This document shows, one piece after another, positions 1 to 64,000 of a stretch of 64,000 bases of DNA. This stretch comes from an uncultured Nitrospiraceae bacterium. Lineage in GTDB: Bacteria > Nitrospirota > Nitrospiria > Nitrospirales > Nitrospiraceae. Location: positions 1,728,001 to 1,792,000 of the forward strand of contig CAVSTP010000004.1 in the NCBI GenBank assembly GCA_963730935.1, read 5' to 3'. Within the stretch, counting starts at the first letter, position 1. Each line of letters opens with the position of its first letter. The notes below the pieces were generated by a model. That model was not told the origin of the DNA, did not search any database, and saw nothing but the letters and a program-made list of their open reading frames with translations. A program made the translations under genes and the position numbers.

Positions 1-202
1 TATTCTTTTTCAACGAGTTAGATTCCTATCGCATATCTGCGGAAGAGGCGACTCCAAAAATCGTTACCGAGTTCTGCTCAGATCAGCCAATTATTGTCGC
101 TCCCGTGCAGAGCGAAGCATCGGCATCATGCACGTTCGCCTACGTAGGCCGGGAGACCGACTCGGCCCGAGGGGGCAAGGGCCGGGACACGCTCCAGTCC
201 GG

Positions 203-2677
203 TTAGTTTTGATACAGGAAAGGACGATTGGATACGCTGAGCCGTTTCCGGCTCGACGCGAAAATGAACATGATCATGAGAAGGCCTAGGCCACTGAAAC
301 AGGCACCGAGACGCAACCACGGCGTCTCATAGTGAAAAAGGATTTGCGAGCGTCCGGCAGGAACCACAACTGCCCGCACCAGGCCATTGGCGCGGAAGAT
401 TTCCAGCGCTTCGCCGCCTTCGATGCGAGCCGTCCAACCGGGCTCGAAGGCATCGGCCAATACCAGAACGGCCGCCTCCGACGTCTCAACGGCAATGCGG
501 ACGGTTTCTGGCCGGTACTCGACGATCGTGGCACGGCCTTCCGGCTTCACCACCGGGAGGAGCTTCCCGGCGCTTTCAATTCCGTCCAGTTTCCCGTTCA
601 AGAACTCTTCGCGTTCCAGCAGCGAAGAGATGGGAGTGACCGGCGACAGGAATTCTGGCTGTCGTGATAGATAGGCGCGAGGTGTGGCCGCAACCGGATT
701 GCGTACGAGGGCGAGATCGTACGCCGGGACGGTGGCGACGACCGCACCCGCAAATGTCTCGTTCTGAAAACGCGCCGGCCGTCCGATGAAATAGGCGACG
801 TTGTAGCGGGCAGCAACGCTTAGGCTGCCGTTCCTGCCGATCTGATCGACTCTTGGATTGAGCCCGGCCAAATAGTGCTGAATCGACTCAATGCGGAACA
901 CGGCATTGTGTTCGAGATACAACCCCTGCCGACGAAGGGCCGCAATCCGCTCACGGGAAGTCAGTCCTTTCTCCACCGCTTCAGAAACGTTGGCGGTGCT
1001 GTCCTTGATGCTCAGAATCCGAAAGTTTCCGGGACCGGTGACTTTTGCGTCACTCGCCACTGCAGACACAAGGCCGGGAGTAAACGTCCAGGCCTCGGAG
1101 GACGACGTCTGTACTGCAGGCAGGTTGGCTCGAGCAAGATCGATGGTCAACAACAGCACGAGCGCTGCTCCAGCCCAAGCCGATTCAGAAGGCCGTGTTC
1201 TGAGCCATGCGAGAAGACCCCCCAGGGCGAGTGATCCGGCCGCGGCAAACAACGCCGAATAGCTGATCGACCGGGCGATATGTTGCGCGAGTTCCGAAGG
1301 CACGCCCCATCCCTCGGCAAATATGCGTGGACCTGTCTCGGTGATCAGAATTCCGGCAAGAGCGGCGAACAGTGCGGCGGCCGCACACCAGACGATAGTG
1401 TCGCGACGATCGTCCCGAAGTACGTCTACTCCACTCGCGGCGAGCATCGCCAGCGCAAGGGTGGCCAACCCCATGAACTTTTCGGGATATCTGAAGGCCG
1501 ACCAGAGCGGCATCCACTCGTACAAGAACTCATAGACTCCACCGTAAGATCCCATGGCGAGGACGAGGCTGAACGCGCCCAAAACCATGAACACCCGCAT
1601 GTCGCGACGCCGCCAACAGGCAACCACGGCCAGACCGATCAAGACCGGCCCGAGATACAGGGTTTCCGCCCAGAGGCCTGCCGGCCCGCGCCCCTGTTCC
1701 TGTGTGTGAAAGAGGGCCTGAGCAATCTGATCGCCGCGGCTGCTGTCTCCGATCGGCGACGCCAATAGCGTGACAAGTCGGAGCGGATGCGTGGACCAGT
1801 GGATGGCTTCCGCATGAAAGGAAGAGGCATCGGCCCGATCGCTGTGCTGATATCCTACCCAAGCAGGCGCAAGTTGAATGGCGGCCACCAGCAGGGTCAG
1901 ACTCGCGAGAGCAGCCAGCCGGACACATCCAGCTCGCCATTCCCCATCCGTCCGCATAACCGTCCAGAGAAGCGCCACGAACCCCACATAATAGGCTGTC
2001 TGAATGTCGCCGTTGAGAATGATGCTGGCCCACACCAGCGCTGCCGAGGCCAGCCAGGTCTTCCGGCCGGTTCTACACGTTCGCTCGAGCGCATAGAGGA
2101 ACAGCGGCAGCGCGCAAGCCGAGTACAGATAGAGCAGGTTTTCCGTCAGCGACATCACGTAGCCGGAACAGGAGAATCCGATCGATCCGATCGCGGCGCC
2201 GCTCCGCGAAATTCCCAAGCTGCGCGCCAGAAAGAACATCCCCGCCGCGCCCGTCAGGCAGCAGAGCAGCGTAGCCAACCGATACGCATCCTGCACCGGG
2301 AACAGCCAGTACAGAAGAGTGAAGGGATGGAACACGCCCATCACAGTCAGCGAAATCAGCGGACGGCCGAGGCCCTCGTAAGGAAACCACTGAGGCAGCT
2401 CCCCTTGCGAGAGACGATCGAAGATGTACTGTTTGAGGGGAAGAAAGAGTTGGAAGGCGTCCCGCTTGATCAGGACCAGCCCGGGGAGCCAGAGTTGGGC
2501 GTAGACGAGCAGCACCAGGCCAAGGACCGCAGCCAGCGACAGGCAGTCCGCCCGTGCCAGTGCTGCCAGGGACGATTCCTCTGCGCGCCGCTCGGTCGCG
2601 GACACGGCCGGCGGCACCCACGCTCCCGCCTGGAGGCTTCGTGTCTCGTCTTGCTCGGGCATGACCCCTTGATGCAC
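203..2677 (-). CDS. YfhO-family polytopic membrane protein (probable GT-C glycosyltransferase)
   Basis: 824 aa ORF, many TM helices, 'PQWFPYEGLGRP', 'FRYPEKF' and C-terminal 'VLADAFEPGWTA..IFRANGLVRAVVVPAG' motifs typical of YfhO. Confidence 0.8.
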   Translation of the reverse strand: MHQGVMPEQDETRSLQAGAWVPPAVSATERRAEESSLAALARADCLSLAAVLGLVLLVYAQLWLPGLVLIKRDAFQLFLPLKQYIFDRLSQGELPQWFPYEGLGRPLISLTVMGVFHPFTLLYWLFPVQDAYRLATLLCCLTGAAGMFFLARSLGISRSGAAIGSIGFSCSGYVMSLTENLLYLYSACALPLFLYALERTCRTGRKTWLASAALVWASIILNGDIQTAYYVGFVALLWTVMRTDGEWRAGCVRLAALASLTLLVAAIQLAPAWVGYQHSDRADASSFHAEAIHWSTHPLRLVTLLASPIGDSSRGDQIAQALFHTQEQGRGPAGLWAETLYLGPVLIGLAVVACWRRRDMRVFMVLGAFSLVLAMGSYGGVYEFLYEWMPLWSAFRYPEKFMGLATLALAMLAASGVDVLRDDRRDTIVWCAAAALFAALAGILITETGPRIFAEGWGVPSELAQHIARSISYSALFAAAGSLALGGLLAWLRTRPSESAWAGAALVLLLTIDLARANLPAVQTSSSEAWTFTPGLVSAVASDAKVTGPGNFRILSIKDSTANVSEAVEKGLTSRERIAALRRQGLYLEHNAVFRIESIQHYLAGLNPRVDQIGRNGSLSVAARYNVAYFIGRPARFQNETFAGAVVATVPAYDLALVRNPVAATPRAYLSRQPEFLSPVTPISSLLEREEFLNGKLDGIESAGKLLPVVKPEGRATIVEYRPETVRIAVETSEAAVLVLADAFEPGWTARIEGGEALEIFRANGLVRAVVVPAGRSQILFHYETPWLRLGACFSGLGLLMIMFIFASSRKRLSVSNRPFLYQN

Positions 2678-2744
2678 GGACCCGTCAACGGCTGGAGTCT
2701 AGCAGGATTGCAAGTGATGGCAAGGAAATGACTGGTTCGCTCAG

Positions 2745-4586
2745 CTATTGAGCGATCGGGAGAGAAGGTTTTTGGCCCGCGACTCTGCGCTTCGCCTGCT
2801 GGATCCGCTCTTCCTGGGCTGGATCCCCCATCCCTTGCTCGCGAAAGCGATCCATCAGCTTGAGGTTGGTTGGATCGAGCTCCAACGCATGGAGCCAGGC
2901 TTCCCGCGCGTCGGAAAGGCGTTGCTGCGTCGCGTAGATGTCGCCGAGATGCTCGTAAATGACCGGATCGTCACCGACGAGCGCCGCAGCACGCTTTAAT
3001 TCCACCAGCGCTTCCGTCACCTGGCCCGACTTGAAGAAGGCCCAGCCAAGGCTGTCCACATAGTAGCCGTTCTCTGGCTTGAGGGCGACGGCTTGTTTCG
3101 TGAGAGAGACAGCCTGATCGATCCGGATACCCCGCTCCGCATAGCTGTAGCCGAGATAATTCAGTGCATCGGCGTGGTGCGGATCGAGTTTGATGGCGGT
3201 TTCCATTTCTTGAACCACGTCATCAAACCGGTTCAGCTTGTCGTAGGCGGTTCCCAGATTGAAATGAAGGTCCGCACTCTTCGGATTGTGACGAATCCCT
3301 TCTAGAAAGACTTCCGCCGACTTGTCGTACTGTTCCTGTTGAAGATAGGCGAGTCCTTGCACGATATGGGATTCCGGCTGTTTTGGATTGAGGGCGATGG
3401 CCCGCCCCAGATGCTCGGTCGCTTCGGGGAATTGTTTCAGACGGTAATAGAGCACGCCCAGGTGAAGGTGTCCTTCGAAGAAGGTCGGCTCGAGCTGGAC
3501 GTTGAACGCGTAGGTCTCTAACGCCTTTTGGGTGTCTTTGGACTCTTCATAGATGTAGCCGAGGTAGTCCCGGACTTTCACTTCCGCCGGTCGCACCTTG
3601 AGGATCCCGTTCAGACGATCAATGGCCTGAGCGTATTCCTTCTGCTCACCATGGATGAGGGCCATCCGCAGCTGCGCGTCCAGATCAGACGGATCCTCGG
3701 CAAGGAGGTCTTCCAGTTCTTTTCTCGCGCCCTGGTAATCCTTGGCGTCGACATAGATCCGCACGAGTTGGTGTCGGATTTCCCGGTTACGAGGATTGAC
3801 GTGCTGCAGATATTTCTTCAACACCGCGACAGCCTGGTCCTTCTCGTGTCGGGCCTCATGCATGGAGGCTAGCGCCAAATACGCCGGCTCGAACGCCGAA
3901 TTCACCGTGATGGCGCGCTCGAAGCTCGCCATGGCGTCATCCACTTTGCCCGTTTCCAGCAGGATGCGCCCCAAATGGTAATGCCCGACCGCATTGTCGG
4001 GTGCTCGGGCGATCCCGGCACGCATCGCCTGCTCCGCCTCGGCCGGCCGCTTGAGGTTCAGCAGCAAGAGCCCCTTGGTAAAATACGCCTCGCCGGACTC
4101 GGGGTCCAGCTCGATGGCCCGATCGAGAACGCTCAAAGCCTTATCACTCTTGCCAGCCTGGGCCATAATGCCGGCCATGTGTGTGAGCATTCGAGCATCG
4201 TCAGCCTTTCCATCCGCCACTTCCTCTGCATACCGCAACGCGTTGGGCATGTCCCCGAGCGAGAAATGCAGGGTCGCGAGCCGCGCCTTGACCGACAAGG
4301 CCGTGGGATCGGCTTTCAGCGCCGCCTGATACTCTTTGAGCGCCAGTTCCGAATTCTGTGCGAGTTCCGCTTGATACCCCAACATGAAATGGTAGGCGGC
4401 GGAGGGATCGGCGGGCCTGGTGGCTGACGCCGCAGGCTTGGGCGCTTCCGCAGCTTCGGCCGATTGTGCCAACTTCGTGGTCGGAGGCGAGGCGCAGGCC
4501 AAGAGGACACTCAGGGACACGAGACCGCACAGGCAGCGCACGGACCGTCCATCCACTGCGGTGCCGTACCATCGGTTCCGTGTCAT
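2745..4586 (-). CDS. Tetratricopeptide-repeat lipoprotein
   Basis: Many TPR units; lipobox-like 'VLLAC'; C-terminal 'ALNYLGYSYAERG..DSLGW' signature. Start placed at ATG 4586 (ORF extends to 4631). Confidence 0.8.
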   Translation of the reverse strand: MTRNRWYGTAVDGRSVRCLCGLVSLSVLLACASPPTTKLAQSAEAAEAPKPAASATRPADPSAAYHFMLGYQAELAQNSELALKEYQAALKADPTALSVKARLATLHFSLGDMPNALRYAEEVADGKADDARMLTHMAGIMAQAGKSDKALSVLDRAIELDPESGEAYFTKGLLLLNLKRPAEAEQAMRAGIARAPDNAVGHYHLGRILLETGKVDDAMASFERAITVNSAFEPAYLALASMHEARHEKDQAVAVLKKYLQHVNPRNREIRHQLVRIYVDAKDYQGARKELEDLLAEDPSDLDAQLRMALIHGEQKEYAQAIDRLNGILKVRPAEVKVRDYLGYIYEESKDTQKALETYAFNVQLEPTFFEGHLHLGVLYYRLKQFPEATEHLGRAIALNPKQPESHIVQGLAYLQQEQYDKSAEVFLEGIRHNPKSADLHFNLGTAYDKLNRFDDVVQEMETAIKLDPHHADALNYLGYSYAERGIRIDQAVSLTKQAVALKPENGYYVDSLGWAFFKSGQVTEALVELKRAAALVGDDPVIYEHLGDIYATQQRLSDAREAWLHALELDPTNLKLMDRFREQGMGDPAQEERIQQAKRRVAGQKPSLPIAQ

Positions 4587-4658
4587 AGGACGTACCAGCG
4601 GTAATTCATGAGGTGAGCCGAGAACACTCAACGATTATACGAACCGCTCATGGCAGGG

Positions 4659-6014
4659 TCAAACGACTTCACGATTGTCGAGACTTTCAAACTTGGCGTA
4701 GCGGTCATGGAAGAACAGTTCCTTTTTTCCGATCGGACCGTTGCGATGCTTGCTGACAAGAATATCTGCGATTCCTTTGCGTTCGGAGTTCTGATCGTAG
4801 ACGTCTTCGCGATAGATGAACATCACGACATCGGCGTCCTGCTCGATTGCGCCGCTCTCGCGGAGATCCGCCAGCATCGGGATCGGCGGCTTCCTCGCTT
4901 CAACGGCCCGGCTGAGCTGCGAGAGGGCTACGACCGGCACGTTCAACTCCTTGGCCAACGCCTTGAGCGACCGGGAGATGTCTGAGATCTCCTGTTGGCG
5001 AGACTCGGCATCGCTCCGCCCCTGCATGAGCTGCAAGTAATCCACGATCAGCAAGTCGAGTCCCCGCTCCGCCTTCAACCGACGGGCCTTGCCGCGCATC
5101 TGCTGGACGGTGATGCCGCCCGTATCGTCGATATAAATGGGGGCCTGCTCGAGACGGCCGGCGGCTTCCGCCAGACGCCACCAGTCCTCCTTCTGCAGTT
5201 TGCCAGTGCGGAGCGCATGGGAGTCGACACGCGCTTCAGAGCTGAGCATGCGCAACACGATTTGGGGCTTCGACATTTCGAGACTAAAGATGCCCACCGA
5301 GGTTCCCGCATGGAGCGCCGCATGAGCAGCCATGCCTAGCACGAGGCTTGTCTTACCCATGCTGGGCCGTCCGGCGATCACTACAAGATCGGAGGCTTGA
5401 AGCCCTGCCGTGATGTCGTCGAGGTCGTAGAACCCGGTTGGAACACCCGTCACATGCTCTTTTCTCTTCGAGAGCTTATCGACCAGATCGAGGCTCTCCT
5501 TGATGATGGCATTAATTGGACTGAAGGACCGGTCCAACTTTCCTTGCGCGATGCTGAAGACCGAGCGTTCCGCAAAATCGAGCAACTCATCGATTGGAGC
5601 CGTCCCTTCGTACCCGCGGGTCAGCACCTCCGTCGAGGTGTTCAACAGCTCGCGCAGCAAGGCTTTGTCGCGGATGATCTTGCTGTGGTAACGGATGTTC
5701 GCCGAACTCGGAACGATCTGCACCAACTCCGCCAGATAGGCGGCGCCGCCCACGGCTTCGAGTTCGCCTTGCGCCTTGAGGCGCTCGGTCAGCGTAATGT
5801 GATCGATGACTTCGCCGCTTTCGGAGAGCTCGAGCATCGCGCGGTAAATCTTGCGGTGCGCCGTCCGGTAGAAATTCTCCTCGACGATCAGTTCCATGGC
5901 TTTCGCCATCGCCTGGTTGTCCAACAAGACGGCGCCCAGCACGGACTGTTCCGCCTCCAGGTTCTGCGGCGGGAGACGCGGCTGCGACAGATCGATGCCC
6001 GGCATGGATTTCAT
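4659..6014 (-). CDS. dnaB: Replicative DNA helicase DnaB
   Basis: PPQNLEAEQSVLG N-terminus, Walker A GRPSMGKT, DYLQLM, LSQLSR, DLRESGAIEQDAD. Confidence 0.98.
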   Translation of the reverse strand: MKSMPGIDLSQPRLPPQNLEAEQSVLGAVLLDNQAMAKAMELIVEENFYRTAHRKIYRAMLELSESGEVIDHITLTERLKAQGELEAVGGAAYLAELVQIVPSSANIRYHSKIIRDKALLRELLNTSTEVLTRGYEGTAPIDELLDFAERSVFSIAQGKLDRSFSPINAIIKESLDLVDKLSKRKEHVTGVPTGFYDLDDITAGLQASDLVVIAGRPSMGKTSLVLGMAAHAALHAGTSVGIFSLEMSKPQIVLRMLSSEARVDSHALRTGKLQKEDWWRLAEAAGRLEQAPIYIDDTGGITVQQMRGKARRLKAERGLDLLIVDYLQLMQGRSDAESRQQEISDISRSLKALAKELNVPVVALSQLSRAVEARKPPIPMLADLRESGAIEQDADVVMFIYREDVYDQNSERKGIADILVSKHRNGPIGKKELFFHDRYAKFESLDNREVV

Positions 6015-7414
6015 TTCGAAGGTTCCCGGCGCTGACGGGATCGCCCTGAGGCCAGCAACGCCGCACGCGACACTTTTTTCATGACCGGCCGGTGGGGACG
6101 CCCATTGCGTCGCGCATCCTGAACCCCAACCTTCTCGAAGAGGGCGACATGGTCCTGATCGACTCCCGGCGCCCCCACAACGATTAACGCTTTCGCGCTT
6201 TGCCCCTGTGCAGCCGCGAGCGCGTTCGACATCAACGTCTGCTCGGTTCCTTTGACGAGTAATTGGACCACCCGGCGATGCCCTTTCCGCAGCTTGTTCG
6301 CGAGGTCAATCACCGCCCGTGCGGATCGACGCGGTCCGGCCACCACATAGTCAATCCGCCCCTCTTCCGCGTCGGCCTGAGGCAGTTCCACGGCTCTGAA
6401 GAGATGATCCACATCCAACGCAAAGCCGGTCGAGGGAAGATTCCGGCCAAAGCGGCCGATGAGATGGTCATACCGTCCACCGCCTCCCAGCTCGGCGCCG
6501 ACTCCGGACGCGAACACGTCGAACACGGCGCCGTCGTAGTAATCAAAGCCGCGGAATTCACCGAGATCGAGCAGTAAGGCGTCGCGATGGCCGGCGGCGC
6601 ACAAAAGGTGATAGAGCTGGGAAAGCCGATCGAGCGGCGCCAATAGGGCCGGATCGCCGGCAGCGAGCACGCGACCACGCTCCAAGACCTCTTCCTGCCC
6701 GGTGAGTTCCGGCGCTTCTCGAATGGCCTTGGCCGCCGACTTGGCGATCCGTTCGCCCGCCAGCAGTTCTTCAAGCCGCGGCAGGTCTTTCTTGGCCGCC
6801 GCCTGCTCGGCGCGCTTCTGTCCTTGCGGCGAAAGCCCGGAGCGCATCAGCAATCCCTTGATGAATCCGACGTGCCCGAGTGCAATCGTGAACGACCCCA
6901 GACCGATCGCCTGGAGACATTCAATGAGCAGACTGATGATTTCATAGTCGCCCGACACATCATCCACGCCCACCAGCTCGGCGCCGACTTGAAAGATTTC
7001 CCGTCCGCGTCCGGCGTGCTCCGGTTCATACCGGAACACCGACGTACGATAGGAGAGCCGTTGGGGAAGCGCGTCGCCGGTGAGGCCCATGCCGATCGTC
7101 CGCGCCACCTGGGCCGTGGCGTCCGGACGTAGCAACAGCGTCCGCCCCGTCGTTCGATCGATGAACTGATAGCAGGTTTCCAGCAGCTCTGCCTCGAGTC
7201 CGGGGGCCAGCACGTCGAGGTATTCAAATGTGGGGAGAATGATCTCGTCGTAGCCCCAGTTCGACACCTGCTCGAGTAACTGCGCCTCGAGACGGCGGAC
7301 CTGTTTGGCGGCACGCGGCAGAATCGTCGCCATGCCGACCGGGACGAGCGAGCGTTCACGCGACGAGAGCGCATGGGCCGGCGTAGGGCGCGGCTTCGGA
7401 GGAGCAGTCACCAT
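6011..7414 (-). CDS. hisZ: ATP phosphoribosyltransferase regulatory subunit HisZ
   Basis: HisRS-like fold: LRPDATAQVAR, REIFQVGAEL, DLGEFRGFDYYDG, GGGRYD; stop overlaps the dnaB start (ATGA). Confidence 0.9.
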   Translation of the reverse strand: MVTAPPKPRPTPAHALSSRERSLVPVGMATILPRAAKQVRRLEAQLLEQVSNWGYDEIILPTFEYLDVLAPGLEAELLETCYQFIDRTTGRTLLLRPDATAQVARTIGMGLTGDALPQRLSYRTSVFRYEPEHAGRGREIFQVGAELVGVDDVSGDYEIISLLIECLQAIGLGSFTIALGHVGFIKGLLMRSGLSPQGQKRAEQAAAKKDLPRLEELLAGERIAKSAAKAIREAPELTGQEEVLERGRVLAAGDPALLAPLDRLSQLYHLLCAAGHRDALLLDLGEFRGFDYYDGAVFDVFASGVGAELGGGGRYDHLIGRFGRNLPSTGFALDVDHLFRAVELPQADAEEGRIDYVVAGPRRSARAVIDLANKLRKGHRRVVQLLVKGTEQTLMSNALAAAQGQSAKALIVVGAPGVDQDHVALFEKVGVQDARRNGRPHRPVMKKVSRAALLASGRSRQRREPSK

Positions 7415-7476
7415 GGTGAACCGTTTGGAGCGTGCGATGTTTCGGCGTGGAACATTCAGGCTTGGAACATTCAGCC

Positions 7477-9060
7477 TTAGGACAGAGCAGCGACCTTGAC
7501 CGACACAATGTCTTTACTAGACTTAATGGTGTTCAGCACCTCGCTCGGAAACGTCTGGTCGGAGCCGATGATCAACAAGGCGTTCCCACCGCGTTTCTCA
7601 AGTGCGCACTGCATGCGCACGATGTTGATGTTGTTATCCCCCAATACTTTCCCGACCATCCCGATCACGCCCGGTCGGTCGATATTGTGGATGAACAGCA
7701 TGTGACCTTCCGGCACCATTTCTACCTTGAACTGGTCGATTTCGACGACGCGTGGATCCTTCTTATGGTAGAGCGTGCCGGCGACCAGATGGGATCGCTT
7801 GCCTGCCTCTACCCGGACGCGGATCAGGCTCGTGAAGTCCCCGGCGTCCGTGCTCTTGACCTCTTTGACTTCAATGCCGCGCTCCTTGGCCACGATGGGC
7901 GCATTGACGTAGTTGACCGGCGCTTCCATGATCGGGGTCAGCAGACCCTTCAGCACGGCAATCGTCAGCGGCGCAATGGAAAGGTTGGTCACATCGCCGC
8001 TGTATTCGACCGTCACGCGCTCGAGCCCGCCTTCGCAGAGCTGCGTTTCCAGCTTGCCCAGCTGCTCCGCCAGCGTGAGATACGGCTGCAGTCTCGGCAG
8101 CAGCTCGGGAGAGACCGACGGGATGTTGACCGCGCCGCGCGCGATGCCCTTCGTGAAGTAGTCGACGATCTGCTCGGCGATGCCCACCGCCACGTTCTCC
8201 TGCGCTTCCGTCGTTTGCGCGCCGATGTGCGGCGTGCAAATAAAATTGTCGAGCGACAACAGCGGATTGTCGGCCTTGACCGGTTCTTCCTCGAAAACGT
8301 CGAAGGCGGCCGCGGCGACACGCTTGCTCTTGAGCGCTTCGTGCAGATCCCCTTCGTGAATGATGCCGCCGCGGGCGCAATTCACGATCATGACCCCCGG
8401 CTTCATCGTGCCGATCGACTGGGCGTTGATGAGATTTTTGGTTTCCGGCGTCAGCGGCGTGTGGACGGAAATGATGTCTGCCCGTCGGAACAGCTCGGGG
8501 AGTCCGACCATTTCCACGCCCATCTTTTCGGCCCGCTCGGCCGCCAAATACGGATCGTACGCAATGACGCGCATGCCGACGCCTTGGGCCAATTTGGTCA
8601 GATGACTGCCGATCTGCCCCACTCCGACAATCCCCAGCACTTTGTTGAAGAGCTCGACCCCCATGAACTTGTCTTTTTCCCACTTCCCGGCCTTGACGGA
8701 CGTGGTCGCCTGCGGAATCCGCCGGCTCATGGCGCAGATCATCGACATCGTGTGTTCAGCCGTCGTGACGGTATTGCCGCCCGGCGTATTCATGACGACG
8801 ATGCCCCGGCGCGTCGCGGCCGGCGTATCGACGTTATCCAGGCCCGAGCCGGCACGGCCGACGACCTTCAGCTTCTCCGCGGCGGCGATGAGCTCTGCCG
8901 TGACCTTCGTTCCCGACCGGACGATCAAGCCGTCGGCATCCTTGATTTCCTTGAACAGTTCGTCCTTGGGCATCTTCGATTTCACCACGACGGTGAAGCC
9001 GGCCTGTTCCAGAAGGTCAACGCCCTGTTTCGAGAGACTGTCGCTCACCAGAATCTTCAT
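7477..9060 (-). CDS. serA: D-3-phosphoglycerate dehydrogenase (ASB/ACT type)
   Basis: GRAGSGLDNVD, GxGxxG Rossmann motif, NCARGG, TPHIGAQT, C-terminal ACT 'DRPGVIG'. Confidence 0.96.
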   Translation of the reverse strand: MKILVSDSLSKQGVDLLEQAGFTVVVKSKMPKDELFKEIKDADGLIVRSGTKVTAELIAAAEKLKVVGRAGSGLDNVDTPAATRRGIVVMNTPGGNTVTTAEHTMSMICAMSRRIPQATTSVKAGKWEKDKFMGVELFNKVLGIVGVGQIGSHLTKLAQGVGMRVIAYDPYLAAERAEKMGVEMVGLPELFRRADIISVHTPLTPETKNLINAQSIGTMKPGVMIVNCARGGIIHEGDLHEALKSKRVAAAAFDVFEEEPVKADNPLLSLDNFICTPHIGAQTTEAQENVAVGIAEQIVDYFTKGIARGAVNIPSVSPELLPRLQPYLTLAEQLGKLETQLCEGGLERVTVEYSGDVTNLSIAPLTIAVLKGLLTPIMEAPVNYVNAPIVAKERGIEVKEVKSTDAGDFTSLIRVRVEAGKRSHLVAGTLYHKKDPRVVEIDQFKVEMVPEGHMLFIHNIDRPGVIGMVGKVLGDNNINIVRMQCALEKRGGNALLIIGSDQTFPSEVLNTIKSSKDIVSVKVAALS

Positions 9061-9070
9061 ACGTACCTGC

Positions 9071-10213
9071 CTACTTAACCATCAAGAGTTCTTGTGCCTT
9101 CGCCACGCCGCTGCCGAGTTTGACCGGATGGCCCAACCCTTTCAGCACCATTTCAGTCGCAGCCATGGCCGTAATGACATCGAACCGATCGGCGTAGCCC
9201 ATATGGGACAATCGGAAAATCTTGCCTTTCAAGTGATCCTGTCCTCCGGCCGCCGTAATGCCGTACTGCACCCGTAGGTTCTTGTAGATGGCCTGTCCAT
9301 CGACGCCGTCCGGCGCCGACACGGCGGTCAAGGCATCGCTGGGCGACTCCTTGGGAAACAAAGCAAGGCCCGCGGCCTGCATACCTTCGCGCATCGCTCG
9401 GGCCAATTGCCCCTGGCGCACGAAAATCTTTTCGAGGCCCTCGGCCTTCAGCATCTTGATCACTTCCTGCAATCCGATAATCAGAGACACCGTCGGCGTG
9501 AAGGCCGTCTGATTCTTGACCTGGTTCTCGCGTTCCTTCTTAAAATTGAAATAGAAGGCCGCATTCTTGGCTTTGTCCGCGTGCCCCCACGCCTTCTCGC
9601 TGACGCTGACGAATGCCAGGCCGGGCGGGAGCATCAGAGCTTTTTGCGAGCCGGTGATCACAACGTCGAGGCCCCATGCGTCGGTCTTGATGTCGAACAC
9701 GCCGAGCGCCGTAATGGCATCGACGACCAGAATCGTTTGGTCATGGGCCTTGACCATCTCGCCCAACGCTTTCACGTCGTGCGACACGCCAGTCGAGGTC
9801 TCGCTCGCCTGGACATAGACGGCCTTGATGGCGGGATCTTTCTTCAGTGCGTCGGCCACCAGCTGGGGATTTACCGCGTGGCCCCATTCGACCTTGAGTT
9901 CGGTCACCTGCACGCCGAACGTCTTGCAAATCTTCCCCCAACGTTCTCCGAACTTTCCGCCGTTGATGCACAGGGCCCTATCGCCGGGTGACAGAAAATT
10001 CGACACCGACCCTTCCATGCCGCCGGTGCCGGAAGCCGCCAACATCAATACGTCGTTCCGGGTCTGGAACAACCACTTCAGACCCTCTCGTGCTTCGGCG
10101 AAAATGGGGTCGAACTCGGGAGCTCGATGATGGATCATGGGCCTGGCCATCGCGAGCAGGACTTCTGGCGGGACAGGCGTCGGACCGGGGGCTAGCAGGT
10201 ACCGCTTGAGCAT
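9071..10213 (-). CDS. Class V PLP aminotransferase (alanine-glyoxylate/serine-pyruvate family; possible phosphoserine aminotransferase substitute)
   Basis: LLAPGPTPVP, ETSTG, VDAIT, GSQKALMLPPGL (PLP lysine); directly upstream of serA. Confidence 0.92.
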   Translation of the reverse strand: MLKRYLLAPGPTPVPPEVLLAMARPMIHHRAPEFDPIFAEAREGLKWLFQTRNDVLMLAASGTGGMEGSVSNFLSPGDRALCINGGKFGERWGKICKTFGVQVTELKVEWGHAVNPQLVADALKKDPAIKAVYVQASETSTGVSHDVKALGEMVKAHDQTILVVDAITALGVFDIKTDAWGLDVVITGSQKALMLPPGLAFVSVSEKAWGHADKAKNAAFYFNFKKERENQVKNQTAFTPTVSLIIGLQEVIKMLKAEGLEKIFVRQGQLARAMREGMQAAGLALFPKESPSDALTAVSAPDGVDGQAIYKNLRVQYGITAAGGQDHLKGKIFRLSHMGYADRFDVITAMAATEMVLKGLGHPVKLGSGVAKAQELLMVK

Positions 10214-10454
10214 TGACGGATCCTCCTGGAATGGAAACGCACGAATGGGCTAGGAAGGGGCGACGATACCACTGCCTTCCGAAGAGTGTCAAGGCAACGG
10301 CCGCTCAGTTTTACCGTGATTTTGCGGCGGCATGTGCGCACGAGGGATCGAGCGACGGTCTCATTCGCGCCTGCTGTCTGCTACCAAAGAAGGGCTTCAT
10401 CCCTCGTGCAATTTCTTGACAACTTTCCTAACCATAGATAGTCTAGCGGCACGG

Positions 10455-11810
10455 ATGATGCTTATGCTGTTCTCATTCCATGCCGCGGCGCTGACCTTCC
10501 TGCTCTGTCTCGGACCCGCCACAGGTCTTGCGATGGCAGTGGCTGAGACCGAGACGCCCAGCCAGGTGGCCGAAGCGCCAGTCATCAACCCCTGGGAGGA
10601 GCCGGTAGCGGATCCGGCCGATGAACCCGACGCCAATCTGGTACCTGTCGAGACCGAACTGCCTGCAGACTCCCAATCCGCATCCGATCCGCACCTCGAT
10701 AGCCGGGTGCCAAGAGCTGAAGACCTCCTCACGGTCACACCTCCGCAGCAATCGCCGACGTCGCGGTTTTCGGATGCGTTGGACGCCCCAGCCGAAGCAG
10801 CGCAAACGACACCTTCCGGCGACCTCACAGGAGTCAGCGAGCTCTACAATGTGCCGATCGTGATCGATTCTTCGGTGCAAAGTCATATCCGCTACTTCAA
10901 CACCTCGATTCGAAACCGGTTCGAGCAATGGCTCGTACGATTGAGCCGCTACCGGCCGCTGGTGGAGAATATTTTCACCGAATTCCACCTCCCAAGCGAT
11001 CTGGTCTATCTGTCGCTCGTCGAGAGCGGATTTAATCCCTACGCCTACTCACGGGCCAAGGCGACCGGTCCCTGGCAATTCATGAAAGGCACGGCCAAGG
11101 TGTACGGCTTGCGGGTGGATGCCTACGTCGACGAGCGGCGCGATCCCATCAAGTCCACGGTGGCCGCGGCTCGGTATCTCCGGGATCTCTACGACTTGTT
11201 CGGCGCATGGCCGTTGGCCATGGCGGCGTATAATGCCGGCGAAGGCAAGGTCATGAGGGCGCTCCAGAAAGCCCGGGCGGAAAGCTTCACCGACATTTCA
11301 AAGACGCGGTTGATCCGGCGCGAGACCAAGGAATATGTGCCGCGGTTCATGGCCGCGACGATCATTGCCAAGAATCCCGACCGCTATGGCTTTTCTCAAG
11401 AAGCCAGCGCGCCTCATCAGTTTGAGGAAGTGGTGGTGACCAGGCCCTTGCATTTTCATGCCATTGCGAATGCCACCGGAGTGCCCTACGCAGAACTCCG
11501 GCTGCTGAATCCGGAGCTCCGTCGCGACGCCACGCCGCCAGGCGACGATGCGTACCTCTTGAAGGTGCCTGTCGGTACGAAAGCCAAGGTGGAACAGCTC
11601 CTCGACCGCATCCCCACGTATAAATTCCCGCCGCTGGCCAAGTCGCAATTCGTGTCGGCCGGCTCCTCCCGGTGGTACAAGGTCCGCGGGGGAGATACGC
11701 TGGAAAAGGTCTCCCGTCGGTTTCGCATTCCGCTGAAGACCCTCAAGACGAGAAACAATCTGACGGGCCCGACCATCAGACCCGGCGATTTCCTCGTCAT
11801 CAGCCGGTAA
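10455..11810 (+). CDS. mltD: Membrane-bound lytic murein transglycosylase D-like protein (SLT + LysM)
   Basis: LVESGFNP..A.S.AKATGPWQFM, AAYNAGEG, ETKEYVP, C-terminal LysM 'YKVRGGDTL'; start uncertain (ORF from 10332). Confidence 0.88.
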   Translation: MMLMLFSFHAAALTFLLCLGPATGLAMAVAETETPSQVAEAPVINPWEEPVADPADEPDANLVPVETELPADSQSASDPHLDSRVPRAEDLLTVTPPQQSPTSRFSDALDAPAEAAQTTPSGDLTGVSELYNVPIVIDSSVQSHIRYFNTSIRNRFEQWLVRLSRYRPLVENIFTEFHLPSDLVYLSLVESGFNPYAYSRAKATGPWQFMKGTAKVYGLRVDAYVDERRDPIKSTVAAARYLRDLYDLFGAWPLAMAAYNAGEGKVMRALQKARAESFTDISKTRLIRRETKEYVPRFMAATIIAKNPDRYGFSQEASAPHQFEEVVVTRPLHFHAIANATGVPYAELRLLNPELRRDATPPGDDAYLLKVPVGTKAKVEQLLDRIPTYKFPPLAKSQFVSAGSSRWYKVRGGDTLEKVSRRFRIPLKTLKTRNNLTGPTIRPGDFLVISR

Positions 11811-11874
11811 CGTTCAAGCCAACGCTATCGCTATAATGGTGACTCTGCAGCCCTGAGGCCGCGGGGGTGAAAGC

Positions 11875-12639
11875 TTACTTTTTCGGCTTTGTGGGGGCAG
11901 CGGGCGCTGGAGGCGGAGCCGAGGGCTCTTTCGATTTGACGTCGAGCACTTTGGTTCTAATCGTGGCTTCGCTGGTGAACGGCGAGCTGGGGTAGGTCTT
12001 GATCAGTTCCTGATAATGCGCTATGGCCCCTTCCGGGCGCGATTGCGACTCCTCGAGGCGCGCCAATTCAAACAACGCCTGATCCTTCAATAATGCGCCC
12101 GGAGTTCCCACGATCGCACTGAACGCCTTCACCGCCTGCTCACGGTCGCCTTTCAAGAGATAACTGTAGGCCAGGCGCTGTTGGACCAATGCTCCCAACG
12201 CTGGATTGCCTCCGTACAGCAACATGAAGCGCTGATAGGTATCGATCGCGGCCGGCAGGTCGTTCGCCTGGAACTGCGCGTTGCCGAGATGAAACAACGC
12301 CAAAGGTGCCGCTGCGGTGCGGGGATGCTGTTCCACGATTTCCCGATACTTGGCCATCGCCTGGTTCAAGAGACTCTCCGCGTTTTTGGGATCGGCGGTC
12401 GAATGGGCCATGAGCAGGCGCGAGGCTTCCCGATCGAGCTCTTGCGCCTTCTCGGACGCTTGGCGGTCCAGCCAAAACACTCCGCCGACGGCCGCACCCG
12501 CAAGCAGCAGCACGGCCAGGCCGACCAACAATGGACGGCGGTATTCCTCGAGCCGATGAAGTTGATGCTCCAATCCACTCAGCAAATGGGCTTCATCGAC
12601 CTGAAGGGTTTTGGTGGGAACTTTGATGCGGTAACTCAT
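11875..12639 (-). CDS. Membrane-anchored TPR protein (YfgM-like)
   Basis: Single N-terminal TM helix followed by TPRs. Confidence 0.75.
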   Translation of the reverse strand: MSYRIKVPTKTLQVDEAHLLSGLEHQLHRLEEYRRPLLVGLAVLLLAGAAVGGVFWLDRQASEKAQELDREASRLLMAHSTADPKNAESLLNQAMAKYREIVEQHPRTAAAPLALFHLGNAQFQANDLPAAIDTYQRFMLLYGGNPALGALVQQRLAYSYLLKGDREQAVKAFSAIVGTPGALLKDQALFELARLEESQSRPEGAIAHYQELIKTYPSSPFTSEATIRTKVLDVKSKEPSAPPPAPAAPTKPKK

Positions 12640-12786
12640 TGAGACCAGGTGATCGGGCGGCCCCCATTTCCTCGGACGACCCTCGCGCCTTATACTAAGA
12701 TCGTTGCGAGCTTGTCAATGCAAACATCCCACGGCCAGGAGCTCGCGCGTCGATGACCCCACAGCTCTCCGTCCTCTCCGCCGCCT

Positions 12787-13947
12787 ATGTTTGAAGACTA
12801 CCTTCAGCAGTTGGCCGCAAAACATTTGACGCGGCGGCTGCTGCCGCTCGAATCGGGCACGGGTCCGGTCGTCCGCATCGCGGGCCGCGAGGTGCTTCTG
12901 TTCGCCTCGAACGACTACCTAGGCCTGGCCGGCCATCCCGAGGTCGTGGCAGCTGCCGTTCGTGCCACAGAGACCTATGGAGCCGGATCGGGCGCGGCGC
13001 GGTTGGTGTCGGGATCGCTGCCGCCGCACCAGCAGCTTGAGCAGGCCCTTGCGCAGTTCAAAGGCGCCGAATCCGCCCTGACGTTTGGCTCGGGCTACCT
13101 CGCCAATGTCGGCGCCATTCCGGCGCTGATCGGCCGCGGCGGATTGATCCTCGCCGACCGCCTGTGCCACGCGAGCCTGATCGACGGCTGTCGCCTGAGC
13201 GGCGCCGACCTCCGCATCTACCGCCATAACGACATGGTGCACCTGGCGGCGTTGCTCGCCAAGCGACGAGCGGACCGCCGGACGTTGATCGTTACGGACG
13301 GAGTGTTCAGCATGGACGGCGATCTCGCTCCCCTGCCCGAGTTGGCAACCCTCGCAGAATCATACGAGGCGGATCTCTACGTGGATGACGCGCACGGCAC
13401 CGGCATCATGGGTGCGCACGGCCGTGGAACGGTCGAACACCACGGGGTGGAAACGCGCATTCCACTTCATATGGGAACGCTGGGAAAGGCGTTGGGCAGC
13501 AGCGGCGCCTTCATCGCCGGTCCCGACCGATCGATCCAATACCTCCTGCACCGTTGCCGGTCGTTCATGTTCGGCACGGCGCCGACGCCAGGTTCCGCGG
13601 CTGCCGCCGTCGCCGCGCTGCACATCGTCCAGCGCGAACCTGAGCGCCGTCGACGGCTCTGGGACAACCGTGAACGCCTGTTCATGGGTTTGCGTCGACT
13701 CGGCTTTACGCTGGCACCGACCGTGAGCCCGATCATGCCAATCCTGATCGGCCGCGCCGAGACGGCGCTCCGGTTTGCCGAACAGCTGCTCGCCGACGAT
13801 ATCTTCGCTCCCGCAGTCCGTCCCCCAACCGTTCCCGCCGAGACGAGCCGCATCCGCGTCACGGTGACGTCTGAACACTCCGCGGCGCACATCGATCAGG
13901 CTCTCGTCGCCTTCGAACGAGCCGGCCAGATGACCGGTGTGCTCTAA
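12787..13947 (+). CDS. bioF: 8-amino-7-oxononanoate synthase
   Basis: FASNDYLGLA, SGYLAN, HASLIDG, DGVFSMDGD, DDAHG, GTLGKALG, AVRPPTVP. Confidence 0.95.
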   Translation: MFEDYLQQLAAKHLTRRLLPLESGTGPVVRIAGREVLLFASNDYLGLAGHPEVVAAAVRATETYGAGSGAARLVSGSLPPHQQLEQALAQFKGAESALTFGSGYLANVGAIPALIGRGGLILADRLCHASLIDGCRLSGADLRIYRHNDMVHLAALLAKRRADRRTLIVTDGVFSMDGDLAPLPELATLAESYEADLYVDDAHGTGIMGAHGRGTVEHHGVETRIPLHMGTLGKALGSSGAFIAGPDRSIQYLLHRCRSFMFGTAPTPGSAAAAVAALHIVQREPERRRRLWDNRERLFMGLRRLGFTLAPTVSPIMPILIGRAETALRFAEQLLADDIFAPAVRPPTVPAETSRIRVTVTSEHSAAHIDQALVAFERAGQMTGVL

Positions 13948-14060
13948 TCGTCCGCGTCTGAATACGGAGATTTGATTGCTTTCTCGGATCCTTGTGGCAT
14001 CATCACGTCGATATTAGCGCGCCCCCTGATCACGGGTCTTCCCACTAAGGAGCTGTCTTC

Positions 14061-15122
14061 ATGGATATTTCTAAGCTGTTGACGTTTTCGGCAAAGGAAG
14101 GCGCGTCGGATTGCCACATCAGCGCCGGCGAGCCGCCCATGATCCGCATCCATGGAGACCTCAAGAAACTGGACCACCCGCCATTGACCGCAGAAGAAAC
14201 CCATGCCCTCGTCTACGACATGATGAGCGACGCGCAACGAAAGAACTTCGAGGAGAAGCGCGAGTGTGACTTCTCATTCGAATTGGGTGATATCGCCCGA
14301 TTCCGTGTCAATGTCTTTGTCCAAAATCGGGGACTTGGCGCCGTGTTCCGGAATATCCCGACCGAGATCATTCCCATGGAGAAGCTTGGGCTCCCGCCGG
14401 TCGTCCGGCAGCTCTGCGACAAGGAAAAGGGCCTGATCCTGGTGACCGGTCCGACCGGCTCCGGCAAGTCCACGACGCTCGCCTCGATGGTGGATTACCT
14501 CAACAACACCTTCGAAGGCCACATCATCACCATCGAAGATCCGATCGAGTTCGTTCATAAAACAAAGAAATGTCTTGTGAACCAGCGCGAGCTTGGCGTT
14601 CACACGCTGTCCTTCGCCAATGCGCTGAAGTCCGCGCTCCGCGAGGATCCCGATATCATCCTCGTGGGCGAAATGCGCGACCTCGAAACGATTCAGCTCG
14701 CCCTGACGGCCGCAGAGACCGGCCACCTGGTCTTCGGCACCCTGCACACCTCCAGCGCGCCGAAAACCATCGACCGCATCATCGACGCGTTTCCGCCGGC
14801 CCAGCAGGCGCAAATCCGTACACAGCTGTCGGAGGCGTTGGAAGCGGTCATCACGCAAACGCTGCTTAAGAAGAAAGCCGGCGGCCGAGTCGCCGCACTG
14901 GAAGTCATGGTCGCCACCACCGCCGTCCGCAATTTGATCCGCGAAGGGAAGCTCCACCAGATTCCGGGCATCATGCAGGCCAGCCAGAAGGACGGCATGC
15001 AGACGATGGACATGGCCCTGGTCGAGTTGGCCACGAAAGGTATCGTGGCTAAGGGCGAGGCGCAGTCGCGCAGCATGACGCCGAACTTGTTCGGCGCCTC
15101 GGCGTTCAGCGGAGCGGCGTAA
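14061..15122 (+). CDS. pilT: Type IV pilus retraction ATPase PilT
   Basis: GPTGSGKSTT, EDPIEF, ALREDPD, GTLHT, AVRNLIRE (AIRNLIRE motif). Confidence 0.96.
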   Translation: MDISKLLTFSAKEGASDCHISAGEPPMIRIHGDLKKLDHPPLTAEETHALVYDMMSDAQRKNFEEKRECDFSFELGDIARFRVNVFVQNRGLGAVFRNIPTEIIPMEKLGLPPVVRQLCDKEKGLILVTGPTGSGKSTTLASMVDYLNNTFEGHIITIEDPIEFVHKTKKCLVNQRELGVHTLSFANALKSALREDPDIILVGEMRDLETIQLALTAAETGHLVFGTLHTSSAPKTIDRIIDAFPPAQQAQIRTQLSEALEAVITQTLLKKKAGGRVAALEVMVATTAVRNLIREGKLHQIPGIMQASQKDGMQTMDMALVELATKGIVAKGEAQSRSMTPNLFGASAFSGAA

Positions 15123-15151
15123 CCGAAGAAATCCGCGACACGGGAGCCAGG

Positions 15152-16327
15152 ATGGATATTCGCACACTGCTCAAAGTCATGGTCGACCAGGAAGCCTCGG
15201 ACATGTATTTGACGGTGGATTCGCCGCCGACCTACCGCATCCATGGGTCGACGCAGCCCGCGAACACGCCGCCGTTCACCAATGAGCAACTGGAAGCGCT
15301 GGCGCTGGCCCTCATGCGGGGCCAGCAGCGCGGCGAATTCGAAGAAAAGATGGAGATGAATCTCGCGCTGTACTACAAGGAGCTCGGACGGTTCCGTGTC
15401 AACATTTTCCGGCAGCGAGGCAACGTCGGTCTCGTCTTCCGGCACATCAAGGCGGAAATTCAAACGGTCGAGGACCTGCGGCTCCCTCCGATCGTCAAAG
15501 ACATCTCCATGACGAAGCGGGGACTCGTGTTGGTCGTCGGCGCCACCGGCTCAGGAAAATCCACGACGCTCGCCGCCATGATCGACCATCGCAATTCGAT
15601 CCATCAGGGACACATCGTCACGGTGGAGGATCCGATCGAATTCGTCCATAACCACAAAAAGTCGCTCATCACTCAACGGGAAGTCGGCTTCGACACGCTC
15701 TCGTTCCAAAACGCGTTGAAGAACACGCTGCGGCAGGCGCCTGACGTCATCCTCATCGGCGAAATCCGGGATACGGAAACCATGGAGGCGGCGATCACGT
15801 TCGCCGAAACCGGGCACCTCTGCATCGGCACCTTGCACTCCAACAACGCCAACCAGGCGATTGAGCGGATCATGAACTTCTTTCCCGTCGAACGGCACGC
15901 GCAAATCTATCTCCAACTCTCGCTCAACCTCCGCGCGATCATCTCACAACGGCTCGTGCCGTCCACGGACGGCAAGCGGGTGCCTGCCCTGGAAATCATG
16001 ATGGATACTCCGCGCATCAAAGATCTGATCAAGAAGGCCGAGGTCGACACGCTCAAGGAAGCCATGGAACAGGGCATCGACGAAGGCTGCCAGACCTTCG
16101 ATTACGTCCTCTTGCAGCTGTACAAGGAAAACAAAATTTCGCTGGAGCAGGCGCTCATCAATGCGGACAGCGCCAATAATCTACGCTTGAAAATCAAGCT
16201 CGAGGGCCTCAAAGGCGACGACGCAATCAATGCGCTCCTGGACAAAGGTCCCCACGCCACGGGCGAGTCGCCCTTCAAAATTCAAGGCGGCGCAGCGGGC
16301 AACGTCCGGCCAATCCGCAAAGCATAA
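15152..16327 (+). CDS. pilU: Type IV pilus ATPase PilU
   Basis: GATGSGKSTT, NTLRQAPDVILIGEIRD, TLHSNNANQA, ADSANNLRL; follows pilT. Confidence 0.93.
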   Translation: MDIRTLLKVMVDQEASDMYLTVDSPPTYRIHGSTQPANTPPFTNEQLEALALALMRGQQRGEFEEKMEMNLALYYKELGRFRVNIFRQRGNVGLVFRHIKAEIQTVEDLRLPPIVKDISMTKRGLVLVVGATGSGKSTTLAAMIDHRNSIHQGHIVTVEDPIEFVHNHKKSLITQREVGFDTLSFQNALKNTLRQAPDVILIGEIRDTETMEAAITFAETGHLCIGTLHSNNANQAIERIMNFFPVERHAQIYLQLSLNLRAIISQRLVPSTDGKRVPALEIMMDTPRIKDLIKKAEVDTLKEAMEQGIDEGCQTFDYVLLQLYKENKISLEQALINADSANNLRLKIKLEGLKGDDAINALLDKGPHATGESPFKIQGGAAGNVRPIRKA

Positions 16328-16358
16328 TTCCTTCGCCGCCGCACGCTTGTCAGCGGCG

Positions 16359-16841
16359 CTACTTCCCCTGTGCCGCGTCTTCCGTCGTTTGGGCTTCCAG
16401 ATACGCGGCGATTTTCTCCAACGCTAACGCGCTCAATTTTGCGCCGTACCACGTCGGCATCGTCTCGACCGGGTAGCCGGGTGCCACGAAGACGCCGGGC
16501 TCGAGCACCGACTCGACGATGTACTCGTGAACGGTCCTCGCCTTGCCCCGATACAGTGGATCACGCAGCCGTTGCGGACCGCTGGTGCCGAGCCACAACG
16601 GAGGGCCGACGCGACCCTCGGCGCCTGCAATGCCTGGGATGCGATGACAGACGGGACAGCCGGCCCGGGTGAAGATGAGCGCGGTCTCCTCCTTGCCGGT
16701 GACGAGAGGCACCATTTCAGGCACCACCACCGGAAGCGGATGAGTCTTGGCAACCGGAGGCAGTCGTGGGGACAGGAACGTCCACAGAAGCCCCAAGACG
16801 ATGGCCGCAAGAATCAGCGTGTTGATCCGTCGGTCAGACAT
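16359..16841 (-). CDS. Membrane-anchored monoheme cytochrome c
   Basis: N-terminal TM helix, CPVCH heme motif, 'YIVESVLEP' and distal Met (TMP). Confidence 0.8.
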   Translation of the reverse strand: MSDRRINTLILAAIVLGLLWTFLSPRLPPVAKTHPLPVVVPEMVPLVTGKEETALIFTRAGCPVCHRIPGIAGAEGRVGPPLWLGTSGPQRLRDPLYRGKARTVHEYIVESVLEPGVFVAPGYPVETMPTWYGAKLSALALEKIAAYLEAQTTEDAAQGK

Positions 16842-16925
16842 GGAGAGGATGATCGAAACAGGTGGGCGGGGGCGCGATGATGATCATCCGATCACGCAGG
16901 ATCGCAGCCCCTGTGCCCAGGCGGT

Positions 16926-17783
16926 TTACTGAGTGGCGCTCATCGCACAGCGGAACCCGATAGTACGGTCTTCGTACTCCGGTTCCGCGGAGACCCGGGC
17001 AGTGACGCGCAACGACAGCGGGAGATCCGCCCATGAACCCCCTCGAAGGACGCGCTTTTCTCCTTGGGCAGGGCCGGTCGGATTCTTTTTTGGACTGTTC
17101 TGATAGTAGTCGCGATCATACCAGTCCGCCACCCATTCGGCGGCATTTCCAGCCATGTGATTGAGCCCATAGGGGCTCTTGCCCCCCTCTTTCAACCCAT
17201 GGCGCACGCTCATGCCTTCGAGACCGCTCGTTACCGCGGCTAAGGTGATGGCTTCGCTGACCCAAAGACCTCGATTGTAATTCGCGATGTCGACGAAGGG
17301 CTGCATCGAGCCCCACGGGTAGCGCCTGGCGTCCGTCCCCCGCGCGGCCTTTTCCCACTCGGCTTCGGTGGGGAGCCGCTTCCCGGCCCATTTACAGTAG
17401 GCTTCCGCATCGGCCCACTTCATCCCGATCGCCGGCCGGTCACCGACCGTCGTTGCCGCTTCATCATCCCAGGTCGGAGGCGAGTCGTGCTTCCCTGAAT
17501 CGAGGAATTTCCGGTACAGGGCCAACGTCACTTCGTATTGATCGATGTAATACGCATCCAATTCGACGGGATGTTCAGGACGTTCGTTCGGGAGTCCGTC
17601 GTTGCTGCCCATGGTAAACGGACCGGCAGGGATCAGGATCATCGACGCAGCGTCCTTGCCTTTGACCGTCTCAACTGACGTCGCTTTCCCGTCTTTTCCG
17701 GGAGGCGGCGGGCCGGCGGCGAGCGTCAGTGCGCCCACGGCCACGAGAGCCAGCGACCAAGGGATCATCCCCGCGGTTCGCAT
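16926..17783 (-). CDS. Secreted FGE/SUMF1 (formylglycine-generating enzyme family) domain protein
   Basis: IPAGPFTMGS, RLPTEAEWEKAARG, MAGNAAEW, RGGSW, GFRC; GGAGG RBS before ATG 17783. Confidence 0.9.
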   Translation of the reverse strand: MRTAGMIPWSLALVAVGALTLAAGPPPPGKDGKATSVETVKGKDAASMILIPAGPFTMGSNDGLPNERPEHPVELDAYYIDQYEVTLALYRKFLDSGKHDSPPTWDDEAATTVGDRPAIGMKWADAEAYCKWAGKRLPTEAEWEKAARGTDARRYPWGSMQPFVDIANYNRGLWVSEAITLAAVTSGLEGMSVRHGLKEGGKSPYGLNHMAGNAAEWVADWYDRDYYQNSPKKNPTGPAQGEKRVLRGGSWADLPLSLRVTARVSAEPEYEDRTIGFRCAMSATQ

Positions 17784-17994
17784 AATTCCTCCGTGTTCTG
17801 GAAGTTGAGCGTACACAGCGTAAGTAAGTCTACCCAGCTTACCGAACAAACTCAATGGAACGGCTCGGGGACTGCCCCCTCTTTTGCGTAAGAGATGGAT
17901 CCCCCTTCCTAGGAATGTCTCACGGGGAAAACAGCCATAGCTTTAAGGTGAGACCACGGAGGTGTGAAATGTACGGGCAAGAAGGATCGACGGC

Positions 17995-19083
17995 ATGAGC
18001 ACGTTTGGGATCACAAAGGGCGGCAGCCCACGCATCTACCTCCTCCTCCTCCATGTCATGTTTCTGGCCCTCTACGTAGTCCATTACCAGCCGCTTCCCA
18101 TGACACGGGCACAAGGGTGCCTCGTCATCGCGCTGGCCACAATTACGCTGGTCCTGCTCACAATCCCCCGTGCCCAGCTCGTGACCGCATCCTGCATCGG
18201 CTTCCTGACGCTTGGGAATGGCGGGGTACTCTTCGCTGCCGCAGTCCTGTACGGACTGAACACAGCCTCCTGGATGGCCTGTGCCCTGATGCTCCTGTTG
18301 GCCATGGCCTCCTACGTGACATCAGTTCTCCATTTCGGCCTGTTGAGCAGCCTGGTCATCGGGGGGTATGGCGTCCTGCTCCACCGGGCGGGGCTGCTCG
18401 AAACCGACCAGGTGCTGGTGTTGCCGGCCTTGCTGTGTCTCACGCTGGTCTTCCTGAGTAAGATCAGCATTGCCCAAGCGGAAATTCAGCGGATTGCAGA
18501 CACTGAAGAACAGAGCCGGAAAGAATCGATGTCTGATGCGCTCACGGGACTCCCGAACCGCGCACAGTTTCTCGAGCGCGTCGCTCGTTCCGTGAAGTGC
18601 GGCCAGAACAACCGGGAATTTCACTTTGCCGTGTTGTTCGTGGACTTGGACGGATTCAAACCCATCAATGACCGGTTGGGGCACAAAGCCGGCGATGCGG
18701 TCTTACGCCACACGGCAAAACTTTTTCAGGGCTGCATGCGGAAAGGCGACATGGTCGCTCGATACGGTGGAGACGAATTCACGTTCCTGGTCAACAATGT
18801 CAAGGGACCCTCCGACGCGATCCACGTCGCTGAGCGTATCCTGGCGAAAGTGGAAGCCCCGATCAACGTCGGCGAGCCGGTCAAAGTCGGCGCCAGCATT
18901 GGAATCGCCATAAGCACCAATATCCATGAACGGGCCGAAGACTTGATCCGTGATGCCGATGGGGCGATGTATCAGGCCAAAGCAAGGGGAAAGAACTGCT
19001 ATGTGCTCAGCGACCAGACCTCGAACATCCCGAAGAGTGAATTGAAGGAACGTTGGAAACGGCTCGCCCACCTTCAGTGGTAA
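17995..19083 (+). CDS. Membrane-bound diguanylate cyclase (GGDEF)
   Basis: TM N-terminus; DALTGLPNR, DLDGFKPIND, ARYGGDEF. Confidence 0.92.
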   Translation: MSTFGITKGGSPRIYLLLLHVMFLALYVVHYQPLPMTRAQGCLVIALATITLVLLTIPRAQLVTASCIGFLTLGNGGVLFAAAVLYGLNTASWMACALMLLLAMASYVTSVLHFGLLSSLVIGGYGVLLHRAGLLETDQVLVLPALLCLTLVFLSKISIAQAEIQRIADTEEQSRKESMSDALTGLPNRAQFLERVARSVKCGQNNREFHFAVLFVDLDGFKPINDRLGHKAGDAVLRHTAKLFQGCMRKGDMVARYGGDEFTFLVNNVKGPSDAIHVAERILAKVEAPINVGEPVKVGASIGIAISTNIHERAEDLIRDADGAMYQAKARGKNCYVLSDQTSNIPKSELKERWKRLAHLQW

Positions 19084-19121
19084 ACCTGCCGCGAGCGCTC
19101 AGCGTCTGCGCACTGTAGTGA

Positions 19122-19553
19122 CTAATGAATGGCGGCAGACCGCCGATTGATCGATTCGATGATTTCGTCACGGAGCTGCTCAACAGCGGCTTCCTTTGAA
19201 ATGACAGTCGTCGCACCGGCGGCAGTCATCGCTTGACGCGTATCGTCATTGGCGTAGACCGACAACCCGACGACGACGACATGGGGGTACACTCGTTTGA
19301 TCAGCATCGTCGCTTTGATGCCGTCGAGCCGCGGCATATTGATATCCATCACCACCACGGAAGGCTTCAAGACCTGGACCGCCTCGAGCGCTTCTTCTCC
19401 ATTACACGCTTCTCCGACCACTTCAAAGTTCGGATAGGTCGCCAGAATCGCCCGGAGCGTCTGCCGGACGTTTTCGACGTCGTCCACGAGCAGTACCCGA
19501 ATGACATCCGGTCGGCCGGGCGTGCGGTTTACACGACGCGATGCCTGAGACAT
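19122..19553 (-). CDS. Single-domain response regulator (REC, NarL-like)
   Basis: VLLVDD, MDINMP, conserved K; no output domain. Confidence 0.88.
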   Translation of the reverse strand: MSQASRRVNRTPGRPDVIRVLLVDDVENVRQTLRAILATYPNFEVVGEACNGEEALEAVQVLKPSVVVMDINMPRLDGIKATMLIKRVYPHVVVVGLSVYANDDTRQAMTAAGATTVISKEAAVEQLRDEIIESINRRSAAIH

Positions 19554-19958
19554 TACAAACTCCCTCCCCTGGTCACAATGCTCTCAACGGCCGAGCGCAA
19601 CGACGCGCTCAGCGGGCTTGGCCGCTCCTGTCCGTTGAATATAGGACTATGCCTTCAGGATGGCAAATTGCACGACCATCCGTAGTCTCATGGAAACCCA
19701 GACATCCGCCACCTAGGTGGATGCCTAGGAACACCTATGCAGTTGCTGTTGGATCACGATACTTTTCGCTCAGAACGGTGGCGATTGCCTTGGCAATGGT
19801 CTCCCCTCTGCAGCACGGGATCTTCAGACCCTATATGCCTGTTCCTAGTTCATGAACTAGGGACTCCCCTAGGCGTCTGTGCAGTCGACCGGGCCGGATC
19901 CCCCCTTAAGGCAATGTACTTGCTACTCATCTCACAGACACCTTAGACACAGACGCCT

Positions 19959-20153
19959 ATGCATCTCCACTATAAGGGTCACACCATCGAATTGATCCCC
20001 AGCGCCGAAGGCCTGATGTGGGCCTGGCAATACGTCATCATGAAATTCAACGAGATCAGAAATCGCTGGTTTTCCAGACGGCAATACTTACGATACACGA
20101 GAGGAGCGGAGGCTGCGGCACTGACGAAAGCCCAATCCTTGATCGATGAATGA
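19959..20153 (+). CDS. Small hypothetical protein, possibly degenerate
   Basis: 64 aa ORF 'HYKGHTIEL..AEAAALTKAQSLIDE'; protein-like ends. Confidence 0.4.
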   Translation: MHLHYKGHTIELIPSAEGLMWAWQYVIMKFNEIRNRWFSRRQYLRYTRGAEAAALTKAQSLIDE

Positions 20154-20179
20154 GCGCGAAACCAGAATCCGTTGAACAG

Positions 20180-20314
20180 CCTCTCAAGGACTTCCGTGGC
20201 CTTGAAGAGGGCCGTGACCTGGTCGCCCTGTGCGAGTTGGAGATCCTCTGCCGCCTGACGTGTAATCGCGGTCGTGAGCTTCCAATTCTGCGCGTCGAGC
20301 GTCACACCGGCCAT
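20180..20314 (-). pseudogene. TOBE (molybdate-binding Mop/ModE-type) domain fragment
   Basis: 'KLTTAITRQAAEDLQLAQGDQVTALFKATEV' is a TOBE signature, but the 5' part is missing. Confidence 0.6.
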
Positions 20315-20588
20315 CGCGGAGCACAGAGTAATCTCTCGCCTATCGACATGCGGCGTGGCGTCTTCTTTTCTAATGAGCGAAGGTACTAAGAATACGATCT
20401 AGTGGGCAGATGAGACGGGACCTACGGTGACAATCCCCTGAAATGGCGTCGAGTCGAAATGGAACCGACTCCAGTCGGTTTTAAGATGGACCGAATCGCG
20501 ACCTCACGCACCGCCGATCTGGAAGAGTCCGAGGTGGATTGGAGGAAAAACTCGCCACGCCATGCTGCGCAACACCGGTTAGGCGAGT

Positions 20589-21176
20589 CTAATCGACCAC
20601 GTGCTCGTCCACCGCATATCGAACGAGATCCACGAGATTGCGCAATCCCAATTTCTGAAGAAGCCTCGTTTTATACGTGCTCACCGTTTTTTCATTGATC
20701 TCCAGCGCGCGAGCGATGTCCCGCCTTTTTATGCCCCTGACAAGCAAACGCAGCACCTGAATTTCGCGCCCCGAGAGCATCGGGTGACGGACGGGAGGAC
20801 GTTTTACCGTTTCTCCGCGAAGCGCGGCTTTGACGGATTCGACCAATGCCGACGGCGGACGCTCCTTCGAAATATAGGCGACCGCGCCGGCACGCAGCGC
20901 CCGATCGGCATACTGCTCCTCCGCGTAGAGACTAAACACAAGTATCGGCGTCTCGGGGCAGCAGGATCTCGCTTTCTTGACGATGTCGAGGCCGTGATGT
21001 CCGGGGAGATTGATGTCCACGACGACAACCGCCCAGCGGCGGCCGCAGACCTCCTCGAAAACTCCATCCGTGCCAGGCGAGGTTGTGATCGCTAAAGAAG
21101 GCACCGCCTTCTGGAGCAGGGCTTTGATCCCTTCTCGCACGATGGGGTGATCGTCGATTACCAGCCCCTGTTGCAT
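20589..21176 (-). CDS. NarL/FixJ (LuxR-HTH) DNA-binding response regulator
   Basis: IDDHPIVREG, DINLP, LSGREIQVL..IARALEINEKTVSTYKTRLLQKL; start uncertain (ORF to 21230). Confidence 0.92.
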   Translation of the reverse strand: MQQGLVIDDHPIVREGIKALLQKAVPSLAITTSPGTDGVFEEVCGRRWAVVVVDINLPGHHGLDIVKKARSCCPETPILVFSLYAEEQYADRALRAGAVAYISKERPPSALVESVKAALRGETVKRPPVRHPMLSGREIQVLRLLVRGIKRRDIARALEINEKTVSTYKTRLLQKLGLRNLVDLVRYAVDEHVVD

Positions 21177-21414
21177 CACGAGCTGGGGAGCGCTTTTCGC
21201 GACGGCGATGAGTGGCGTGATGGAAGACAATCGCTGTCCCCTATTTCTTGATGTGGCGCTTTGTATAGGTGGCTGATTTGCAGGAGTATAGTGAATGCAT
21301 GTCGTTTGTCTATCAGTGTTCGCCTACAGACTTGTAGGCAAAAAGGCTGGGGCGCAGAATGACGAGGAACGGCGAAATGGGCATGGCTCGGTCGAGTGAG
21401 GCCCGACCAGATCG

Positions 21415-21597
21415 TCACGCGGCAGTCATGGGTCTCGGCACCTTTTCTGGATACCACCGCCTGCCGCAGTTAAAGCACACGTATTGAAGAATTACCACGC
21501 CCGTTTGCAGGTCGACCGCCGTCTCGGCTCGCAAACTACCTTGGCACCTGTGGCAGCGCTGTACGTTGGTTGTCCGCTCTGAAGCCATAGAGTTCAC
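21415..21597 (-). CDS. Small zinc-ribbon hypothetical protein
   Basis: CHRC...CFNCG pattern in 60 aa. Confidence 0.55.
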   Translation of the reverse strand: MNSMASERTTNVQRCHRCQGSLRAETAVDLQTGVVILQYVCFNCGRRWYPEKVPRPMTAA

Positions 21598-21796
21598 TCT
21601 CTCATGAAGCCGTCCTTCATGCTGCCAGGAAAAGTTCCTGAGTCCATCGTCCTCTTCCCTGGTCTCTGTACCGATTGGGTCTCAGAGCTTATAGTTGGAA
21701 ATCAGAGATTGATCCACAAGGGTCTCCCCTAGTCGACTTAGGTTCTTCTCCCCATATGCTGGTATGGGGTTGCGTCCAAGCGGTTGGGAGACAGAG

Positions 21797-22303
21797 ATGC
21801 TCGAACGCCTACTTGGTGCTTTTCCAGAGGTCATTCAATTGCTGCGTGATGATCACAAGCTGGTACGGTCATTGTTCGCACAGTACGCCAAGGCAAGCAA
21901 CGGGGGAAAGCCTCAGATCGCGCACCGCATTATCCGCGAACTCACAATTCATGCGGCTATCGAAGAGCGCGTCGTCTACCCAGCCTTTCGAGCAGTCTTT
22001 CAGGATCCCCACATGATCTACAAGGCCGTCGAGGAGCATCAGCTTGTGCACGCCTTGCTCGACAAATTGAGTAAATTCCGCCCCGGCCCCGGTTCGGCCA
22101 CGTTCGATGCAAGGTTCAAGGTGCTCAGAGACCTGGTCAAACATCATGTCGACGAAGAAGAGAGCCGGGTCTTTCCGAAAGCCGAGGCTCATAAGCTCGA
22201 TTGGAAGGGTCTGTTCGATAAGGCGCAAAAGCTCAAACGGCAGCCGCCGGAAAATCGGCAGAAAAAAAGCCGGCCGAAATCGCCTCATCCTCGAGCTGCG
22301 TAG
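21797..22303 (+). CDS. Hemerythrin (HHE) domain protein
   Basis: LRDDH, HAAIEERVVYP, EEH, HHVDEEE; GGGAG RBS. Confidence 0.88.
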   Translation: MLERLLGAFPEVIQLLRDDHKLVRSLFAQYAKASNGGKPQIAHRIIRELTIHAAIEERVVYPAFRAVFQDPHMIYKAVEEHQLVHALLDKLSKFRPGPGSATFDARFKVLRDLVKHHVDEEESRVFPKAEAHKLDWKGLFDKAQKLKRQPPENRQKKSRPKSPHPRAA

Positions 22304-22343
22304 CCACGTAATCACTGATTCGAACACACACAAGAGGTCTGAT

Positions 22344-22508
22344 ATGAAACGATGTGCGGTGCCGTTATGTACTTGCCAGATCTCCGAAGGGAAAGAATTC
22401 TGCAGCGACGAATGCCGCAATAGTCTGCCGTCGGGCCTCTGTCATTGCCCCCACAAGGAATGCCGCGGCCATACGTCGAAATTGTCAGGTGAGTCGCAGC
22501 AGCGGTAA
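22344..22508 (+). CDS. Small Cys/His-rich metallothionein-like protein (54 aa)
   Basis: MKRCAVPLCTCQISEGKEFCSDECRNSLPSGLCHCPHKECRGH...; AAGAGG RBS; CxC, FCSxxC, CxCxHxxC pattern. Confidence 0.65.
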   Translation: MKRCAVPLCTCQISEGKEFCSDECRNSLPSGLCHCPHKECRGHTSKLSGESQQR

Positions 22509-22678
22509 CCGGAGAGACCACCGCTAGTGATCGCCAGTCGCATCGTGCGTGGACCGAGTCTCGGCTCGCGCGCAGCAAATGCGCGCTTCGCTGTCGACGG
22601 AGTTCGACAAGCAGCAGGTGGAGATTGTCTGACACACGAAACTAGCGGACGCGATCGGAAGGAGGCTTGAAACAGGGG

Positions 22679-23407
22679 CTATGCGCGCGGCTTCGAGCAA
22701 TCGGAAGCGTGCCTCGCCTTACACAACTGGTATCTGCCGTTTTCGGCCCAGAATCGTAACGATTCATAGACGTCAGCCCACGAGTTGAATGATTCTGCAC
22801 TGAGTTTCTTTCCGCCGACTCGCCGGTCGACACCCGCTCTCAGCACCTCTCCGGTTTGTGAGTCGGTCACTTTCGCCTCGATCACCGCTTCTCCTTTGAA
22901 TGCCGGTTTTCCCGTTGCGACATTCTTGAGCATCGACCCCACGGCGAGGGCATTCATGGGCGCCGGAATGGTCGACACTACGTCCAACATTGGCCACGAC
23001 TCTTCGAGATGAGTAATCGCGACCTGCGCCCGCAAGGTATCGGGACCGGGCTTGTCCACCATTTCATAGTCCTTGGAGACTTCCTGATAGATCAGCGCAT
23101 AAAACGTGTCGGCCATGAGCTGTGCCTGATGCTGGGAGATGCCTTCCATTTTAGAGTGCGGACCTCGGAAGATCAGGACCGGATCGAGCATGAATTTCTT
23201 GTAGGTATTGGGCGGAATCTGGGCTACACGAGGATTTTTATAGATGAGCAGCGACTCTCCGGCATGCTCATCGCCCTCGATCATCTGAGGATACAGATCC
23301 TTCAGAAATCCCAGCCGTTCCACGGTCCTGGCCTGCTTCGTGGCGGCGCACGCCGGACCGACCAGAATTCCCGCGATGAGCAGGACGCTCAGCAGCCGTA
23401 TGTTCAT
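22679..23407 (-). CDS. DUF3313-family exported protein/lipoprotein
   Basis: Signal peptide, 'GFLKDLY', 'PGPDTLR', 'EAKVTDSQTGEVL..VDRR'. Confidence 0.75.
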   Translation of the reverse strand: MNIRLLSVLLIAGILVGPACAATKQARTVERLGFLKDLYPQMIEGDEHAGESLLIYKNPRVAQIPPNTYKKFMLDPVLIFRGPHSKMEGISQHQAQLMADTFYALIYQEVSKDYEMVDKPGPDTLRAQVAITHLEESWPMLDVVSTIPAPMNALAVGSMLKNVATGKPAFKGEAVIEAKVTDSQTGEVLRAGVDRRVGGKKLSAESFNSWADVYESLRFWAENGRYQLCKARHASDCSKPRA

Positions 23408-23472
23408 GTGATCACTCAGATCTCCATCAGCCGTGAAGCGCGAAGAGCCGTAAACGGTATTCTGGATCTCAG

Positions 23473-23901
23473 CTAGGCGAACGCTTTGGCTCTAACCACA
23501 GCGAGAGCTTGTTGAACGGTATGCTCCAGCTCTTGTACCGTCGTACTCTGCTTGAGCAGGCAAGCCTGAGCCCCATTGTGCTTGGCCATATCAAACAAAT
23601 TCGGATGCGGCAGGTGCGTGAGGACAATCACGGCCACTTGCGGGCGCTGCCGGTCAGGCACCAGTTCGAGCAGGACGTGGAACCCTGATTCGGGCATATC
23701 GAGGTCGAGCACAACGCAATCGACAGTGCGGGCACGGCAGAGCTCGAGTCCGGCGGCGGCGCTGGATGATTCCAACACCGTGTAATTCTCAGAGGACCGT
23801 CGCAGCAAATCAGACCAATACTTGAGGTCTTCTGCGTTGTCGTCGATGACCAGAACGGTTGCGGGCACCGTCGCCTGTGCAAATGAAACCGCACTGGCCA
23901 T
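23473..23901 (-). CDS. Single-domain response regulator (REC)
   Basis: VLVIDD, VLDLDMP, LT, K; start uncertain. Confidence 0.82.
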   Translation of the reverse strand: MASAVSFAQATVPATVLVIDDNAEDLKYWSDLLRRSSENYTVLESSSAAAGLELCRARTVDCVVLDLDMPESGFHVLLELVPDRQRPQVAVIVLTHLPHPNLFDMAKHNGAQACLLKQSTTVQELEHTVQQALAVVRAKAFA

Positions 23902-24296
23902 ACACCTTACGCCTTTTCTCATATGCCGGGCCTGTGCGGAGGCCGTCGGCACATGGTAATGGAGTGAACGGGAGGGCATGCTGTCCGATCTCGAGAAAAT
24001 TGTCAAGCAGCGACTCAACACACGGGCAACTCGCGTTTCCCTCTACTCTGTGTCCTACGCCAGCAGCCGGGCAGGCCACCTGATGGGTGTTTCCAGAGCA
24101 ACAATCGCTGAACCTTGCAACCCGAGCATACCTCTGTTATGGGATCGATCCTCGCCGAACTCGTGTTTCGGGCCACTCAAGAAATGAGGAAGGATGGATT
24201 ACCGACGAGCGAGAAAGGCATTCTGACCGTCGTCAACCCGCTGTATGTGTTTCAGAACGGGTAGCGGCAGGCCGGTGTACTTCAAGGGTAATAAAA

Positions 24297-24674
24297 CTAG
24301 GCAGCAGCATTCTTAATGCACTCATACAATTCGTCGACGGCCTTTTCCTTGGTTAATACCTTAACCGCTCCAGCCTTCAGCATTGCGTCAACCTGATACC
24401 CCTGTCCGGTGACTGAGAGGCCAAGAACGGTCACCTGGGAATGCTGACTCTTGAGAAGCCGCGTGGCGGCCACGCCATCCATTCTCGGCATGCTGATGTC
24501 CATAACGACGACGGCCGGCTGCGCGGCGGACACCTTTGACACTGCCTCTGCACCGTCGCTTGCCTCATCGACCACTTCGATATCGGGATAGGATTGAAGA
24601 AGCGTCCGTAATCCCTGCCGAAACATGGTGTGGTCGTCCACGAGAAACACTCGAATGCGCTGTGCGGTGACCAT
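24297..24674 (-). CDS. Single-domain response regulator (REC, NarL-like)
   Basis: VDDHTMFRQG, MDISMP; paralog of 19122-19553. Confidence 0.88.
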   Translation of the reverse strand: MVTAQRIRVFLVDDHTMFRQGLRTLLQSYPDIEVVDEASDGAEAVSKVSAAQPAVVVMDISMPRMDGVAATRLLKSQHSQVTVLGLSVTGQGYQVDAMLKAGAVKVLTKEKAVDELYECIKNAAA

Positions 24675-24734
24675 GATGATCCCTCAAGCGGCTGGACAAG
24701 TATGGGTCTGGTGTTCGAGATCGGAAGGACTAGA

Positions 24735-24917
24735 TCAGAACCGAACGGTTACCTCATGCACCTGGTGCTCAGTCTCCGCCAAGGTGAGCCCACTCAACCG
24801 CCATCTCCATGCATGATCAGAAGTCTCCTCGGGGAAAGACACCTGTTCCATGATCCCTTGCTCATTCAGAGATGTGGCGTGCAATGGTCGCTGAACATAC
24901 CAGTTGGCGTTGTGCAT
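24735..24917 (-). CDS. Small hypothetical protein, possibly truncated
   Basis: Strong AGGAGGAG RBS before ATG 24917; 60 aa with no recognisable motif. Confidence 0.3.
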   Translation of the reverse strand: MHNANWYVQRPLHATSLNEQGIMEQVSFPEETSDHAWRWRLSGLTLAETEHQVHEVTVRF

Positions 24918-25444
24918 GTGACTCCTCCTCCTTGAGTAAATGCGAGGGCAAATTACTGGAGAAGCCGTAGATTTGTAGCTCGGTGATTCCCTAGCCAGTA
25001 CTCTTATGAGCGTTTCTAGAAAGTTTTCTAGAAGCAGAACATCAGTCCGATTGGTCCGACACGAACCGTTCGTTAGTCCCCTCCCCTCCCAATAGTTCAC
25101 CCACAGTTTTACGACAGTCGAACCCCAAGGCGGACCAAAAACCGGAGGGAAGATGCTTTGGCACCAACTCGATTTTCCGCAGGGATACGCGTATCCTTTC
25201 GTTAGGTCAATCATGAAGTAATTCTTGCCCGTCACCAAGTGCGACGGGCCTAGGTGCCGTCTAAGATCGAAGCACGAGTCCCTCCGTCAGAGAGTGGAAC
25301 AATTGGCTTGAAGCCAAGGATATACCTAAACCGCGATATGATTTCTGCGATAGCGTTGAAATCACTGCGATGGATGAGACTCAGTCTTCTTGTGCGTGAG
25401 AAGATTTTTTGCTAGGACGACATCCCCGGTCACGAGGGCCTTAC

Positions 25445-26869
25445 ATGAAATTCTCGCACTACGACCCGGGCGAGTTCTACGACGAGCTGTATGAGGGGAT
25501 CGGTCAGCCACGACCCGGCAGCACCCTCTTGCTGAGAAAGTTTGCCTCACTACCGGAAGGGGAACTCAAAAAGCGCCAGCAAGCGGCTGAGCGCGTCATC
25601 CTCAACATGGGGATGACGTTCGGCGTCTATGGCAGTGGCGACGGGCATGAGCAGATCTTTCCTTTCGACATCGTGCCTAGGATTATCGAACCGGCGGATT
25701 GGGAGACCATCGAATCGGGGCTTCGCCAGCGCCTGCGCGCGTTGAATCTATTTATTGACGATGTGTACCACGAGCAAAAGATCCTCAAGGACGGAGTCAT
25801 CCCCAGCGAACTCATTTATTCCAGTAGAGGATTTCTAAAGGCCTGCTGGGGACTCAAACCTCCGCGTGGCATATGGTGCCACATCGCAGGCATCGATCTG
25901 GTCCGCATCGGCGACGGCCAGTATTATGTCCTTGAAGACAACATGCGGTGCCCGTCTGGCGTCGCCTATGTGTTAGAAGCCCGGCAGGTCATGAAGCGGA
26001 CGTTTCCGGAGCTCTTCGACGCATATCGCGTGCGGCCAGTCGATGGCTATCCAAGCCAACTTCTGGAAACACTCCGGTATCTTTCGGACCTCCCCGATCC
26101 AACCGTTGTGATTCTCACCCCGGGAATCTTCAACTCGGCCTATTACGAACATTCCTTGCTCGCGCAAAAGATGGGAGTGGAGCTCGTGGAAGCCAATGAC
26201 CTTGTGGTGATGGATGGTTACGTCCATATGCGAACCACCAAGGGATCTCAGCGCGTAGACGTCATCTACCGGCGAATCAACGACGACTACTTAGACCCGC
26301 TCGCGTTTCGCTCCGATTCTGTGCTCGGGATCCCTGGTCTGATGGAATCGTACCGAAATGGCAGAGTGGCGCTCGCCAATGCACCCGGCACAGGGGTTTC
26401 GGACGACAAGGCAATCTATGCCTATGTTCCAAAGATCATCAATTACTATTTGGCGGAGGAACCGATACTCCAGAATGTACGCACTTACATCTGTTCAGAC
26501 AGACGGGACCGGGCCTATGTATTGGAACATTTGGACCAACTGGTGGTGAAGGCCACCAACGAAGCTGGCGGGTATGGGATGATGATCGGCCCGCAGGCTT
26601 CAAAGCAAGAGCGAGCGGACTGTGCCGGGCGCATTGAGGCCGACCCACGCAACTATATCGCCCAACCCGCCCTTGCGCTCTCGCGAGTGCCCACTCTTGT
26701 GGAAGATCATTTGGAAGGGCGTCATGTCGACCTACGCCCGTACGTCCTGTATGGGCGCGATGTGTACGTTTTACCGGGAGGCATGACACGCGTGGCGTTG
26801 AGGAAAGGCTCCCTGGTGGTGAATTCATCCCAAGGCGGGGGAAACAAAGATACGTGGGTCCTCTCATGA
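25445..26869 (+). CDS. Circularly permuted type 2 ATP-grasp protein
   Basis: [50 protein letters not shown]. Confidence 0.93.
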
Positions 26870-26942
26870 GCGCCTCTTCCACCGCAAAATTGCATACGGG
26901 CACCGAACTCAGGCTGGCTGAGCAAGCAAGGCTTGGGCACCG

Positions 26943-27923
26943 ATGCTGAGTCGTGTCGCGAGTTCCATCTATTGGTTGAACCGCTATATCGAACGAGCGG
27001 AGAACTATGCCAGGTTCATCGAGGTCAATTTGAACCTCACCCTCGATCTACCCAGAGGCACGACGGAGCAATGGGAACCCTTAGTGGCAACCACCGGAGA
27101 CCATGAGAATTTCACCGTCCGGTACGGAAAGGCGACGAGGGAGGCCGTGATCCAATTCCTCTCCTCCGATGCCTCAAATCCCAATTCGATTCTATCCTGC
27201 GTCGTGGCCGCGCGGGAGAACGCCCGATCGGTCCGGGAAATCATTTCCACCGACATGTGGGAGCAGGTCAACCGCTTCAATTTAATGGTCAGGGATGCCG
27301 TGTCCAAAGGGTTATCCAGCCACAATCTCCACGCGTTTCTGTCAGATGTCAAAGCCGCGAGTCATCTCTTCCTGGGGATTACCGACGCGACCATGTCGCA
27401 TGGGGAAGGGTGGCATTTTGCGCGGCTCGGCCGTCTCCTTGAACGAGCGGACAAAACCTCCCGCATCCTCGACGTAAAATATTTCATGTTGCTCCCGACC
27501 GTGGCCGAGGTCGGTACGCCGTTCGATATTATTCAATGGTCCGCCCTCTTGAAATCCGCAAGCGCCCTCGAAATGTACTACAAACGCTTTGGCCGCATTT
27601 CGCCGGACGACGTCAGCGCTTTCTTAATTCTCGACTCCACCTTCCCGCGAGCCATCCGGTACTGCCTCATCAAGAGCGAGGATTCGCTGCACGCCATTTC
27701 CGGGTCCGAGCATGGGTCCTACCAGAACCAAGCCGAAAAAAGGCTGGGCCGTTTGCGCGCACAACTGGACTTCGGCGATCTTGAGGAATGTGTCGCTGAT
27801 GGCTTACACGAATTCCTGGATCAATTCCAAGGGCAGCTGAACGGTGTCGGGGAAGCTATCTTCGAGACCTTCTTTGCTCCGCGCCCGATTCACAGTACAA
27901 TCCCGATAGCGGAGGCACAGTGA
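26943..27923 (+). CDS. Alpha-E domain protein (DUF403)
   Basis: MLSRVASSIYWLNRYIERAEN, ARENAR, LERADKTSRILDVK. Confidence 0.93.
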   Translation: MLSRVASSIYWLNRYIERAENYARFIEVNLNLTLDLPRGTTEQWEPLVATTGDHENFTVRYGKATREAVIQFLSSDASNPNSILSCVVAARENARSVREIISTDMWEQVNRFNLMVRDAVSKGLSSHNLHAFLSDVKAASHLFLGITDATMSHGEGWHFARLGRLLERADKTSRILDVKYFMLLPTVAEVGTPFDIIQWSALLKSASALEMYYKRFGRISPDDVSAFLILDSTFPRAIRYCLIKSEDSLHAISGSEHGSYQNQAEKRLGRLRAQLDFGDLEECVADGLHEFLDQFQGQLNGVGEAIFETFFAPRPIHSTIPIAEAQ

Positions 27924-28669
27924 CATTTTGCTTGGGCATGAAAGTCGAGGATGGCTTGATCGGCATTGCCGATACCCGCGTCACATCCGGCGTGGAGTGT
28001 ATCACCGCACGGAAGGTCTCTATCCATCAGCATGGACGGCACTCGATGTTTCTCATGACGTCGGGACTGCGCTCCGTTCGAGACAAAGCTGTCACCTATT
28101 TCGATGAAGCCATCAGCGAAGGCGATCAGACGTTCGACAAGCTGTTCAAAGCGGTCAACGTGTTCGCTGCGCAGATCCGTCGGGTGGCACAAGAGGACAA
28201 AGAAGCGCTCGGCAAAGCAGGATTGACCTTTGATCTCCACGCCCTGGTTGGAGGACAGCTAGAAAATGACCAGGAGCACAAACTGTATCTCATTTATCCG
28301 CAAGGGAATTGGGTCGAGGTGAGTGAAGGTACGCCCTATTGCATCATCGGCGAGACAGGCTATGGGAAACCCCTCCTCGATCGTGTGTTACGGTACCATT
28401 CCAGCATGGACCTCGCCATGAAGGTGGGCTTCCTCGCCTTTGACGCCACTCGGACCAGTTCGACCAGTGTTGAATATCCCATCGATGTCGTGCTCTATCG
28501 GCATGATACCTTCGATATCGTCGAGCATCGGTTAGAGAAAGAGGACCTCGCCGAGATCTCGTCTTGGTGGCAATCAAGAATTTACGACTCCGTCGAAAAA
28601 CTGCCGTCGCAGTGGGCCGATCGCCTCCTAGAGTCCCTGCCGAAGAAAACGAGATCTTCCATTCAATGA
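27920..28669 (+). CDS. Anbu proteasome-type Ntn peptidase
   Basis: N-terminal (M)TFC nucleophile, DTR, LYLIYPQGNW, IGETGYGKP; GTGA overlap with the alpha-E gene. Confidence 0.9.
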   Translation: MTFCLGMKVEDGLIGIADTRVTSGVECITARKVSIHQHGRHSMFLMTSGLRSVRDKAVTYFDEAISEGDQTFDKLFKAVNVFAAQIRRVAQEDKEALGKAGLTFDLHALVGGQLENDQEHKLYLIYPQGNWVEVSEGTPYCIIGETGYGKPLLDRVLRYHSSMDLAMKVGFLAFDATRTSSTSVEYPIDVVLYRHDTFDIVEHRLEKEDLAEISSWWQSRIYDSVEKLPSQWADRLLESLPKKTRSSIQ

Positions 28670-28993
28670 CTCTGGCCATCCAACGTCGTGAACCACCTGC
28701 GCCAGGTTGAACGCCGCAGTTGGACACATGCACTACCCCACTTAATTTGCGGACAGATCGTTTTTCGTTTGTGACCATCCTTTTTGTAAAGACCTCAGTT
28801 TCTTCTGAGGCTCTACTTCCGATGAGATTCTGGTATTACTCGCCTACTAATATGTGACGAGGTTCAAGGCTATCAAACGAGGAGGTCGCTCTGATACGCC
28901 TGGGCGGGATTGCTAAGCTACGAAGCGCCGAGTATCGCTTGAACACCCATGGCTCGTGAGGCATCCCCTTTAAAGGCTTTGCGAACGCCGCCT

Positions 28994-29113
28994 GACCTGC
29001 GGTTTACAAAATTTAGAAAATACAACCTCAGACAACCTAAACCCGACGAGACTGACTGTGAAGCGGGCGCAGATGGGGCTGGTTTGTCCTGTATGGTAGC
29101 AGCATAGTAGCAG
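28994..29113 (+). repeat. Dispersed att-like repeat, copy A
   Basis: GACCTGCGGTTTAC..CAACCTCAGACAACCTAA..TGTCCTGT..GGTAGCAGCATAGTAGCAG, similar to copies at 33085, 50236, 51494, 58206. Confidence 0.85.
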
Positions 29114-29371
29114 AGGGCACCTTATCCCAGAGCGAGAGAAACTACTGTCCGGAGTCCTAGGGCTAATGTTGCGCTCACGCCACCGCGCCGGCATTCATTC
29201 TCGCTGATAGTCATTCGAATACCTACGAAGACACACTAAGGTTTTTGCCTTGGGTGTTACTAGGTGAACGCCTAGTCTCTTATGCCGAACAGTTTATATA
29301 TATACTCTGTGGCGAGATGAACCCGTATTGTAGTGAGTGATATGAGGCCATTTTCACCGTAGGAGCTAGAA

Positions 29372-30931
29372 ATGACGCGATTGTCCAGAAGGCCACTGGC
29401 CTCAACACTACCCCTATTGCTGTTGGCAGGCCTGTTCCTTAACGCGTGTAGCAGTGGTGGAGGCGATGGAAGCGCAGGCACTCCGCCGGGAAGCCCTCCG
29501 CCGTCTGGACCCACACCCCCACCGCCCGTCGCCGGACTCGTTCAGCAAGGCTATCTTAAAGCGTCAAATACCGGCGCTAACGATAATCTTGGATTTAATG
29601 TCGTGCTTTCCGGTGACACGCTGGTCGTGGGAGCCCCGCAGGAAGGAAGTAGTGCGACTGGGGTGAATGGCGATCAAGCGAACAATAACGCGCAAAACAG
29701 CGGCGCCGTCTATGTCTTCACGCGGACCGGCGGCGTCTGGACCCAGCAGGCCTATCTCAAGGCCTCGAATACCGACGCTAATGACCAGTTCGGGGTAGGC
29801 GTTGCGATCTCAGGCGACACGCTTGCGGTTGGAGCGCAGTTTGAGGCCAGCAATGCGACGGGCATCAATGGCGATCAGACCAACAATAGTGCGCCCCAGG
29901 CCGGAGCCGTCTATGTGTTCACGCGGACCGCAGGGGTCTGGTCTCAGCAGGCCTACCTCAAAGGTCATAATACTGAAGCGGGCGACCAGTTCGGCGTCAG
30001 CGTGGCCGTAGAAGGCGACACGTTAGCCGTCGGAGCGATCGCCGAGGCCAGCAATGCAACGGGCGTCAATCATGATGGGAGTAACAATAACGCGCCAGGC
30101 AGCGGCGCCGTCTATGTGTTCACGCGGACCGCAGGGGTCTGGTCTCAGCAAGCCTATGTCAAAGCCTCAAACGCCGGAGGCCTATTCGGGAATAGTGTTG
30201 CTCTTGCCGGCGACACGCTCGCGGTGGGCGCGCAGTTTGAGGCCAGTAATGCGACGGGCGTGAATGGCAATCAGACCGACACAAGCGCGCCGCTCGCCGG
30301 AGCGGTGTATGTGTTCACGCGGACCGGAGGGAACTGGACTCAGCAGGCCTATGTCAAGGCCTCGAATACCGATGCCGAGGATAGATTCGGAGAAGATGTC
30401 GCTCTAGACGGTGACACCCTTGTGGTCGGAGCGCGGTTTGAAGCCAGTGCTGCAAGCGGGGTCAATGCCGATCAGACCGACAATAGTGCGACCAACGCCG
30501 GAGCCGCCTATGTCTTTACACGGACGGCGGGGGTCTGGTCTCAACAAGCTTATCTCAAAGCCTCCAACGCTGGCACTGGTAAGAATTTCGCCGGAACCAT
30601 TACCATTGCGGGAAATATCGTGGCTGTTGGTTCACGGCTCGAAGATAGCAATGCGACCGGGATCAATGGCAATCAGGGGAACAATGGCGCATCGGATAGC
30701 GGCGCGGTCTATGTGTTCAAGCGTACCGCCGGGGTTTGGGAGCAGACAGACTATTTAAAAGCCTCCAACACGAACGCGGGGGACCAGTTTGGGGATGCTG
30801 TCGCTATCTCTGGCAATACGCTAGCCATTGGAGCATGGTTTGAAGGAAGCAGTGCGACCGGCGTGAACGGCAATCAAGCCGATAACAACGCCCCAAACAG
30901 CGGGGCCGTCTATGTATTCGACGGTCTGTAA
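29372..30931 (+). CDS. FG-GAP (integrin-alpha-like) repeat beta-propeller lipoprotein
   Basis: Lipobox LNAC, Pro-rich linker, about seven ~62 aa repeats 'YLKASNT..D.FG..VA..GDTLAVGA..E..GAVYVF'. Confidence 0.88.
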   Translation: MTRLSRRPLASTLPLLLLAGLFLNACSSGGGDGSAGTPPGSPPPSGPTPPPPVAGLVQQGYLKASNTGANDNLGFNVVLSGDTLVVGAPQEGSSATGVNGDQANNNAQNSGAVYVFTRTGGVWTQQAYLKASNTDANDQFGVGVAISGDTLAVGAQFEASNATGINGDQTNNSAPQAGAVYVFTRTAGVWSQQAYLKGHNTEAGDQFGVSVAVEGDTLAVGAIAEASNATGVNHDGSNNNAPGSGAVYVFTRTAGVWSQQAYVKASNAGGLFGNSVALAGDTLAVGAQFEASNATGVNGNQTDTSAPLAGAVYVFTRTGGNWTQQAYVKASNTDAEDRFGEDVALDGDTLVVGARFEASAASGVNADQTDNSATNAGAAYVFTRTAGVWSQQAYLKASNAGTGKNFAGTITIAGNIVAVGSRLEDSNATGINGNQGNNGASDSGAVYVFKRTAGVWEQTDYLKASNTNAGDQFGDAVAISGNTLAIGAWFEGSSATGVNGNQADNNAPNSGAVYVFDGL

Positions 30932-31574
30932 GGGCATCAACGGATGACTTCATTCTTGGGATGGGGGACCGTGCTCGTCTAGCGCATGGCCGGCCACTGA
31001 TGATTTGATAAATAATCAGAGTTTAGTCAACCATGCACCGAGGTTCGGGAAGGGGCAATCCAGCGGTAATGTCGCAGGCATACTGCCCTGATACCTAACA
31101 TGTCACCAAAGGCCGAAAAGAGAGGGCCATGACCTGCGTTTATTAGTTCGCTGCCATTTCACAAACTCCTAACAGAGGGCGCAGTTAGAAAGTCCTTCCA
31201 CCATACGGCTACCGGTTAAAATCGAACTTGTGTTAGCGGAAGGTGCTGGAGCCGGAGACCCCAGGGCATTGAATGGTGCTATGCAGGTAATCGCCCGAGA
31301 TACGTCTGACCTATCAAAACAAGGGTTTTCACCCATGTCAGAACTGACAGTAGGCAGGACTCTTGCCCGATGGTAGAAGTCTCTCAAAAATGGAGTTGAC
31401 CTCGAGTCAGGCTTCGCAGATCCCGCAGGCCGTCGTGGTATGTGGAGTCTACAGCCGGTCCAGATCTCGCAGGTACTCTCCGCAACATCTGGAGGCGATG
31501 GCTGAATACTTTTGAGCTTCCACCCTCCGTGGTATGCACCCTTCAATGGCAATGGCAATGGAAAGGAGGTCGTG

Positions 31575-31937
31575 ATGGGTTTCCTCGCTACAATCTTTGA
31601 AAAGCTCGGTTTTGGCCCTGCCGCTGCCCAAGCAGCTCCCGAGGCCACACCGACGGCGCCTTCGAGGGCGATCACTGCAATCGATGTCGTTGCCAAGCTC
31701 GAGAACCTGGCAGGCAAGCGCGACGAAAAGCTCAATTGGAAGGTGTCGATCGTGGATCTCCTGAAGCTCCTCGGAATTGACAGTAGCCTTAATGCGAGAA
31801 AGGCACTGGCCACAGAGCTCGGATGTCCCGCCGAGAAAATGGGCGATTCGGCGCAGATGAACATGTGGCTGCACAAGACAGTGCTGAAAAAGCTAGCTGA
31901 CAATGGAGGCAACATTCCGAAGGAACTCGTGGATTAG
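31575..31937 (+). CDS. DUF3597 domain protein
   Basis: LNWKVSIVDLLKLLGIDSSL.ARKALA.ELG..DSAQMNMWLHK..NGG; AGGAGG RBS. Confidence 0.88.
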   Translation: MGFLATIFEKLGFGPAAAQAAPEATPTAPSRAITAIDVVAKLENLAGKRDEKLNWKVSIVDLLKLLGIDSSLNARKALATELGCPAEKMGDSAQMNMWLHKTVLKKLADNGGNIPKELVD

Positions 31938-32054
31938 TGGAGCCGAGAAACGAATGGGAAGTGTCTTGCTTGCCGAAGCAGCTGGCAGCGCGTTCGCGCA
32001 TGCGCGTCAGTTCTCGTGCGTAAACGCTCAATCATCTCACCGCAGAATGGAGAT

Positions 32055-32348
32055 ATGCCGATGGACATTACAAGTCTCATCATCAACCTGATCAGTGGCG
32101 TGGTCGGCGGGAACGCGGCGGGCACAGCCATGCCGGACAAGAGCCTTGGCACCTTGGGAAATTCTTTGGCCGGCTTGCTGGGAGGCGGGGTCGGAGGGGC
32201 GATCCTGCAAGCGATCGTCCCGGCTTTGGCTCAAGGGGGCGGCAGCGACATCGGGACGATCATCGGCAACATCGCTGGAGGCGGAGTCGGTGGCGGTCTG
32301 CTCATGATCCTCACCTCGATGATCAAGAAAGCCTTCGCAGCAGCGTAA
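32055..32348 (+). CDS. Small glycine-rich membrane protein
   Basis: LISGVVGGNAAG..GNSLAGLLGGG..GGGVGGG; GGAG RBS. Confidence 0.75.
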   Translation: MPMDITSLIINLISGVVGGNAAGTAMPDKSLGTLGNSLAGLLGGGVGGAILQAIVPALAQGGGSDIGTIIGNIAGGGVGGGLLMILTSMIKKAFAAA

Positions 32349-32491
32349 TCTCCTGCCGGGGCATCGTATGGATCGAAGATGCGCCCAGCGGTTCACCGCA
32401 GACCGTATCGGCGTCGAGCAATGTAGATTAAGAATATCAGCAAAGATCGTGTCAAAGGCTTATCACCTCGTACCATGAAGGAGGCTGGAAC

Positions 32492-32767
32492 ATGAGAACA
32501 CTTCCATTGGCTGCAGGCATTGCGATCCTTTCAACAATGGGATTCATCAGTGCGCCATTCGCGGGAGAAACCTCCGCCACGATGGAGAAAGCGAAGGGAG
32601 AAACGAAGGCCCTCGTCGAGGAAGGGAAGGGACAGACGAAAGGCGCCGTGGAAGACGTGAAGGGCAACAAGACGAGCGCCGAGGTAGAACGCACAAAAGG
32701 CAAGGCAAAGGCTGAGACGGAACGCGCTAAGGGACAAGCTAATGCGATGAAGGAGAAGGCCAAATAG
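32492..32767 (+). CDS. Small secreted Lys/Glu/Ala-rich protein (CsbD/LEA-like)
   Basis: GGAGG RBS, signal peptide, repeated 'E.AKG' units. Confidence 0.7.
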   Translation: MRTLPLAAGIAILSTMGFISAPFAGETSATMEKAKGETKALVEEGKGQTKGAVEDVKGNKTSAEVERTKGKAKAETERAKGQANAMKEKAK

Positions 32768-32966
32768 GACTAGCTAGGAAGTTCAGAGAAAGACTGCAGC
32801 ACGAAGCACTTTTTGGCAGGCTCGATAAGGGGCACCCGGGGGGAGGAGGTTTGTGATGGCAACATCATGGAACATGGTGCGTTAGGCTGGCAACAAGCTG
32901 GCACGAGGATCGAACTCCGCTAAATACGGATCAACTAAGTCCGTGTTGGGGTTGATCGCTATTATT

Positions 32967-33060
32967 TTGCTCGACCATATCTTCATAACCGTCACGGATC
33001 TTGGCCGCTCTATTGCCTTCTACGAGAGGGCTCTCAAGCCGCTCGGGATCACAGGCCACG
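32967..33060 (+). pseudogene. VOC/glyoxalase N-terminal fragment
   Basis: 'LLDHIFITVTDLGRSIAFYERALKPLGI' then similarity is lost just before repeat copy B. Confidence 0.6.
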
Positions 33061-33084
33061 CACTGTCAACAATTACAGGCCCCG

Positions 33085-33212
33085 TACCTACGGTTTACGA
33101 CTTTCAGCAAGTCCAAACTCAGACAACCTGAACCCAAACAACAAACCAGGTAGTTCCTGAGATGGGTACAGGTGGGCCTGAGTTTTCCTGTTCTGGTAGC
33201 AGCGTGGTAGCA
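33085..33212 (+). repeat. Dispersed att-like repeat, copy B
   Basis: ACCTACGGTTTACGA..CTCAGACAACCT..CTGGTAGCAGCGTGGTAGCA. Confidence 0.85.
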
Positions 33213-33257
33213 AGATGCTGAGGACCAAGAAGCTCTTAAAGGGGTCACTGATGTAAG

Positions 33258-33295
33258 TGGTGAGCCGAGTGGGACTCGAACTCAAAACCCTCTGA
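33258..33295 (-). other. tRNA 3'-half remnant (Lys-like), probable att scar
   Basis: Reverse complement TCAGAGGGTTTTGAGTTCGAGTCCCACTCGGCTCACCA: T-loop GTTCGA, acceptor strand and CCA; no 5' half. Confidence 0.65.
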
Positions 33296-33334
33296 GACAC
33301 TTGGCACAGAGCGTGGGTAAGTACCCAAAAGATT

Positions 33335-33931
33335 CTACGAGTAGTAGTAAGCAGAGATGAGAATGACGATCGCGAAGCTGGCTAGCAGACATGCTTCACC
33401 TCGATAAAACCAATTCAAATGTGTTTTATGCAGAGCTGTGGAATGGAGCAAGGCTCCAGCTGTGATCCATCCATATGCGACTCCAGTGCAGATCGCTGAA
33501 AAGCTAACCAAATAGGGAAATATTTCATTGGATACTCGACTAGGAAAAATAAGAAACGCAAAAACTAAGTTCTTTGGGTTTACCAGGGTTGTGAAGAACA
33601 CCCGACGAAAACTGATCGGATGAGAAGCCTCAACTTTGTGTTCTTCCCACCGCCAGAGCCATACAGCCATCTGAGCAAGATAGATGCTGCACAAGATGCG
33701 GAGAAGCTGGCCAACCGTTGAGTGAATTCTAGAAACAGGTTCAATTACCTCAACCAAAAAGGATATAGAAATGAGATACGCTAACAACTCAGCGAGAATG
33801 AGGTTAAGGCTAGCCCGTAAACCACGTGTCACCCCCGATACAAAGAGAAGTGAATTCGTCGGCCCTGGAACGGCTAGCACGCCAAAGACTTCAAAAACAA
33901 AGATGGCTTGGCTGTATTCGATGACACTCAC
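33335..33931 (-). CDS. LysE/RhtB-family translocator
   Basis: PGPTN motif, 'FFTTLVNPK', six TM helices; AT-rich relative to the core genes. Confidence 0.85.
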   Translation of the reverse strand: MSVIEYSQAIFVFEVFGVLAVPGPTNSLLFVSGVTRGLRASLNLILAELLAYLISISFLVEVIEPVSRIHSTVGQLLRILCSIYLAQMAVWLWRWEEHKVEASHPISFRRVFFTTLVNPKNLVFAFLIFPSRVSNEIFPYLVSFSAICTGVAYGWITAGALLHSTALHKTHLNWFYRGEACLLASFAIVILISAYYYS

Positions 33932-34086
33932 AGCCAGCGAATGGCGGAAGTGTCCGGAAGGGCTGGTTTTGACTTGGCGCGTGACTTCCGGCTGGCCTCA
34001 GCAGTAATGGACTTCTTCCACTTTGAAAAAGGCTTCCGCCGCCGCTTTTTCCGGCTGACTTTTTTTGGGGGGCGCTTTGTCTTCAT
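33928..34086 (-). CDS. Small Lys/Arg-rich ORF (52 aa) coupled to the LysE gene
   Basis: MKTKRPPKKVSRKKRRRKPFSKWKK...WL*; stop overlaps the LysE GTG (GTGA); RBS weak. Confidence 0.35.
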   Translation of the reverse strand: MKTKRPPKKVSRKKRRRKPFSKWKKSITAEASRKSRAKSKPALPDTSAIRWL

Positions 34087-34160
34087 AAGTGCGCAGCTCG
34101 ATTTCGATCAAGATCAAGGGTCTAGGCGCTCGGGATAAAGCACTGCCATAGGTGGAAAGA

Positions 34161-34622
34161 CTAATTTCTGTTGACCAATCCAAGGAAGCTGATCGACTCT
34201 CTGGCAGCGGCTCGGGCTTTGATCGCCGGGTTGAGTAATCTACCAGGATCAGCATGGGAGCCGATTTCCGAGACCCGCTTACATTGATTGATCACTTCAT
34301 TGAGTGAGACCGACGCCTGAGTCCGGCGAGGATCCGATGAAGGAATCTGCGTCAAGAGCGTTTCCGCATGCCTTGAGGCCTCTGCGCAATGATAGATAAT
34401 GGCCTTGGCATCGCCCATGCCACCATGCGCCACCATCTCCTCGGCATTTTTGATCAAGGCGTCTGCCTGCTCTTGGAGCGTACTGTCAGAGGGCTGAGCA
34501 GCATGCACGGCGGCATGGCTCGAACCCAGCGACTTGTCTGGATCCACGCTTCCCACGCTTCCCACTAGACAGACAAGGAGTATGAGTGATGCCAGGGCTA
34601 GGGATTTGCCGTTGAATCCCAT
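34161..34622 (-). CDS. Periplasmic small metal-binding protein (SmbP-like)
   Basis: Signal peptide, His-containing helical 'AEEMVAHGGMGDAKAIIYHCAEASRHAE'; TAATG overlap with the upstream gene. Confidence 0.6.
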   Translation of the reverse strand: MGFNGKSLALASLILLVCLVGSVGSVDPDKSLGSSHAAVHAAQPSDSTLQEQADALIKNAEEMVAHGGMGDAKAIIYHCAEASRHAETLLTQIPSSDPRRTQASVSLNEVINQCKRVSEIGSHADPGRLLNPAIKARAAARESISFLGLVNRN

Positions 34623-35125
34623 TAGTACCGTCCCGGCAATTCCTTGGGTGTGGAGGTCAGTTCACGATAGAGGCGGTGAAATTCTTCATTGGTCAGGCCC
34701 GGGTCTTGGAGCTTGGCAAGAGTAGTCTCGTCGATGGGGTACTCGACCGTGTCGTCGAAATTTGACGAGGCAATAGTGACGAACCTGGGAGGAAAGAGCC
34801 GCTCCGGCAACAGAATACCCACACCAAGATTGTATTTCACCGCCAGCCGGATGGCCTCTCTCGCATTGTCGGCCGGTACATCGCGTCCCAAGCCGATGTT
34901 CTGCGGCGGCTGGCCGCGCTTGACAAATTGAAAATGCACATTGGTCATCCCGGCATGCGCGAATTCTTCGGTGAGGGCAGGCACTTGATTCTTATACTGA
35001 TTGGCCAGCACGACTTCCACACGGCTGACCGGCGGAATGGAGGGTCCTTCCGCTGAAACGGACAGTCCTGGCAGCACCGCAGAGGTCGTGAACGCAATGG
35101 CAAGGATGCGTCGTGACCATTTCAT
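34622..35125 (-). CDS. Exported hypothetical protein in the multicopper oxidase operon
   Basis: Signal peptide MKWSRR..; ATGA overlap with the upstream gene. Confidence 0.7.
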   Translation of the reverse strand: MKWSRRILAIAFTTSAVLPGLSVSAEGPSIPPVSRVEVVLANQYKNQVPALTEEFAHAGMTNVHFQFVKRGQPPQNIGLGRDVPADNAREAIRLAVKYNLGVGILLPERLFPPRFVTIASSNFDDTVEYPIDETTLAKLQDPGLTNEEFHRLYRELTSTPKELPGRY

Positions 35126-35946
35126 GGGTTCACCCTGAAACTGAATTCCGCGGCAGTCGTCCCCTTTTCCGCGACCGTCACGGTACGTTCCTGCTCGCCT
35201 AACATCGGATGCCAAGCCTTGATGCGATAGGTCCCCGCCGGAAGGTCAGGAATCGAGAAGGTCCCTTCGAGGCCGGTGACGGCGTAATACGGATTCTCCA
35301 CGGCCAATCCATGCCCTTGCATGTACGGATGCATGCCGCATTGCATGGTCACACCGCGGCGGTTCGCCGTAAAACGGATCGTATCGCTGGTCCCCGATTT
35401 CGTCAGAGCCGGGCGGTGGAACATGATGTAGATATGCTCACGCTCCCGTTCGTAGAACTGCAAGTCGTGCGAGACCGAGTCCAAATTCTTCACGATGAGC
35501 GGATGGTGATCTCGCACCACGGAGACGAACGGCACGAATTGGCAGATGTTCGCCTCGAGCCGTGTCTCCTCGAACGCAAACGGCTTTCCCTTTTCAACCC
35601 CTTCTATCGTCACGACCACGTCTTTCAATCCACCTTGCGCCCCCACGTTCACCTGCCGCAGCTGCCGATATCCTGTCCCGTCGGACAGCGCACCACAATA
35701 GACGCGATCAGGATAGCGCCAGAGTTCAAATGCGGTGGGAACCGGGACATCCCCGACAAAGGTAACGGTGCCCGTCACTGTCCCGCCGTTCGTCACACCT
35801 GTCTCTTCATAGGCCGAGACGGCCGTCGGCACAATGATCGAGCAGCCCAGCACGAGCACGATCCAGAAGGTAGCACTCATCTTTCGAGGCTTCAGCATGA
35901 TGATCAAATCGGGCGTCGCGCCCATGGGGGAGCAACGCTCCCCCAT
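35122..35946 (-). CDS. Carboxypeptidase-regulatory-like/cupredoxin-like exported protein
   Basis: GTVTGTV, CQFVP, 'SHD', CGMHPYM (C-x2-H-x2-M), G.FSIPDLPAGTY.IKAWH; start uncertain. Confidence 0.8.
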   Translation of the reverse strand: MGERCSPMGATPDLIIMLKPRKMSATFWIVLVLGCSIIVPTAVSAYEETGVTNGGTVTGTVTFVGDVPVPTAFELWRYPDRVYCGALSDGTGYRQLRQVNVGAQGGLKDVVVTIEGVEKGKPFAFEETRLEANICQFVPFVSVVRDHHPLIVKNLDSVSHDLQFYEREREHIYIMFHRPALTKSGTSDTIRFTANRRGVTMQCGMHPYMQGHGLAVENPYYAVTGLEGTFSIPDLPAGTYRIKAWHPMLGEQERTVTVAEKGTTAAEFSFRVNP

Positions 35947-35961
35947 GCGTTGTGACGCGGC

Positions 35962-38900
35962 TTATTGTCCGATCGTCGACGTCCGAAACAACTCCCCGCC
36001 GTTCTCCTGTTCCGCGTGCTTCGTGGGCGGAACCTGGGCATGAGCGGGAGAATCCGTTGATCATCGATCGGCATCACCTTGAACAGTCCCCACTGCCCGG
36101 CGTTCGCAAATGCCGGCCGTTGGTTTTTCCACAGATAGTCGCCGACGATCTTGTTCGGACCTCCGGCTCCACCGGTGAGATACGCATTGATGACCTCGGA
36201 GCCGCCGAACTCCATGGTGCTGACCTGATCGGCGCCCACCATGTAGGGCTCATGCGGCCACTCGTGACCGTCGACCGTAAACAGCTGAACCTGCTCGCTG
36301 AACACGCCCAACACATGGATCGCCACCGGATCTCCCACATGGGCCTGCAGGAGGGGCGTGGACAGCGCGTCGCCGGTCTTTACACAGCTGAAGACCTCCG
36401 ACACTTCGCAGCCTTTCTCGACCCGCCAGGCGGTCGGTTCGGACCGATAGTTCACCGCCGTGATGCCGGCCACCTGCTGGATGTAGGGCATGAAGCTGAC
36501 GCCCACGATATTGTCTTCATCCTGGAACATCAGCGAGAAGTCGCGGTAGTTTTTCCGGTTGTCATTCCCGGGGATCGTCCGATCCACGATGACGTCCGCC
36601 CGCCAGCTGCTCTTCATCGTGATATCGTCGCCGGTGACCGGATCGCGATAGCGTGATCCCTTCGGTCCGACGATGATGGATCCGAACAAGCCCGTTCCGC
36701 GGATTCTCCACGACGTTGCCCCAATCTTGAATCATGGCGGCCAACTCGCCGTACTCCGGATGCGCGTAAAACGTGTAGGTCTTGCTCTCTCCGGGTCCGA
36801 TCGTCTGATCACCCGGATTGTTGCCGACATTGGCGCCGAACGAATCTTTCGGATCGAACGCCATCATGTCCACGTGGAAGCCGGCGCGCTCCTTGGCCAT
36901 TTCGTTCTTCAGATTGATCTTGATGCAGTCGCCGACGTTGACGTGCAACGTCAAGGGCTGGGACTGCAGTTCGCCGGCCTTCACGCGCCCGCGATCGCCG
37001 TCCAGCACGTACATCTTGCCCTGCTCGTTCCCGAACACCATCTTGCGCTCCAGATCGACTTCCATGACGCCCGGCGCCCCTTCATGGTACCGGATGTTCT
37101 GATCGATCGCCGAGACGTTGAAGGTCTTCACCGGAGCGTCTGCCGGACAGACCGACGGCGCGGATTTTTGAATCTGCTCACGGCCGGGCAAGGGCTTCAG
37201 ATCTCCTTGCAGTTCATCGAAGACCCGGAACAGTCCCCAGCTGCCTTCCGCGAAGTGAGACGCGCGGCCGCTGTAGTAGAGGTAGTCTCCAGCCTGTTTT
37301 TGCGGTCCACCTGCTGCGGGAATCGCCGGATCGTAGCGTTCGCCGATGGCCAGGTGAATCGTGCTGCGCGGCATGGCCGTCGTGCCATAGCGTTCCATCG
37401 GGAACCAATGGCCCGTCACATGCCACGTATGCACTTCGTTGGCTGATCCCACCAACGCACGCACCAAAATCGGATCACCCAGATACGCCCTCAGCAGCGG
37501 CGTGCCAGGGTCTCCGTGGATGCCGGATACAAAGAGCTTCGACGCATCTGGATTATTGGCCAAGCGCACGCTCAGCGGTTCGACCCGCATGCTATAGCCG
37601 CTTCCGGTCGTCGCTTCACCGCCGTTCAAGAACCACATGGCGGACTTATTGATCCGCTCGGGGAACTGATGCGAGGGAGGCCCATCGACCGTTACCGCAC
37701 CAATTCTGGCCTGTGGATTGTCGGTCGTGATCAGCTCTGCCGCTGCGCGCGTTGCTGTCCATGATATGCATCATGACTTCCCGGAAGCTGCCCCGGATTT
37801 GCGCCGACACCGGCTCCAAGGTATGGATGTCGGCGATGGGGCCGCTCCGGATTTCTTTGCCGGTGACCGGGTCATGATAGGTCGACCGTGGCGGCTCGGT
37901 AATGAACGCCGAGAACAGCCCGTGTCCCCAGGTATCGGTGCCGAACACATGGTCGTGCCAGTACACCGTCCCGAAATCCGCATCGACATACCAGCGCTCG
38001 CGGATGAACTCGACGCTCGCGATGTCGTTCTTCTTGTGCGCATACTTCAACGGCGCGTCGAAGGTGACGGTCTTGCCCTTGATCTCCTTGATCCGTGCCA
38101 CTTCGAAATACTTCGGATCGTCCATGCCGACGCCCAGCTCGATATTGGGATGAAACTTCGACGGATTCGTTCACCGTGATGCTGCGTGCACCGGCCTTCG
38201 TGTCGGCCAGTCAGCACCGTGTTGCCCGGCAAGGGCATGCCTTTGTCGGGTTGCGGATCTTTCAGCATCGTGAAGGCGCGCAACGACATGTCGTAGGAGA
38301 ATCCGATCGTCGGACCATCAGACGCGCTGGTGTCGAACTGGAAGAAATGCGGATGGAGATTGATCTTGTTCGCCCATCCCGTCCGCGCGTCGTCCGGGAT
38401 TTCGTTCTTGTAAGATGACGTCGACGCAGTCGTAGACGTTGCCGCGGATCACAAGCGGCACCTGCTTCTTGGGATTCTTGCGGACCTCTGCCTCTTCTTC
38501 GTGGAGCACGAAGATCATGCCGATGGGATCCACGATCGCCGGCGGACTTTGGCGGTCGCCGGCTTCAGCGTGATCGGCAGGGTGATGGAGTGGATCGTGT
38601 AGAACTTGCGCGGAGAATTTTCCGGACAAAGGCTCCACGGTCCCTGCTCGCCCGGCTTTGCCTGCTCCGTGCTGCTGCGTGCCGTCCTCCCGGACACGGA
38701 AGGGCTCGAGCCACGGCGCTCCGCCATGATTCGGCGCAAAGGGCGGCCGCTTGCCGAGATGCGGACGCAGCCATGGGAACGCCAGTTTGCCGGTTTGCGG
38801 ATCGAAGGTGATCGGCGGGCGCTTCAGCGGGGTGGGTGATTCATAGTCCGCCCACTTGTGCGGGGTCTCCGGCTCGTTCAGCGCCGTTGCGCCCTCCCAC

Positions 38901-40706
38901 TTCCAGTTCACGACCGTCGCGTCATGGGCTTGAGCCTGCTTCACTTGATCTTCGGTCTTCCCCGGAAACCCCTGCGGCGGCAGCATGTACTCGACCCAAT
39001 CCTTGATCGAGACCTTGACCGGATTGGCTTTCCAATCCGTCTTCTCCTTCGTGATCTCGTACTTCTTCCCACCGTACCAATCCACCGTCGTGCCGACGAG
39101 TTTGTCGGACGAGACGGCCAGTTTAATCTTTCCCTTGCGGTCCGGCAGCTCGACCAGCGGCTTCATGACGTCGGTTTGGAAGCCCGGCGCCTGCAGGGTG
39201 TTGTACACACGCCAGAACCCCCACATGCCCGTCACATAATGCTGCGGAATATGGCAGTGGAACACGAACTCTCCGGCCAAGGCTTGCAAACCGCCGGACC
39301 CGCCTTCGATCACCTCATCGTAGATCTCGGAGGGACCGATCGATTGCACATCAAGCCGGTCGGACGTATCGCTGATCGGCGGAAACTTCACGGGACCGTT
39401 CTTCGACAAGGTCGGGATCGATCTTGCTGGTGCCCGGTTGTCTGGCCCAACGGATCGAGCCCCCATGCAATGATGGGAGTGCACGATCTCGGATCCGCCG
39501 ACCATCCGGAACTTGGCCGGATCGCCGATGTAGGAGCGCGGAATGGTCGTCGCCGGATCGCCGAACGTATAGGATCCGTAGCCCTGCGATTCGTCTGAGA
39601 ATCCGACCAGATGGCCTTGCAGTTCCAATCTCGTGCCATGCGGTTCGCTGCGATAATTCAAGAGGCGCGCCGCCGGCCGATAGGTATCGGTGTGTGCATC
39701 GCGCTGAGGCAACATGTCGCCCTTGCGGTTCAACAGACGGAAGGTTTCGTCACCGGCCTCATGATAGAAAATCACGAATTCGCGGAAATCGGAGCCGTTC
39801 GCAACGTCGATCATGGCCTCCCAGCCGCTCTTCATTTCTTCTGCCGTGAAGGGGCTCAGATAGCGGGACCCGCGCGGCTCGACGACGAGCGACCCCAACA
39901 TGCCGAGGGAGTACTGGTCTCTCGTCGCGTGGCTGTGAAACGCGCGGCCGCCCTCCTGGAGATCAATCGGGATATACCATTCGAATTCGCCTGTTTTCCC
40001 GGTTGCCACCAAGGCATCGGGATTGTTGGCGGTCGCCGGCTTGCCCGGTTTTGGAGACCAGCATTTGAGAGCCATTGACAATGATGTTGGTCGGCTCGTC
40101 GGCAATGTCGTTTTGCAGAGTGATCCGCAAACAATCTCCCTGGTTGGCCCGGATCACCAACGGCTGAATCAGGTCGCCCTGCAAGCCGTTGGACACCGCA
40201 CCGCCGGCAAACGTCGGATCCTCGCTCTCCCGCGCCGCCTTGTTCTTTTCTTCCTCTTCACGAATCCCAGGCACATTTTCGGTCAAGGCGTACATGTATC
40301 CCGGATAGAAATCGCCGAAGCGATTCACGGTGATTTCGACATTGATCGCAGTGATATCGAACGCGCGGACCGGTGCGGTCAGGGGGCAACGGGCTCCCTG
40401 CGACACTTTCACCTTGTCGGGATCTTCCGCCACCAGCAGGACGCCCTGTTGCATCGCGTGGGCGCCGGCTCCCTGGAAGGGTCCTTTCGTCTGAACTTCC
40501 CGCTCGATCTGCTCGATGGCTTTCGACATCTTGTCCTGCAACACCGGTCCTGCTTGTGCATGGACGGGCGTCGCCACATCGGCATGCTGATCTTCTGCGA
40601 CATGAGCATCGTGCAGCATCGCGGCCCATGCCGACGTGCTCATCAGCACAAGACCTGCCGCCAATCCCGCAACCCCGTAGCGGATGTGACTTATTGACGT
40701 TCCCAT
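35962..40706 (-). pseudogene. Very large (~1,580 aa) multicopper oxidase, split by many single-base frameshifts
   Basis: Overlapping ORFs 39963-40706, 38318-40105, 38047-38289, 37646-38125, 36562-37638 and 35904-36689 join into one protein; signal peptide, HSH, HSHHLH (in a shifted frame), HCHIPQHYVTGM, HPH, WHDH, HTWH; AGGAGG RBS. Confidence 0.8.
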
Positions 40707-40974
40707 ACTTGATCCTCCTCAATCACACTGGCGATGGCGCGACAGGCGCCGTGCCGTTCCAATTATTAAAGTCTGGCAGAGGCCATTGATGTGGAGGGAT
40801 CGTCAGGAGGCCAGTCCATCTGTCCCACTCCTCTGCCAGACAGCTCGTACGCGCAGAACGCTCCCGCAAAAACCGTCTAAAAGAGAGCAAGACCCGTTCC
40901 GATACCGTTCGGCGTTGGATGGGACAGTTTTATGGGGTTTTTGGATGATGGGTCTTGTGAGAACAACCCGGTGA

Positions 40975-41083
40975 TGGGGCACTGACGCCCCACCGGCATT
41001 GGAAACAACAGCAAACCGCTTGTACTGGCGAGTGATTGTGAGCGCTTGCGGCGACTGAAGACGAATGGGGCGTCTGCGCCCCA
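40975..41083. promoter_or_regulatory. Two palindromic TGGGGC-N6-GCCCCA sites, candidate sigma-54 enhancer (UAS)
   Basis: 40975-40992 and 41066-41083, between the NtrC-family regulator and the oxidase start. Confidence 0.55.
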
Positions 41084-41116
41084 CGAGATGGAAAGAGCAG
41101 AGAGGACCAACAAGAC

Positions 41117-42520
41117 TTAAAAGGCGCCGCGCAGTCCGTGCTTTTTCACCATGCGTTCGATCGTCTTTCGATCGACGCCGGCTTCGCGCGCCGCCCTGCT
41201 CATGTGTCCCTCATTGCGTTTCAGCAGATCCAGAAGGAAATTCCGCTCAAAGGCCTCGACGGCCTGCTGCTTGGCCTGTTTGAAGGAGCCCGATTCCGAG
41301 GAGGTCGAATCCTTGTCGGCCAGAGCTTGCAGTCGATCCGACAGGTGGGTGCTCATCACGGTGTGGCCGTCAACCAGCACGGCCGCTCGTTCCATCACAT
41401 TCTGCAGTTCACGCACGTTGCCCGGCCAGCCATAGCGCATGAGCAGATCGGCGGCCGAGGGATCAATTGCGGGGACCGATCCGCTGTCCGTCTGGACCCG
41501 CTGGACGAACCGCGTCACGAATTCGTTCGCCAAGAGGAGAATATCGCCTTCCCTCGTACGAAGAGGTGGGAGCGACATGGAGATAACGTTGAGCCGATAG
41601 TAGAGATCTTCCCGGAAGGTGCCTTTCCGGCACAAGTCCTCGAGGTCCTGATTGGAGGCGCCGATAACCCGGACATCGACGTGAGTGAACCGCGTTCCGC
41701 CGACCCGGCGCACCTGCCGTTCTTGAAGCACGCGCAAAAGCCTCGCTTGAAGATTCGGACTCATGCCGCTCACTTCGTCGAGAAACACGGTCCCGCCATG
41801 TGCGATCTCGAAGAGTCCCGGTTTGGCCGCGTGCGCTCCTGTAAAGGCCCCTTTCTCATGCCCGAACAATTCTGACTCTAACAGCGCGTCATTCAGCGAC
41901 ACGCAATCGACCGGGATGAACGGCTGTTCGGCACGACGGCTCCGCGCATGGATGTACCGTGCCAGCATCTCCTTTCCGGTGCCGCTCTCGCCGTACACCA
42001 GCACGTTGGAGTCCGTCGGAGCCACGCGGTCGGCGAGTGCAAGCACCGCTTTCATCGGCGCGCTGCTTCCGACGATCTGGACGCCGCCGTCGAGCGTGGA
42101 CGCCGACGGACGCGGCATCGACGCCGCCCGTGGCGTGCCATCACTGCCTGCTCCGGCAGCGAACGCGCGGCGCACCACATGGATCAATTCCTCGCTCGTG
42201 AACGGCTTCGTGATGTAGTCGAAGGCACCGTATCGCATGGAGGTGACGGCGGTCTCGATCGTCGCATGGGCGGTGACCAGCACGACCTGCACGGCAGGAT
42301 CCAGGCGCTTCGCAGCGGTCAACACCTCGATGCCGTCCATTTTGGGCATGCGGAGATCGGTCAACACGAGCCCAGGATGCTCGCGTTCGAGCAGTGCCAA
42401 GGCCTGACCCGGATTGGACGTTCCAATGCACTCGTACGGCACCCGACTCAGGATCCGTCTGCAATTCTCTAACGCATCCTCTTCGTCGTCCACGATCAGG
42501 ATTTTGCCTGCGATTCCCAC
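41117..42520 (-). CDS. Sigma-54-dependent NtrC/AtoC-family response regulator
   Basis: REC, GESGTGKE, ESELFGHEKGAFTGA, FREDLYYRL, WPGNVREL, Fis HTH. Confidence 0.95.
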   Translation of the reverse strand: MGIAGKILIVDDEEDALENCRRILSRVPYECIGTSNPGQALALLEREHPGLVLTDLRMPKMDGIEVLTAAKRLDPAVQVVLVTAHATIETAVTSMRYGAFDYITKPFTSEELIHVVRRAFAAGAGSDGTPRAASMPRPSASTLDGGVQIVGSSAPMKAVLALADRVAPTDSNVLVYGESGTGKEMLARYIHARSRRAEQPFIPVDCVSLNDALLESELFGHEKGAFTGAHAAKPGLFEIAHGGTVFLDEVSGMSPNLQARLLRVLQERQVRRVGGTRFTHVDVRVIGASNQDLEDLCRKGTFREDLYYRLNVISMSLPPLRTREGDILLLANEFVTRFVQRVQTDSGSVPAIDPSAADLLMRYGWPGNVRELQNVMERAAVLVDGHTVMSTHLSDRLQALADKDSTSSESGSFKQAKQQAVEAFERNFLLDLLKRNEGHMSRAAREAGVDRKTIERMVKKHGLRGAF

Positions 42521-44553
42521 GATGTCCCTCTCGCAGCGGTCACGAAGCGTCCGACGGTCGGCAACACGACGGTGAAGATCGCTCCGCTCTCCCCGTTGTT
42601 GACTTCGATGCGTCCACGATGGTCCGAGACAATGCCGTATGTGAGAAACAGTCCGAGTCCCGTGCCCTGTCCGGCAGGTTTGGTACTGAAGAAGGGATCG
42701 AACACACGGTCGATATTGGAACTCGGTATTCCGGGACCGTTATCCGCCACACGAATTTCCACCCACGACTGCCCTTCCATCTCGATGACAGACGTCTGCA
42801 CGGCAACCAAGCCGGCATTACTACGCGCACTGACCGCGTCGATGCCGTTATTGATGAGATTGAGCAAGACCGTTTCCAGCCGGTCTCGGTCACCCATAAT
42901 GGGCGGCAATGACGCAGCCAGCGTGGACTCCAGCCGCACCGAGAGGGCGGAGGTCCGTTCGCCCGCCATGGAGAGACAACTACGCACGACACTGTTCATC
43001 TCGACTGGCTTGAGTGTGGAGACGGTGCCCCGGGAGAACGTCAAAATGCTTTTGGTCACCCGTGAGATGCGTTCGGCGTGCGAACGAATCGTCATCAAAT
43101 CCCGGCGCAGCTCCGCAGACATCGGCAACCGCACCGCATCGTCTTCCATGCATTCAATGCGATTGAGAATGATGCCCAAGGGGTTATTGATCTCATGGGC
43201 GATGCCGCTGGCTACTTTCCCCAATGTGGCCAGCCGCTCGGCCAATTCCAGGCTCTGCATGTGCTTCGTGATCTCCTGCGTTTTCTCTTCGACGCGGCGC
43301 GCCAGATCGCGATTCAACCCTTCGAGCTCAGCCCGAGACGCCTTCAATCGATCGGCCATGCGATGCACGGCCGCCGACAGACTCTCGAACTCGTCACCCG
43401 TCTTGATATTAATCGGCTCATCGTACGTGCCCTGACTGATCGCCTCGACTCCGCTCTGTAAGAGCTGAATCGGCCGCGCGATCCTGGCCGCCACATAGCG
43501 GCCCATGGCCCATAGCAGAACCAGCATCACTACGCCGATCGCCGCCAGATTTCTCACCTGATCGTGGATCGGCGCATAGCTTTCACCCGGCTGCTGCCTG
43601 ACAAAGATGTGCCACGTATTATCCGGGAGCTTGAGCCCGTTGACGGGCGCGTAGCCCACAACCGTATCGGACGCCCCATGACCGTCGTCTTCCGCGATGG
43701 CCCATCCCGGATCGGATGACACGATCATCGCCATGAGCTGACTGGGAATGCGATGCGCCTCACGGGCGAGTATCGGACAGACCAGAGGCTGTCCGGCCGC
43801 ATTGAACAGCATCGCGTGGCCGGTCTGTCCGATCTTGATCTGTGCGATCATCGCAAACAGGCCGTCGAAGCGATAGGAGGCGACCACGGCACCGATCACA
43901 TTCTGTTGCCGGTCGTCCAGAATCGGCACCGCGATGTCCAACGTTTCATCCGATGCTTTGAAGGCGCCTTCTTCTGCGGGAATCAGCCCGCTCAGATAGA
44001 CCTCTTCACCGCTGTTCCGAATGGCCTTCCACCACATCTCATCCCCAAAATAATAACGGTCAGGCTCGGAACTCGCCGCCACTAGCGCTCCGTGTTGGTC
44101 CACAATGAAGAGTCCGATGACCTTGTCGCCGTCTCGGACCTTGGTTTCGAAAAGGAATCGTGAGAGCTCGGCATTCAGCAAGGCCTGTGCATGCTCACTG
44201 CCCTCGCTCCAGAGCTGCATGCGGGCCTTGATCAGGTGGGCCGCCTTTTCCTTGTCGGGCGGATAGGCGGAATTGGCGATTTCGACCGGCAGGCGCACAC
44301 GCAAAGGCGCAGAGCCCAGCAGCCGGACGTTCCGCACCTCGCCTTGCACGAGCATCGTGACCTCATCGGCCGCCTGAACGGCGACGGCCTGGAGATTTCC
44401 TCCAATGACATCGCGCAGCGATCGCATTCCGGAGACATAGGCCAGCACCAAACCGATCACCAGCGGAATACACCCCACCAGGACGATGGCCCAGACGATT
44501 CGTCCACGAATGGTTCGGATTTTCACGTTGGTCCCCATTATTTGCCGCGTCAT
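42496..44553 (-). CDS. Sensor histidine kinase (periplasmic Cache-like + HAMP + HisKA + HATPase)
   Basis: Two TM helices, AHEINNPL, N box NLINNG, DNGPG, FDPFFSTK, GTGLGL. Confidence 0.93.
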   Translation of the reverse strand: MTRQIMGTNVKIRTIRGRIVWAIVLVGCIPLVIGLVLAYVSGMRSLRDVIGGNLQAVAVQAADEVTMLVQGEVRNVRLLGSAPLRVRLPVEIANSAYPPDKEKAAHLIKARMQLWSEGSEHAQALLNAELSRFLFETKVRDGDKVIGLFIVDQHGALVAASSEPDRYYFGDEMWWKAIRNSGEEVYLSGLIPAEEGAFKASDETLDIAVPILDDRQQNVIGAVVASYRFDGLFAMIAQIKIGQTGHAMLFNAAGQPLVCPILAREAHRIPSQLMAMIVSSDPGWAIAEDDGHGASDTVVGYAPVNGLKLPDNTWHIFVRQQPGESYAPIHDQVRNLAAIGVVMLVLLWAMGRYVAARIARPIQLLQSGVEAISQGTYDEPINIKTGDEFESLSAAVHRMADRLKASRAELEGLNRDLARRVEEKTQEITKHMQSLELAERLATLGKVASGIAHEINNPLGIILNRIECMEDDAVRLPMSAELRRDLMTIRSHAERISRVTKSILTFSRGTVSTLKPVEMNSVVRSCLSMAGERTSALSVRLESTLAASLPPIMGDRDRLETVLLNLINNGIDAVSARSNAGLVAVQTSVIEMEGQSWVEIRVADNGPGIPSSNIDRVFDPFFSTKPAGQGTGLGLFLTYGIVSDHRGRIEVNNGESGAIFTVVLPTVGRFVTAARGTSWESQAKS

Positions 44554-45099
44554 TGTACGCAACAGACACGTGAAAACTCTAGGCCTGCATAAAATCGTCG
44601 GTTTCGAAGGAAGTACAGAAGAGGTGGCGAGGTTTTCAAGGCACCGCGAGCAGTGAAGACAATAACAAAATTGGTGTCGTCCGATTTAGGACAAGTAGCA
44701 AACGTGACTGCTTTCTGCTGACAAATCCAAGAAAGGCAACTGTCCGACGTCGATTGGTTCAATTGGGAAGACAGTCAACCCACACCAAGCGGTTTCTACA
44801 TTCATCCGCGCTATCATGTACTTCATTACTTCGCAGGGTGCAGGTCAATGACACTGCCTGCTTCGTTGACTTCTGCCGTTACGAGAGCTCCGTCTAGGAC
44901 CAGTGTCAAGGGGAGATGGAGGGCAAGAATACAGAGTCTGCCTGGAGTGGACCTAGGTGTGATCAAGTTGGCAGGACAGAGGGGAGAGCTTTTTGCCGTA
45001 TCAATTTCACTGAAGCCACAGCCCGCTGAACGGCATCGTCCAGTTGCTCAGCCGAAGTACTTTGTTTCACCAACCAATCCAACAACGCGGGCGGCGGCA

Positions 45100-45139
45100 G
45101 GATCTACGTAGTTCTACTGGCATCCCCAAGGGGAATTGA
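45100..45139 (+). repeat. Second repeat family, copy 1 (recombinase 3' end/tRNA-Glu-like)
   Basis: GGATCTACGTAGTTCTACTGGCATCCCCAAGGGGAATTGA; near-identical at 48324 and 50130. Confidence 0.8.
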
Positions 45140-45228
45140 GGGTTTTATTAAAGGCTTTTCAGGTCCTTGAGCCATCCCTTCTTTTGCAGGGATAGTGCTG
45201 GCGGCTTGAGCCAAGGCCACACACGCCG

Positions 45229-45801
45229 TTAGCAGGAGCCCGGTCGGCGCTCCTCGAACTCGACCACTCCTCGTCTTCGATCGAGTTCAATCAGGCAACA
45301 CTCATTCAACATTTTGCGAAGCTGCTGGCGTCCGCGTTGTACTCGGGACTTCATGCCGGGGACCGAAAGGCCAAGCTCGCTAGCCGCTTCTTGGTTGGTC
45401 AGCCCTTCCAATTCCACGAGTCTAATCGCCTCTCGATAGTCAGCCGACAAGCGGTCAATCATTGGCCGAAGACAGTTGGAAAGTTCGTACTTAGCTTCAT
45501 TTTCGTCCTCTTCAACGGCCAGTGCCTGCTTATCTTCCTCAATCTCTGTCGCCAGACCGACTGGCAATTCTCTCTTCCGCTCTGGTGAGCGGTAATGATC
45601 GATGATGGCATTGCGAGTGATTTGAAAAACCCACGATATCATGCGATCAGGGTCCTTAAGGCGATCGATATGCTGATGAACACGCAAAAAGACCTCTTGC
45701 AACAAATCATCCGTTTCCGCCGCATTGTGCGTGCGTTTAGCTATGAAGGCTCGGAGACCATCATGGAGCTGTTCCCACATACTGGACGTGGTGTTTTCCA
45801 T
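45229..45801 (-). CDS. sigZ: ECF RNA polymerase sigma factor SigZ
   Basis: DDLLQEVFLR, W.FQITRNAIID.YR, KSRVQRGR..L..CC. Confidence 0.88.
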   Translation of the reverse strand: MENTTSSMWEQLHDGLRAFIAKRTHNAAETDDLLQEVFLRVHQHIDRLKDPDRMISWVFQITRNAIIDHYRSPERKRELPVGLATEIEEDKQALAVEEDENEAKYELSNCLRPMIDRLSADYREAIRLVELEGLTNQEAASELGLSVPGMKSRVQRGRQQLRKMLNECCLIELDRRRGVVEFEERRPGSC

Positions 45802-45859
45802 TTTCATCTCCAGTCGGTAGCGCCGGCTGCGCACTAAGACGCAGCCGCTCTAAGCTACT

Positions 45860-46345
45860 CTACTCCTTGGACGTTGAACAGGTGGGAAGGCCTTTGGCAG
45901 CTCTATTGGGGATGCAGCACCCCGTGCTTGACAGAGGTCCCTCCACCGGAAGCTGCTCATGCACTGTGAAGACTTCCCACGCGTTGCCATCTGGATCAGA
46001 AAACCAGAGTTTATCCTGGCGAGCAAAGCAACAGGCGGTGTTCTCCTCCACCCGTTCCAGGATGCCTTGTGTCTGCAGACGATCTTTCCACATGGCAATT
46101 TCGTCAACGGCTTCGACTTCGATCCCCAAGTGGTCGACAGAGCTGAGTCGCCCGGTCGAGGAGACCAAGGAGAAGTTTAAGGCGGGCTGGGTCAAATTGA
46201 ACTTGGCATAATCCTCTGTCTGCTTCTGCGGTGCTACCCCAAACACTTCTTGATAGAACGCAACTGATGCCGGAACACTGCGCACGTCGAGCGAAAGATG
46301 TGGTCTCACGGCGCTCTCCCTTCCTTGACCTTGAGAAGGCCCCAT
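45860..46345 (-). CDS. ArsI/CadI-family VOC metalloenzyme
   Basis: HLSLDV, YAKF, DHLGIEV, TACCFARQDKLWFSDPDGNAWEVF, second CC pair near the C-terminus. Confidence 0.88.
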   Translation of the reverse strand: MGPSQGQGRESAVRPHLSLDVRSVPASVAFYQEVFGVAPQKQTEDYAKFNLTQPALNFSLVSSTGRLSSVDHLGIEVEAVDEIAMWKDRLQTQGILERVEENTACCFARQDKLWFSDPDGNAWEVFTVHEQLPVEGPLSSTGCCIPNRAAKGLPTCSTSKE

Positions 46346-46397
46346 TACCTTCTTACTGTCATAGACGAGTCATCTAGGAAAGGGATGCACCGCAGGC

Positions 46398-46427
46398 TTG
46401 ACATATCAACATTTGTTGATTTATCTT
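46398..46427 (+). promoter_or_regulatory. arsR sigma-70 promoter with ArsR operator
   Basis: TTGACA-N18-TATCTT enclosing the palindrome ATCAACATTTGTTGAT (46405-46420). Confidence 0.7.
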
Positions 46428-46434
46428 AGCGGAC

Positions 46435-46755
46435 ATGGTGGCAGCAGTCGCCTCTCGCATTAAAGCCAGCGCTGTATTTCACGCGTTATCGGATCCCACC
46501 CGCCTAGAGCTCGTCAATCGTCTCGTTGCCGGAGAGCAGTGTGTCTGCGAATTGACAGATGCATTAAAGACCGGCCAATCCCGACTTTCTTTTCATCTGA
46601 AGGTCTTAAAGGAGTCTGGTCTTATTCTGGATCGTCGAGAGGGACGGTGGATGTATTATGCCCTCAACGAGGAAGCCTTTGAAGAACTCGAAGAATTGAT
46701 TCGCACCTTAAAGAAAGGGGCATTGTTGGGTCAGTCGGCCAGACGTCGCTGTTAG
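46435..46755 (+). CDS. arsR: ArsR/SmtB transcriptional repressor
   Basis: FHALSDPTRL, EQCVCEL, SFHLKVLK, GRWMYY. Confidence 0.93.
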   Translation: MVAAVASRIKASAVFHALSDPTRLELVNRLVAGEQCVCELTDALKTGQSRLSFHLKVLKESGLILDRREGRWMYYALNEEAFEELEELIRTLKKGALLGQSARRRC

Positions 46756-46770
46756 TTTTTTTTCCTTCAA

Positions 46771-46792
46771 TGCATCAACAATTGTTGATGCA
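46771..46792. promoter_or_regulatory. Second ArsR-type operator between arsR and acr3
   Basis: Perfect 22 bp palindrome TGCATCAACAATTGTTGATGCA. Confidence 0.65.
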
Positions 46793-46806
46793 ACAGGTCA
46801 AAAGGG

Positions 46807-47907
46807 ATGCTCATGGAACTGGCATTCGAGACATCGATCCCTGTTGTGGCGAAAAAACGGCTCAATCTATTTGAACGATATCTGACCGCATGGGTCGGTT
46901 TGTGTATGGTCATTGGCGTATTGTTGGGCCGGTGGTTCCCCAACCTGGTCGCCACGATGCGCAGCTGGGAGTTCGAGGAAGGAAGCCACATTAACCTGCC
47001 GATCGCGGTACTCATCTGGCTCATGATCATCCCCATGATGATGAAAGTCGACATGACTGCTCTTCGGCAGGTTGGGCGGAAACCGACGGGGCTGCTTATC
47101 ACGCTCGTTGTGAACTGGTTGGTTAAACCGTTTTCCATGGCATTCCTTGCCTGGCTCTTTTTTCGATATGTATTTTCAGCGTGGATTATGCCTTCCGAGG
47201 CCGATCAATACATCGCCGGATGCATCATTTTGGCGGCAGCTCCTTGCACAGCAATGGTATTTGTGTGGAGCTATCTTACCGATGGTGATCCCGCCTACAC
47301 CCTCGTCCAAGTCACGGTCAATGATCTCATCATGCTGGTTCTCTTCGCGCCGATTATTGGATTCCTCGTCAGTGGAGCGTCTTCGCTCACCGTACCCTTC
47401 GACGTGATGTTTTACTCGGTCATTGCCTTCATCGTGATTCCTCTCACAATAGGCACAGGCTTACGGGCCTGGGTCATCAAACGCCATGGCAAGGCCTGGT
47501 ATGAGAAAGAATTCCTACCAAGGTTCGCCCCAGTCACGATCGTGGCGTTATTAGCCACGCTCGTTCTAATCTTTGCCTTTCAAGCAGACAATCTCATCTC
47601 AAAAACGTGGCATGTGGCGCTGATAGCCATCCCCATTCTGCTACAGGTCTATGTGAATGCGTCACTGGCCTATTGGTTAATGTGGTGGCGACGAGTGCCA
47701 CACCCCGTGGCTGCTCCTGGCGCACTCATCGGTGCGAGCAACTTTTTTGAATTAGCAGTAGCAACCGCCATCGCGCTTTTTGGACCAGCGTCTGGCGCGG
47801 CCTTAGCGACCGTCGTCGGTGTCCTCGTCGAAGTACCTGTGATGCTGTCTGTGTGTGCCGTGTGTAATCGGACCAAAGAGTGGTTTCCACCGGAAGTAAC
47901 GCCATGA
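46807..47907 (+). CDS. acr3: Acr3 arsenite efflux transporter
   Basis: FERYLT.WV, NWLVKPFSM, AAPCTAMVFVWS, GASNFFELAVA, GVLVEVPVML. Confidence 0.95.
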   Translation: MLMELAFETSIPVVAKKRLNLFERYLTAWVGLCMVIGVLLGRWFPNLVATMRSWEFEEGSHINLPIAVLIWLMIIPMMMKVDMTALRQVGRKPTGLLITLVVNWLVKPFSMAFLAWLFFRYVFSAWIMPSEADQYIAGCIILAAAPCTAMVFVWSYLTDGDPAYTLVQVTVNDLIMLVLFAPIIGFLVSGASSLTVPFDVMFYSVIAFIVIPLTIGTGLRAWVIKRHGKAWYEKEFLPRFAPVTIVALLATLVLIFAFQADNLISKTWHVALIAIPILLQVYVNASLAYWLMWWRRVPHPVAAPGALIGASNFFELAVATAIALFGPASGAALATVVGVLVEVPVMLSVCAVCNRTKEWFPPEVTP

Positions 47908-48323
47908 AAAAGAAGGTACTGTTTCTCTGTACTGGCAATTCCTGCCGGAGCCAGATGTCAGAAGGATGGCTTCGGCGACTCGCCGGAGATCAATTTGATG
48001 TTGTGAGTGCTGGTACACATCCTGTTGGGCTCAATCCGTATGCCGTTGCAGCTATGCAGGAAGTTGGTATCGATATTTCCAATCATGTCTCCGAACGGGT
48101 GGACCCGTATCTAGGCCAAGAATTTGATTATGTGATTACGGTGTGTGACCGTGCACAGGAAAACTGTCCGACCTTTCCTGGGGCTTCCAAAATGTTGCAT
48201 TGGAGCTTTGAAGATCCGGCAAAGGCTACGGGTTCATACGAGCAGCAGATGATCGTCTTTAAGAACATCCGCGATGAAATCGAAGAACAAATTCGGCGCT
48301 TTATTACAGAGATTGGGAGCTGA
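47904..48323 (+). CDS. arsC: Arsenate reductase (LMW-PTP, thioredoxin type)
   Basis: LCTGNSCRSQM, TVCD..ENCP.FPG, HWSFEDP; ATGA overlap with acr3. Confidence 0.93.
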   Translation: MKKKVLFLCTGNSCRSQMSEGWLRRLAGDQFDVVSAGTHPVGLNPYAVAAMQEVGIDISNHVSERVDPYLGQEFDYVITVCDRAQENCPTFPGASKMLHWSFEDPAKATGSYEQQMIVFKNIRDEIEEQIRRFITEIGS

Positions 48324-48361
48324 CGGATCTACGTAGTTCTACCTGGTGCCCCCAACGGGAA
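48324..48361 (+). repeat. Second repeat family, copy 2
   Basis: CGGATCTACGTAGTTCTACCTGGTGCCCCCAACGGGAA starts right after the arsC stop codon. Confidence 0.8.
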
Positions 48362-48640
48362 CAATCAAGCCACGGAGCACCCTCTTAGCTTCTGATGCAG
48401 ACACCCTCCTCACCCCCATCCCCGCATGTAACGAAGGAGCACGCCGTTAAGGCGCGAACCGCGCTCCTAGACCTCGTGGGCTGCATCATTGATCTACTAG
48501 CCAAGCATGACAAGACAACAGCAGATGCACTCCGTCGGTATGCGGACCAATTTGGGCGGCTAGAACAACTAGATCAAGAGGCGGGAATGCCGTCGCGATC
48601 CAAGGCGATATGAGCAAAGTCGCCGAAGAAAGGAGCAATT

Positions 48641-49132
48641 ATGAGCACCGCAAATCTCCAGCAACGGCGTCCCAGCGCCGAACAGCGATTGAAGGAACTT
48701 GGCATCGAGCTTCCGCCGCCTCCTGAGCCGTTTGGCATTTATGTGGAAGCTGTTCAGACAGGCCATCTGCTTTTTTTGACTGGGATGCTTCCGACGGCAG
48801 GCCGCGAGGCCAAATTCACTGGGCGCGTCGGCGCTGAGCTCGATACAGAAACGGGCCGCAAGGCGGCTCACCTCGCGGCGCTTAATGTCCTCACTGTCGC
48901 GCGGGAGCATCTGGGATCGCTCGACAAAGTGACCCGCATCGTCCGGCTTGGCGTTTTGGTGGCCACTTCGGGAGATGTTCGCGATCAGCCGAAAGTCGCT
49001 GACGCCGCTTCGGAATTGTTACAAGACGTCTTCGGAAACGAGAAGAACCCCTCCCGTCTGGTGTACGGCGTCGCAAGTCTTCCGCTAGGGGTCCCGGTCG
49101 AGCTGGAGGTCATCTTCGAGGTGACGGACTAA
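48641..49132 (+). CDS. RidA/YjgF family protein
   Basis: RLKELGIELP, Y..AVQTG.LLFLTGMLP, GVASLPLGVPVELE; AGGAG RBS. Confidence 0.9.
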   Translation: MSTANLQQRRPSAEQRLKELGIELPPPPEPFGIYVEAVQTGHLLFLTGMLPTAGREAKFTGRVGAELDTETGRKAAHLAALNVLTVAREHLGSLDKVTRIVRLGVLVATSGDVRDQPKVADAASELLQDVFGNEKNPSRLVYGVASLPLGVPVELEVIFEVTD

Positions 49133-49565
49133 AGGCGCGGCGAGCAGCGTTGGCATCTCGCGAGCTGACAGGAAGTATTTTGAGCATTGACAACCTCTGA
49201 TCATCGACTTCTGAGGTCCAAATCCCTTGTTCGATTCTAGGTTTCTTGACATCTGAAAGAATTTGAACCGATCAGTGGCGGAGGACCGCGTGATGAGGCT
49301 TTCCCCCCGGACGTCAACGCTCCATTAACATTCAACGTCTGCAAGAATAATCTCTTTCCTTTGGCGGTCAGCCGCGCTGTGTCACCTTGTCTCAATGATC
49401 CGATTAACCGGCAGACCCCTCACTAGAATTTTCCCTAGTTGGGAAAAACAAGTAGCCAGGATTAGATTCAAGAGTGTGAAGGAAAAGCAGCTCCTCAGTC
49501 TGCCTGGTCTGGCGGTTGGAGCCTGTCAGCCAACCAATCGTGTATTGATCCGTCTTAAGCCGTTC

Positions 49566-50123
49566 ATGCTGGCAGTCATTCTTCTCCTAGGAGGACTTGT
49601 CGGATTCCCCGCACCTTTAAAGTCAGATTTGAAGAGCCCGCCCACGTACAGCAAACAGGAGATCCGCCGTGCCGTTACCGTCTACGCCAAGCTCTATCGT
49701 TTAGATCCCGCACTGCTGCGAGCCGTCATCAAGGTGGAGTCGAATTTTCGGCAGGATGCCATCTCGCGACGAGGGGCCGTGGGCCTCATGCAGCTTATGC
49801 CGCCAACGGCGGCTAGACTTCAGGTGGCTAACATCCATGATCCACTTCAAAATATCCAGGGAGGCGCGAAGCACTTACGGCATCTATTGGATTTCTACAA
49901 TGGAAATCTGCGGCTGGCACTCGCAGCGTATAATGCAGGGGCCCATCGGGTGAAGCGCGACGTACCGAGGATTCGGGAAACGAAGGTCTACATCCAAAAC
50001 GTGCTTGCGTACTATCACACTTACCACCGTCACCATGAGGTCTCAATCGAACATAATAAAAAAAGTGGACTGAAGGCCACCAAACAAATCAAAGCTGGCG
50101 CTCATGTTACAGCTCTCACTTGA
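49566..50123 (+). CDS. Soluble lytic transglycosylase (SLT) domain protein
   Basis: AVIKVESNF, GAVGLMQLMP, AAYNAG, ET..Y; start uncertain (ORF from 49395). Confidence 0.85.
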   Translation: MLAVILLLGGLVGFPAPLKSDLKSPPTYSKQEIRRAVTVYAKLYRLDPALLRAVIKVESNFRQDAISRRGAVGLMQLMPPTAARLQVANIHDPLQNIQGGAKHLRHLLDFYNGNLRLALAAYNAGAHRVKRDVPRIRETKVYIQNVLAYYHTYHRHHEVSIEHNKKSGLKATKQIKAGAHVTALT

Positions 50124-50129
50124 CTTTCT

Positions 50130-50171
50130 CGGATCTACGTAGTTCTACCTGGTGTCCCCAACGGGAATTGA
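50130..50171 (+). repeat. Second repeat family, copy 3
   Basis: CGGATCTACGTAGTTCTACCTGGTGTCCCCAACGGGAATTGA. Confidence 0.8.
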
Positions 50172-50235
50172 TGGCTTTTGTAAACGGCTTAATCTCTCCG
50201 GAGCATGTCCTTCAGAGGATTCGTGAACGCCGCCT

Positions 50236-50369
50236 GATCTGCGGTTTACGAAATTCCGCAAAGCCAACCTCAGACATCCTAACCCCACAAGAAACTTCAC
50301 CAGAGGATGCAGCCGATATGGGGGCAGAGGGAGCTGATTTGTCCTGTCCTGGTAGCGGCGTGGTAGCAG
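50236..50369 (+). repeat. Dispersed att-like repeat, copy C
   Basis: GATCTGCGGTTTACGAA..CCAACCTCAGACATCCTAACCCCACAAGAAAC..TGTCCTGTCCTGGTAGCGGCGTGGTAGCAG. Confidence 0.85.
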
Positions 50370-50526
50370 ACCGAGACTGCGAGATTTGAAAACACTTGGG
50401 CCTCGAGACTATCGGGCGCGATCAGTTCAGACTCGCGGCAACATCCCGACCTTATTGACCCAAGTGTGTCTCATAATCCCCTCCTGTGGAGCGGGAACGA
50501 GCGAAGCATTCCCCAAGAAGCGTGTT

Positions 50527-50925
50527 CTAGATCTGACCTGGCGCTAATAGCGCAACGAGGTCCTCCGGAGCGCCCCGCCCCGACTTCACCAATAGATAGC
50601 GCGACTGAGCATAAGAGAAAAACGCGTTACGGCGATCTTGGGGGACGCCCAACAATGCGCTGAGCGAGGTTAGATATTCACCGCCGCCTTTGGCCATGTC
50701 CTGCTTTACGTTTTCAAAATTGAAGGCCACGAAGGCGATCACCTTTTGGTCTGCTTTTAGGACTCCGTCCTCGGTAAACCAACTACTCGGAGTTGTGGAG
50801 GAGAGAAAATCACTCGTCGAGCCGACAATTTTACCTACAGTCTCAGTCACAGTGCAGGCGGAAAAGGTCATGCACAGTAGTCCGGCCAGAACAAGATGTC
50901 TGATGATGAGTGATCTCTCTCGCAT
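50527..50925 (-). CDS. DUF3015-family lipoprotein
   Basis: FSAC lipobox; 'NFENVKQDMAKGGGEYLTSL..LLGV'; AGGAGG RBS. Confidence 0.75.
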   Translation of the reverse strand: MRERSLIIRHLVLAGLLCMTFSACTVTETVGKIVGSTSDFLSSTTPSSWFTEDGVLKADQKVIAFVAFNFENVKQDMAKGGGEYLTSLSALLGVPQDRRNAFFSYAQSRYLLVKSGRGAPEDLVALLAPGQI

Positions 50926-51149
50926 AAGATCCTCCTTCTCAAGAATCAGGGTGGACTGATTCCGAGCCATTCGAAAGCCTCTTCCGGCGTAACAGGTGTG
51001 GAACTCTACGTCAATCCTCGAAGGATGGATACTGTCAAGATTGACACTGCCAAAACTGACAGTTGTAACAATATACAGAGTCCTAGGACTGGCTTACTTA
51101 CTCATTTTGAAGTCAGGCATGATCGTTGCCTTGTCGCGAACGCCTAAGT

Positions 51150-51310
51150 CCAATTCCTACCCGAGAAAATTTCCGTATACCTCGAGCTGGTCACGCGATT
51201 ACGGGGAGCCTTTCCACGACATCGTGCGGCAACAGTGGACGTTTGGTCTCCAAGGAAGTACCTGCGAAATTGAAGATCACTACGTGGAACTGCCGCCTAT
51301 TTTCGTTCAT
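51150..51310 (+). pseudogene. Fragment of a conserved hypothetical (putative carbohydrate-binding) gene
   Basis: 'FHDIVRQQWTFGLQGSTCEIEDHYVELP' resembles an IVRQQ(W/Y)NF family known to me; both ends missing. Confidence 0.4.
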
Positions 51311-51352
51311 AGCCCTGCTGTTGGTAATCATTGATGCAGTCACGTTCGATGC

Positions 51353-51487
51353 ATGGCTGTGTATCAACAAGGATTGTTAGCCCTAGACAAGATGCGGCGA
51401 AATGGAAATCAACGGATCATGGTTCAATATGTGAATGTGAGCGATGGTAGTCAGGCGGTAATTGGGAATGTCGAGAGTAGAAGTTAA
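51353..51487 (+). pseudogene. 3' fragment of an island-associated conserved hypothetical gene
   Basis: MAVYQQGLLALDKMRRNGNQRIMVQYVNVSDGSQAVIGNV; ends 6 bp before repeat copy D. Confidence 0.55.
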
Positions 51488-51493
51488 CGCTTT

Positions 51494-51625
51494 GACCTGC
51501 GGTTTACGAATTTCAGAAAGTCCAATCTTAGACACCTAACCCACAAGAAACCACAAAGGAGGCAGCCCCTGATGTGGCTACAGATGGGCCTGAGTTGTCC
51601 TGTCCTGGTAGCAGCGTGGTAGCAG
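51494..51625 (+). repeat. Dispersed att-like repeat, copy D
   Basis: GACCTGCGGTTTACGAA..CCCACAAGAAAC..TGTCCTGTCCTGGTAGCAGCGTGGTAGCAG. Confidence 0.85.
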
Positions 51626-52161
51626 GTGAAAAGGCGATTTTGAAGGAGTGACCTTTTCTCTAGGTCACACCCTTTCTACCTTGAAAAAAAAGACGGAGAC
51701 CCAGACCATGACAATCCCAAAGACGCGATTGATGAGGGCGAGGTCGTGTGTGGTGCCGGGATTATAGAGATGAGCACAAATTATGAGCACGGTACAGCCA
51801 CCGCCAATGCTCATCGTCAAATGCTTGATGTGTGACCAGCGGGTAAGCCCGAGCGGACCAGATATAACGTCCAGACAGTAATTTCAGACTGAGTGAGCAT
51901 ATCCAAAACGAATACAACTGCCTGATCGTTTTCCTGCGTCTGCTCCATATGCAGTCGTCTCGCTGTTTAGGGGCATGATGCACAGCCTGTCATAGGGGAA
52001 TCAATAGGACCAAATGGGGTAAGGAAATACGTGCATTTAACGTGCATCAACTGGGCTCCGGAGCCATGCAACGAGCATCGTGCGATTAACTCCGAATTGT
52101 TACCTTGCTGGCTGGATCAGAGTATCCCGAGCCAGTGCTAGTCCAGAGAGGGCTTTTTGAC

Positions 52162-53658
52162 TCAGAATCGCAGTGTCATATCGACGCCGACCATCGTCAT
52201 CGCCTTTTCCGTACCGAGATCAAACGCTCCTCTGTTGAAGTTGCGATAGTAGCCGACTTCGGGGCGAATCATAACGACATCGTTCAGCTGATGGCTCAAC
52301 CCGAGGCTGCCGCTGTAGTAGTGGCCTGCGAACCCTGATCGCGTCCCATGCTCGTCCCTCCACCACTCGTTCCGTACCGTGATATAGTCTCGCTCAGAAA
52401 TTTGAAACATTGTGTAGTTGACGACCCCATAGGTTAGGGACAGGCCCGGTACGGTCGCCCCGATTCCGCCCCCGCCACCGAACGAGCGCGCCGGACCGAT
52501 GCTGGGAGAGCCACCCACCGCCGCATCACGCTCCCACATATAATATCCCTCCGTCTTCGTATGAATTTCCCGTGTGAACCGGTGCTGCCATGTGCCCACA
52601 ATGTAATTGAAATTAGTGTGTCCGAACGCCTGACCATCGAGTTCAAAATAGCGGTACTTCGCATTATTGATGGCGTTCAGGACTAAATAGAACGAATCGT
52701 TGTTATCCAAGGCCACCCAGCGCACGCCGACCATGCCTGTCGGAGTGGCGCCTTGATACCATGGGGCCATGTCCGTACCCGCATGCACGCCACCTTGGAC
52801 GGTCCACTGCGGATTGAGCATGATGGTCGCCATCGCGCCCGTTTGGGTGTAGGTGTCATAGGTAAATAGGAGGGAGTGTGTTCCCAAGTAATTGTCGGGG
52901 GCAAATTGCGTTTCAATATCGGGCGTCGCGACCCAGCGGCCCACGCGGAGCACCAACCCCTGGGCAACACCGGGAATATAGGTATCCATGTAGAGTTCGC
53001 TGGGATCAAACCCATAGCGGGCATTGTGCTTGGCGTATTGGTTGTACAGCCAACCCCCGGCCGTCATATATCTGTAGTCAATGCCGTACAGCCCTGTGGC
53101 GCGGAATCCGAAGTCGACGTGATCGGTTCGTACGGTGTCCACCTCGCGCTCGATGCGGAACACAGCCTGATTTAACACGATGGAGTTGGGCATGATCCAA
53201 TAAGACGTTGGCATATTGGAATTCTTGTTGGTGCTCCAGTTATACGAGCCGTTAATCCACCCGTATGTCCTGATCCTGTTTGATGTGAGAAAGTCTCCAA
53301 ACGGCGCGTCTTTGAGGGCCCTCTGCAATGGGTATTCTTTCGTGCTGAGTGGAAGGCCGAGGACCGGCGCGCCTTGGTATTCCGACATGGGAAAAGGCGG
53401 CGCATCCCACGGAGACGGCAACGCCCGGCGAGGCAATTGTTCCGAAGCTGGAGCCGTACCCTTGAATTCATCTGCATAGGCATCAAAGAGTCTATTGCCC
53501 AACCAGGAAGGCACTTGATCTGTTTTCGCTTCAGTCTTTTGAGCACCTGCCATGGACGACATCGCCCACATGGCCACCGCCGCGCATGTACTTGCCAGCA
53601 CCAGTGGTCCAAGGGCCATAGAATCCGTTTCCAGCAATTGTTGGTGATCGATAGGCAA
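52162..53658 (-). CDS. Outer-membrane beta-barrel porin (DUF1597/OmpL-like, often kdp-associated)
   Basis: Signal peptide, amphipathic strands, C-terminal 'MTLRF'; start uncertain. Confidence 0.75.
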   Translation of the reverse strand: MPIDHQQLLETDSMALGPLVLASTCAAVAMWAMSSMAGAQKTEAKTDQVPSWLGNRLFDAYADEFKGTAPASEQLPRRALPSPWDAPPFPMSEYQGAPVLGLPLSTKEYPLQRALKDAPFGDFLTSNRIRTYGWINGSYNWSTNKNSNMPTSYWIMPNSIVLNQAVFRIEREVDTVRTDHVDFGFRATGLYGIDYRYMTAGGWLYNQYAKHNARYGFDPSELYMDTYIPGVAQGLVLRVGRWVATPDIETQFAPDNYLGTHSLLFTYDTYTQTGAMATIMLNPQWTVQGGVHAGTDMAPWYQGATPTGMVGVRWVALDNNDSFYLVLNAINNAKYRYFELDGQAFGHTNFNYIVGTWQHRFTREIHTKTEGYYMWERDAAVGGSPSIGPARSFGGGGGIGATVPGLSLTYGVVNYTMFQISERDYITVRNEWWRDEHGTRSGFAGHYYSGSLGLSHQLNDVVMIRPEVGYYRNFNRGAFDLGTEKAMTMVGVDMTLRF

Positions 53659-53955
53659 CTGATGACTGTATCTGAGGCTGTGTTAAAACAGTGTTTATCC
53701 CGCAGCGTGCCCCATCAAAATTTCATAAAAAATCATCTCTAGGAGTGTGGCCTGCCAACGGTGGGACGCACTATCGAGCTCGTGACTCGTGGAGCGAATG
53801 TTGCTTGGCGGATGCACTCAAGAACTTCAGTTGGTGACGTTCACATGAAAGGTGGCTTTTTGCTGAAGGGTAGCGTGGAGATTTGAGCGGAAGAGTAAAT
53901 GAACTTCTCTTCACTGAGTACGATGTCAATGCCAGGAGTGCCGAGCGGAAGAGAG

Positions 53956-55758
53956 TTACCTGATAAGCTGAAAAGGGACGTCTGTCAGGACAACACGATC
54001 CTTGAAAAGAAGGGCGGTTTTTAACAGCAGGGCGCGCTGACTATGTAGCAGATTCTGCCACCACCTCGCTGGCAAGATCTCGGGTACGACCACCGTGACC
54101 CAACACTCAGGGTCTTTCTCTAAATGCTCCTCAATATAGGCAATGAGTGTTCTCAGAACAGAATGTTGTATTGCTGGCACCACAACTAAGGGAACACCGC
54201 AGCCCCACTGTGCCCATCGTGTTTCTATAACGGCTGTCTCTTCCCGGTTCATATCGACAAGCACCGCACGAACATTGCCACCTTGGCTTCGCGCATAATC
54301 CACTGCACGCACGACCGCTCCATTCACACCGCCAATCGGGATGAGCGTCAAGCTCCGACGAGGCCGAAGTGGACGGGCATTGCGGGTTAAAGCCACTTGT
54401 TCGCTCGTCGCGATGTAGTGGGAATGGATAGCCTGAAACATCAGAATCAAGAGAGGCAGCAGTAAGACCACGATCCAAGCACCTTGTGTGAACTTGGTGC
54501 TCGCGATGATGACGGTGGCAGTCGCCGTCGCGAATGCTCCAATGCCATTTATGGTAAATTTGTGCCTCCACCCTGGTCCTTGCTTCGTTAGCCAGCGTTT
54601 GACCATCCCCGTCTGGGAGAGCGTGAAGGAGAGAAAGACGCCGACCGCATACAAAGGAATGAGCGCGTGAGTCTCGCCTCGAAACAACACAATGAGCAAG
54701 CAGGATAAGCTACCCAAAATGATGATCCCGTTGGAGAACACCAGACGATCGCCCAGACAGGCCATCTGATGCGGCATATAGCCATCCTGGGCCAAGATAC
54801 ACGCTAAGCGCGGAAACCCGGCGAACGCGCTATTCGCCGCGAGGAGCAGGATTAACATGGTTGCACTCTGAATGAGGTAATAGAAGAATCCTTCGCCAAA
54901 GGTGAGCCGAGCGATCTGTGAGACCACAGTTTCATCATCCTTCGGCAGCACACCGAGCTGGAACGCCAAGATACTAATGCCCACGAACAAAGCTGCGAGA
55001 ATTGCGGCCATGGCTAGCATCGTGAGCGCAGCATTCTTGGCCTCTGGCGCCTTGAAAGCCGAGACTCCATTAGAAATCACTTCGATGCCTGTTAAGGCGG
55101 TACATCCCGAAGCAAAAGCCCGTAGGATAAGGAACAAACTCATTGCGTCGACCGCTTGTCGGGCCGGCATCACAACAGCAGATTGATTATGGCTTTGGGC
55201 CAGCCCAACGCCGATCATGAGAATGAACGACGCGATAAACACATAGGTTGGCACTGCAAAGATTCGGCCGGATTCACGGACTCCGCGTAGGTTCAGAAAC
55301 ATGACACTTGCTATGGCGGCAATGCACAGTGCTTCACGGTACGGAAACAAGCCTGGAACTGCAGAAGTGAGGGCGGCAATGCCGGCAGCGGTGCTAACGG
55401 CCACTGTGAGAATGTAATCAATGATGAGGGCTGCTGCTGCCGTGAGTCCTGCCCACGAGCCAAGATTTGACCTCGCCACAATATAGGCTCCACCTCCGGC
55501 CGGATATTCAAGAATGATTTGTTGATACGAGAGGGTCAGAATGATGAGAAGTAGGACGATCGCGAGACTGATGGGGACTGACCACGTCACCGCGGCTGTG
55601 CCCGCCAGTACTAAAATAAGTAGGATTTCCTCCGTGGCATAGGCGACGGAGGATAGTGCATCGGACGAAAAAACGGCTAAGGCAATACGCTTGGATAGAC
55701 GTTCATGCGCAGCCTGCGCGGTTTTGAGGGGATCGCCTAACAGCCAACGTTTTATCAA
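53956..55758 (-). CDS. APC-family permease, KimA/YdaO-like K+ transporter
   Basis: SSDALSSVAYATEE, GGGAY, DYILTVAVS, ALTGIEVISNG, LIPLYAVGVF, 'WWQNLLHSQ'. Confidence 0.88.
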   Translation of the reverse strand: MIKRWLLGDPLKTAQAAHERLSKRIALAVFSSDALSSVAYATEEILLILVLAGTAAVTWSVPISLAIVLLLIILTLSYQQIILEYPAGGGAYIVARSNLGSWAGLTAAAALIIDYILTVAVSTAAGIAALTSAVPGLFPYREALCIAAIASVMFLNLRGVRESGRIFAVPTYVFIASFILMIGVGLAQSHNQSAVVMPARQAVDAMSLFLILRAFASGCTALTGIEVISNGVSAFKAPEAKNAALTMLAMAAILAALFVGISILAFQLGVLPKDDETVVSQIARLTFGEGFFYYLIQSATMLILLLAANSAFAGFPRLACILAQDGYMPHQMACLGDRLVFSNGIIILGSLSCLLIVLFRGETHALIPLYAVGVFLSFTLSQTGMVKRWLTKQGPGWRHKFTINGIGAFATATATVIIASTKFTQGAWIVVLLLPLLILMFQAIHSHYIATSEQVALTRNARPLRPRRSLTLIPIGGVNGAVVRAVDYARSQGGNVRAVLVDMNREETAVIETRWAQWGCGVPLVVVPAIQHSVLRTLIAYIEEHLEKDPECWVTVVVPEILPARWWQNLLHSQRALLLKTALLFKDRVVLTDVPFQLIR

Positions 55759-56004
55759 GATGGCCCCCGTTGGCTGAGCACTGTACCGAACCAGATATTA
55801 ATACTGTGTAAAAAGCGCACTTCTTCTTATTAAAAGGCACCTACATCTCGTTACCAGCGATGGGTTATTACCGGGCGAAATGCAGCTACGCATACGGAGA
55901 GCCTGCGCTTGAAGATTTGTCGCAACAAAAAGAGGAGTAAGAGGCACGGATCCCTTGCAGGCCACCGGTTTCAAGATCAGTCTCTTGTCATAAGCTGCAG
56001 TGGC

Positions 56005-56184
56005 CTAGGCGGGCAATACTGCTGCGATCACCGTTCGGATCGTTCTTAGTAGCCGCCATTTCCGACCTACCGTCCGAGGCTGTGCAGCATGAAGCAAACA
56101 CACAGCCGATCCTTCACGGATGGTGGTGGCAACGCTGGAACAGTGAGAACACGTCCACTCCGTATACTCAGCCCTATTGTTCAT
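56005..56184 (-). CDS. Small hypothetical protein with CxxC...CxxH
   Basis: MNNRAEYTEWTCSHC...VCLLHA; GAGAGG RBS-like sequence. Confidence 0.35.
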   Translation of the reverse strand: MNNRAEYTEWTCSHCSSVATTIREGSAVCLLHAAQPRTVGRKWRLLRTIRTVIAAVLPA

Positions 56185-56494
56185 AACGCTAAGCCCCCTC
56201 TCTTGAGCCAGTACCGCCACAATCCTCGCAAACCCGCGCCACTGCGGTTCTGCTCCCTACGGGCAATTTTCCGAAAACCGATATCCTAAAGCTTCAGCGT
56301 GTGAAGAAGATTAGCAAGAGTACTATTGAAATCCCGCCGGGGCCAATGAAAAGGCATTCATGAAGGGGGGTGGGGTCGTAAAATTTCCCCCCGGGGTCAC
56401 CTAGAAATGCTACACGGGAAAAACAAACGTTCGGTATCCAGGAGGCACCCACGAACCACGCACTACAAGCTTCGTAGTCGTGTTATTCGCATGT

Positions 56495-57781
56495 TCAAAG
56501 TGTCGGAATGTCTTCTTCAGCCATTGGCGAACTTAGTGCTCGTAATTCCAGCCCTTCTATCTCTTGTAACGTTCTGCCCGCAATACCTTGGAGATCCCCA
56601 TACATACCGACCGTCGCTTGCATCACTCGATTTATCTGTTCTTCTCGCTTGGCCCATTGTTTTATAATCGCTTTTTTTTCTTTATTGAGATCCTCTTGCA
56701 TAGAGGAGAAGGACTCGACGATGGCTTCAACTCGATGGCGGAAGCGGGGACCCGTCAGGTATTGATAGATCATCTCGGTCTTGGTTTGCCGACCTTCAGA
56801 CGCCTGCCGCGCGCAGTTCACTTCAATCAACAAATGTCGCAGAGCAATGGCAACAGGTATGATCGCTCTGGGGTGTGTGACCCAAACGCCTTCGACAAGT
56901 TCGAATGTCTCTATACCTTTAGGCAAAGCATGACTGACAATTACAGCAATTTCAGCCTTTGAAATCCGTTGATCGTCACGAAGTTTAGAGAGCCAACTAT
57001 CGCTCCAATTTTTTGTCCGTTTCGTTTCCCAAAGAATCGTACCACAAGGTTGTCCAGACAGACCCACAACATGATGGAGCGCATCGCCACCATGCTCGCC
57101 TTTTGGAACAGGACTAATCATGTCTAATGGGAATTTGACAGTTAGCAAGGACTCAAGTTCTAGTTCTTGGACTTCTCCTTGAAGTTGCTGAGAACCCTGC
57201 TCGGCCTTGCGCATCAGTTCTTCAATCTGTTTCTGCATTGAGGCGATCGTTTGCTCTTTTTCAAAAACTTTGAGTTTAAGCCCCTCCTCGGCTTCTTTCT
57301 TGGCCTGTTCTCGTATGGCAGAGAGCCCTTCATGGACTCGTTTTTCAACCGTCAGATCAATTTCTCTCTTCGCATCGTCCAACTCACGCTGCTTTCTAAG
57401 CAGATCGGCTTGTGCTTTCTGAGCCTCGGCTAGTTTGGCATCGCGTTGGGTGAGAACTTCATGCAGATCGGTAATTTCTTTTGCCTGTAGATCGAGATCG
57501 TGTTGTAACGCGACTTTTGCTTTTCTTGCTTCTTCGGCCGCGATCCTGCCGCGCTCCGCTCGGACTTTTTCGTCAACCTGTTCATCGAGGTGCTCTCTTG
57601 CTTTTACGATTGCGTCCTCTCGCCCACGAATCCCGGCTTCACGCTTGGCGATATCAATGTCCTTTTGAGTGAGACGTTTCTCATATTCATGGCGGGTGGA
57701 TTCAAGAAGCGGTGCGGCGAGGGACTCTGTCAGCCTGATTTCCGTCTTGCAAGAAGGGCAGATGATGGTTGGTTCGTTCAT
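56495..57781 (-). CDS. DUF2130 domain protein
   Basis: CPSC knuckle, long coiled coil, GSQQLQGEVQEL.LE, VPKG..GGD, ILWETKRTKNWS..W..KL; GGAGAGG RBS. Confidence 0.88.
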   Translation of the reverse strand: MNEPTIICPSCKTEIRLTESLAAPLLESTRHEYEKRLTQKDIDIAKREAGIRGREDAIVKAREHLDEQVDEKVRAERGRIAAEEARKAKVALQHDLDLQAKEITDLHEVLTQRDAKLAEAQKAQADLLRKQRELDDAKREIDLTVEKRVHEGLSAIREQAKKEAEEGLKLKVFEKEQTIASMQKQIEELMRKAEQGSQQLQGEVQELELESLLTVKFPLDMISPVPKGEHGGDALHHVVGLSGQPCGTILWETKRTKNWSDSWLSKLRDDQRISKAEIAVIVSHALPKGIETFELVEGVWVTHPRAIIPVAIALRHLLIEVNCARQASEGRQTKTEMIYQYLTGPRFRHRVEAIVESFSSMQEDLNKEKKAIIKQWAKREEQINRVMQATVGMYGDLQGIAGRTLQEIEGLELRALSSPMAEEDIPTL

Positions 57782-58205
57782 AGCGTGTACCTCTCCCTAT
57801 TTTCCACAAAAGCGGGAAAACAGGCCATATTGAGCCCCATTATATAGGGGTTCCATGTTCTGTCAATACGACATGTGGTAGTACATGCAGCTACAGTGAG
57901 GATGCTGGGGGATAACAAGCAAGAATGTAAGTTTCTAAATGAAGCCAACGGCTTGCAGGATAAGATTGCGCGTTTATAAGCGATGAAACCCGAAGCTCAA
58001 GGCCGAGGAAACCAGGAAGAAGGATTGACCTCAACACTTCTTAGTCAACATTGAAAGCTTGGTATCCCCAATAGGAACATGAGCCTTTCAATGCCGCATC
58101 TCGCCCATCTCGTCATCCCCTTTTCAGGAGAAATTAGGATGGCAGCCTGAAGAAGGGATTGGCCACTAATCTATGGGTAGAATCATCTCTCAGTATGAGC
58201 TGAGT

Positions 58206-58340
58206 GACCTGCCGGTTTACGAATTTCCAAAACTCCAACCTCAGACAACCTAACCCCACAAGAAACAACAAATCAGGATACTCCCGACCTGGCGCCTGAT
58301 GGGGCTGAGTTGTCCTGTCCGGGTAGCAGCGTGGTAGCAG
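58206..58340 (+). repeat. Dispersed att-like repeat, copy E
   Basis: GACCTGCCGGTTTACGAA..CCAACCTCAGACAACCTAACCCCACAAGAAAC..GGTAGCAGCGTGGTAGCAG. Confidence 0.85.
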
Positions 58341-58473
58341 ATGGACTTAGTGAGATAGAGGATGAATCTGGGGAAAAACGTAGAGCGTGGTGTACTCTCG
58401 TTTTAGGACGTGTAGTGCCCTAAAACGGGAGTGCGGACAACTTTCAAACGACGTTCCTCTCCTTCTCCGATCG

Positions 58474-59781
58474 TCAGGCTGCTAGCTTCCGCTCACCCCA
58501 GATGAAACTCACCTGGAAGAAGTTCACGTAGCTCGTCGGAAACTGTCCCGCGACCGCGCCTGCCAAGGGTCCGCGATTTTGGTTCACGGATAAGTCCCCG
58601 CCATAGGCCAATTCATAGCTGAACGCGACGTTGAGTTTGGGACTGGCTTGCCACTCTGCGCCCAGACCGAATCGGAATTGCTGGCCAACCGGCAGGGACA
58701 CCGTATAGTTCTTGTTCGGAATCATAGAACTATCCCAGGCAAAGCCGGTATTGAGGAGCCAGGCCTGATTGATCTGATAGCGGTTTCCCAGCGCCACATG
58801 ATAGGTATCCTGGTAATTGAGTGAGGTGGTTGTGCTTATCGTTGCGGGGGTGCCCGTCAGGCCAATTTCCACCTTGCCGAACTGACTCCAGTTCTGCCAG
58901 CCGAAATCCAGCATCATCGCCCAGCGATCCGTAAATTCGTGGTATGAACTCACCATCACTGATTGCGGTACTGTGACGCCCAGGTCAAGCTCATGGTTCA
59001 ACTGCCCGCGGTTTTGGAGAGCGGTTCCAATGGCACCCGACAACCCGGTGAAGGCGGGGGTGGCTGCGAAATTAAGTTTCACCTGGGAATAATAGGTGAC
59101 ACCGAATCTGGTGCCCTTTCTGGGTTCGTAGAGCAGCCCGACATTTCCTCCTCCTCCGACGGTGGTGTCGTTCATTGCCATGTTCCCATCCGGGGCGTTG
59201 GGGTTAAGGATTGTATCCCGGTTGTTAATGGCGGCACTGTAGTTCAGATACCCGATCATGACGTTGGCTGCGACCCCGATTGACCATTGCTCATTAATGC
59301 GATAGCTAAGTCCTGGCATGACGCTAAGGCCGAGCAGAGTGTTATTCAAGGCGTAATAGCGGCCGACCCAGCCGGAGTCGTAACTCATGGCGAGTCCAAA
59401 ATTCGAAAAGATGCCGAGTCCGATTTTGAAATCTTCCCCTAGACCGTGCACATAAAACATGCTCAAGGCCGGAAGGACGCCGATCGGATTACCGCCGCTG
59501 TTTCCATCCACCGTCGTTCCGGCGGTGGGAGAGAAGGCGACTCCCGCCTGCAGCAATTGCGCTCCACCCTGAAACTGGTTGCCTTCGAGCCGGCTCATGC
59601 CGGCGGGATTCTTGAGCAGCGTCGCGGGATCCTGCGCGCGGGCGGCCCAGCCGGCGCTGGCCAGACCGACATCTGCCGTCGCGATCTCGTAGAGCGAGAG
59701 GCCGCCTGCTTCGGCCGTGGATATGAAAAATGTGATGAGGCTGCAGACGGTCAGCACAAATCTTGTTGCTCGTGATTTCAT
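58474..59781 (-). CDS. FadL/OmpP1 long-chain fatty acid outer-membrane transporter
   Basis: Signal peptide, AGG..LYE, NPAGM hatch motif, W.NWSQF, beta-barrel pattern; ORF extends upstream to 59991. Confidence 0.87.
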   Translation of the reverse strand: MKSRATRFVLTVCSLITFFISTAEAGGLSLYEIATADVGLASAGWAARAQDPATLLKNPAGMSRLEGNQFQGGAQLLQAGVAFSPTAGTTVDGNSGGNPIGVLPALSMFYVHGLGEDFKIGLGIFSNFGLAMSYDSGWVGRYYALNNTLLGLSVMPGLSYRINEQWSIGVAANVMIGYLNYSAAINNRDTILNPNAPDGNMAMNDTTVGGGGNVGLLYEPRKGTRFGVTYYSQVKLNFAATPAFTGLSGAIGTALQNRGQLNHELDLGVTVPQSVMVSSYHEFTDRWAMMLDFGWQNWSQFGKVEIGLTGTPATISTTTSLNYQDTYHVALGNRYQINQAWLLNTGFAWDSSMIPNKNYTVSLPVGQQFRFGLGAEWQASPKLNVAFSYELAYGGDLSVNQNRGPLAGAVAGQFPTSYVNFFQVSFIWGERKLAA

Positions 59782-60762
59782 GCTCGGACGTCTTCTGGAT
59801 GAGCGGCATTCCCCCAGCCCAATCCTAAGACGGGCCCCCAGCCCACACGTTGGTGGTTGGCGGGCTTGCAACCCCACCGCTAAGTGCATTGTTGTACCGG
59901 CCTCGTTGCGAACGCATGGCGCGCCGATTCTGGTGACAGGAAGTCTTCCATACGGACGTTTTGCCATCGAAGTGATGGTGTTCATCAGCATCAGCCTCCT
60001 TTGTTTTGTGAATCGTCGTCCTTGTGTTCCAGAGGACTGTATAGGCTATATAGCTTAAGGTTTGTCGTCTCGGAACGGTTCACCACATTATGTCTCGTAC
60101 CTGCCGGAATGCCGACCCGTCTGAGACGGCCTGTGCCTTGCCATCGAAAATGATAGAACCTTCGCCGGCCTCAAAACGTTTGAACCGCTGGAATGATACG
60201 TGTGTCTCTTAGCAAAATCGAGGGATACTATCGTGGCTTAAGAAGTGGCAGAACTATTTCGCCCGATGTGGTTCCATCGGTTATTCATCTGTATTTGACT
60301 TTTCTGTAATTGGATTGAAAAGAAACCGATCGAGCCTGATAGCGGTCTTAGTCTGGAGTGGAATGTTTTCAAATCTCGCACCTCCGAAACAACACCTTTG
60401 TTGCTGCTGTGCTGCAGGGCAAACATGGGAAGCCGCGTGTGGCCCGTGGGGAGGGTGCGCCGATTAGGTAACGGTCAGACTTCGGAGGGACGGTCGACTA
60501 TAGTCGGCAACTGGGTGGCCAGCGCGACGAGCTGCAGTCAAATTCAAGGATGCGAAAACGCAAAGTCTGGTGGGGTTGCAGTCTTCTGGGGTGAAGGAAA
60601 TTTTCAAAGCTGAATACAAAGCTGGGATGGTGACAACGGCGCCAACCGACGCTCCTGCGCAGCCGGCGGCGACCGCTGCGCCTGCTCTCAAGTAATGAGC
60701 GTATCTGTGGATCAGCGCGGAGCAGCCCGGATGGATGGCGTCATATGGTTCATTGGTCCGCT

Positions 60763-60851
60763 GTCCTGTTAGCAGCGTGGGAGCAAACTGGGGAGTGTAA
60801 GGCTGCCAGATTTGAAAACACTACGGCCCCGAGACTATGGGGCCTGATCAG
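60763..60851 (+). repeat. Partial att-like repeat (copy F) plus a downstream segment shared with copy C
   Basis: TGTCCTGTTAGCAGCGTGGGAGCA then GATTTGAAAACACT..CGAGACTAT..GATCAG, matching 50383-50425. Confidence 0.65.
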
Positions 60852-61034
60852 CAGACACTGTTTCGGTGTCCATCCCTTTCAGATGACTTCAACGGAGGGC
60901 ATAGGCGGGTCCCTTTTGGAAGCAAAACGCTCTCACTGACTCTACTGTAAACAGAAGTAATGTGTGGTGTGGCAAGCCGAAAATGCTGAGGATTTTGCCG
61001 GTGTCAACGCCGGACGTTCAACCCGAAAATGTCG

Positions 61035-62429
61035 TTACTTGCCCTTTTCAATATCCTGCATGAGCCGTTGAAACTCCTTGTCGTGGAGAATGAGGCGGGA
61101 CGCGGCACCGATCAGACGGTCAATATGCTCATCGGTAAGATACAACGTGGTCGGAATCTTCATTAGCGACATTCGCTCGTCTGGATCGGCAATCGCTGCA
61201 AGGCTGGCATTAATGAAATAGATGTCGGCGTCGTCCGGGGCAAAAGGGCTGTCAGGATCCCGCTGCTTGGTACGCAGCTCTAGCTGCCATTTGGCTACGG
61301 CGATTTTCAGGAACTGGATCGTATCAAACGAATAGCGATTGATGGGCGCGTCAACCAGGGTGCTCATGGCCTTGGAAAGGGTCGGAATTTGATCACTCCG
61401 AAATTCCATCACGTCAGGGCTTGTCTCGGCGCTCACCGCCAGGATCACAAACTTCCGGACGTTCTTGACCTGCACGAACTTCAGTAATTGCTCGAACCCC
61501 CCTGCGGCGCCACTTTCCTCCATGATGCCACGGAGCGCGATATTGTCTGACATACCGCCATCGAGCAGATGGATATAGGGGCGCTTCTCACCATCAAGGT
61601 AGGACAGAAACTCGTTGGCTCGCTGGCCACCTACACCGCCCTTCTTTCTTTCTGGCTCTAGCCACGCCGGCGCCTGATAGCCGCAGTGGCCCGCATGATT
61701 CTTAAACGAAATGGGGCTCAGCACGAGGGGCAGCGCCGCGGACGACGCAGATGCCCAAGCGATCGGCAACTGGCTGAGGTCCGAGCAGATGAGATCGAAC
61801 TGGAATTGGTTAAACTCAAAGCGGGACAGTGTGGCCATGTCGGTAGCGTGGATGACAAGAAAAGGTCGCTGGTGTCGCGCCAGCAGGTCGGCATAGGTTT
61901 TCCGCTCAAACAGCGCTTCATCAAGCATTTCGGCCATGATATGCGCGCGGCCGAAATAGGGAGACCACAGCCGAATCCAATTGCTGGGCGACCGCAAGAT
62001 CCTCGATTTGAGTTCCGATTCCCAGTCCTTGCGTAAAAAACGGTGCTCGAAGTCATGAAAGATCTGATCACCATACAGAGCGTAGTAACCGGCGGTGAAG
62101 GTGCCTCCAGACAAGGCAAACATCGCATCCAGTTCGTCGAGTAACCGCTTCTTCTTACCTTCCCAGGTAATCTGTTGACGAGCCAGCTCACGCAACACTC
62201 CGAACGCTAGCGTGGAGGCGCGGGTCCCGCCGCCGGAGAAGGAGGCCATGATAAAGAGACCATCGGTGTTGTCGGCCTCGGGCGGGGCCAAATTGCTGAA
62301 CCGATAGCCGCCGGCGGGCTCCCACTGCTTCAAGGGTGCATTGAGAGTAGGTCGAACGTATTCGCATCCACAGAGTGTCATGACAAAAACAAGGAACCAC
62401 ACGCAAAGGCCAACCACATGATTTTTCAT
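61035..62429 (-). CDS. Patatin-like phospholipase lipoprotein
   Basis: LCGC lipobox, SGGGTRA oxyanion motif, ALSGG nucleophile, DGG. Confidence 0.88.
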   Translation of the reverse strand: MKNHVVGLCVWFLVFVMTLCGCEYVRPTLNAPLKQWEPAGGYRFSNLAPPEADNTDGLFIMASFSGGGTRASTLAFGVLRELARQQITWEGKKKRLLDELDAMFALSGGTFTAGYYALYGDQIFHDFEHRFLRKDWESELKSRILRSPSNWIRLWSPYFGRAHIMAEMLDEALFERKTYADLLARHQRPFLVIHATDMATLSRFEFNQFQFDLICSDLSQLPIAWASASSAALPLVLSPISFKNHAGHCGYQAPAWLEPERKKGGVGGQRANEFLSYLDGEKRPYIHLLDGGMSDNIALRGIMEESGAAGGFEQLLKFVQVKNVRKFVILAVSAETSPDVMEFRSDQIPTLSKAMSTLVDAPINRYSFDTIQFLKIAVAKWQLELRTKQRDPDSPFAPDDADIYFINASLAAIADPDERMSLMKIPTTLYLTDEHIDRLIGAASRLILHDKEFQRLMQDIEKGK

Positions 62430-62487
62430 CCGTCCCCCCGTGTCCTCATAGGCACATTTGGTGGCGGCGGCCGCTAGTCGGAATCCT

Positions 62488-63069
62488 TCACAGACCGAGC
62501 ATACCTTTCTGCAGGTCCTCTGAGGGTGGCTTCGGCCCCAGGAAGATAGAGAAGACGGCGTCGCCGAAGCCCTTCCCCGCGAAGACGCCCAGTTCCTTGC
62601 TCCCGACCTGCAGCGCTGTCCCCTTTGCCGGCAGATAGGTAAACGTCACTGTGTCCGCTTCCTTCACGTCGGGGATGAGCGCGAGCATCTTGTCAAACGC
62701 GGCCTTCTGGCCAGGCTTGTCCTTCGCATTCGCCTCGAAGCCTGCCCGCAAGGACTCTATTAGCTGCGCCTTCGTGAGGTCGCGCAGGAAATGCATGCGA
62801 ATGGCTTTCGCCTGGTCGGTCGCCAGGATCGCGCCTGCGTCCTTCGAGGGCGATTCGAGGTAGAGCCCACCCACGTAGACCTTGAACATGGCCTTTTTCC
62901 TGAGGCCCAAACCGTTCAGCTTCAGGGTCATCTCGCCGGACTTGAGCGTGTCAGGCAGCGTTGCACCTGCTAGTTCACCGGCCAGGGCGGCGGTATCGAG
63001 TATCGGCATGACCAACATAAGAATCGGAATGGCGGCGCGGCATAATGTTGTCACGATCCGGACGTTCAT
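62488..63069 (-). CDS. Chalcone isomerase-like (fatty-acid-binding fold) exported protein
   Basis: LKLNGLGLRKK..FKVYVGGLYL, IFLGPKPPSEDLQKGMLG; GAGGAGG RBS. Confidence 0.85.
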   Translation of the reverse strand: MNVRIVTTLCRAAIPILMLVMPILDTAALAGELAGATLPDTLKSGEMTLKLNGLGLRKKAMFKVYVGGLYLESPSKDAGAILATDQAKAIRMHFLRDLTKAQLIESLRAGFEANAKDKPGQKAAFDKMLALIPDVKEADTVTFTYLPAKGTALQVGSKELGVFAGKGFGDAVFSIFLGPKPPSEDLQKGMLGL

Positions 63070-63483
63070 GCTTCTGTCCTCCTCAAGATGGTGGGATGCT
63101 CGCCTTAGAGGCAGCGTTTGCGGTTGGCGATCACTATGATCCCCGAGGCGAATTGGACCGAGTCGCAACCCTGTGGCTAGCAAGGCGCCCAAACGCTACA
63201 AAGGCGAATGTTTTGAACTCGACGAGTGGTGCAGACTCACCCGTCTTTATCACCGCAACGTAAACATGCCAACTGTCAAAAATTACAGGCCGAAACGAGG
63301 GGTTGATGTGTGCCCGGTTTTTCACAGACTTTTCATTCACAGACTCTTCAATGGGGAAGAATCCCAGTAAAACCTCGGAAGGGGGATTGCAAGCAGCTCA
63401 AGAAAGAAGAAGCCTGATCGAGAACAGCAGCGCCCCGTCGTGAAAACATACCTGCGTACAGTGCCAGGTGCGCTGTCGTTAGG

Positions 63484-63864
63484 TTACCGTTTCAACGCCA
63501 TAAGTGACGACACGAAGAGCGTGCCGAGCACCGCATGGGCAATCCCTGTTCCCCAGAGCAAGAGACCTCCGAGGCCTAGTCCCGCCGCAGCCCAGATAAT
63601 GAGCACGGCTGCTAATACATTGTAAGAGGTCATCCCAAGGCTTACCGCCAGACCGCCAGAAGTCGCAGCAGCGTCGCGGGCTTTCAGGCAGGCCAGCCCC
63701 AGCGAGAATGCTCCCGCGCCGAAGAGTCGCGTTACAACCGGAGTCATCGCGTCTACCGGCCCCCCGAACAATATCGTGACCGCCGTTGTCGGGCTGAGCA
63801 GCGTCAGTATTCCTACGAGCGCTTCAAGACTACCGGACAGGGTCAACAAGAGTCTCAACGACAC
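63484..63864 (-). CDS. Four-TM hypothetical membrane protein
   Basis: Hydrophobic 126 aa ORF from GTG with GAGGAG RBS. Confidence 0.65.
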   Translation of the reverse strand: MSLRLLLTLSGSLEALVGILTLLSPTTAVTILFGGPVDAMTPVVTRLFGAGAFSLGLACLKARDAAATSGGLAVSLGMTSYNVLAAVLIIWAAAGLGLGGLLLWGTGIAHAVLGTLFVSSLMALKR

Positions 63865-64000
63865 CGGGCTCCTCTCTTCGAGATTACACGAGACACTTCC
63901 ATGATGCGTGAGCGCCCCGTCCCTCATCAAATCGGCGCTGGGTTTTATTCTGCCAGCGCCTTACGAACGGTGGCCTCGCGTAGGACCTGCTGCTCTGCTT

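Follow-up and report, generated by a model that had tools for sequence, protein, structure and literature searches.

The repeats described here lie in a window of 64,000 nucleotides, the whole stretch analysed, on contig C4 of an uncultured Nitrospiraceae genome (G000). We concluded that the repeat is likely the distal half-site (attR), made up of arm doublet and anticodon-loop core, of a tyrosine integrase directed at tRNA-Thr. Judged from sequence comparison, this half-site probably rides, in trimmed form, in modules stacked at tRNA-Glu and serves there as a common joint at which cargo is exchanged; such a shared joint likely operates in accessory-gene exchange of nitrifying bacteria.

Repeat copies in the window

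The full-length repeat is called the 133-bp element; the full copies in the window measure 119 to ~134 bp (Table 1). The five full copies reported by the first-pass annotation are present, all on the + strand, and all five terminate in an arm doublet with an 11-bp period. A sixth, partial copy had been placed at 60763-60851: its arm end is real, but 60800-60851 lies outside the element and is the right-hand flank common to copy 3 (family D13). A 17-mer said to open every copy was found four times at ≤3 mismatches (0.18 expected by chance), but it is exact in one copy only; the fifth copy has a 1-nt insertion in this region and falls outside the four matches. The copies are only about 70-85% alike, yet the distance from core to arm is constant, with 63 of 90 copies measuring 133 bp. 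The repeat is not confined to the array: the host genome holds 32 copies at E<1e-3, on both strands and near many tRNAs. A contig of run X1 spans the junction at copy 3, with 5 differences and 1 gap across its 1043 nt of overlap. The element has no match in Rfam; its consensus fold is weak (1 of 22 pairs compensatory), and no attC-type folding site was found.

Table 1. Features of the repeat array and of the surrounding accessory stack (window positions).
Feature	Position	Strand	Remarks
Distal part of accessory stack behind tRNA-Glu(TTC)	17700..64000	.	Probable assignment; runs 29 kb further, to the end of C4
Decayed serine-recombinase C-terminal tail	28940..28995	+	Ends ...GFANAA-stop; stop overlaps copy 1; Glu fragment lost
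Copy 1	28994..29112	+	119 bp, internal deletion; tRNA-Thr core half (read as B' + overlap), then arm doublet
Glyoxalase N-terminal fragment	32964..33083	+	PF00903 positions 2-23 of 121, E 8e-4; cut off by copy 2
Copy 2	33085..33212	+	Core degenerate; T-arm absent
tRNA-Lys(TTT) 3'-end fragment	33258..33281	-	Third kind of attachment scar
First tRNA-Glu junction, between two serine-recombinase modules	45100..45209	-	Shared left half 45100-45117; tRNA-Glu 3' fragment 45118-45134; tail ...IVLAA-stop on + strand (D9); no element
Second tRNA-Glu junction	48325..48360	-	Fragment 48344-48360; no element
Third tRNA-Glu junction	50131..50237	-	Fragment 50150-50166; recombinase tail with one frameshift, stop overlaps copy 3
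Copy 3	50236..50368	+	Full copy of the 133-bp element
Copy 4	51494..51624	+	Begins 6 nt past the stop of a small ORF remnant
GAGCAC doublet	51770..51790	+	Putative arm site; resembles a different integrase arm family, found next to trimmed copies elsewhere
Fourth tRNA-Glu fragment and tail	58060..58150	-	Fragment 58060-58076; second tail type ...IRMAA-stop, + strand
Copy 5	58206..58339	+	55 nt beyond the recombinase tail stop
Copy 6	60735..60785 (approx.)	+	Arm end only; core absent

A tRNA-Thr integrase as the likely source of the repeat

The 17-mer corresponds, as proposed, to the region from anticodon loop to variable loop of the host tRNA-Thr(CGT), and identity with the target tRNA begins at the 7-nt anticodon loop. 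The intact tRNA-Thr(CGT) gene had been predicted beyond position 64000; it sits on another contig, C2, and a tRNA-Thr past the window was rejected because no tRNA gene occurs on C4 from the window to the contig end. Phage_integrase and Recombinase profiles gave no match in the window, in agreement with the absence of an integrase noted there. A recombinase does lie beyond the window, as had been anticipated, but it is a large serine recombinase and not a Thr integrase.

The partner of the repeat was found in relatives. There, a tyrosine integrase with a Phage_integrase domain, named IntA, adjoins tRNA-Thr and is accompanied by the same TGCTACCA doublet, which stands 115 bp away from the core; this pairing upholds the arm-type reading of the doublet. 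All six contigs that hold both an IntA homolog and the element (6/6) have island geometry, and three genomes (G001, G141 and G370) contain complete islands, with an element that retains the full tRNA half at one end and IntA plus a matching arm at the other. The IntA-type inner arm in G147 is first followed by another arm family, and no distal site was present within the 40 kb fetched for G244. Of the 371 genomes of the family, 41 carry an IntA homolog. In G000 no more than a 23-aa remnant of IntA is left, and matching arm sites with an integrase at the opposite end are absent from both the window and G000. The resident Thr integrase (C2:4864-6015) was rejected as cognate partner because its arm motif TGTGCTAG pairs with another arm family; the same logic that links IntA to the element links this enzyme to that family. 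A search of viral_contigs for a phage origin with one exact arm pattern returned 0 matches.

An accessory stack placed by synteny behind tRNA-Glu

The first-pass annotation had set the array at tRNA-Thr; synteny places it at tRNA-Glu(TTC), which lies 2.6-54 kb upstream of the window's core genes in 5/5 genomes (G006, G148, G013 and G003, with no tRNA-Glu match, and G005, with tRNA-Glu on a contig lacking the core block, were left out). The 2.6-54 kb behind tRNA-Glu differ largely in content between relatives. Four tRNA-Glu 3' fragments, most of them followed by serine-recombinase tails, and one tRNA-Lys(TTT) 3' fragment in the window had been overlooked. Beyond the window, C4 carries two more copies, three more Glu fragments and the large serine recombinase gene, which makes seven co-oriented Glu fragments counted from the window onward. 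Serine recombinase genes are found both where C4 ends, apparently in frameshifted form, and next to tRNA-Glu(TTC) on C1. The window thus appears to be the far part of an island stack behind tRNA-Glu(TTC), the join of C4 to the tRNA-Glu contig being suggested by synteny. Five of the eight copies in the array stand behind serine-recombinase tails, and two Glu junctions in the window carry no element. The composite of Glu fragment, tail and element occurs four times behind the intact tRNA-Glu of G147 and is the same as that at the third Glu junction of the window. The Glu loci of G009 and G142 have no copies; tails without element exist in G327 and G149, and none of these joins the two flanks of an element. 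The proposal of a tandem-accretion array without its own recombinase is supported by the Glu fragments, by the lack of a recombinase in the window and by the differing content in relatives. The array would have grown as serine recombinases integrated modules at tRNA-Glu; every insertion would have left behind a Glu fragment and a truncated recombinase-gene tail, and the recombinase genes would have been deleted afterwards.

Trimming at the outer edge of the core

In most copies the tRNA T-arm is missing, and the sequence stops precisely at the core's outer boundary. A fragment reaching the tRNA 3' end was found in none of the window copies and in 28 of 89 copies counted overall. Among copies with a core but an incomplete T-arm, 32 of 34 retain ≤6 nt of it, as random flanks do (P 6e-16 under uniform deletion, although the copies are not independent). 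In trimmed copies selected by their arms the core is 85-86% conserved and the segment next to it 65%; of 76 arm-selected loci, 9 begin past consensus position 3. The left flanks fall into 40 different families, and many copies lie immediately internal to the termini of islands that belong to other integrases (Glu, tmRNA, Lys). One and the same trimmed flank can be attached to different arm families, the change falling precisely at the end of the overlap (G000 C3:17175, L207; G292).

A fixed cut at the core edge is unexpected from ordinary integration. Secondary-site integration at the normal overlap was rejected as its source because the outer core half would then be target-derived and degenerate, and because of the two negative searches given below. 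Our leading guess is that the integrase might cut beside the near-palindromic core half (ACC-N3-GGT), with deletion then running to the next functional site. The reciprocal T-arm-only product was not found in G000 (one candidate was seen among L007-L087) and the flanks gave no target half-site consensus, so the guess gains no support from these searches. A cassette-like placement just past a stop codon was set aside as weak (9 of 40 flank families vs 11.7% in the control).

Cargo and probable exchange of neighbours

The cargo labels given earlier are mostly backed by Pfam or NCBIfam (FG-GAP, LysE, ArsR/Acr3/LMWPc, YjgF, DUF3015, BBP2 porin, DUF2130 and FadL), but KimA is only an amino-acid-permease-family match; the multicopper oxidase match is weak. 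Truncated genes do abut copies, as the glyoxalase start next to copy 2 illustrates. Among 28 copy pairs that share cargo the left flank differs in 24, and one family of near-identical bodies has unrelated left flanks. The switch falls at the core in L047/L058/L082, beyond position 27 between G000 copy 8 and G149, and 3 nt past the arm in run X5; these mosaics were compiled across species and not set on a tree. The Glu site at 50150 has another left side in runs X3 and X6. Strain breakpoints had been predicted to coincide with the repeats: some cargo swaps do map into the repeat, but several shared cargo blocks break elsewhere, among them cargo common at 93-96% (SLT gene, DUF2130), and synteny with the 96%-identical G148 breaks off the repeat at window position 25047. 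A clean excision joint between copies was found in none of the contigs of 8 runs. Read joints between copies in X1 and X4 have sides of <30 letters and are best explained by paralogous copies; runs X5-X8 do not cover the porin and permease, which was not counted as evidence.

The same cargo has different neighbours, and the switches fall within the repeat, both at its core and in other conserved blocks; this pattern is consistent with exchange of the homologous type, supplemented in places by site-specific recombination. The integrase would target the anticodon loop of tRNA-Thr(CGT) and similar tRNAs, IntA would bind the arm doublet, and homologous-type recombination within the repeat's three conserved blocks would be the main route of cargo exchange; in the presence of a Thr-targeting integrase, site-specific crossover at the 7-bp overlap would occasionally contribute. 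A bolder reading, which we regard as possible but doubtful, makes the element a universal adaptor throughout the family in Nitrospira: a half-site freed from its tRNA and planted in the islands of other recombinases as a tRNA-independent landing pad and swap point. If true, it would be cut by a precise one-ended reaction and placed inside the island ends of at least four other recombinases, and cargo would pass between islands of different target specificity.

Nitrospira are major nitrifiers, and tRNA-linked stacks house much of their accessory DNA. Should a single conserved att half-site connect islands of different integrases, arsenic resistance, oxidases and transporters could move between hot spots, and the cargo would not be tied to a single lineage of integrase. 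Such sites would escape standard island finders, which discard fragments internal to a tRNA. The fixed core-edge cut poses a precise biochemical question.

Alternative explanations

The integron-like cassette system put forward by the first-pass annotation makes each copy an active site, with a Thr integrase supplied in trans that moves circles of cargo plus site, so that crossover at the overlap is the main route of array change. Co-orientation of the copies in the array, constant core-arm spacing, different arm families joined to trimmed flanks exactly after the overlap, near-identical bodies with unrelated left flanks, and the IntA homologs in the family all speak for it. We nevertheless consider it unlikely: several switches occur inside the body or past the arm, most array copies stand behind serine-recombinase tails while two Glu junctions lack the element, and G000 has no IntA. 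Recombination of attR with attR is not the usual reaction of such integrases.

That the copies are inert scars, remains of decayed islands that ordinary deletion has shortened and that have no present role, would account for their divergence, for the many partial copies and loci that begin past position 3, for the loss of the cognate integrase from this genome and for the Glu loci of G009 and G142 without copies. Against this stand the abrupt rather than gradual loss of the T-arm, the number of left-flank families and the recent exchanges that map into the repeat, and we judge it rather improbable. The miniature-element alternative, also raised earlier, holds that a non-autonomous transposable element inserts by itself, and is very improbable. 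Sharp ends, fixed length and GA at both ends are in keeping with it; however, end and flank logos revealed neither terminal inverted repeats nor a target duplication, the right-hand GA also belongs to the inner arm beside IntA, no allele joining both flanks without the element was seen among the loci read, and the copies cluster in tRNA-linked stacks. Least credible is retention for a product (a small RNA, or a C-terminal IntA peptide made by reading through attP): the IntA frame is open in 62 of 65 copies (3 copies with stops vs 5.5 expected from column shuffles, P about 0.04), with the other five frames stopped in 16-65 copies, but Rfam has no match and the consensus fold is weak, copies that stand apart from any integrase gene are not accounted for by a tail, the frame is kept in only 9 of 31 length changes, and pN/pS is 0.71 vs 0.73-1.13 in the other frames.

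Comparison with known systems

Tandem accretion at tRNAs with lost integrases is an already known architecture. ICESt1-type CIMEs, in the portion of the source used here, arise by successive integration at one target with loss of the integrase and retention of att sites, and form chimeric att junctions between different integrases (PMC5704250). The present stack resembles them in its lost integrases and retained att sites; unlike the tandem partners described in that portion, which share one target gene, a Thr half-site is nested here, with a fixed cut, in Glu-, tmRNA- and Lys-targeting element ends. In Dehalococcoides ssrA islands the gene of the large serine recombinase DsiB overlaps the att site, many 3'-end repeats lie <100 kb from the target, and many islands lack an integration module (PMC3146451). 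The overlap of gene and att, the 3'-end repeats and the lost modules recur here, whereas the ssrA target is tmRNA and the parts of that article drawn on describe no second foreign att inside each end. Prochlorococcus tycheposons push older cargo outward from the tRNA as newer cargo arrives, leaving scattered partial tRNAs and integrase remnants (bioRxiv 10.1101/2020.12.28.424599). The present stack resembles them in this layout. They differ in that the partial tRNAs are those of their own tRNA, with no fixed internal fragment carrying arm sites in the sections consulted, and the replication and packaging modules reported for them are absent from this window. The Islander model, as outlined in the pages used, features an anticodon-centred crossover, a displaced 3' fragment at the island end and an integrase gene that may extend across attP (PMC4383910). 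The G001, G141 and G370 islands conform to it in crossover and displaced fragment; the trimmed copies, in contrast, are internal tRNA fragments of the kind its method rejects because integration splits off end fragments. Precise trimming combined with stacking across integrase families was not found in the openly available literature searched, and neither was a paper on this repeat.

Integrons and CALINs have co-oriented repeats between unrelated small cargo and no recombinase in the array. The array shares with them the co-oriented repeats, the unrelated cargo and the missing recombinase; unlike theirs, its site is tRNA-derived, carries arm doublets, has no attC-like fold and separates multi-gene blocks. 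IntA also scores far below the cut-off for integron integrases (56.7 vs 265 for TIGR02249).

Repeat Copies in the Window and in Relatives

The five full att-like repeat copies and the arm-only sixth described in the first-pass annotation were recovered in the window, well above chance expectation. One end of each full copy is a 17-bp piece that matches, exactly or closely, the stretch from anticodon loop through 3' anticodon stem to variable loop in the tRNA-Thr(CGT) gene of the host genome (G000), which bears out the proposed tRNA origin; the opposite end is the TGGTAGCA doublet. The usage of arm, core, overlap and B', like the behavior assumed for attR sites, follows the lambda paradigm. A tRNA gene search of the window found none, and, as had been claimed of an integrase, no recombinase gene was found anywhere in it.

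A profile of the five copies matched G000 36 times at E up to 1 and 32 times at E<1e-3 (18 minus, 14 plus). Seventeen of these 32 copies share a contig with a tRNA and lie ≤45 kb downstream of it (orientation same in 11, opposite in six); seven are in the window's own array, three are elsewhere and five are near the start of contig C3, a probable continuation of the Thr array. The core-plus-arm pattern was present in 56 of 371 family genomes (reversed control, 0). A single-copy query matched in 15 of 24 genus genomes vs. 0 of 16 genomes of other families. Searching genome_contigs with the arm pattern yielded 81 loci; among the 80 listed, 72 were titled Nitrospira or Nitrospirota. On this distribution the host is assigned to Nitrospira.

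The Element as the Probable Distal End of IntA Islands

In 19/371 genomes the tRNA-Thr 3' end is followed by the same doublet, and the gene behind it encodes a tyrosine integrase of ∼385 aa (IntA). The complete layout in genome G001 begins with tRNA-Thr and an inner doublet lying 115 bp from the core; IntA and 43 kb of cargo follow, and last comes the element, i.e., the 133-bp repeat read as the distal half-site (attR), which here retains the entire tRNA 3' half. This type of layout also occurs at tRNA-Arg(CCT) in G141 and behind a junction site in G370, and locus L044, an island of 3.4 kb, has an IntA end alone. All six contigs on which an IntA homolog and the element occur together show the island geometry; in three the distal copy is trimmed, that is, cut at the outer core edge and devoid of the tRNA T-arm. 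There are two counter-cases: in G147 the inner doublet first meets another arm family, and in G244 no distal site was found within 40 kb. IntA matches at E 1e-60 occur in 41/371 genomes; G000 has none at this threshold, and its sole trace is a 23-aa remnant. The element is an open frame extending IntA across attP, stop-free in 62 of 65 copies, but the signs that selection acts on the encoded peptide are weak.

Fixed Trimming

Of 90 distinct copies of the element, 63 measure 133 bp. On the T-arm side, 28 of 89 copies counted retain 25–28 nt, 58 retain 0–6 nt and three are intermediate. Among the arm-selected loci (60 of 81 in register; indels or short flanks excluded the other 21), 32 of 34 with the core present and the T-arm incomplete retain no more than random flanks would, and the core of these trimmed copies is 85–86% conserved. 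A pyrimidine lies just outside the cut in 42 of 46 independent flanks; no target consensus was found in the flanks, nor were reciprocal products of the cut in G000.

Addition of 41 metagenome loci, among which the trimmed share is biased because the pattern selected trimmed copies, brought the trimmed copies to 102 in 40 flank families. The three largest families, with 50 copies, consist of termini belonging to other elements, namely a Lys(CTT) arm family, tails of tmRNA type and tails of Glu type. Trimmed copies have a tRNA-end match to their left in 25/102 and to their right in 2 and 1 of 101; for arm-like doublets the counts are 19 (left) and 0 (right). The left flanks of loci L082, L017, and L078 belong to the Lys(CTT) arm family with a layout apparently homologous to the 133-bp element, suggesting that the integrases of this family and those of IntA type are related subfamilies. 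IntA-type islands with a trimmed distal site were seen at L243 and L242 (G084:C7) and at L244 and L245 (G148:C10). At the intact tRNA in G084, excision would mean loss of the tRNA gene, so that trimming may serve to fix islands where they are.

The Array as a tRNA-Glu Stack

Four tRNA-Glu 3' fragments lie inside the window, three followed by a decayed reading frame closing in AA-stop. These frames continue the VSPTG frame through which serine recombinase genes enter tRNA-Glu; a fourth such tail, with the Glu fragment absent, precedes copy 1. One serine recombinase gene lies at the end of C4 (the window's contig), 29 kb beyond the window, and a second adjoins tRNA-Glu(TTC) on C1. The window's core genes are found downstream of tRNA-Glu(TTC) at 24 kb in G147, 25 kb in G001, 54 kb in G009, 2.6 kb in G142, and 51 kb in G149. 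G147 has five Glu fragments, four directly followed by tail and element; the Glu loci of G009 and G142 carry no copies of the element. Five of the eight elements on C4 lie just inside a serine-module end. From the Glu fragments with tails, the serine recombinase genes and the core-gene synteny, we concluded that the stack belongs to tRNA-Glu. An intact tRNA-Thr(CGT) had been predicted past the window end; synteny in the five genomes and the Glu fragments locate the stack instead at tRNA-Glu(TTC).

The host tmRNA tag (ANQELALAA) resembles the AA-stop ends of all four tails, and the recombinase in its free form may be marked by a degradation tag, which would be removed upon integration. Phage BPs offers a known case of an ssrA-like tag gained or lost at attP (PMC4557955).

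Coordinates of features (window positions unless a contig is named)
Feature	Position	Observation
Core genes	6–18 kb	
Serine-recombinase tails, all AA-stop	28940–28995, 45120–45209, 50152–50237, 58064–58150	
FG-GAP repeat gene	29372–30931	Period 195–201 nt; paralogs 78–88% on C3 (three in row) and C4
Multicopper-oxidase-like cluster, two-component system	34161–44562	72–86% in many genus genomes
SLT lytic-transglycosylase gene	49333–50123	93–96% with G148 (two copies), G149, G146, G145
Host tRNA-Thr(CGT)	G000 C2:6021–6096	
L003, small element at tRNA-Thr(CGT)	G000:C2:3267–6015	Integrase, two helix-turn-helix genes, Rep_trans gene

Cargo Exchange and Breakpoints

Among 126 copies, 28 non-independent pairs share cargo (in several the spacer within one family is the sole difference, and in two the halves compared come from different tRNAs), and the left flank differs in 24 of the 28. 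Bodies in one family are 96–100% identical as far as the core. The eighth G000 copy has 1 kb in common with G149 at 95% and switches after position 27; sequencing run X5 has an identical tail and copy 3, and continues into other DNA from 3 nt beyond the arm (a single contig, 30 letters). Trimmed flanks also pass into other arm families exactly at the end of the overlap. In runs X3 and X6 the switch is instead at the Glu site. The suggestion that the repeats bound integron-like cassettes, with breakpoints at the repeats, is supported in part, in that some cargo switches lie in or at the repeat; speaking against cassettes, the SLT and DUF2130 blocks (93–96% with other species) lack ends at the repeat, and the break with G148 at 25047 is away from it.

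The stack most likely grew by serine-recombinase integration at tRNA-Glu, and the Thr-type half-site within the module ends most likely forms a common joint. Exchange at this joint would be mainly of the homologous type, within the element's conserved blocks, and may sometimes be site-specific.

The SLT gene is a single, recently mobile gene, near Lys or Arg tRNAs in the first three of its listed carriers, G148 (two copies), G149, G146 and G145. Position 55944/55945, with no repeat visible, is a recurrent breakpoint before the DUF2130 block in G148; in runs X1 and X8 the block is joined there to the left half of a Glu site.

Comparison With Known Systems

A literature search found no description of this repeat, of fixed trimming or of cross-family stacking. 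Tandem accretion with modules lacking an integrase is described for streptococcal CIMEs (PMC5704250), Dehalococcoides ssrA islands (PMC3146451) and tycheposons (bioRxiv 10.1101/2020.12.28.424599). The Islander description regards internal tRNA fragments as unexpected (PMC4383910), whereas the trimmed copies are such fragments. In the host assembly, contig ends match at 98–100% (C6 vs. C1:1-8400, C5 vs. the C2 end), and these matches are probably assembly overlaps.
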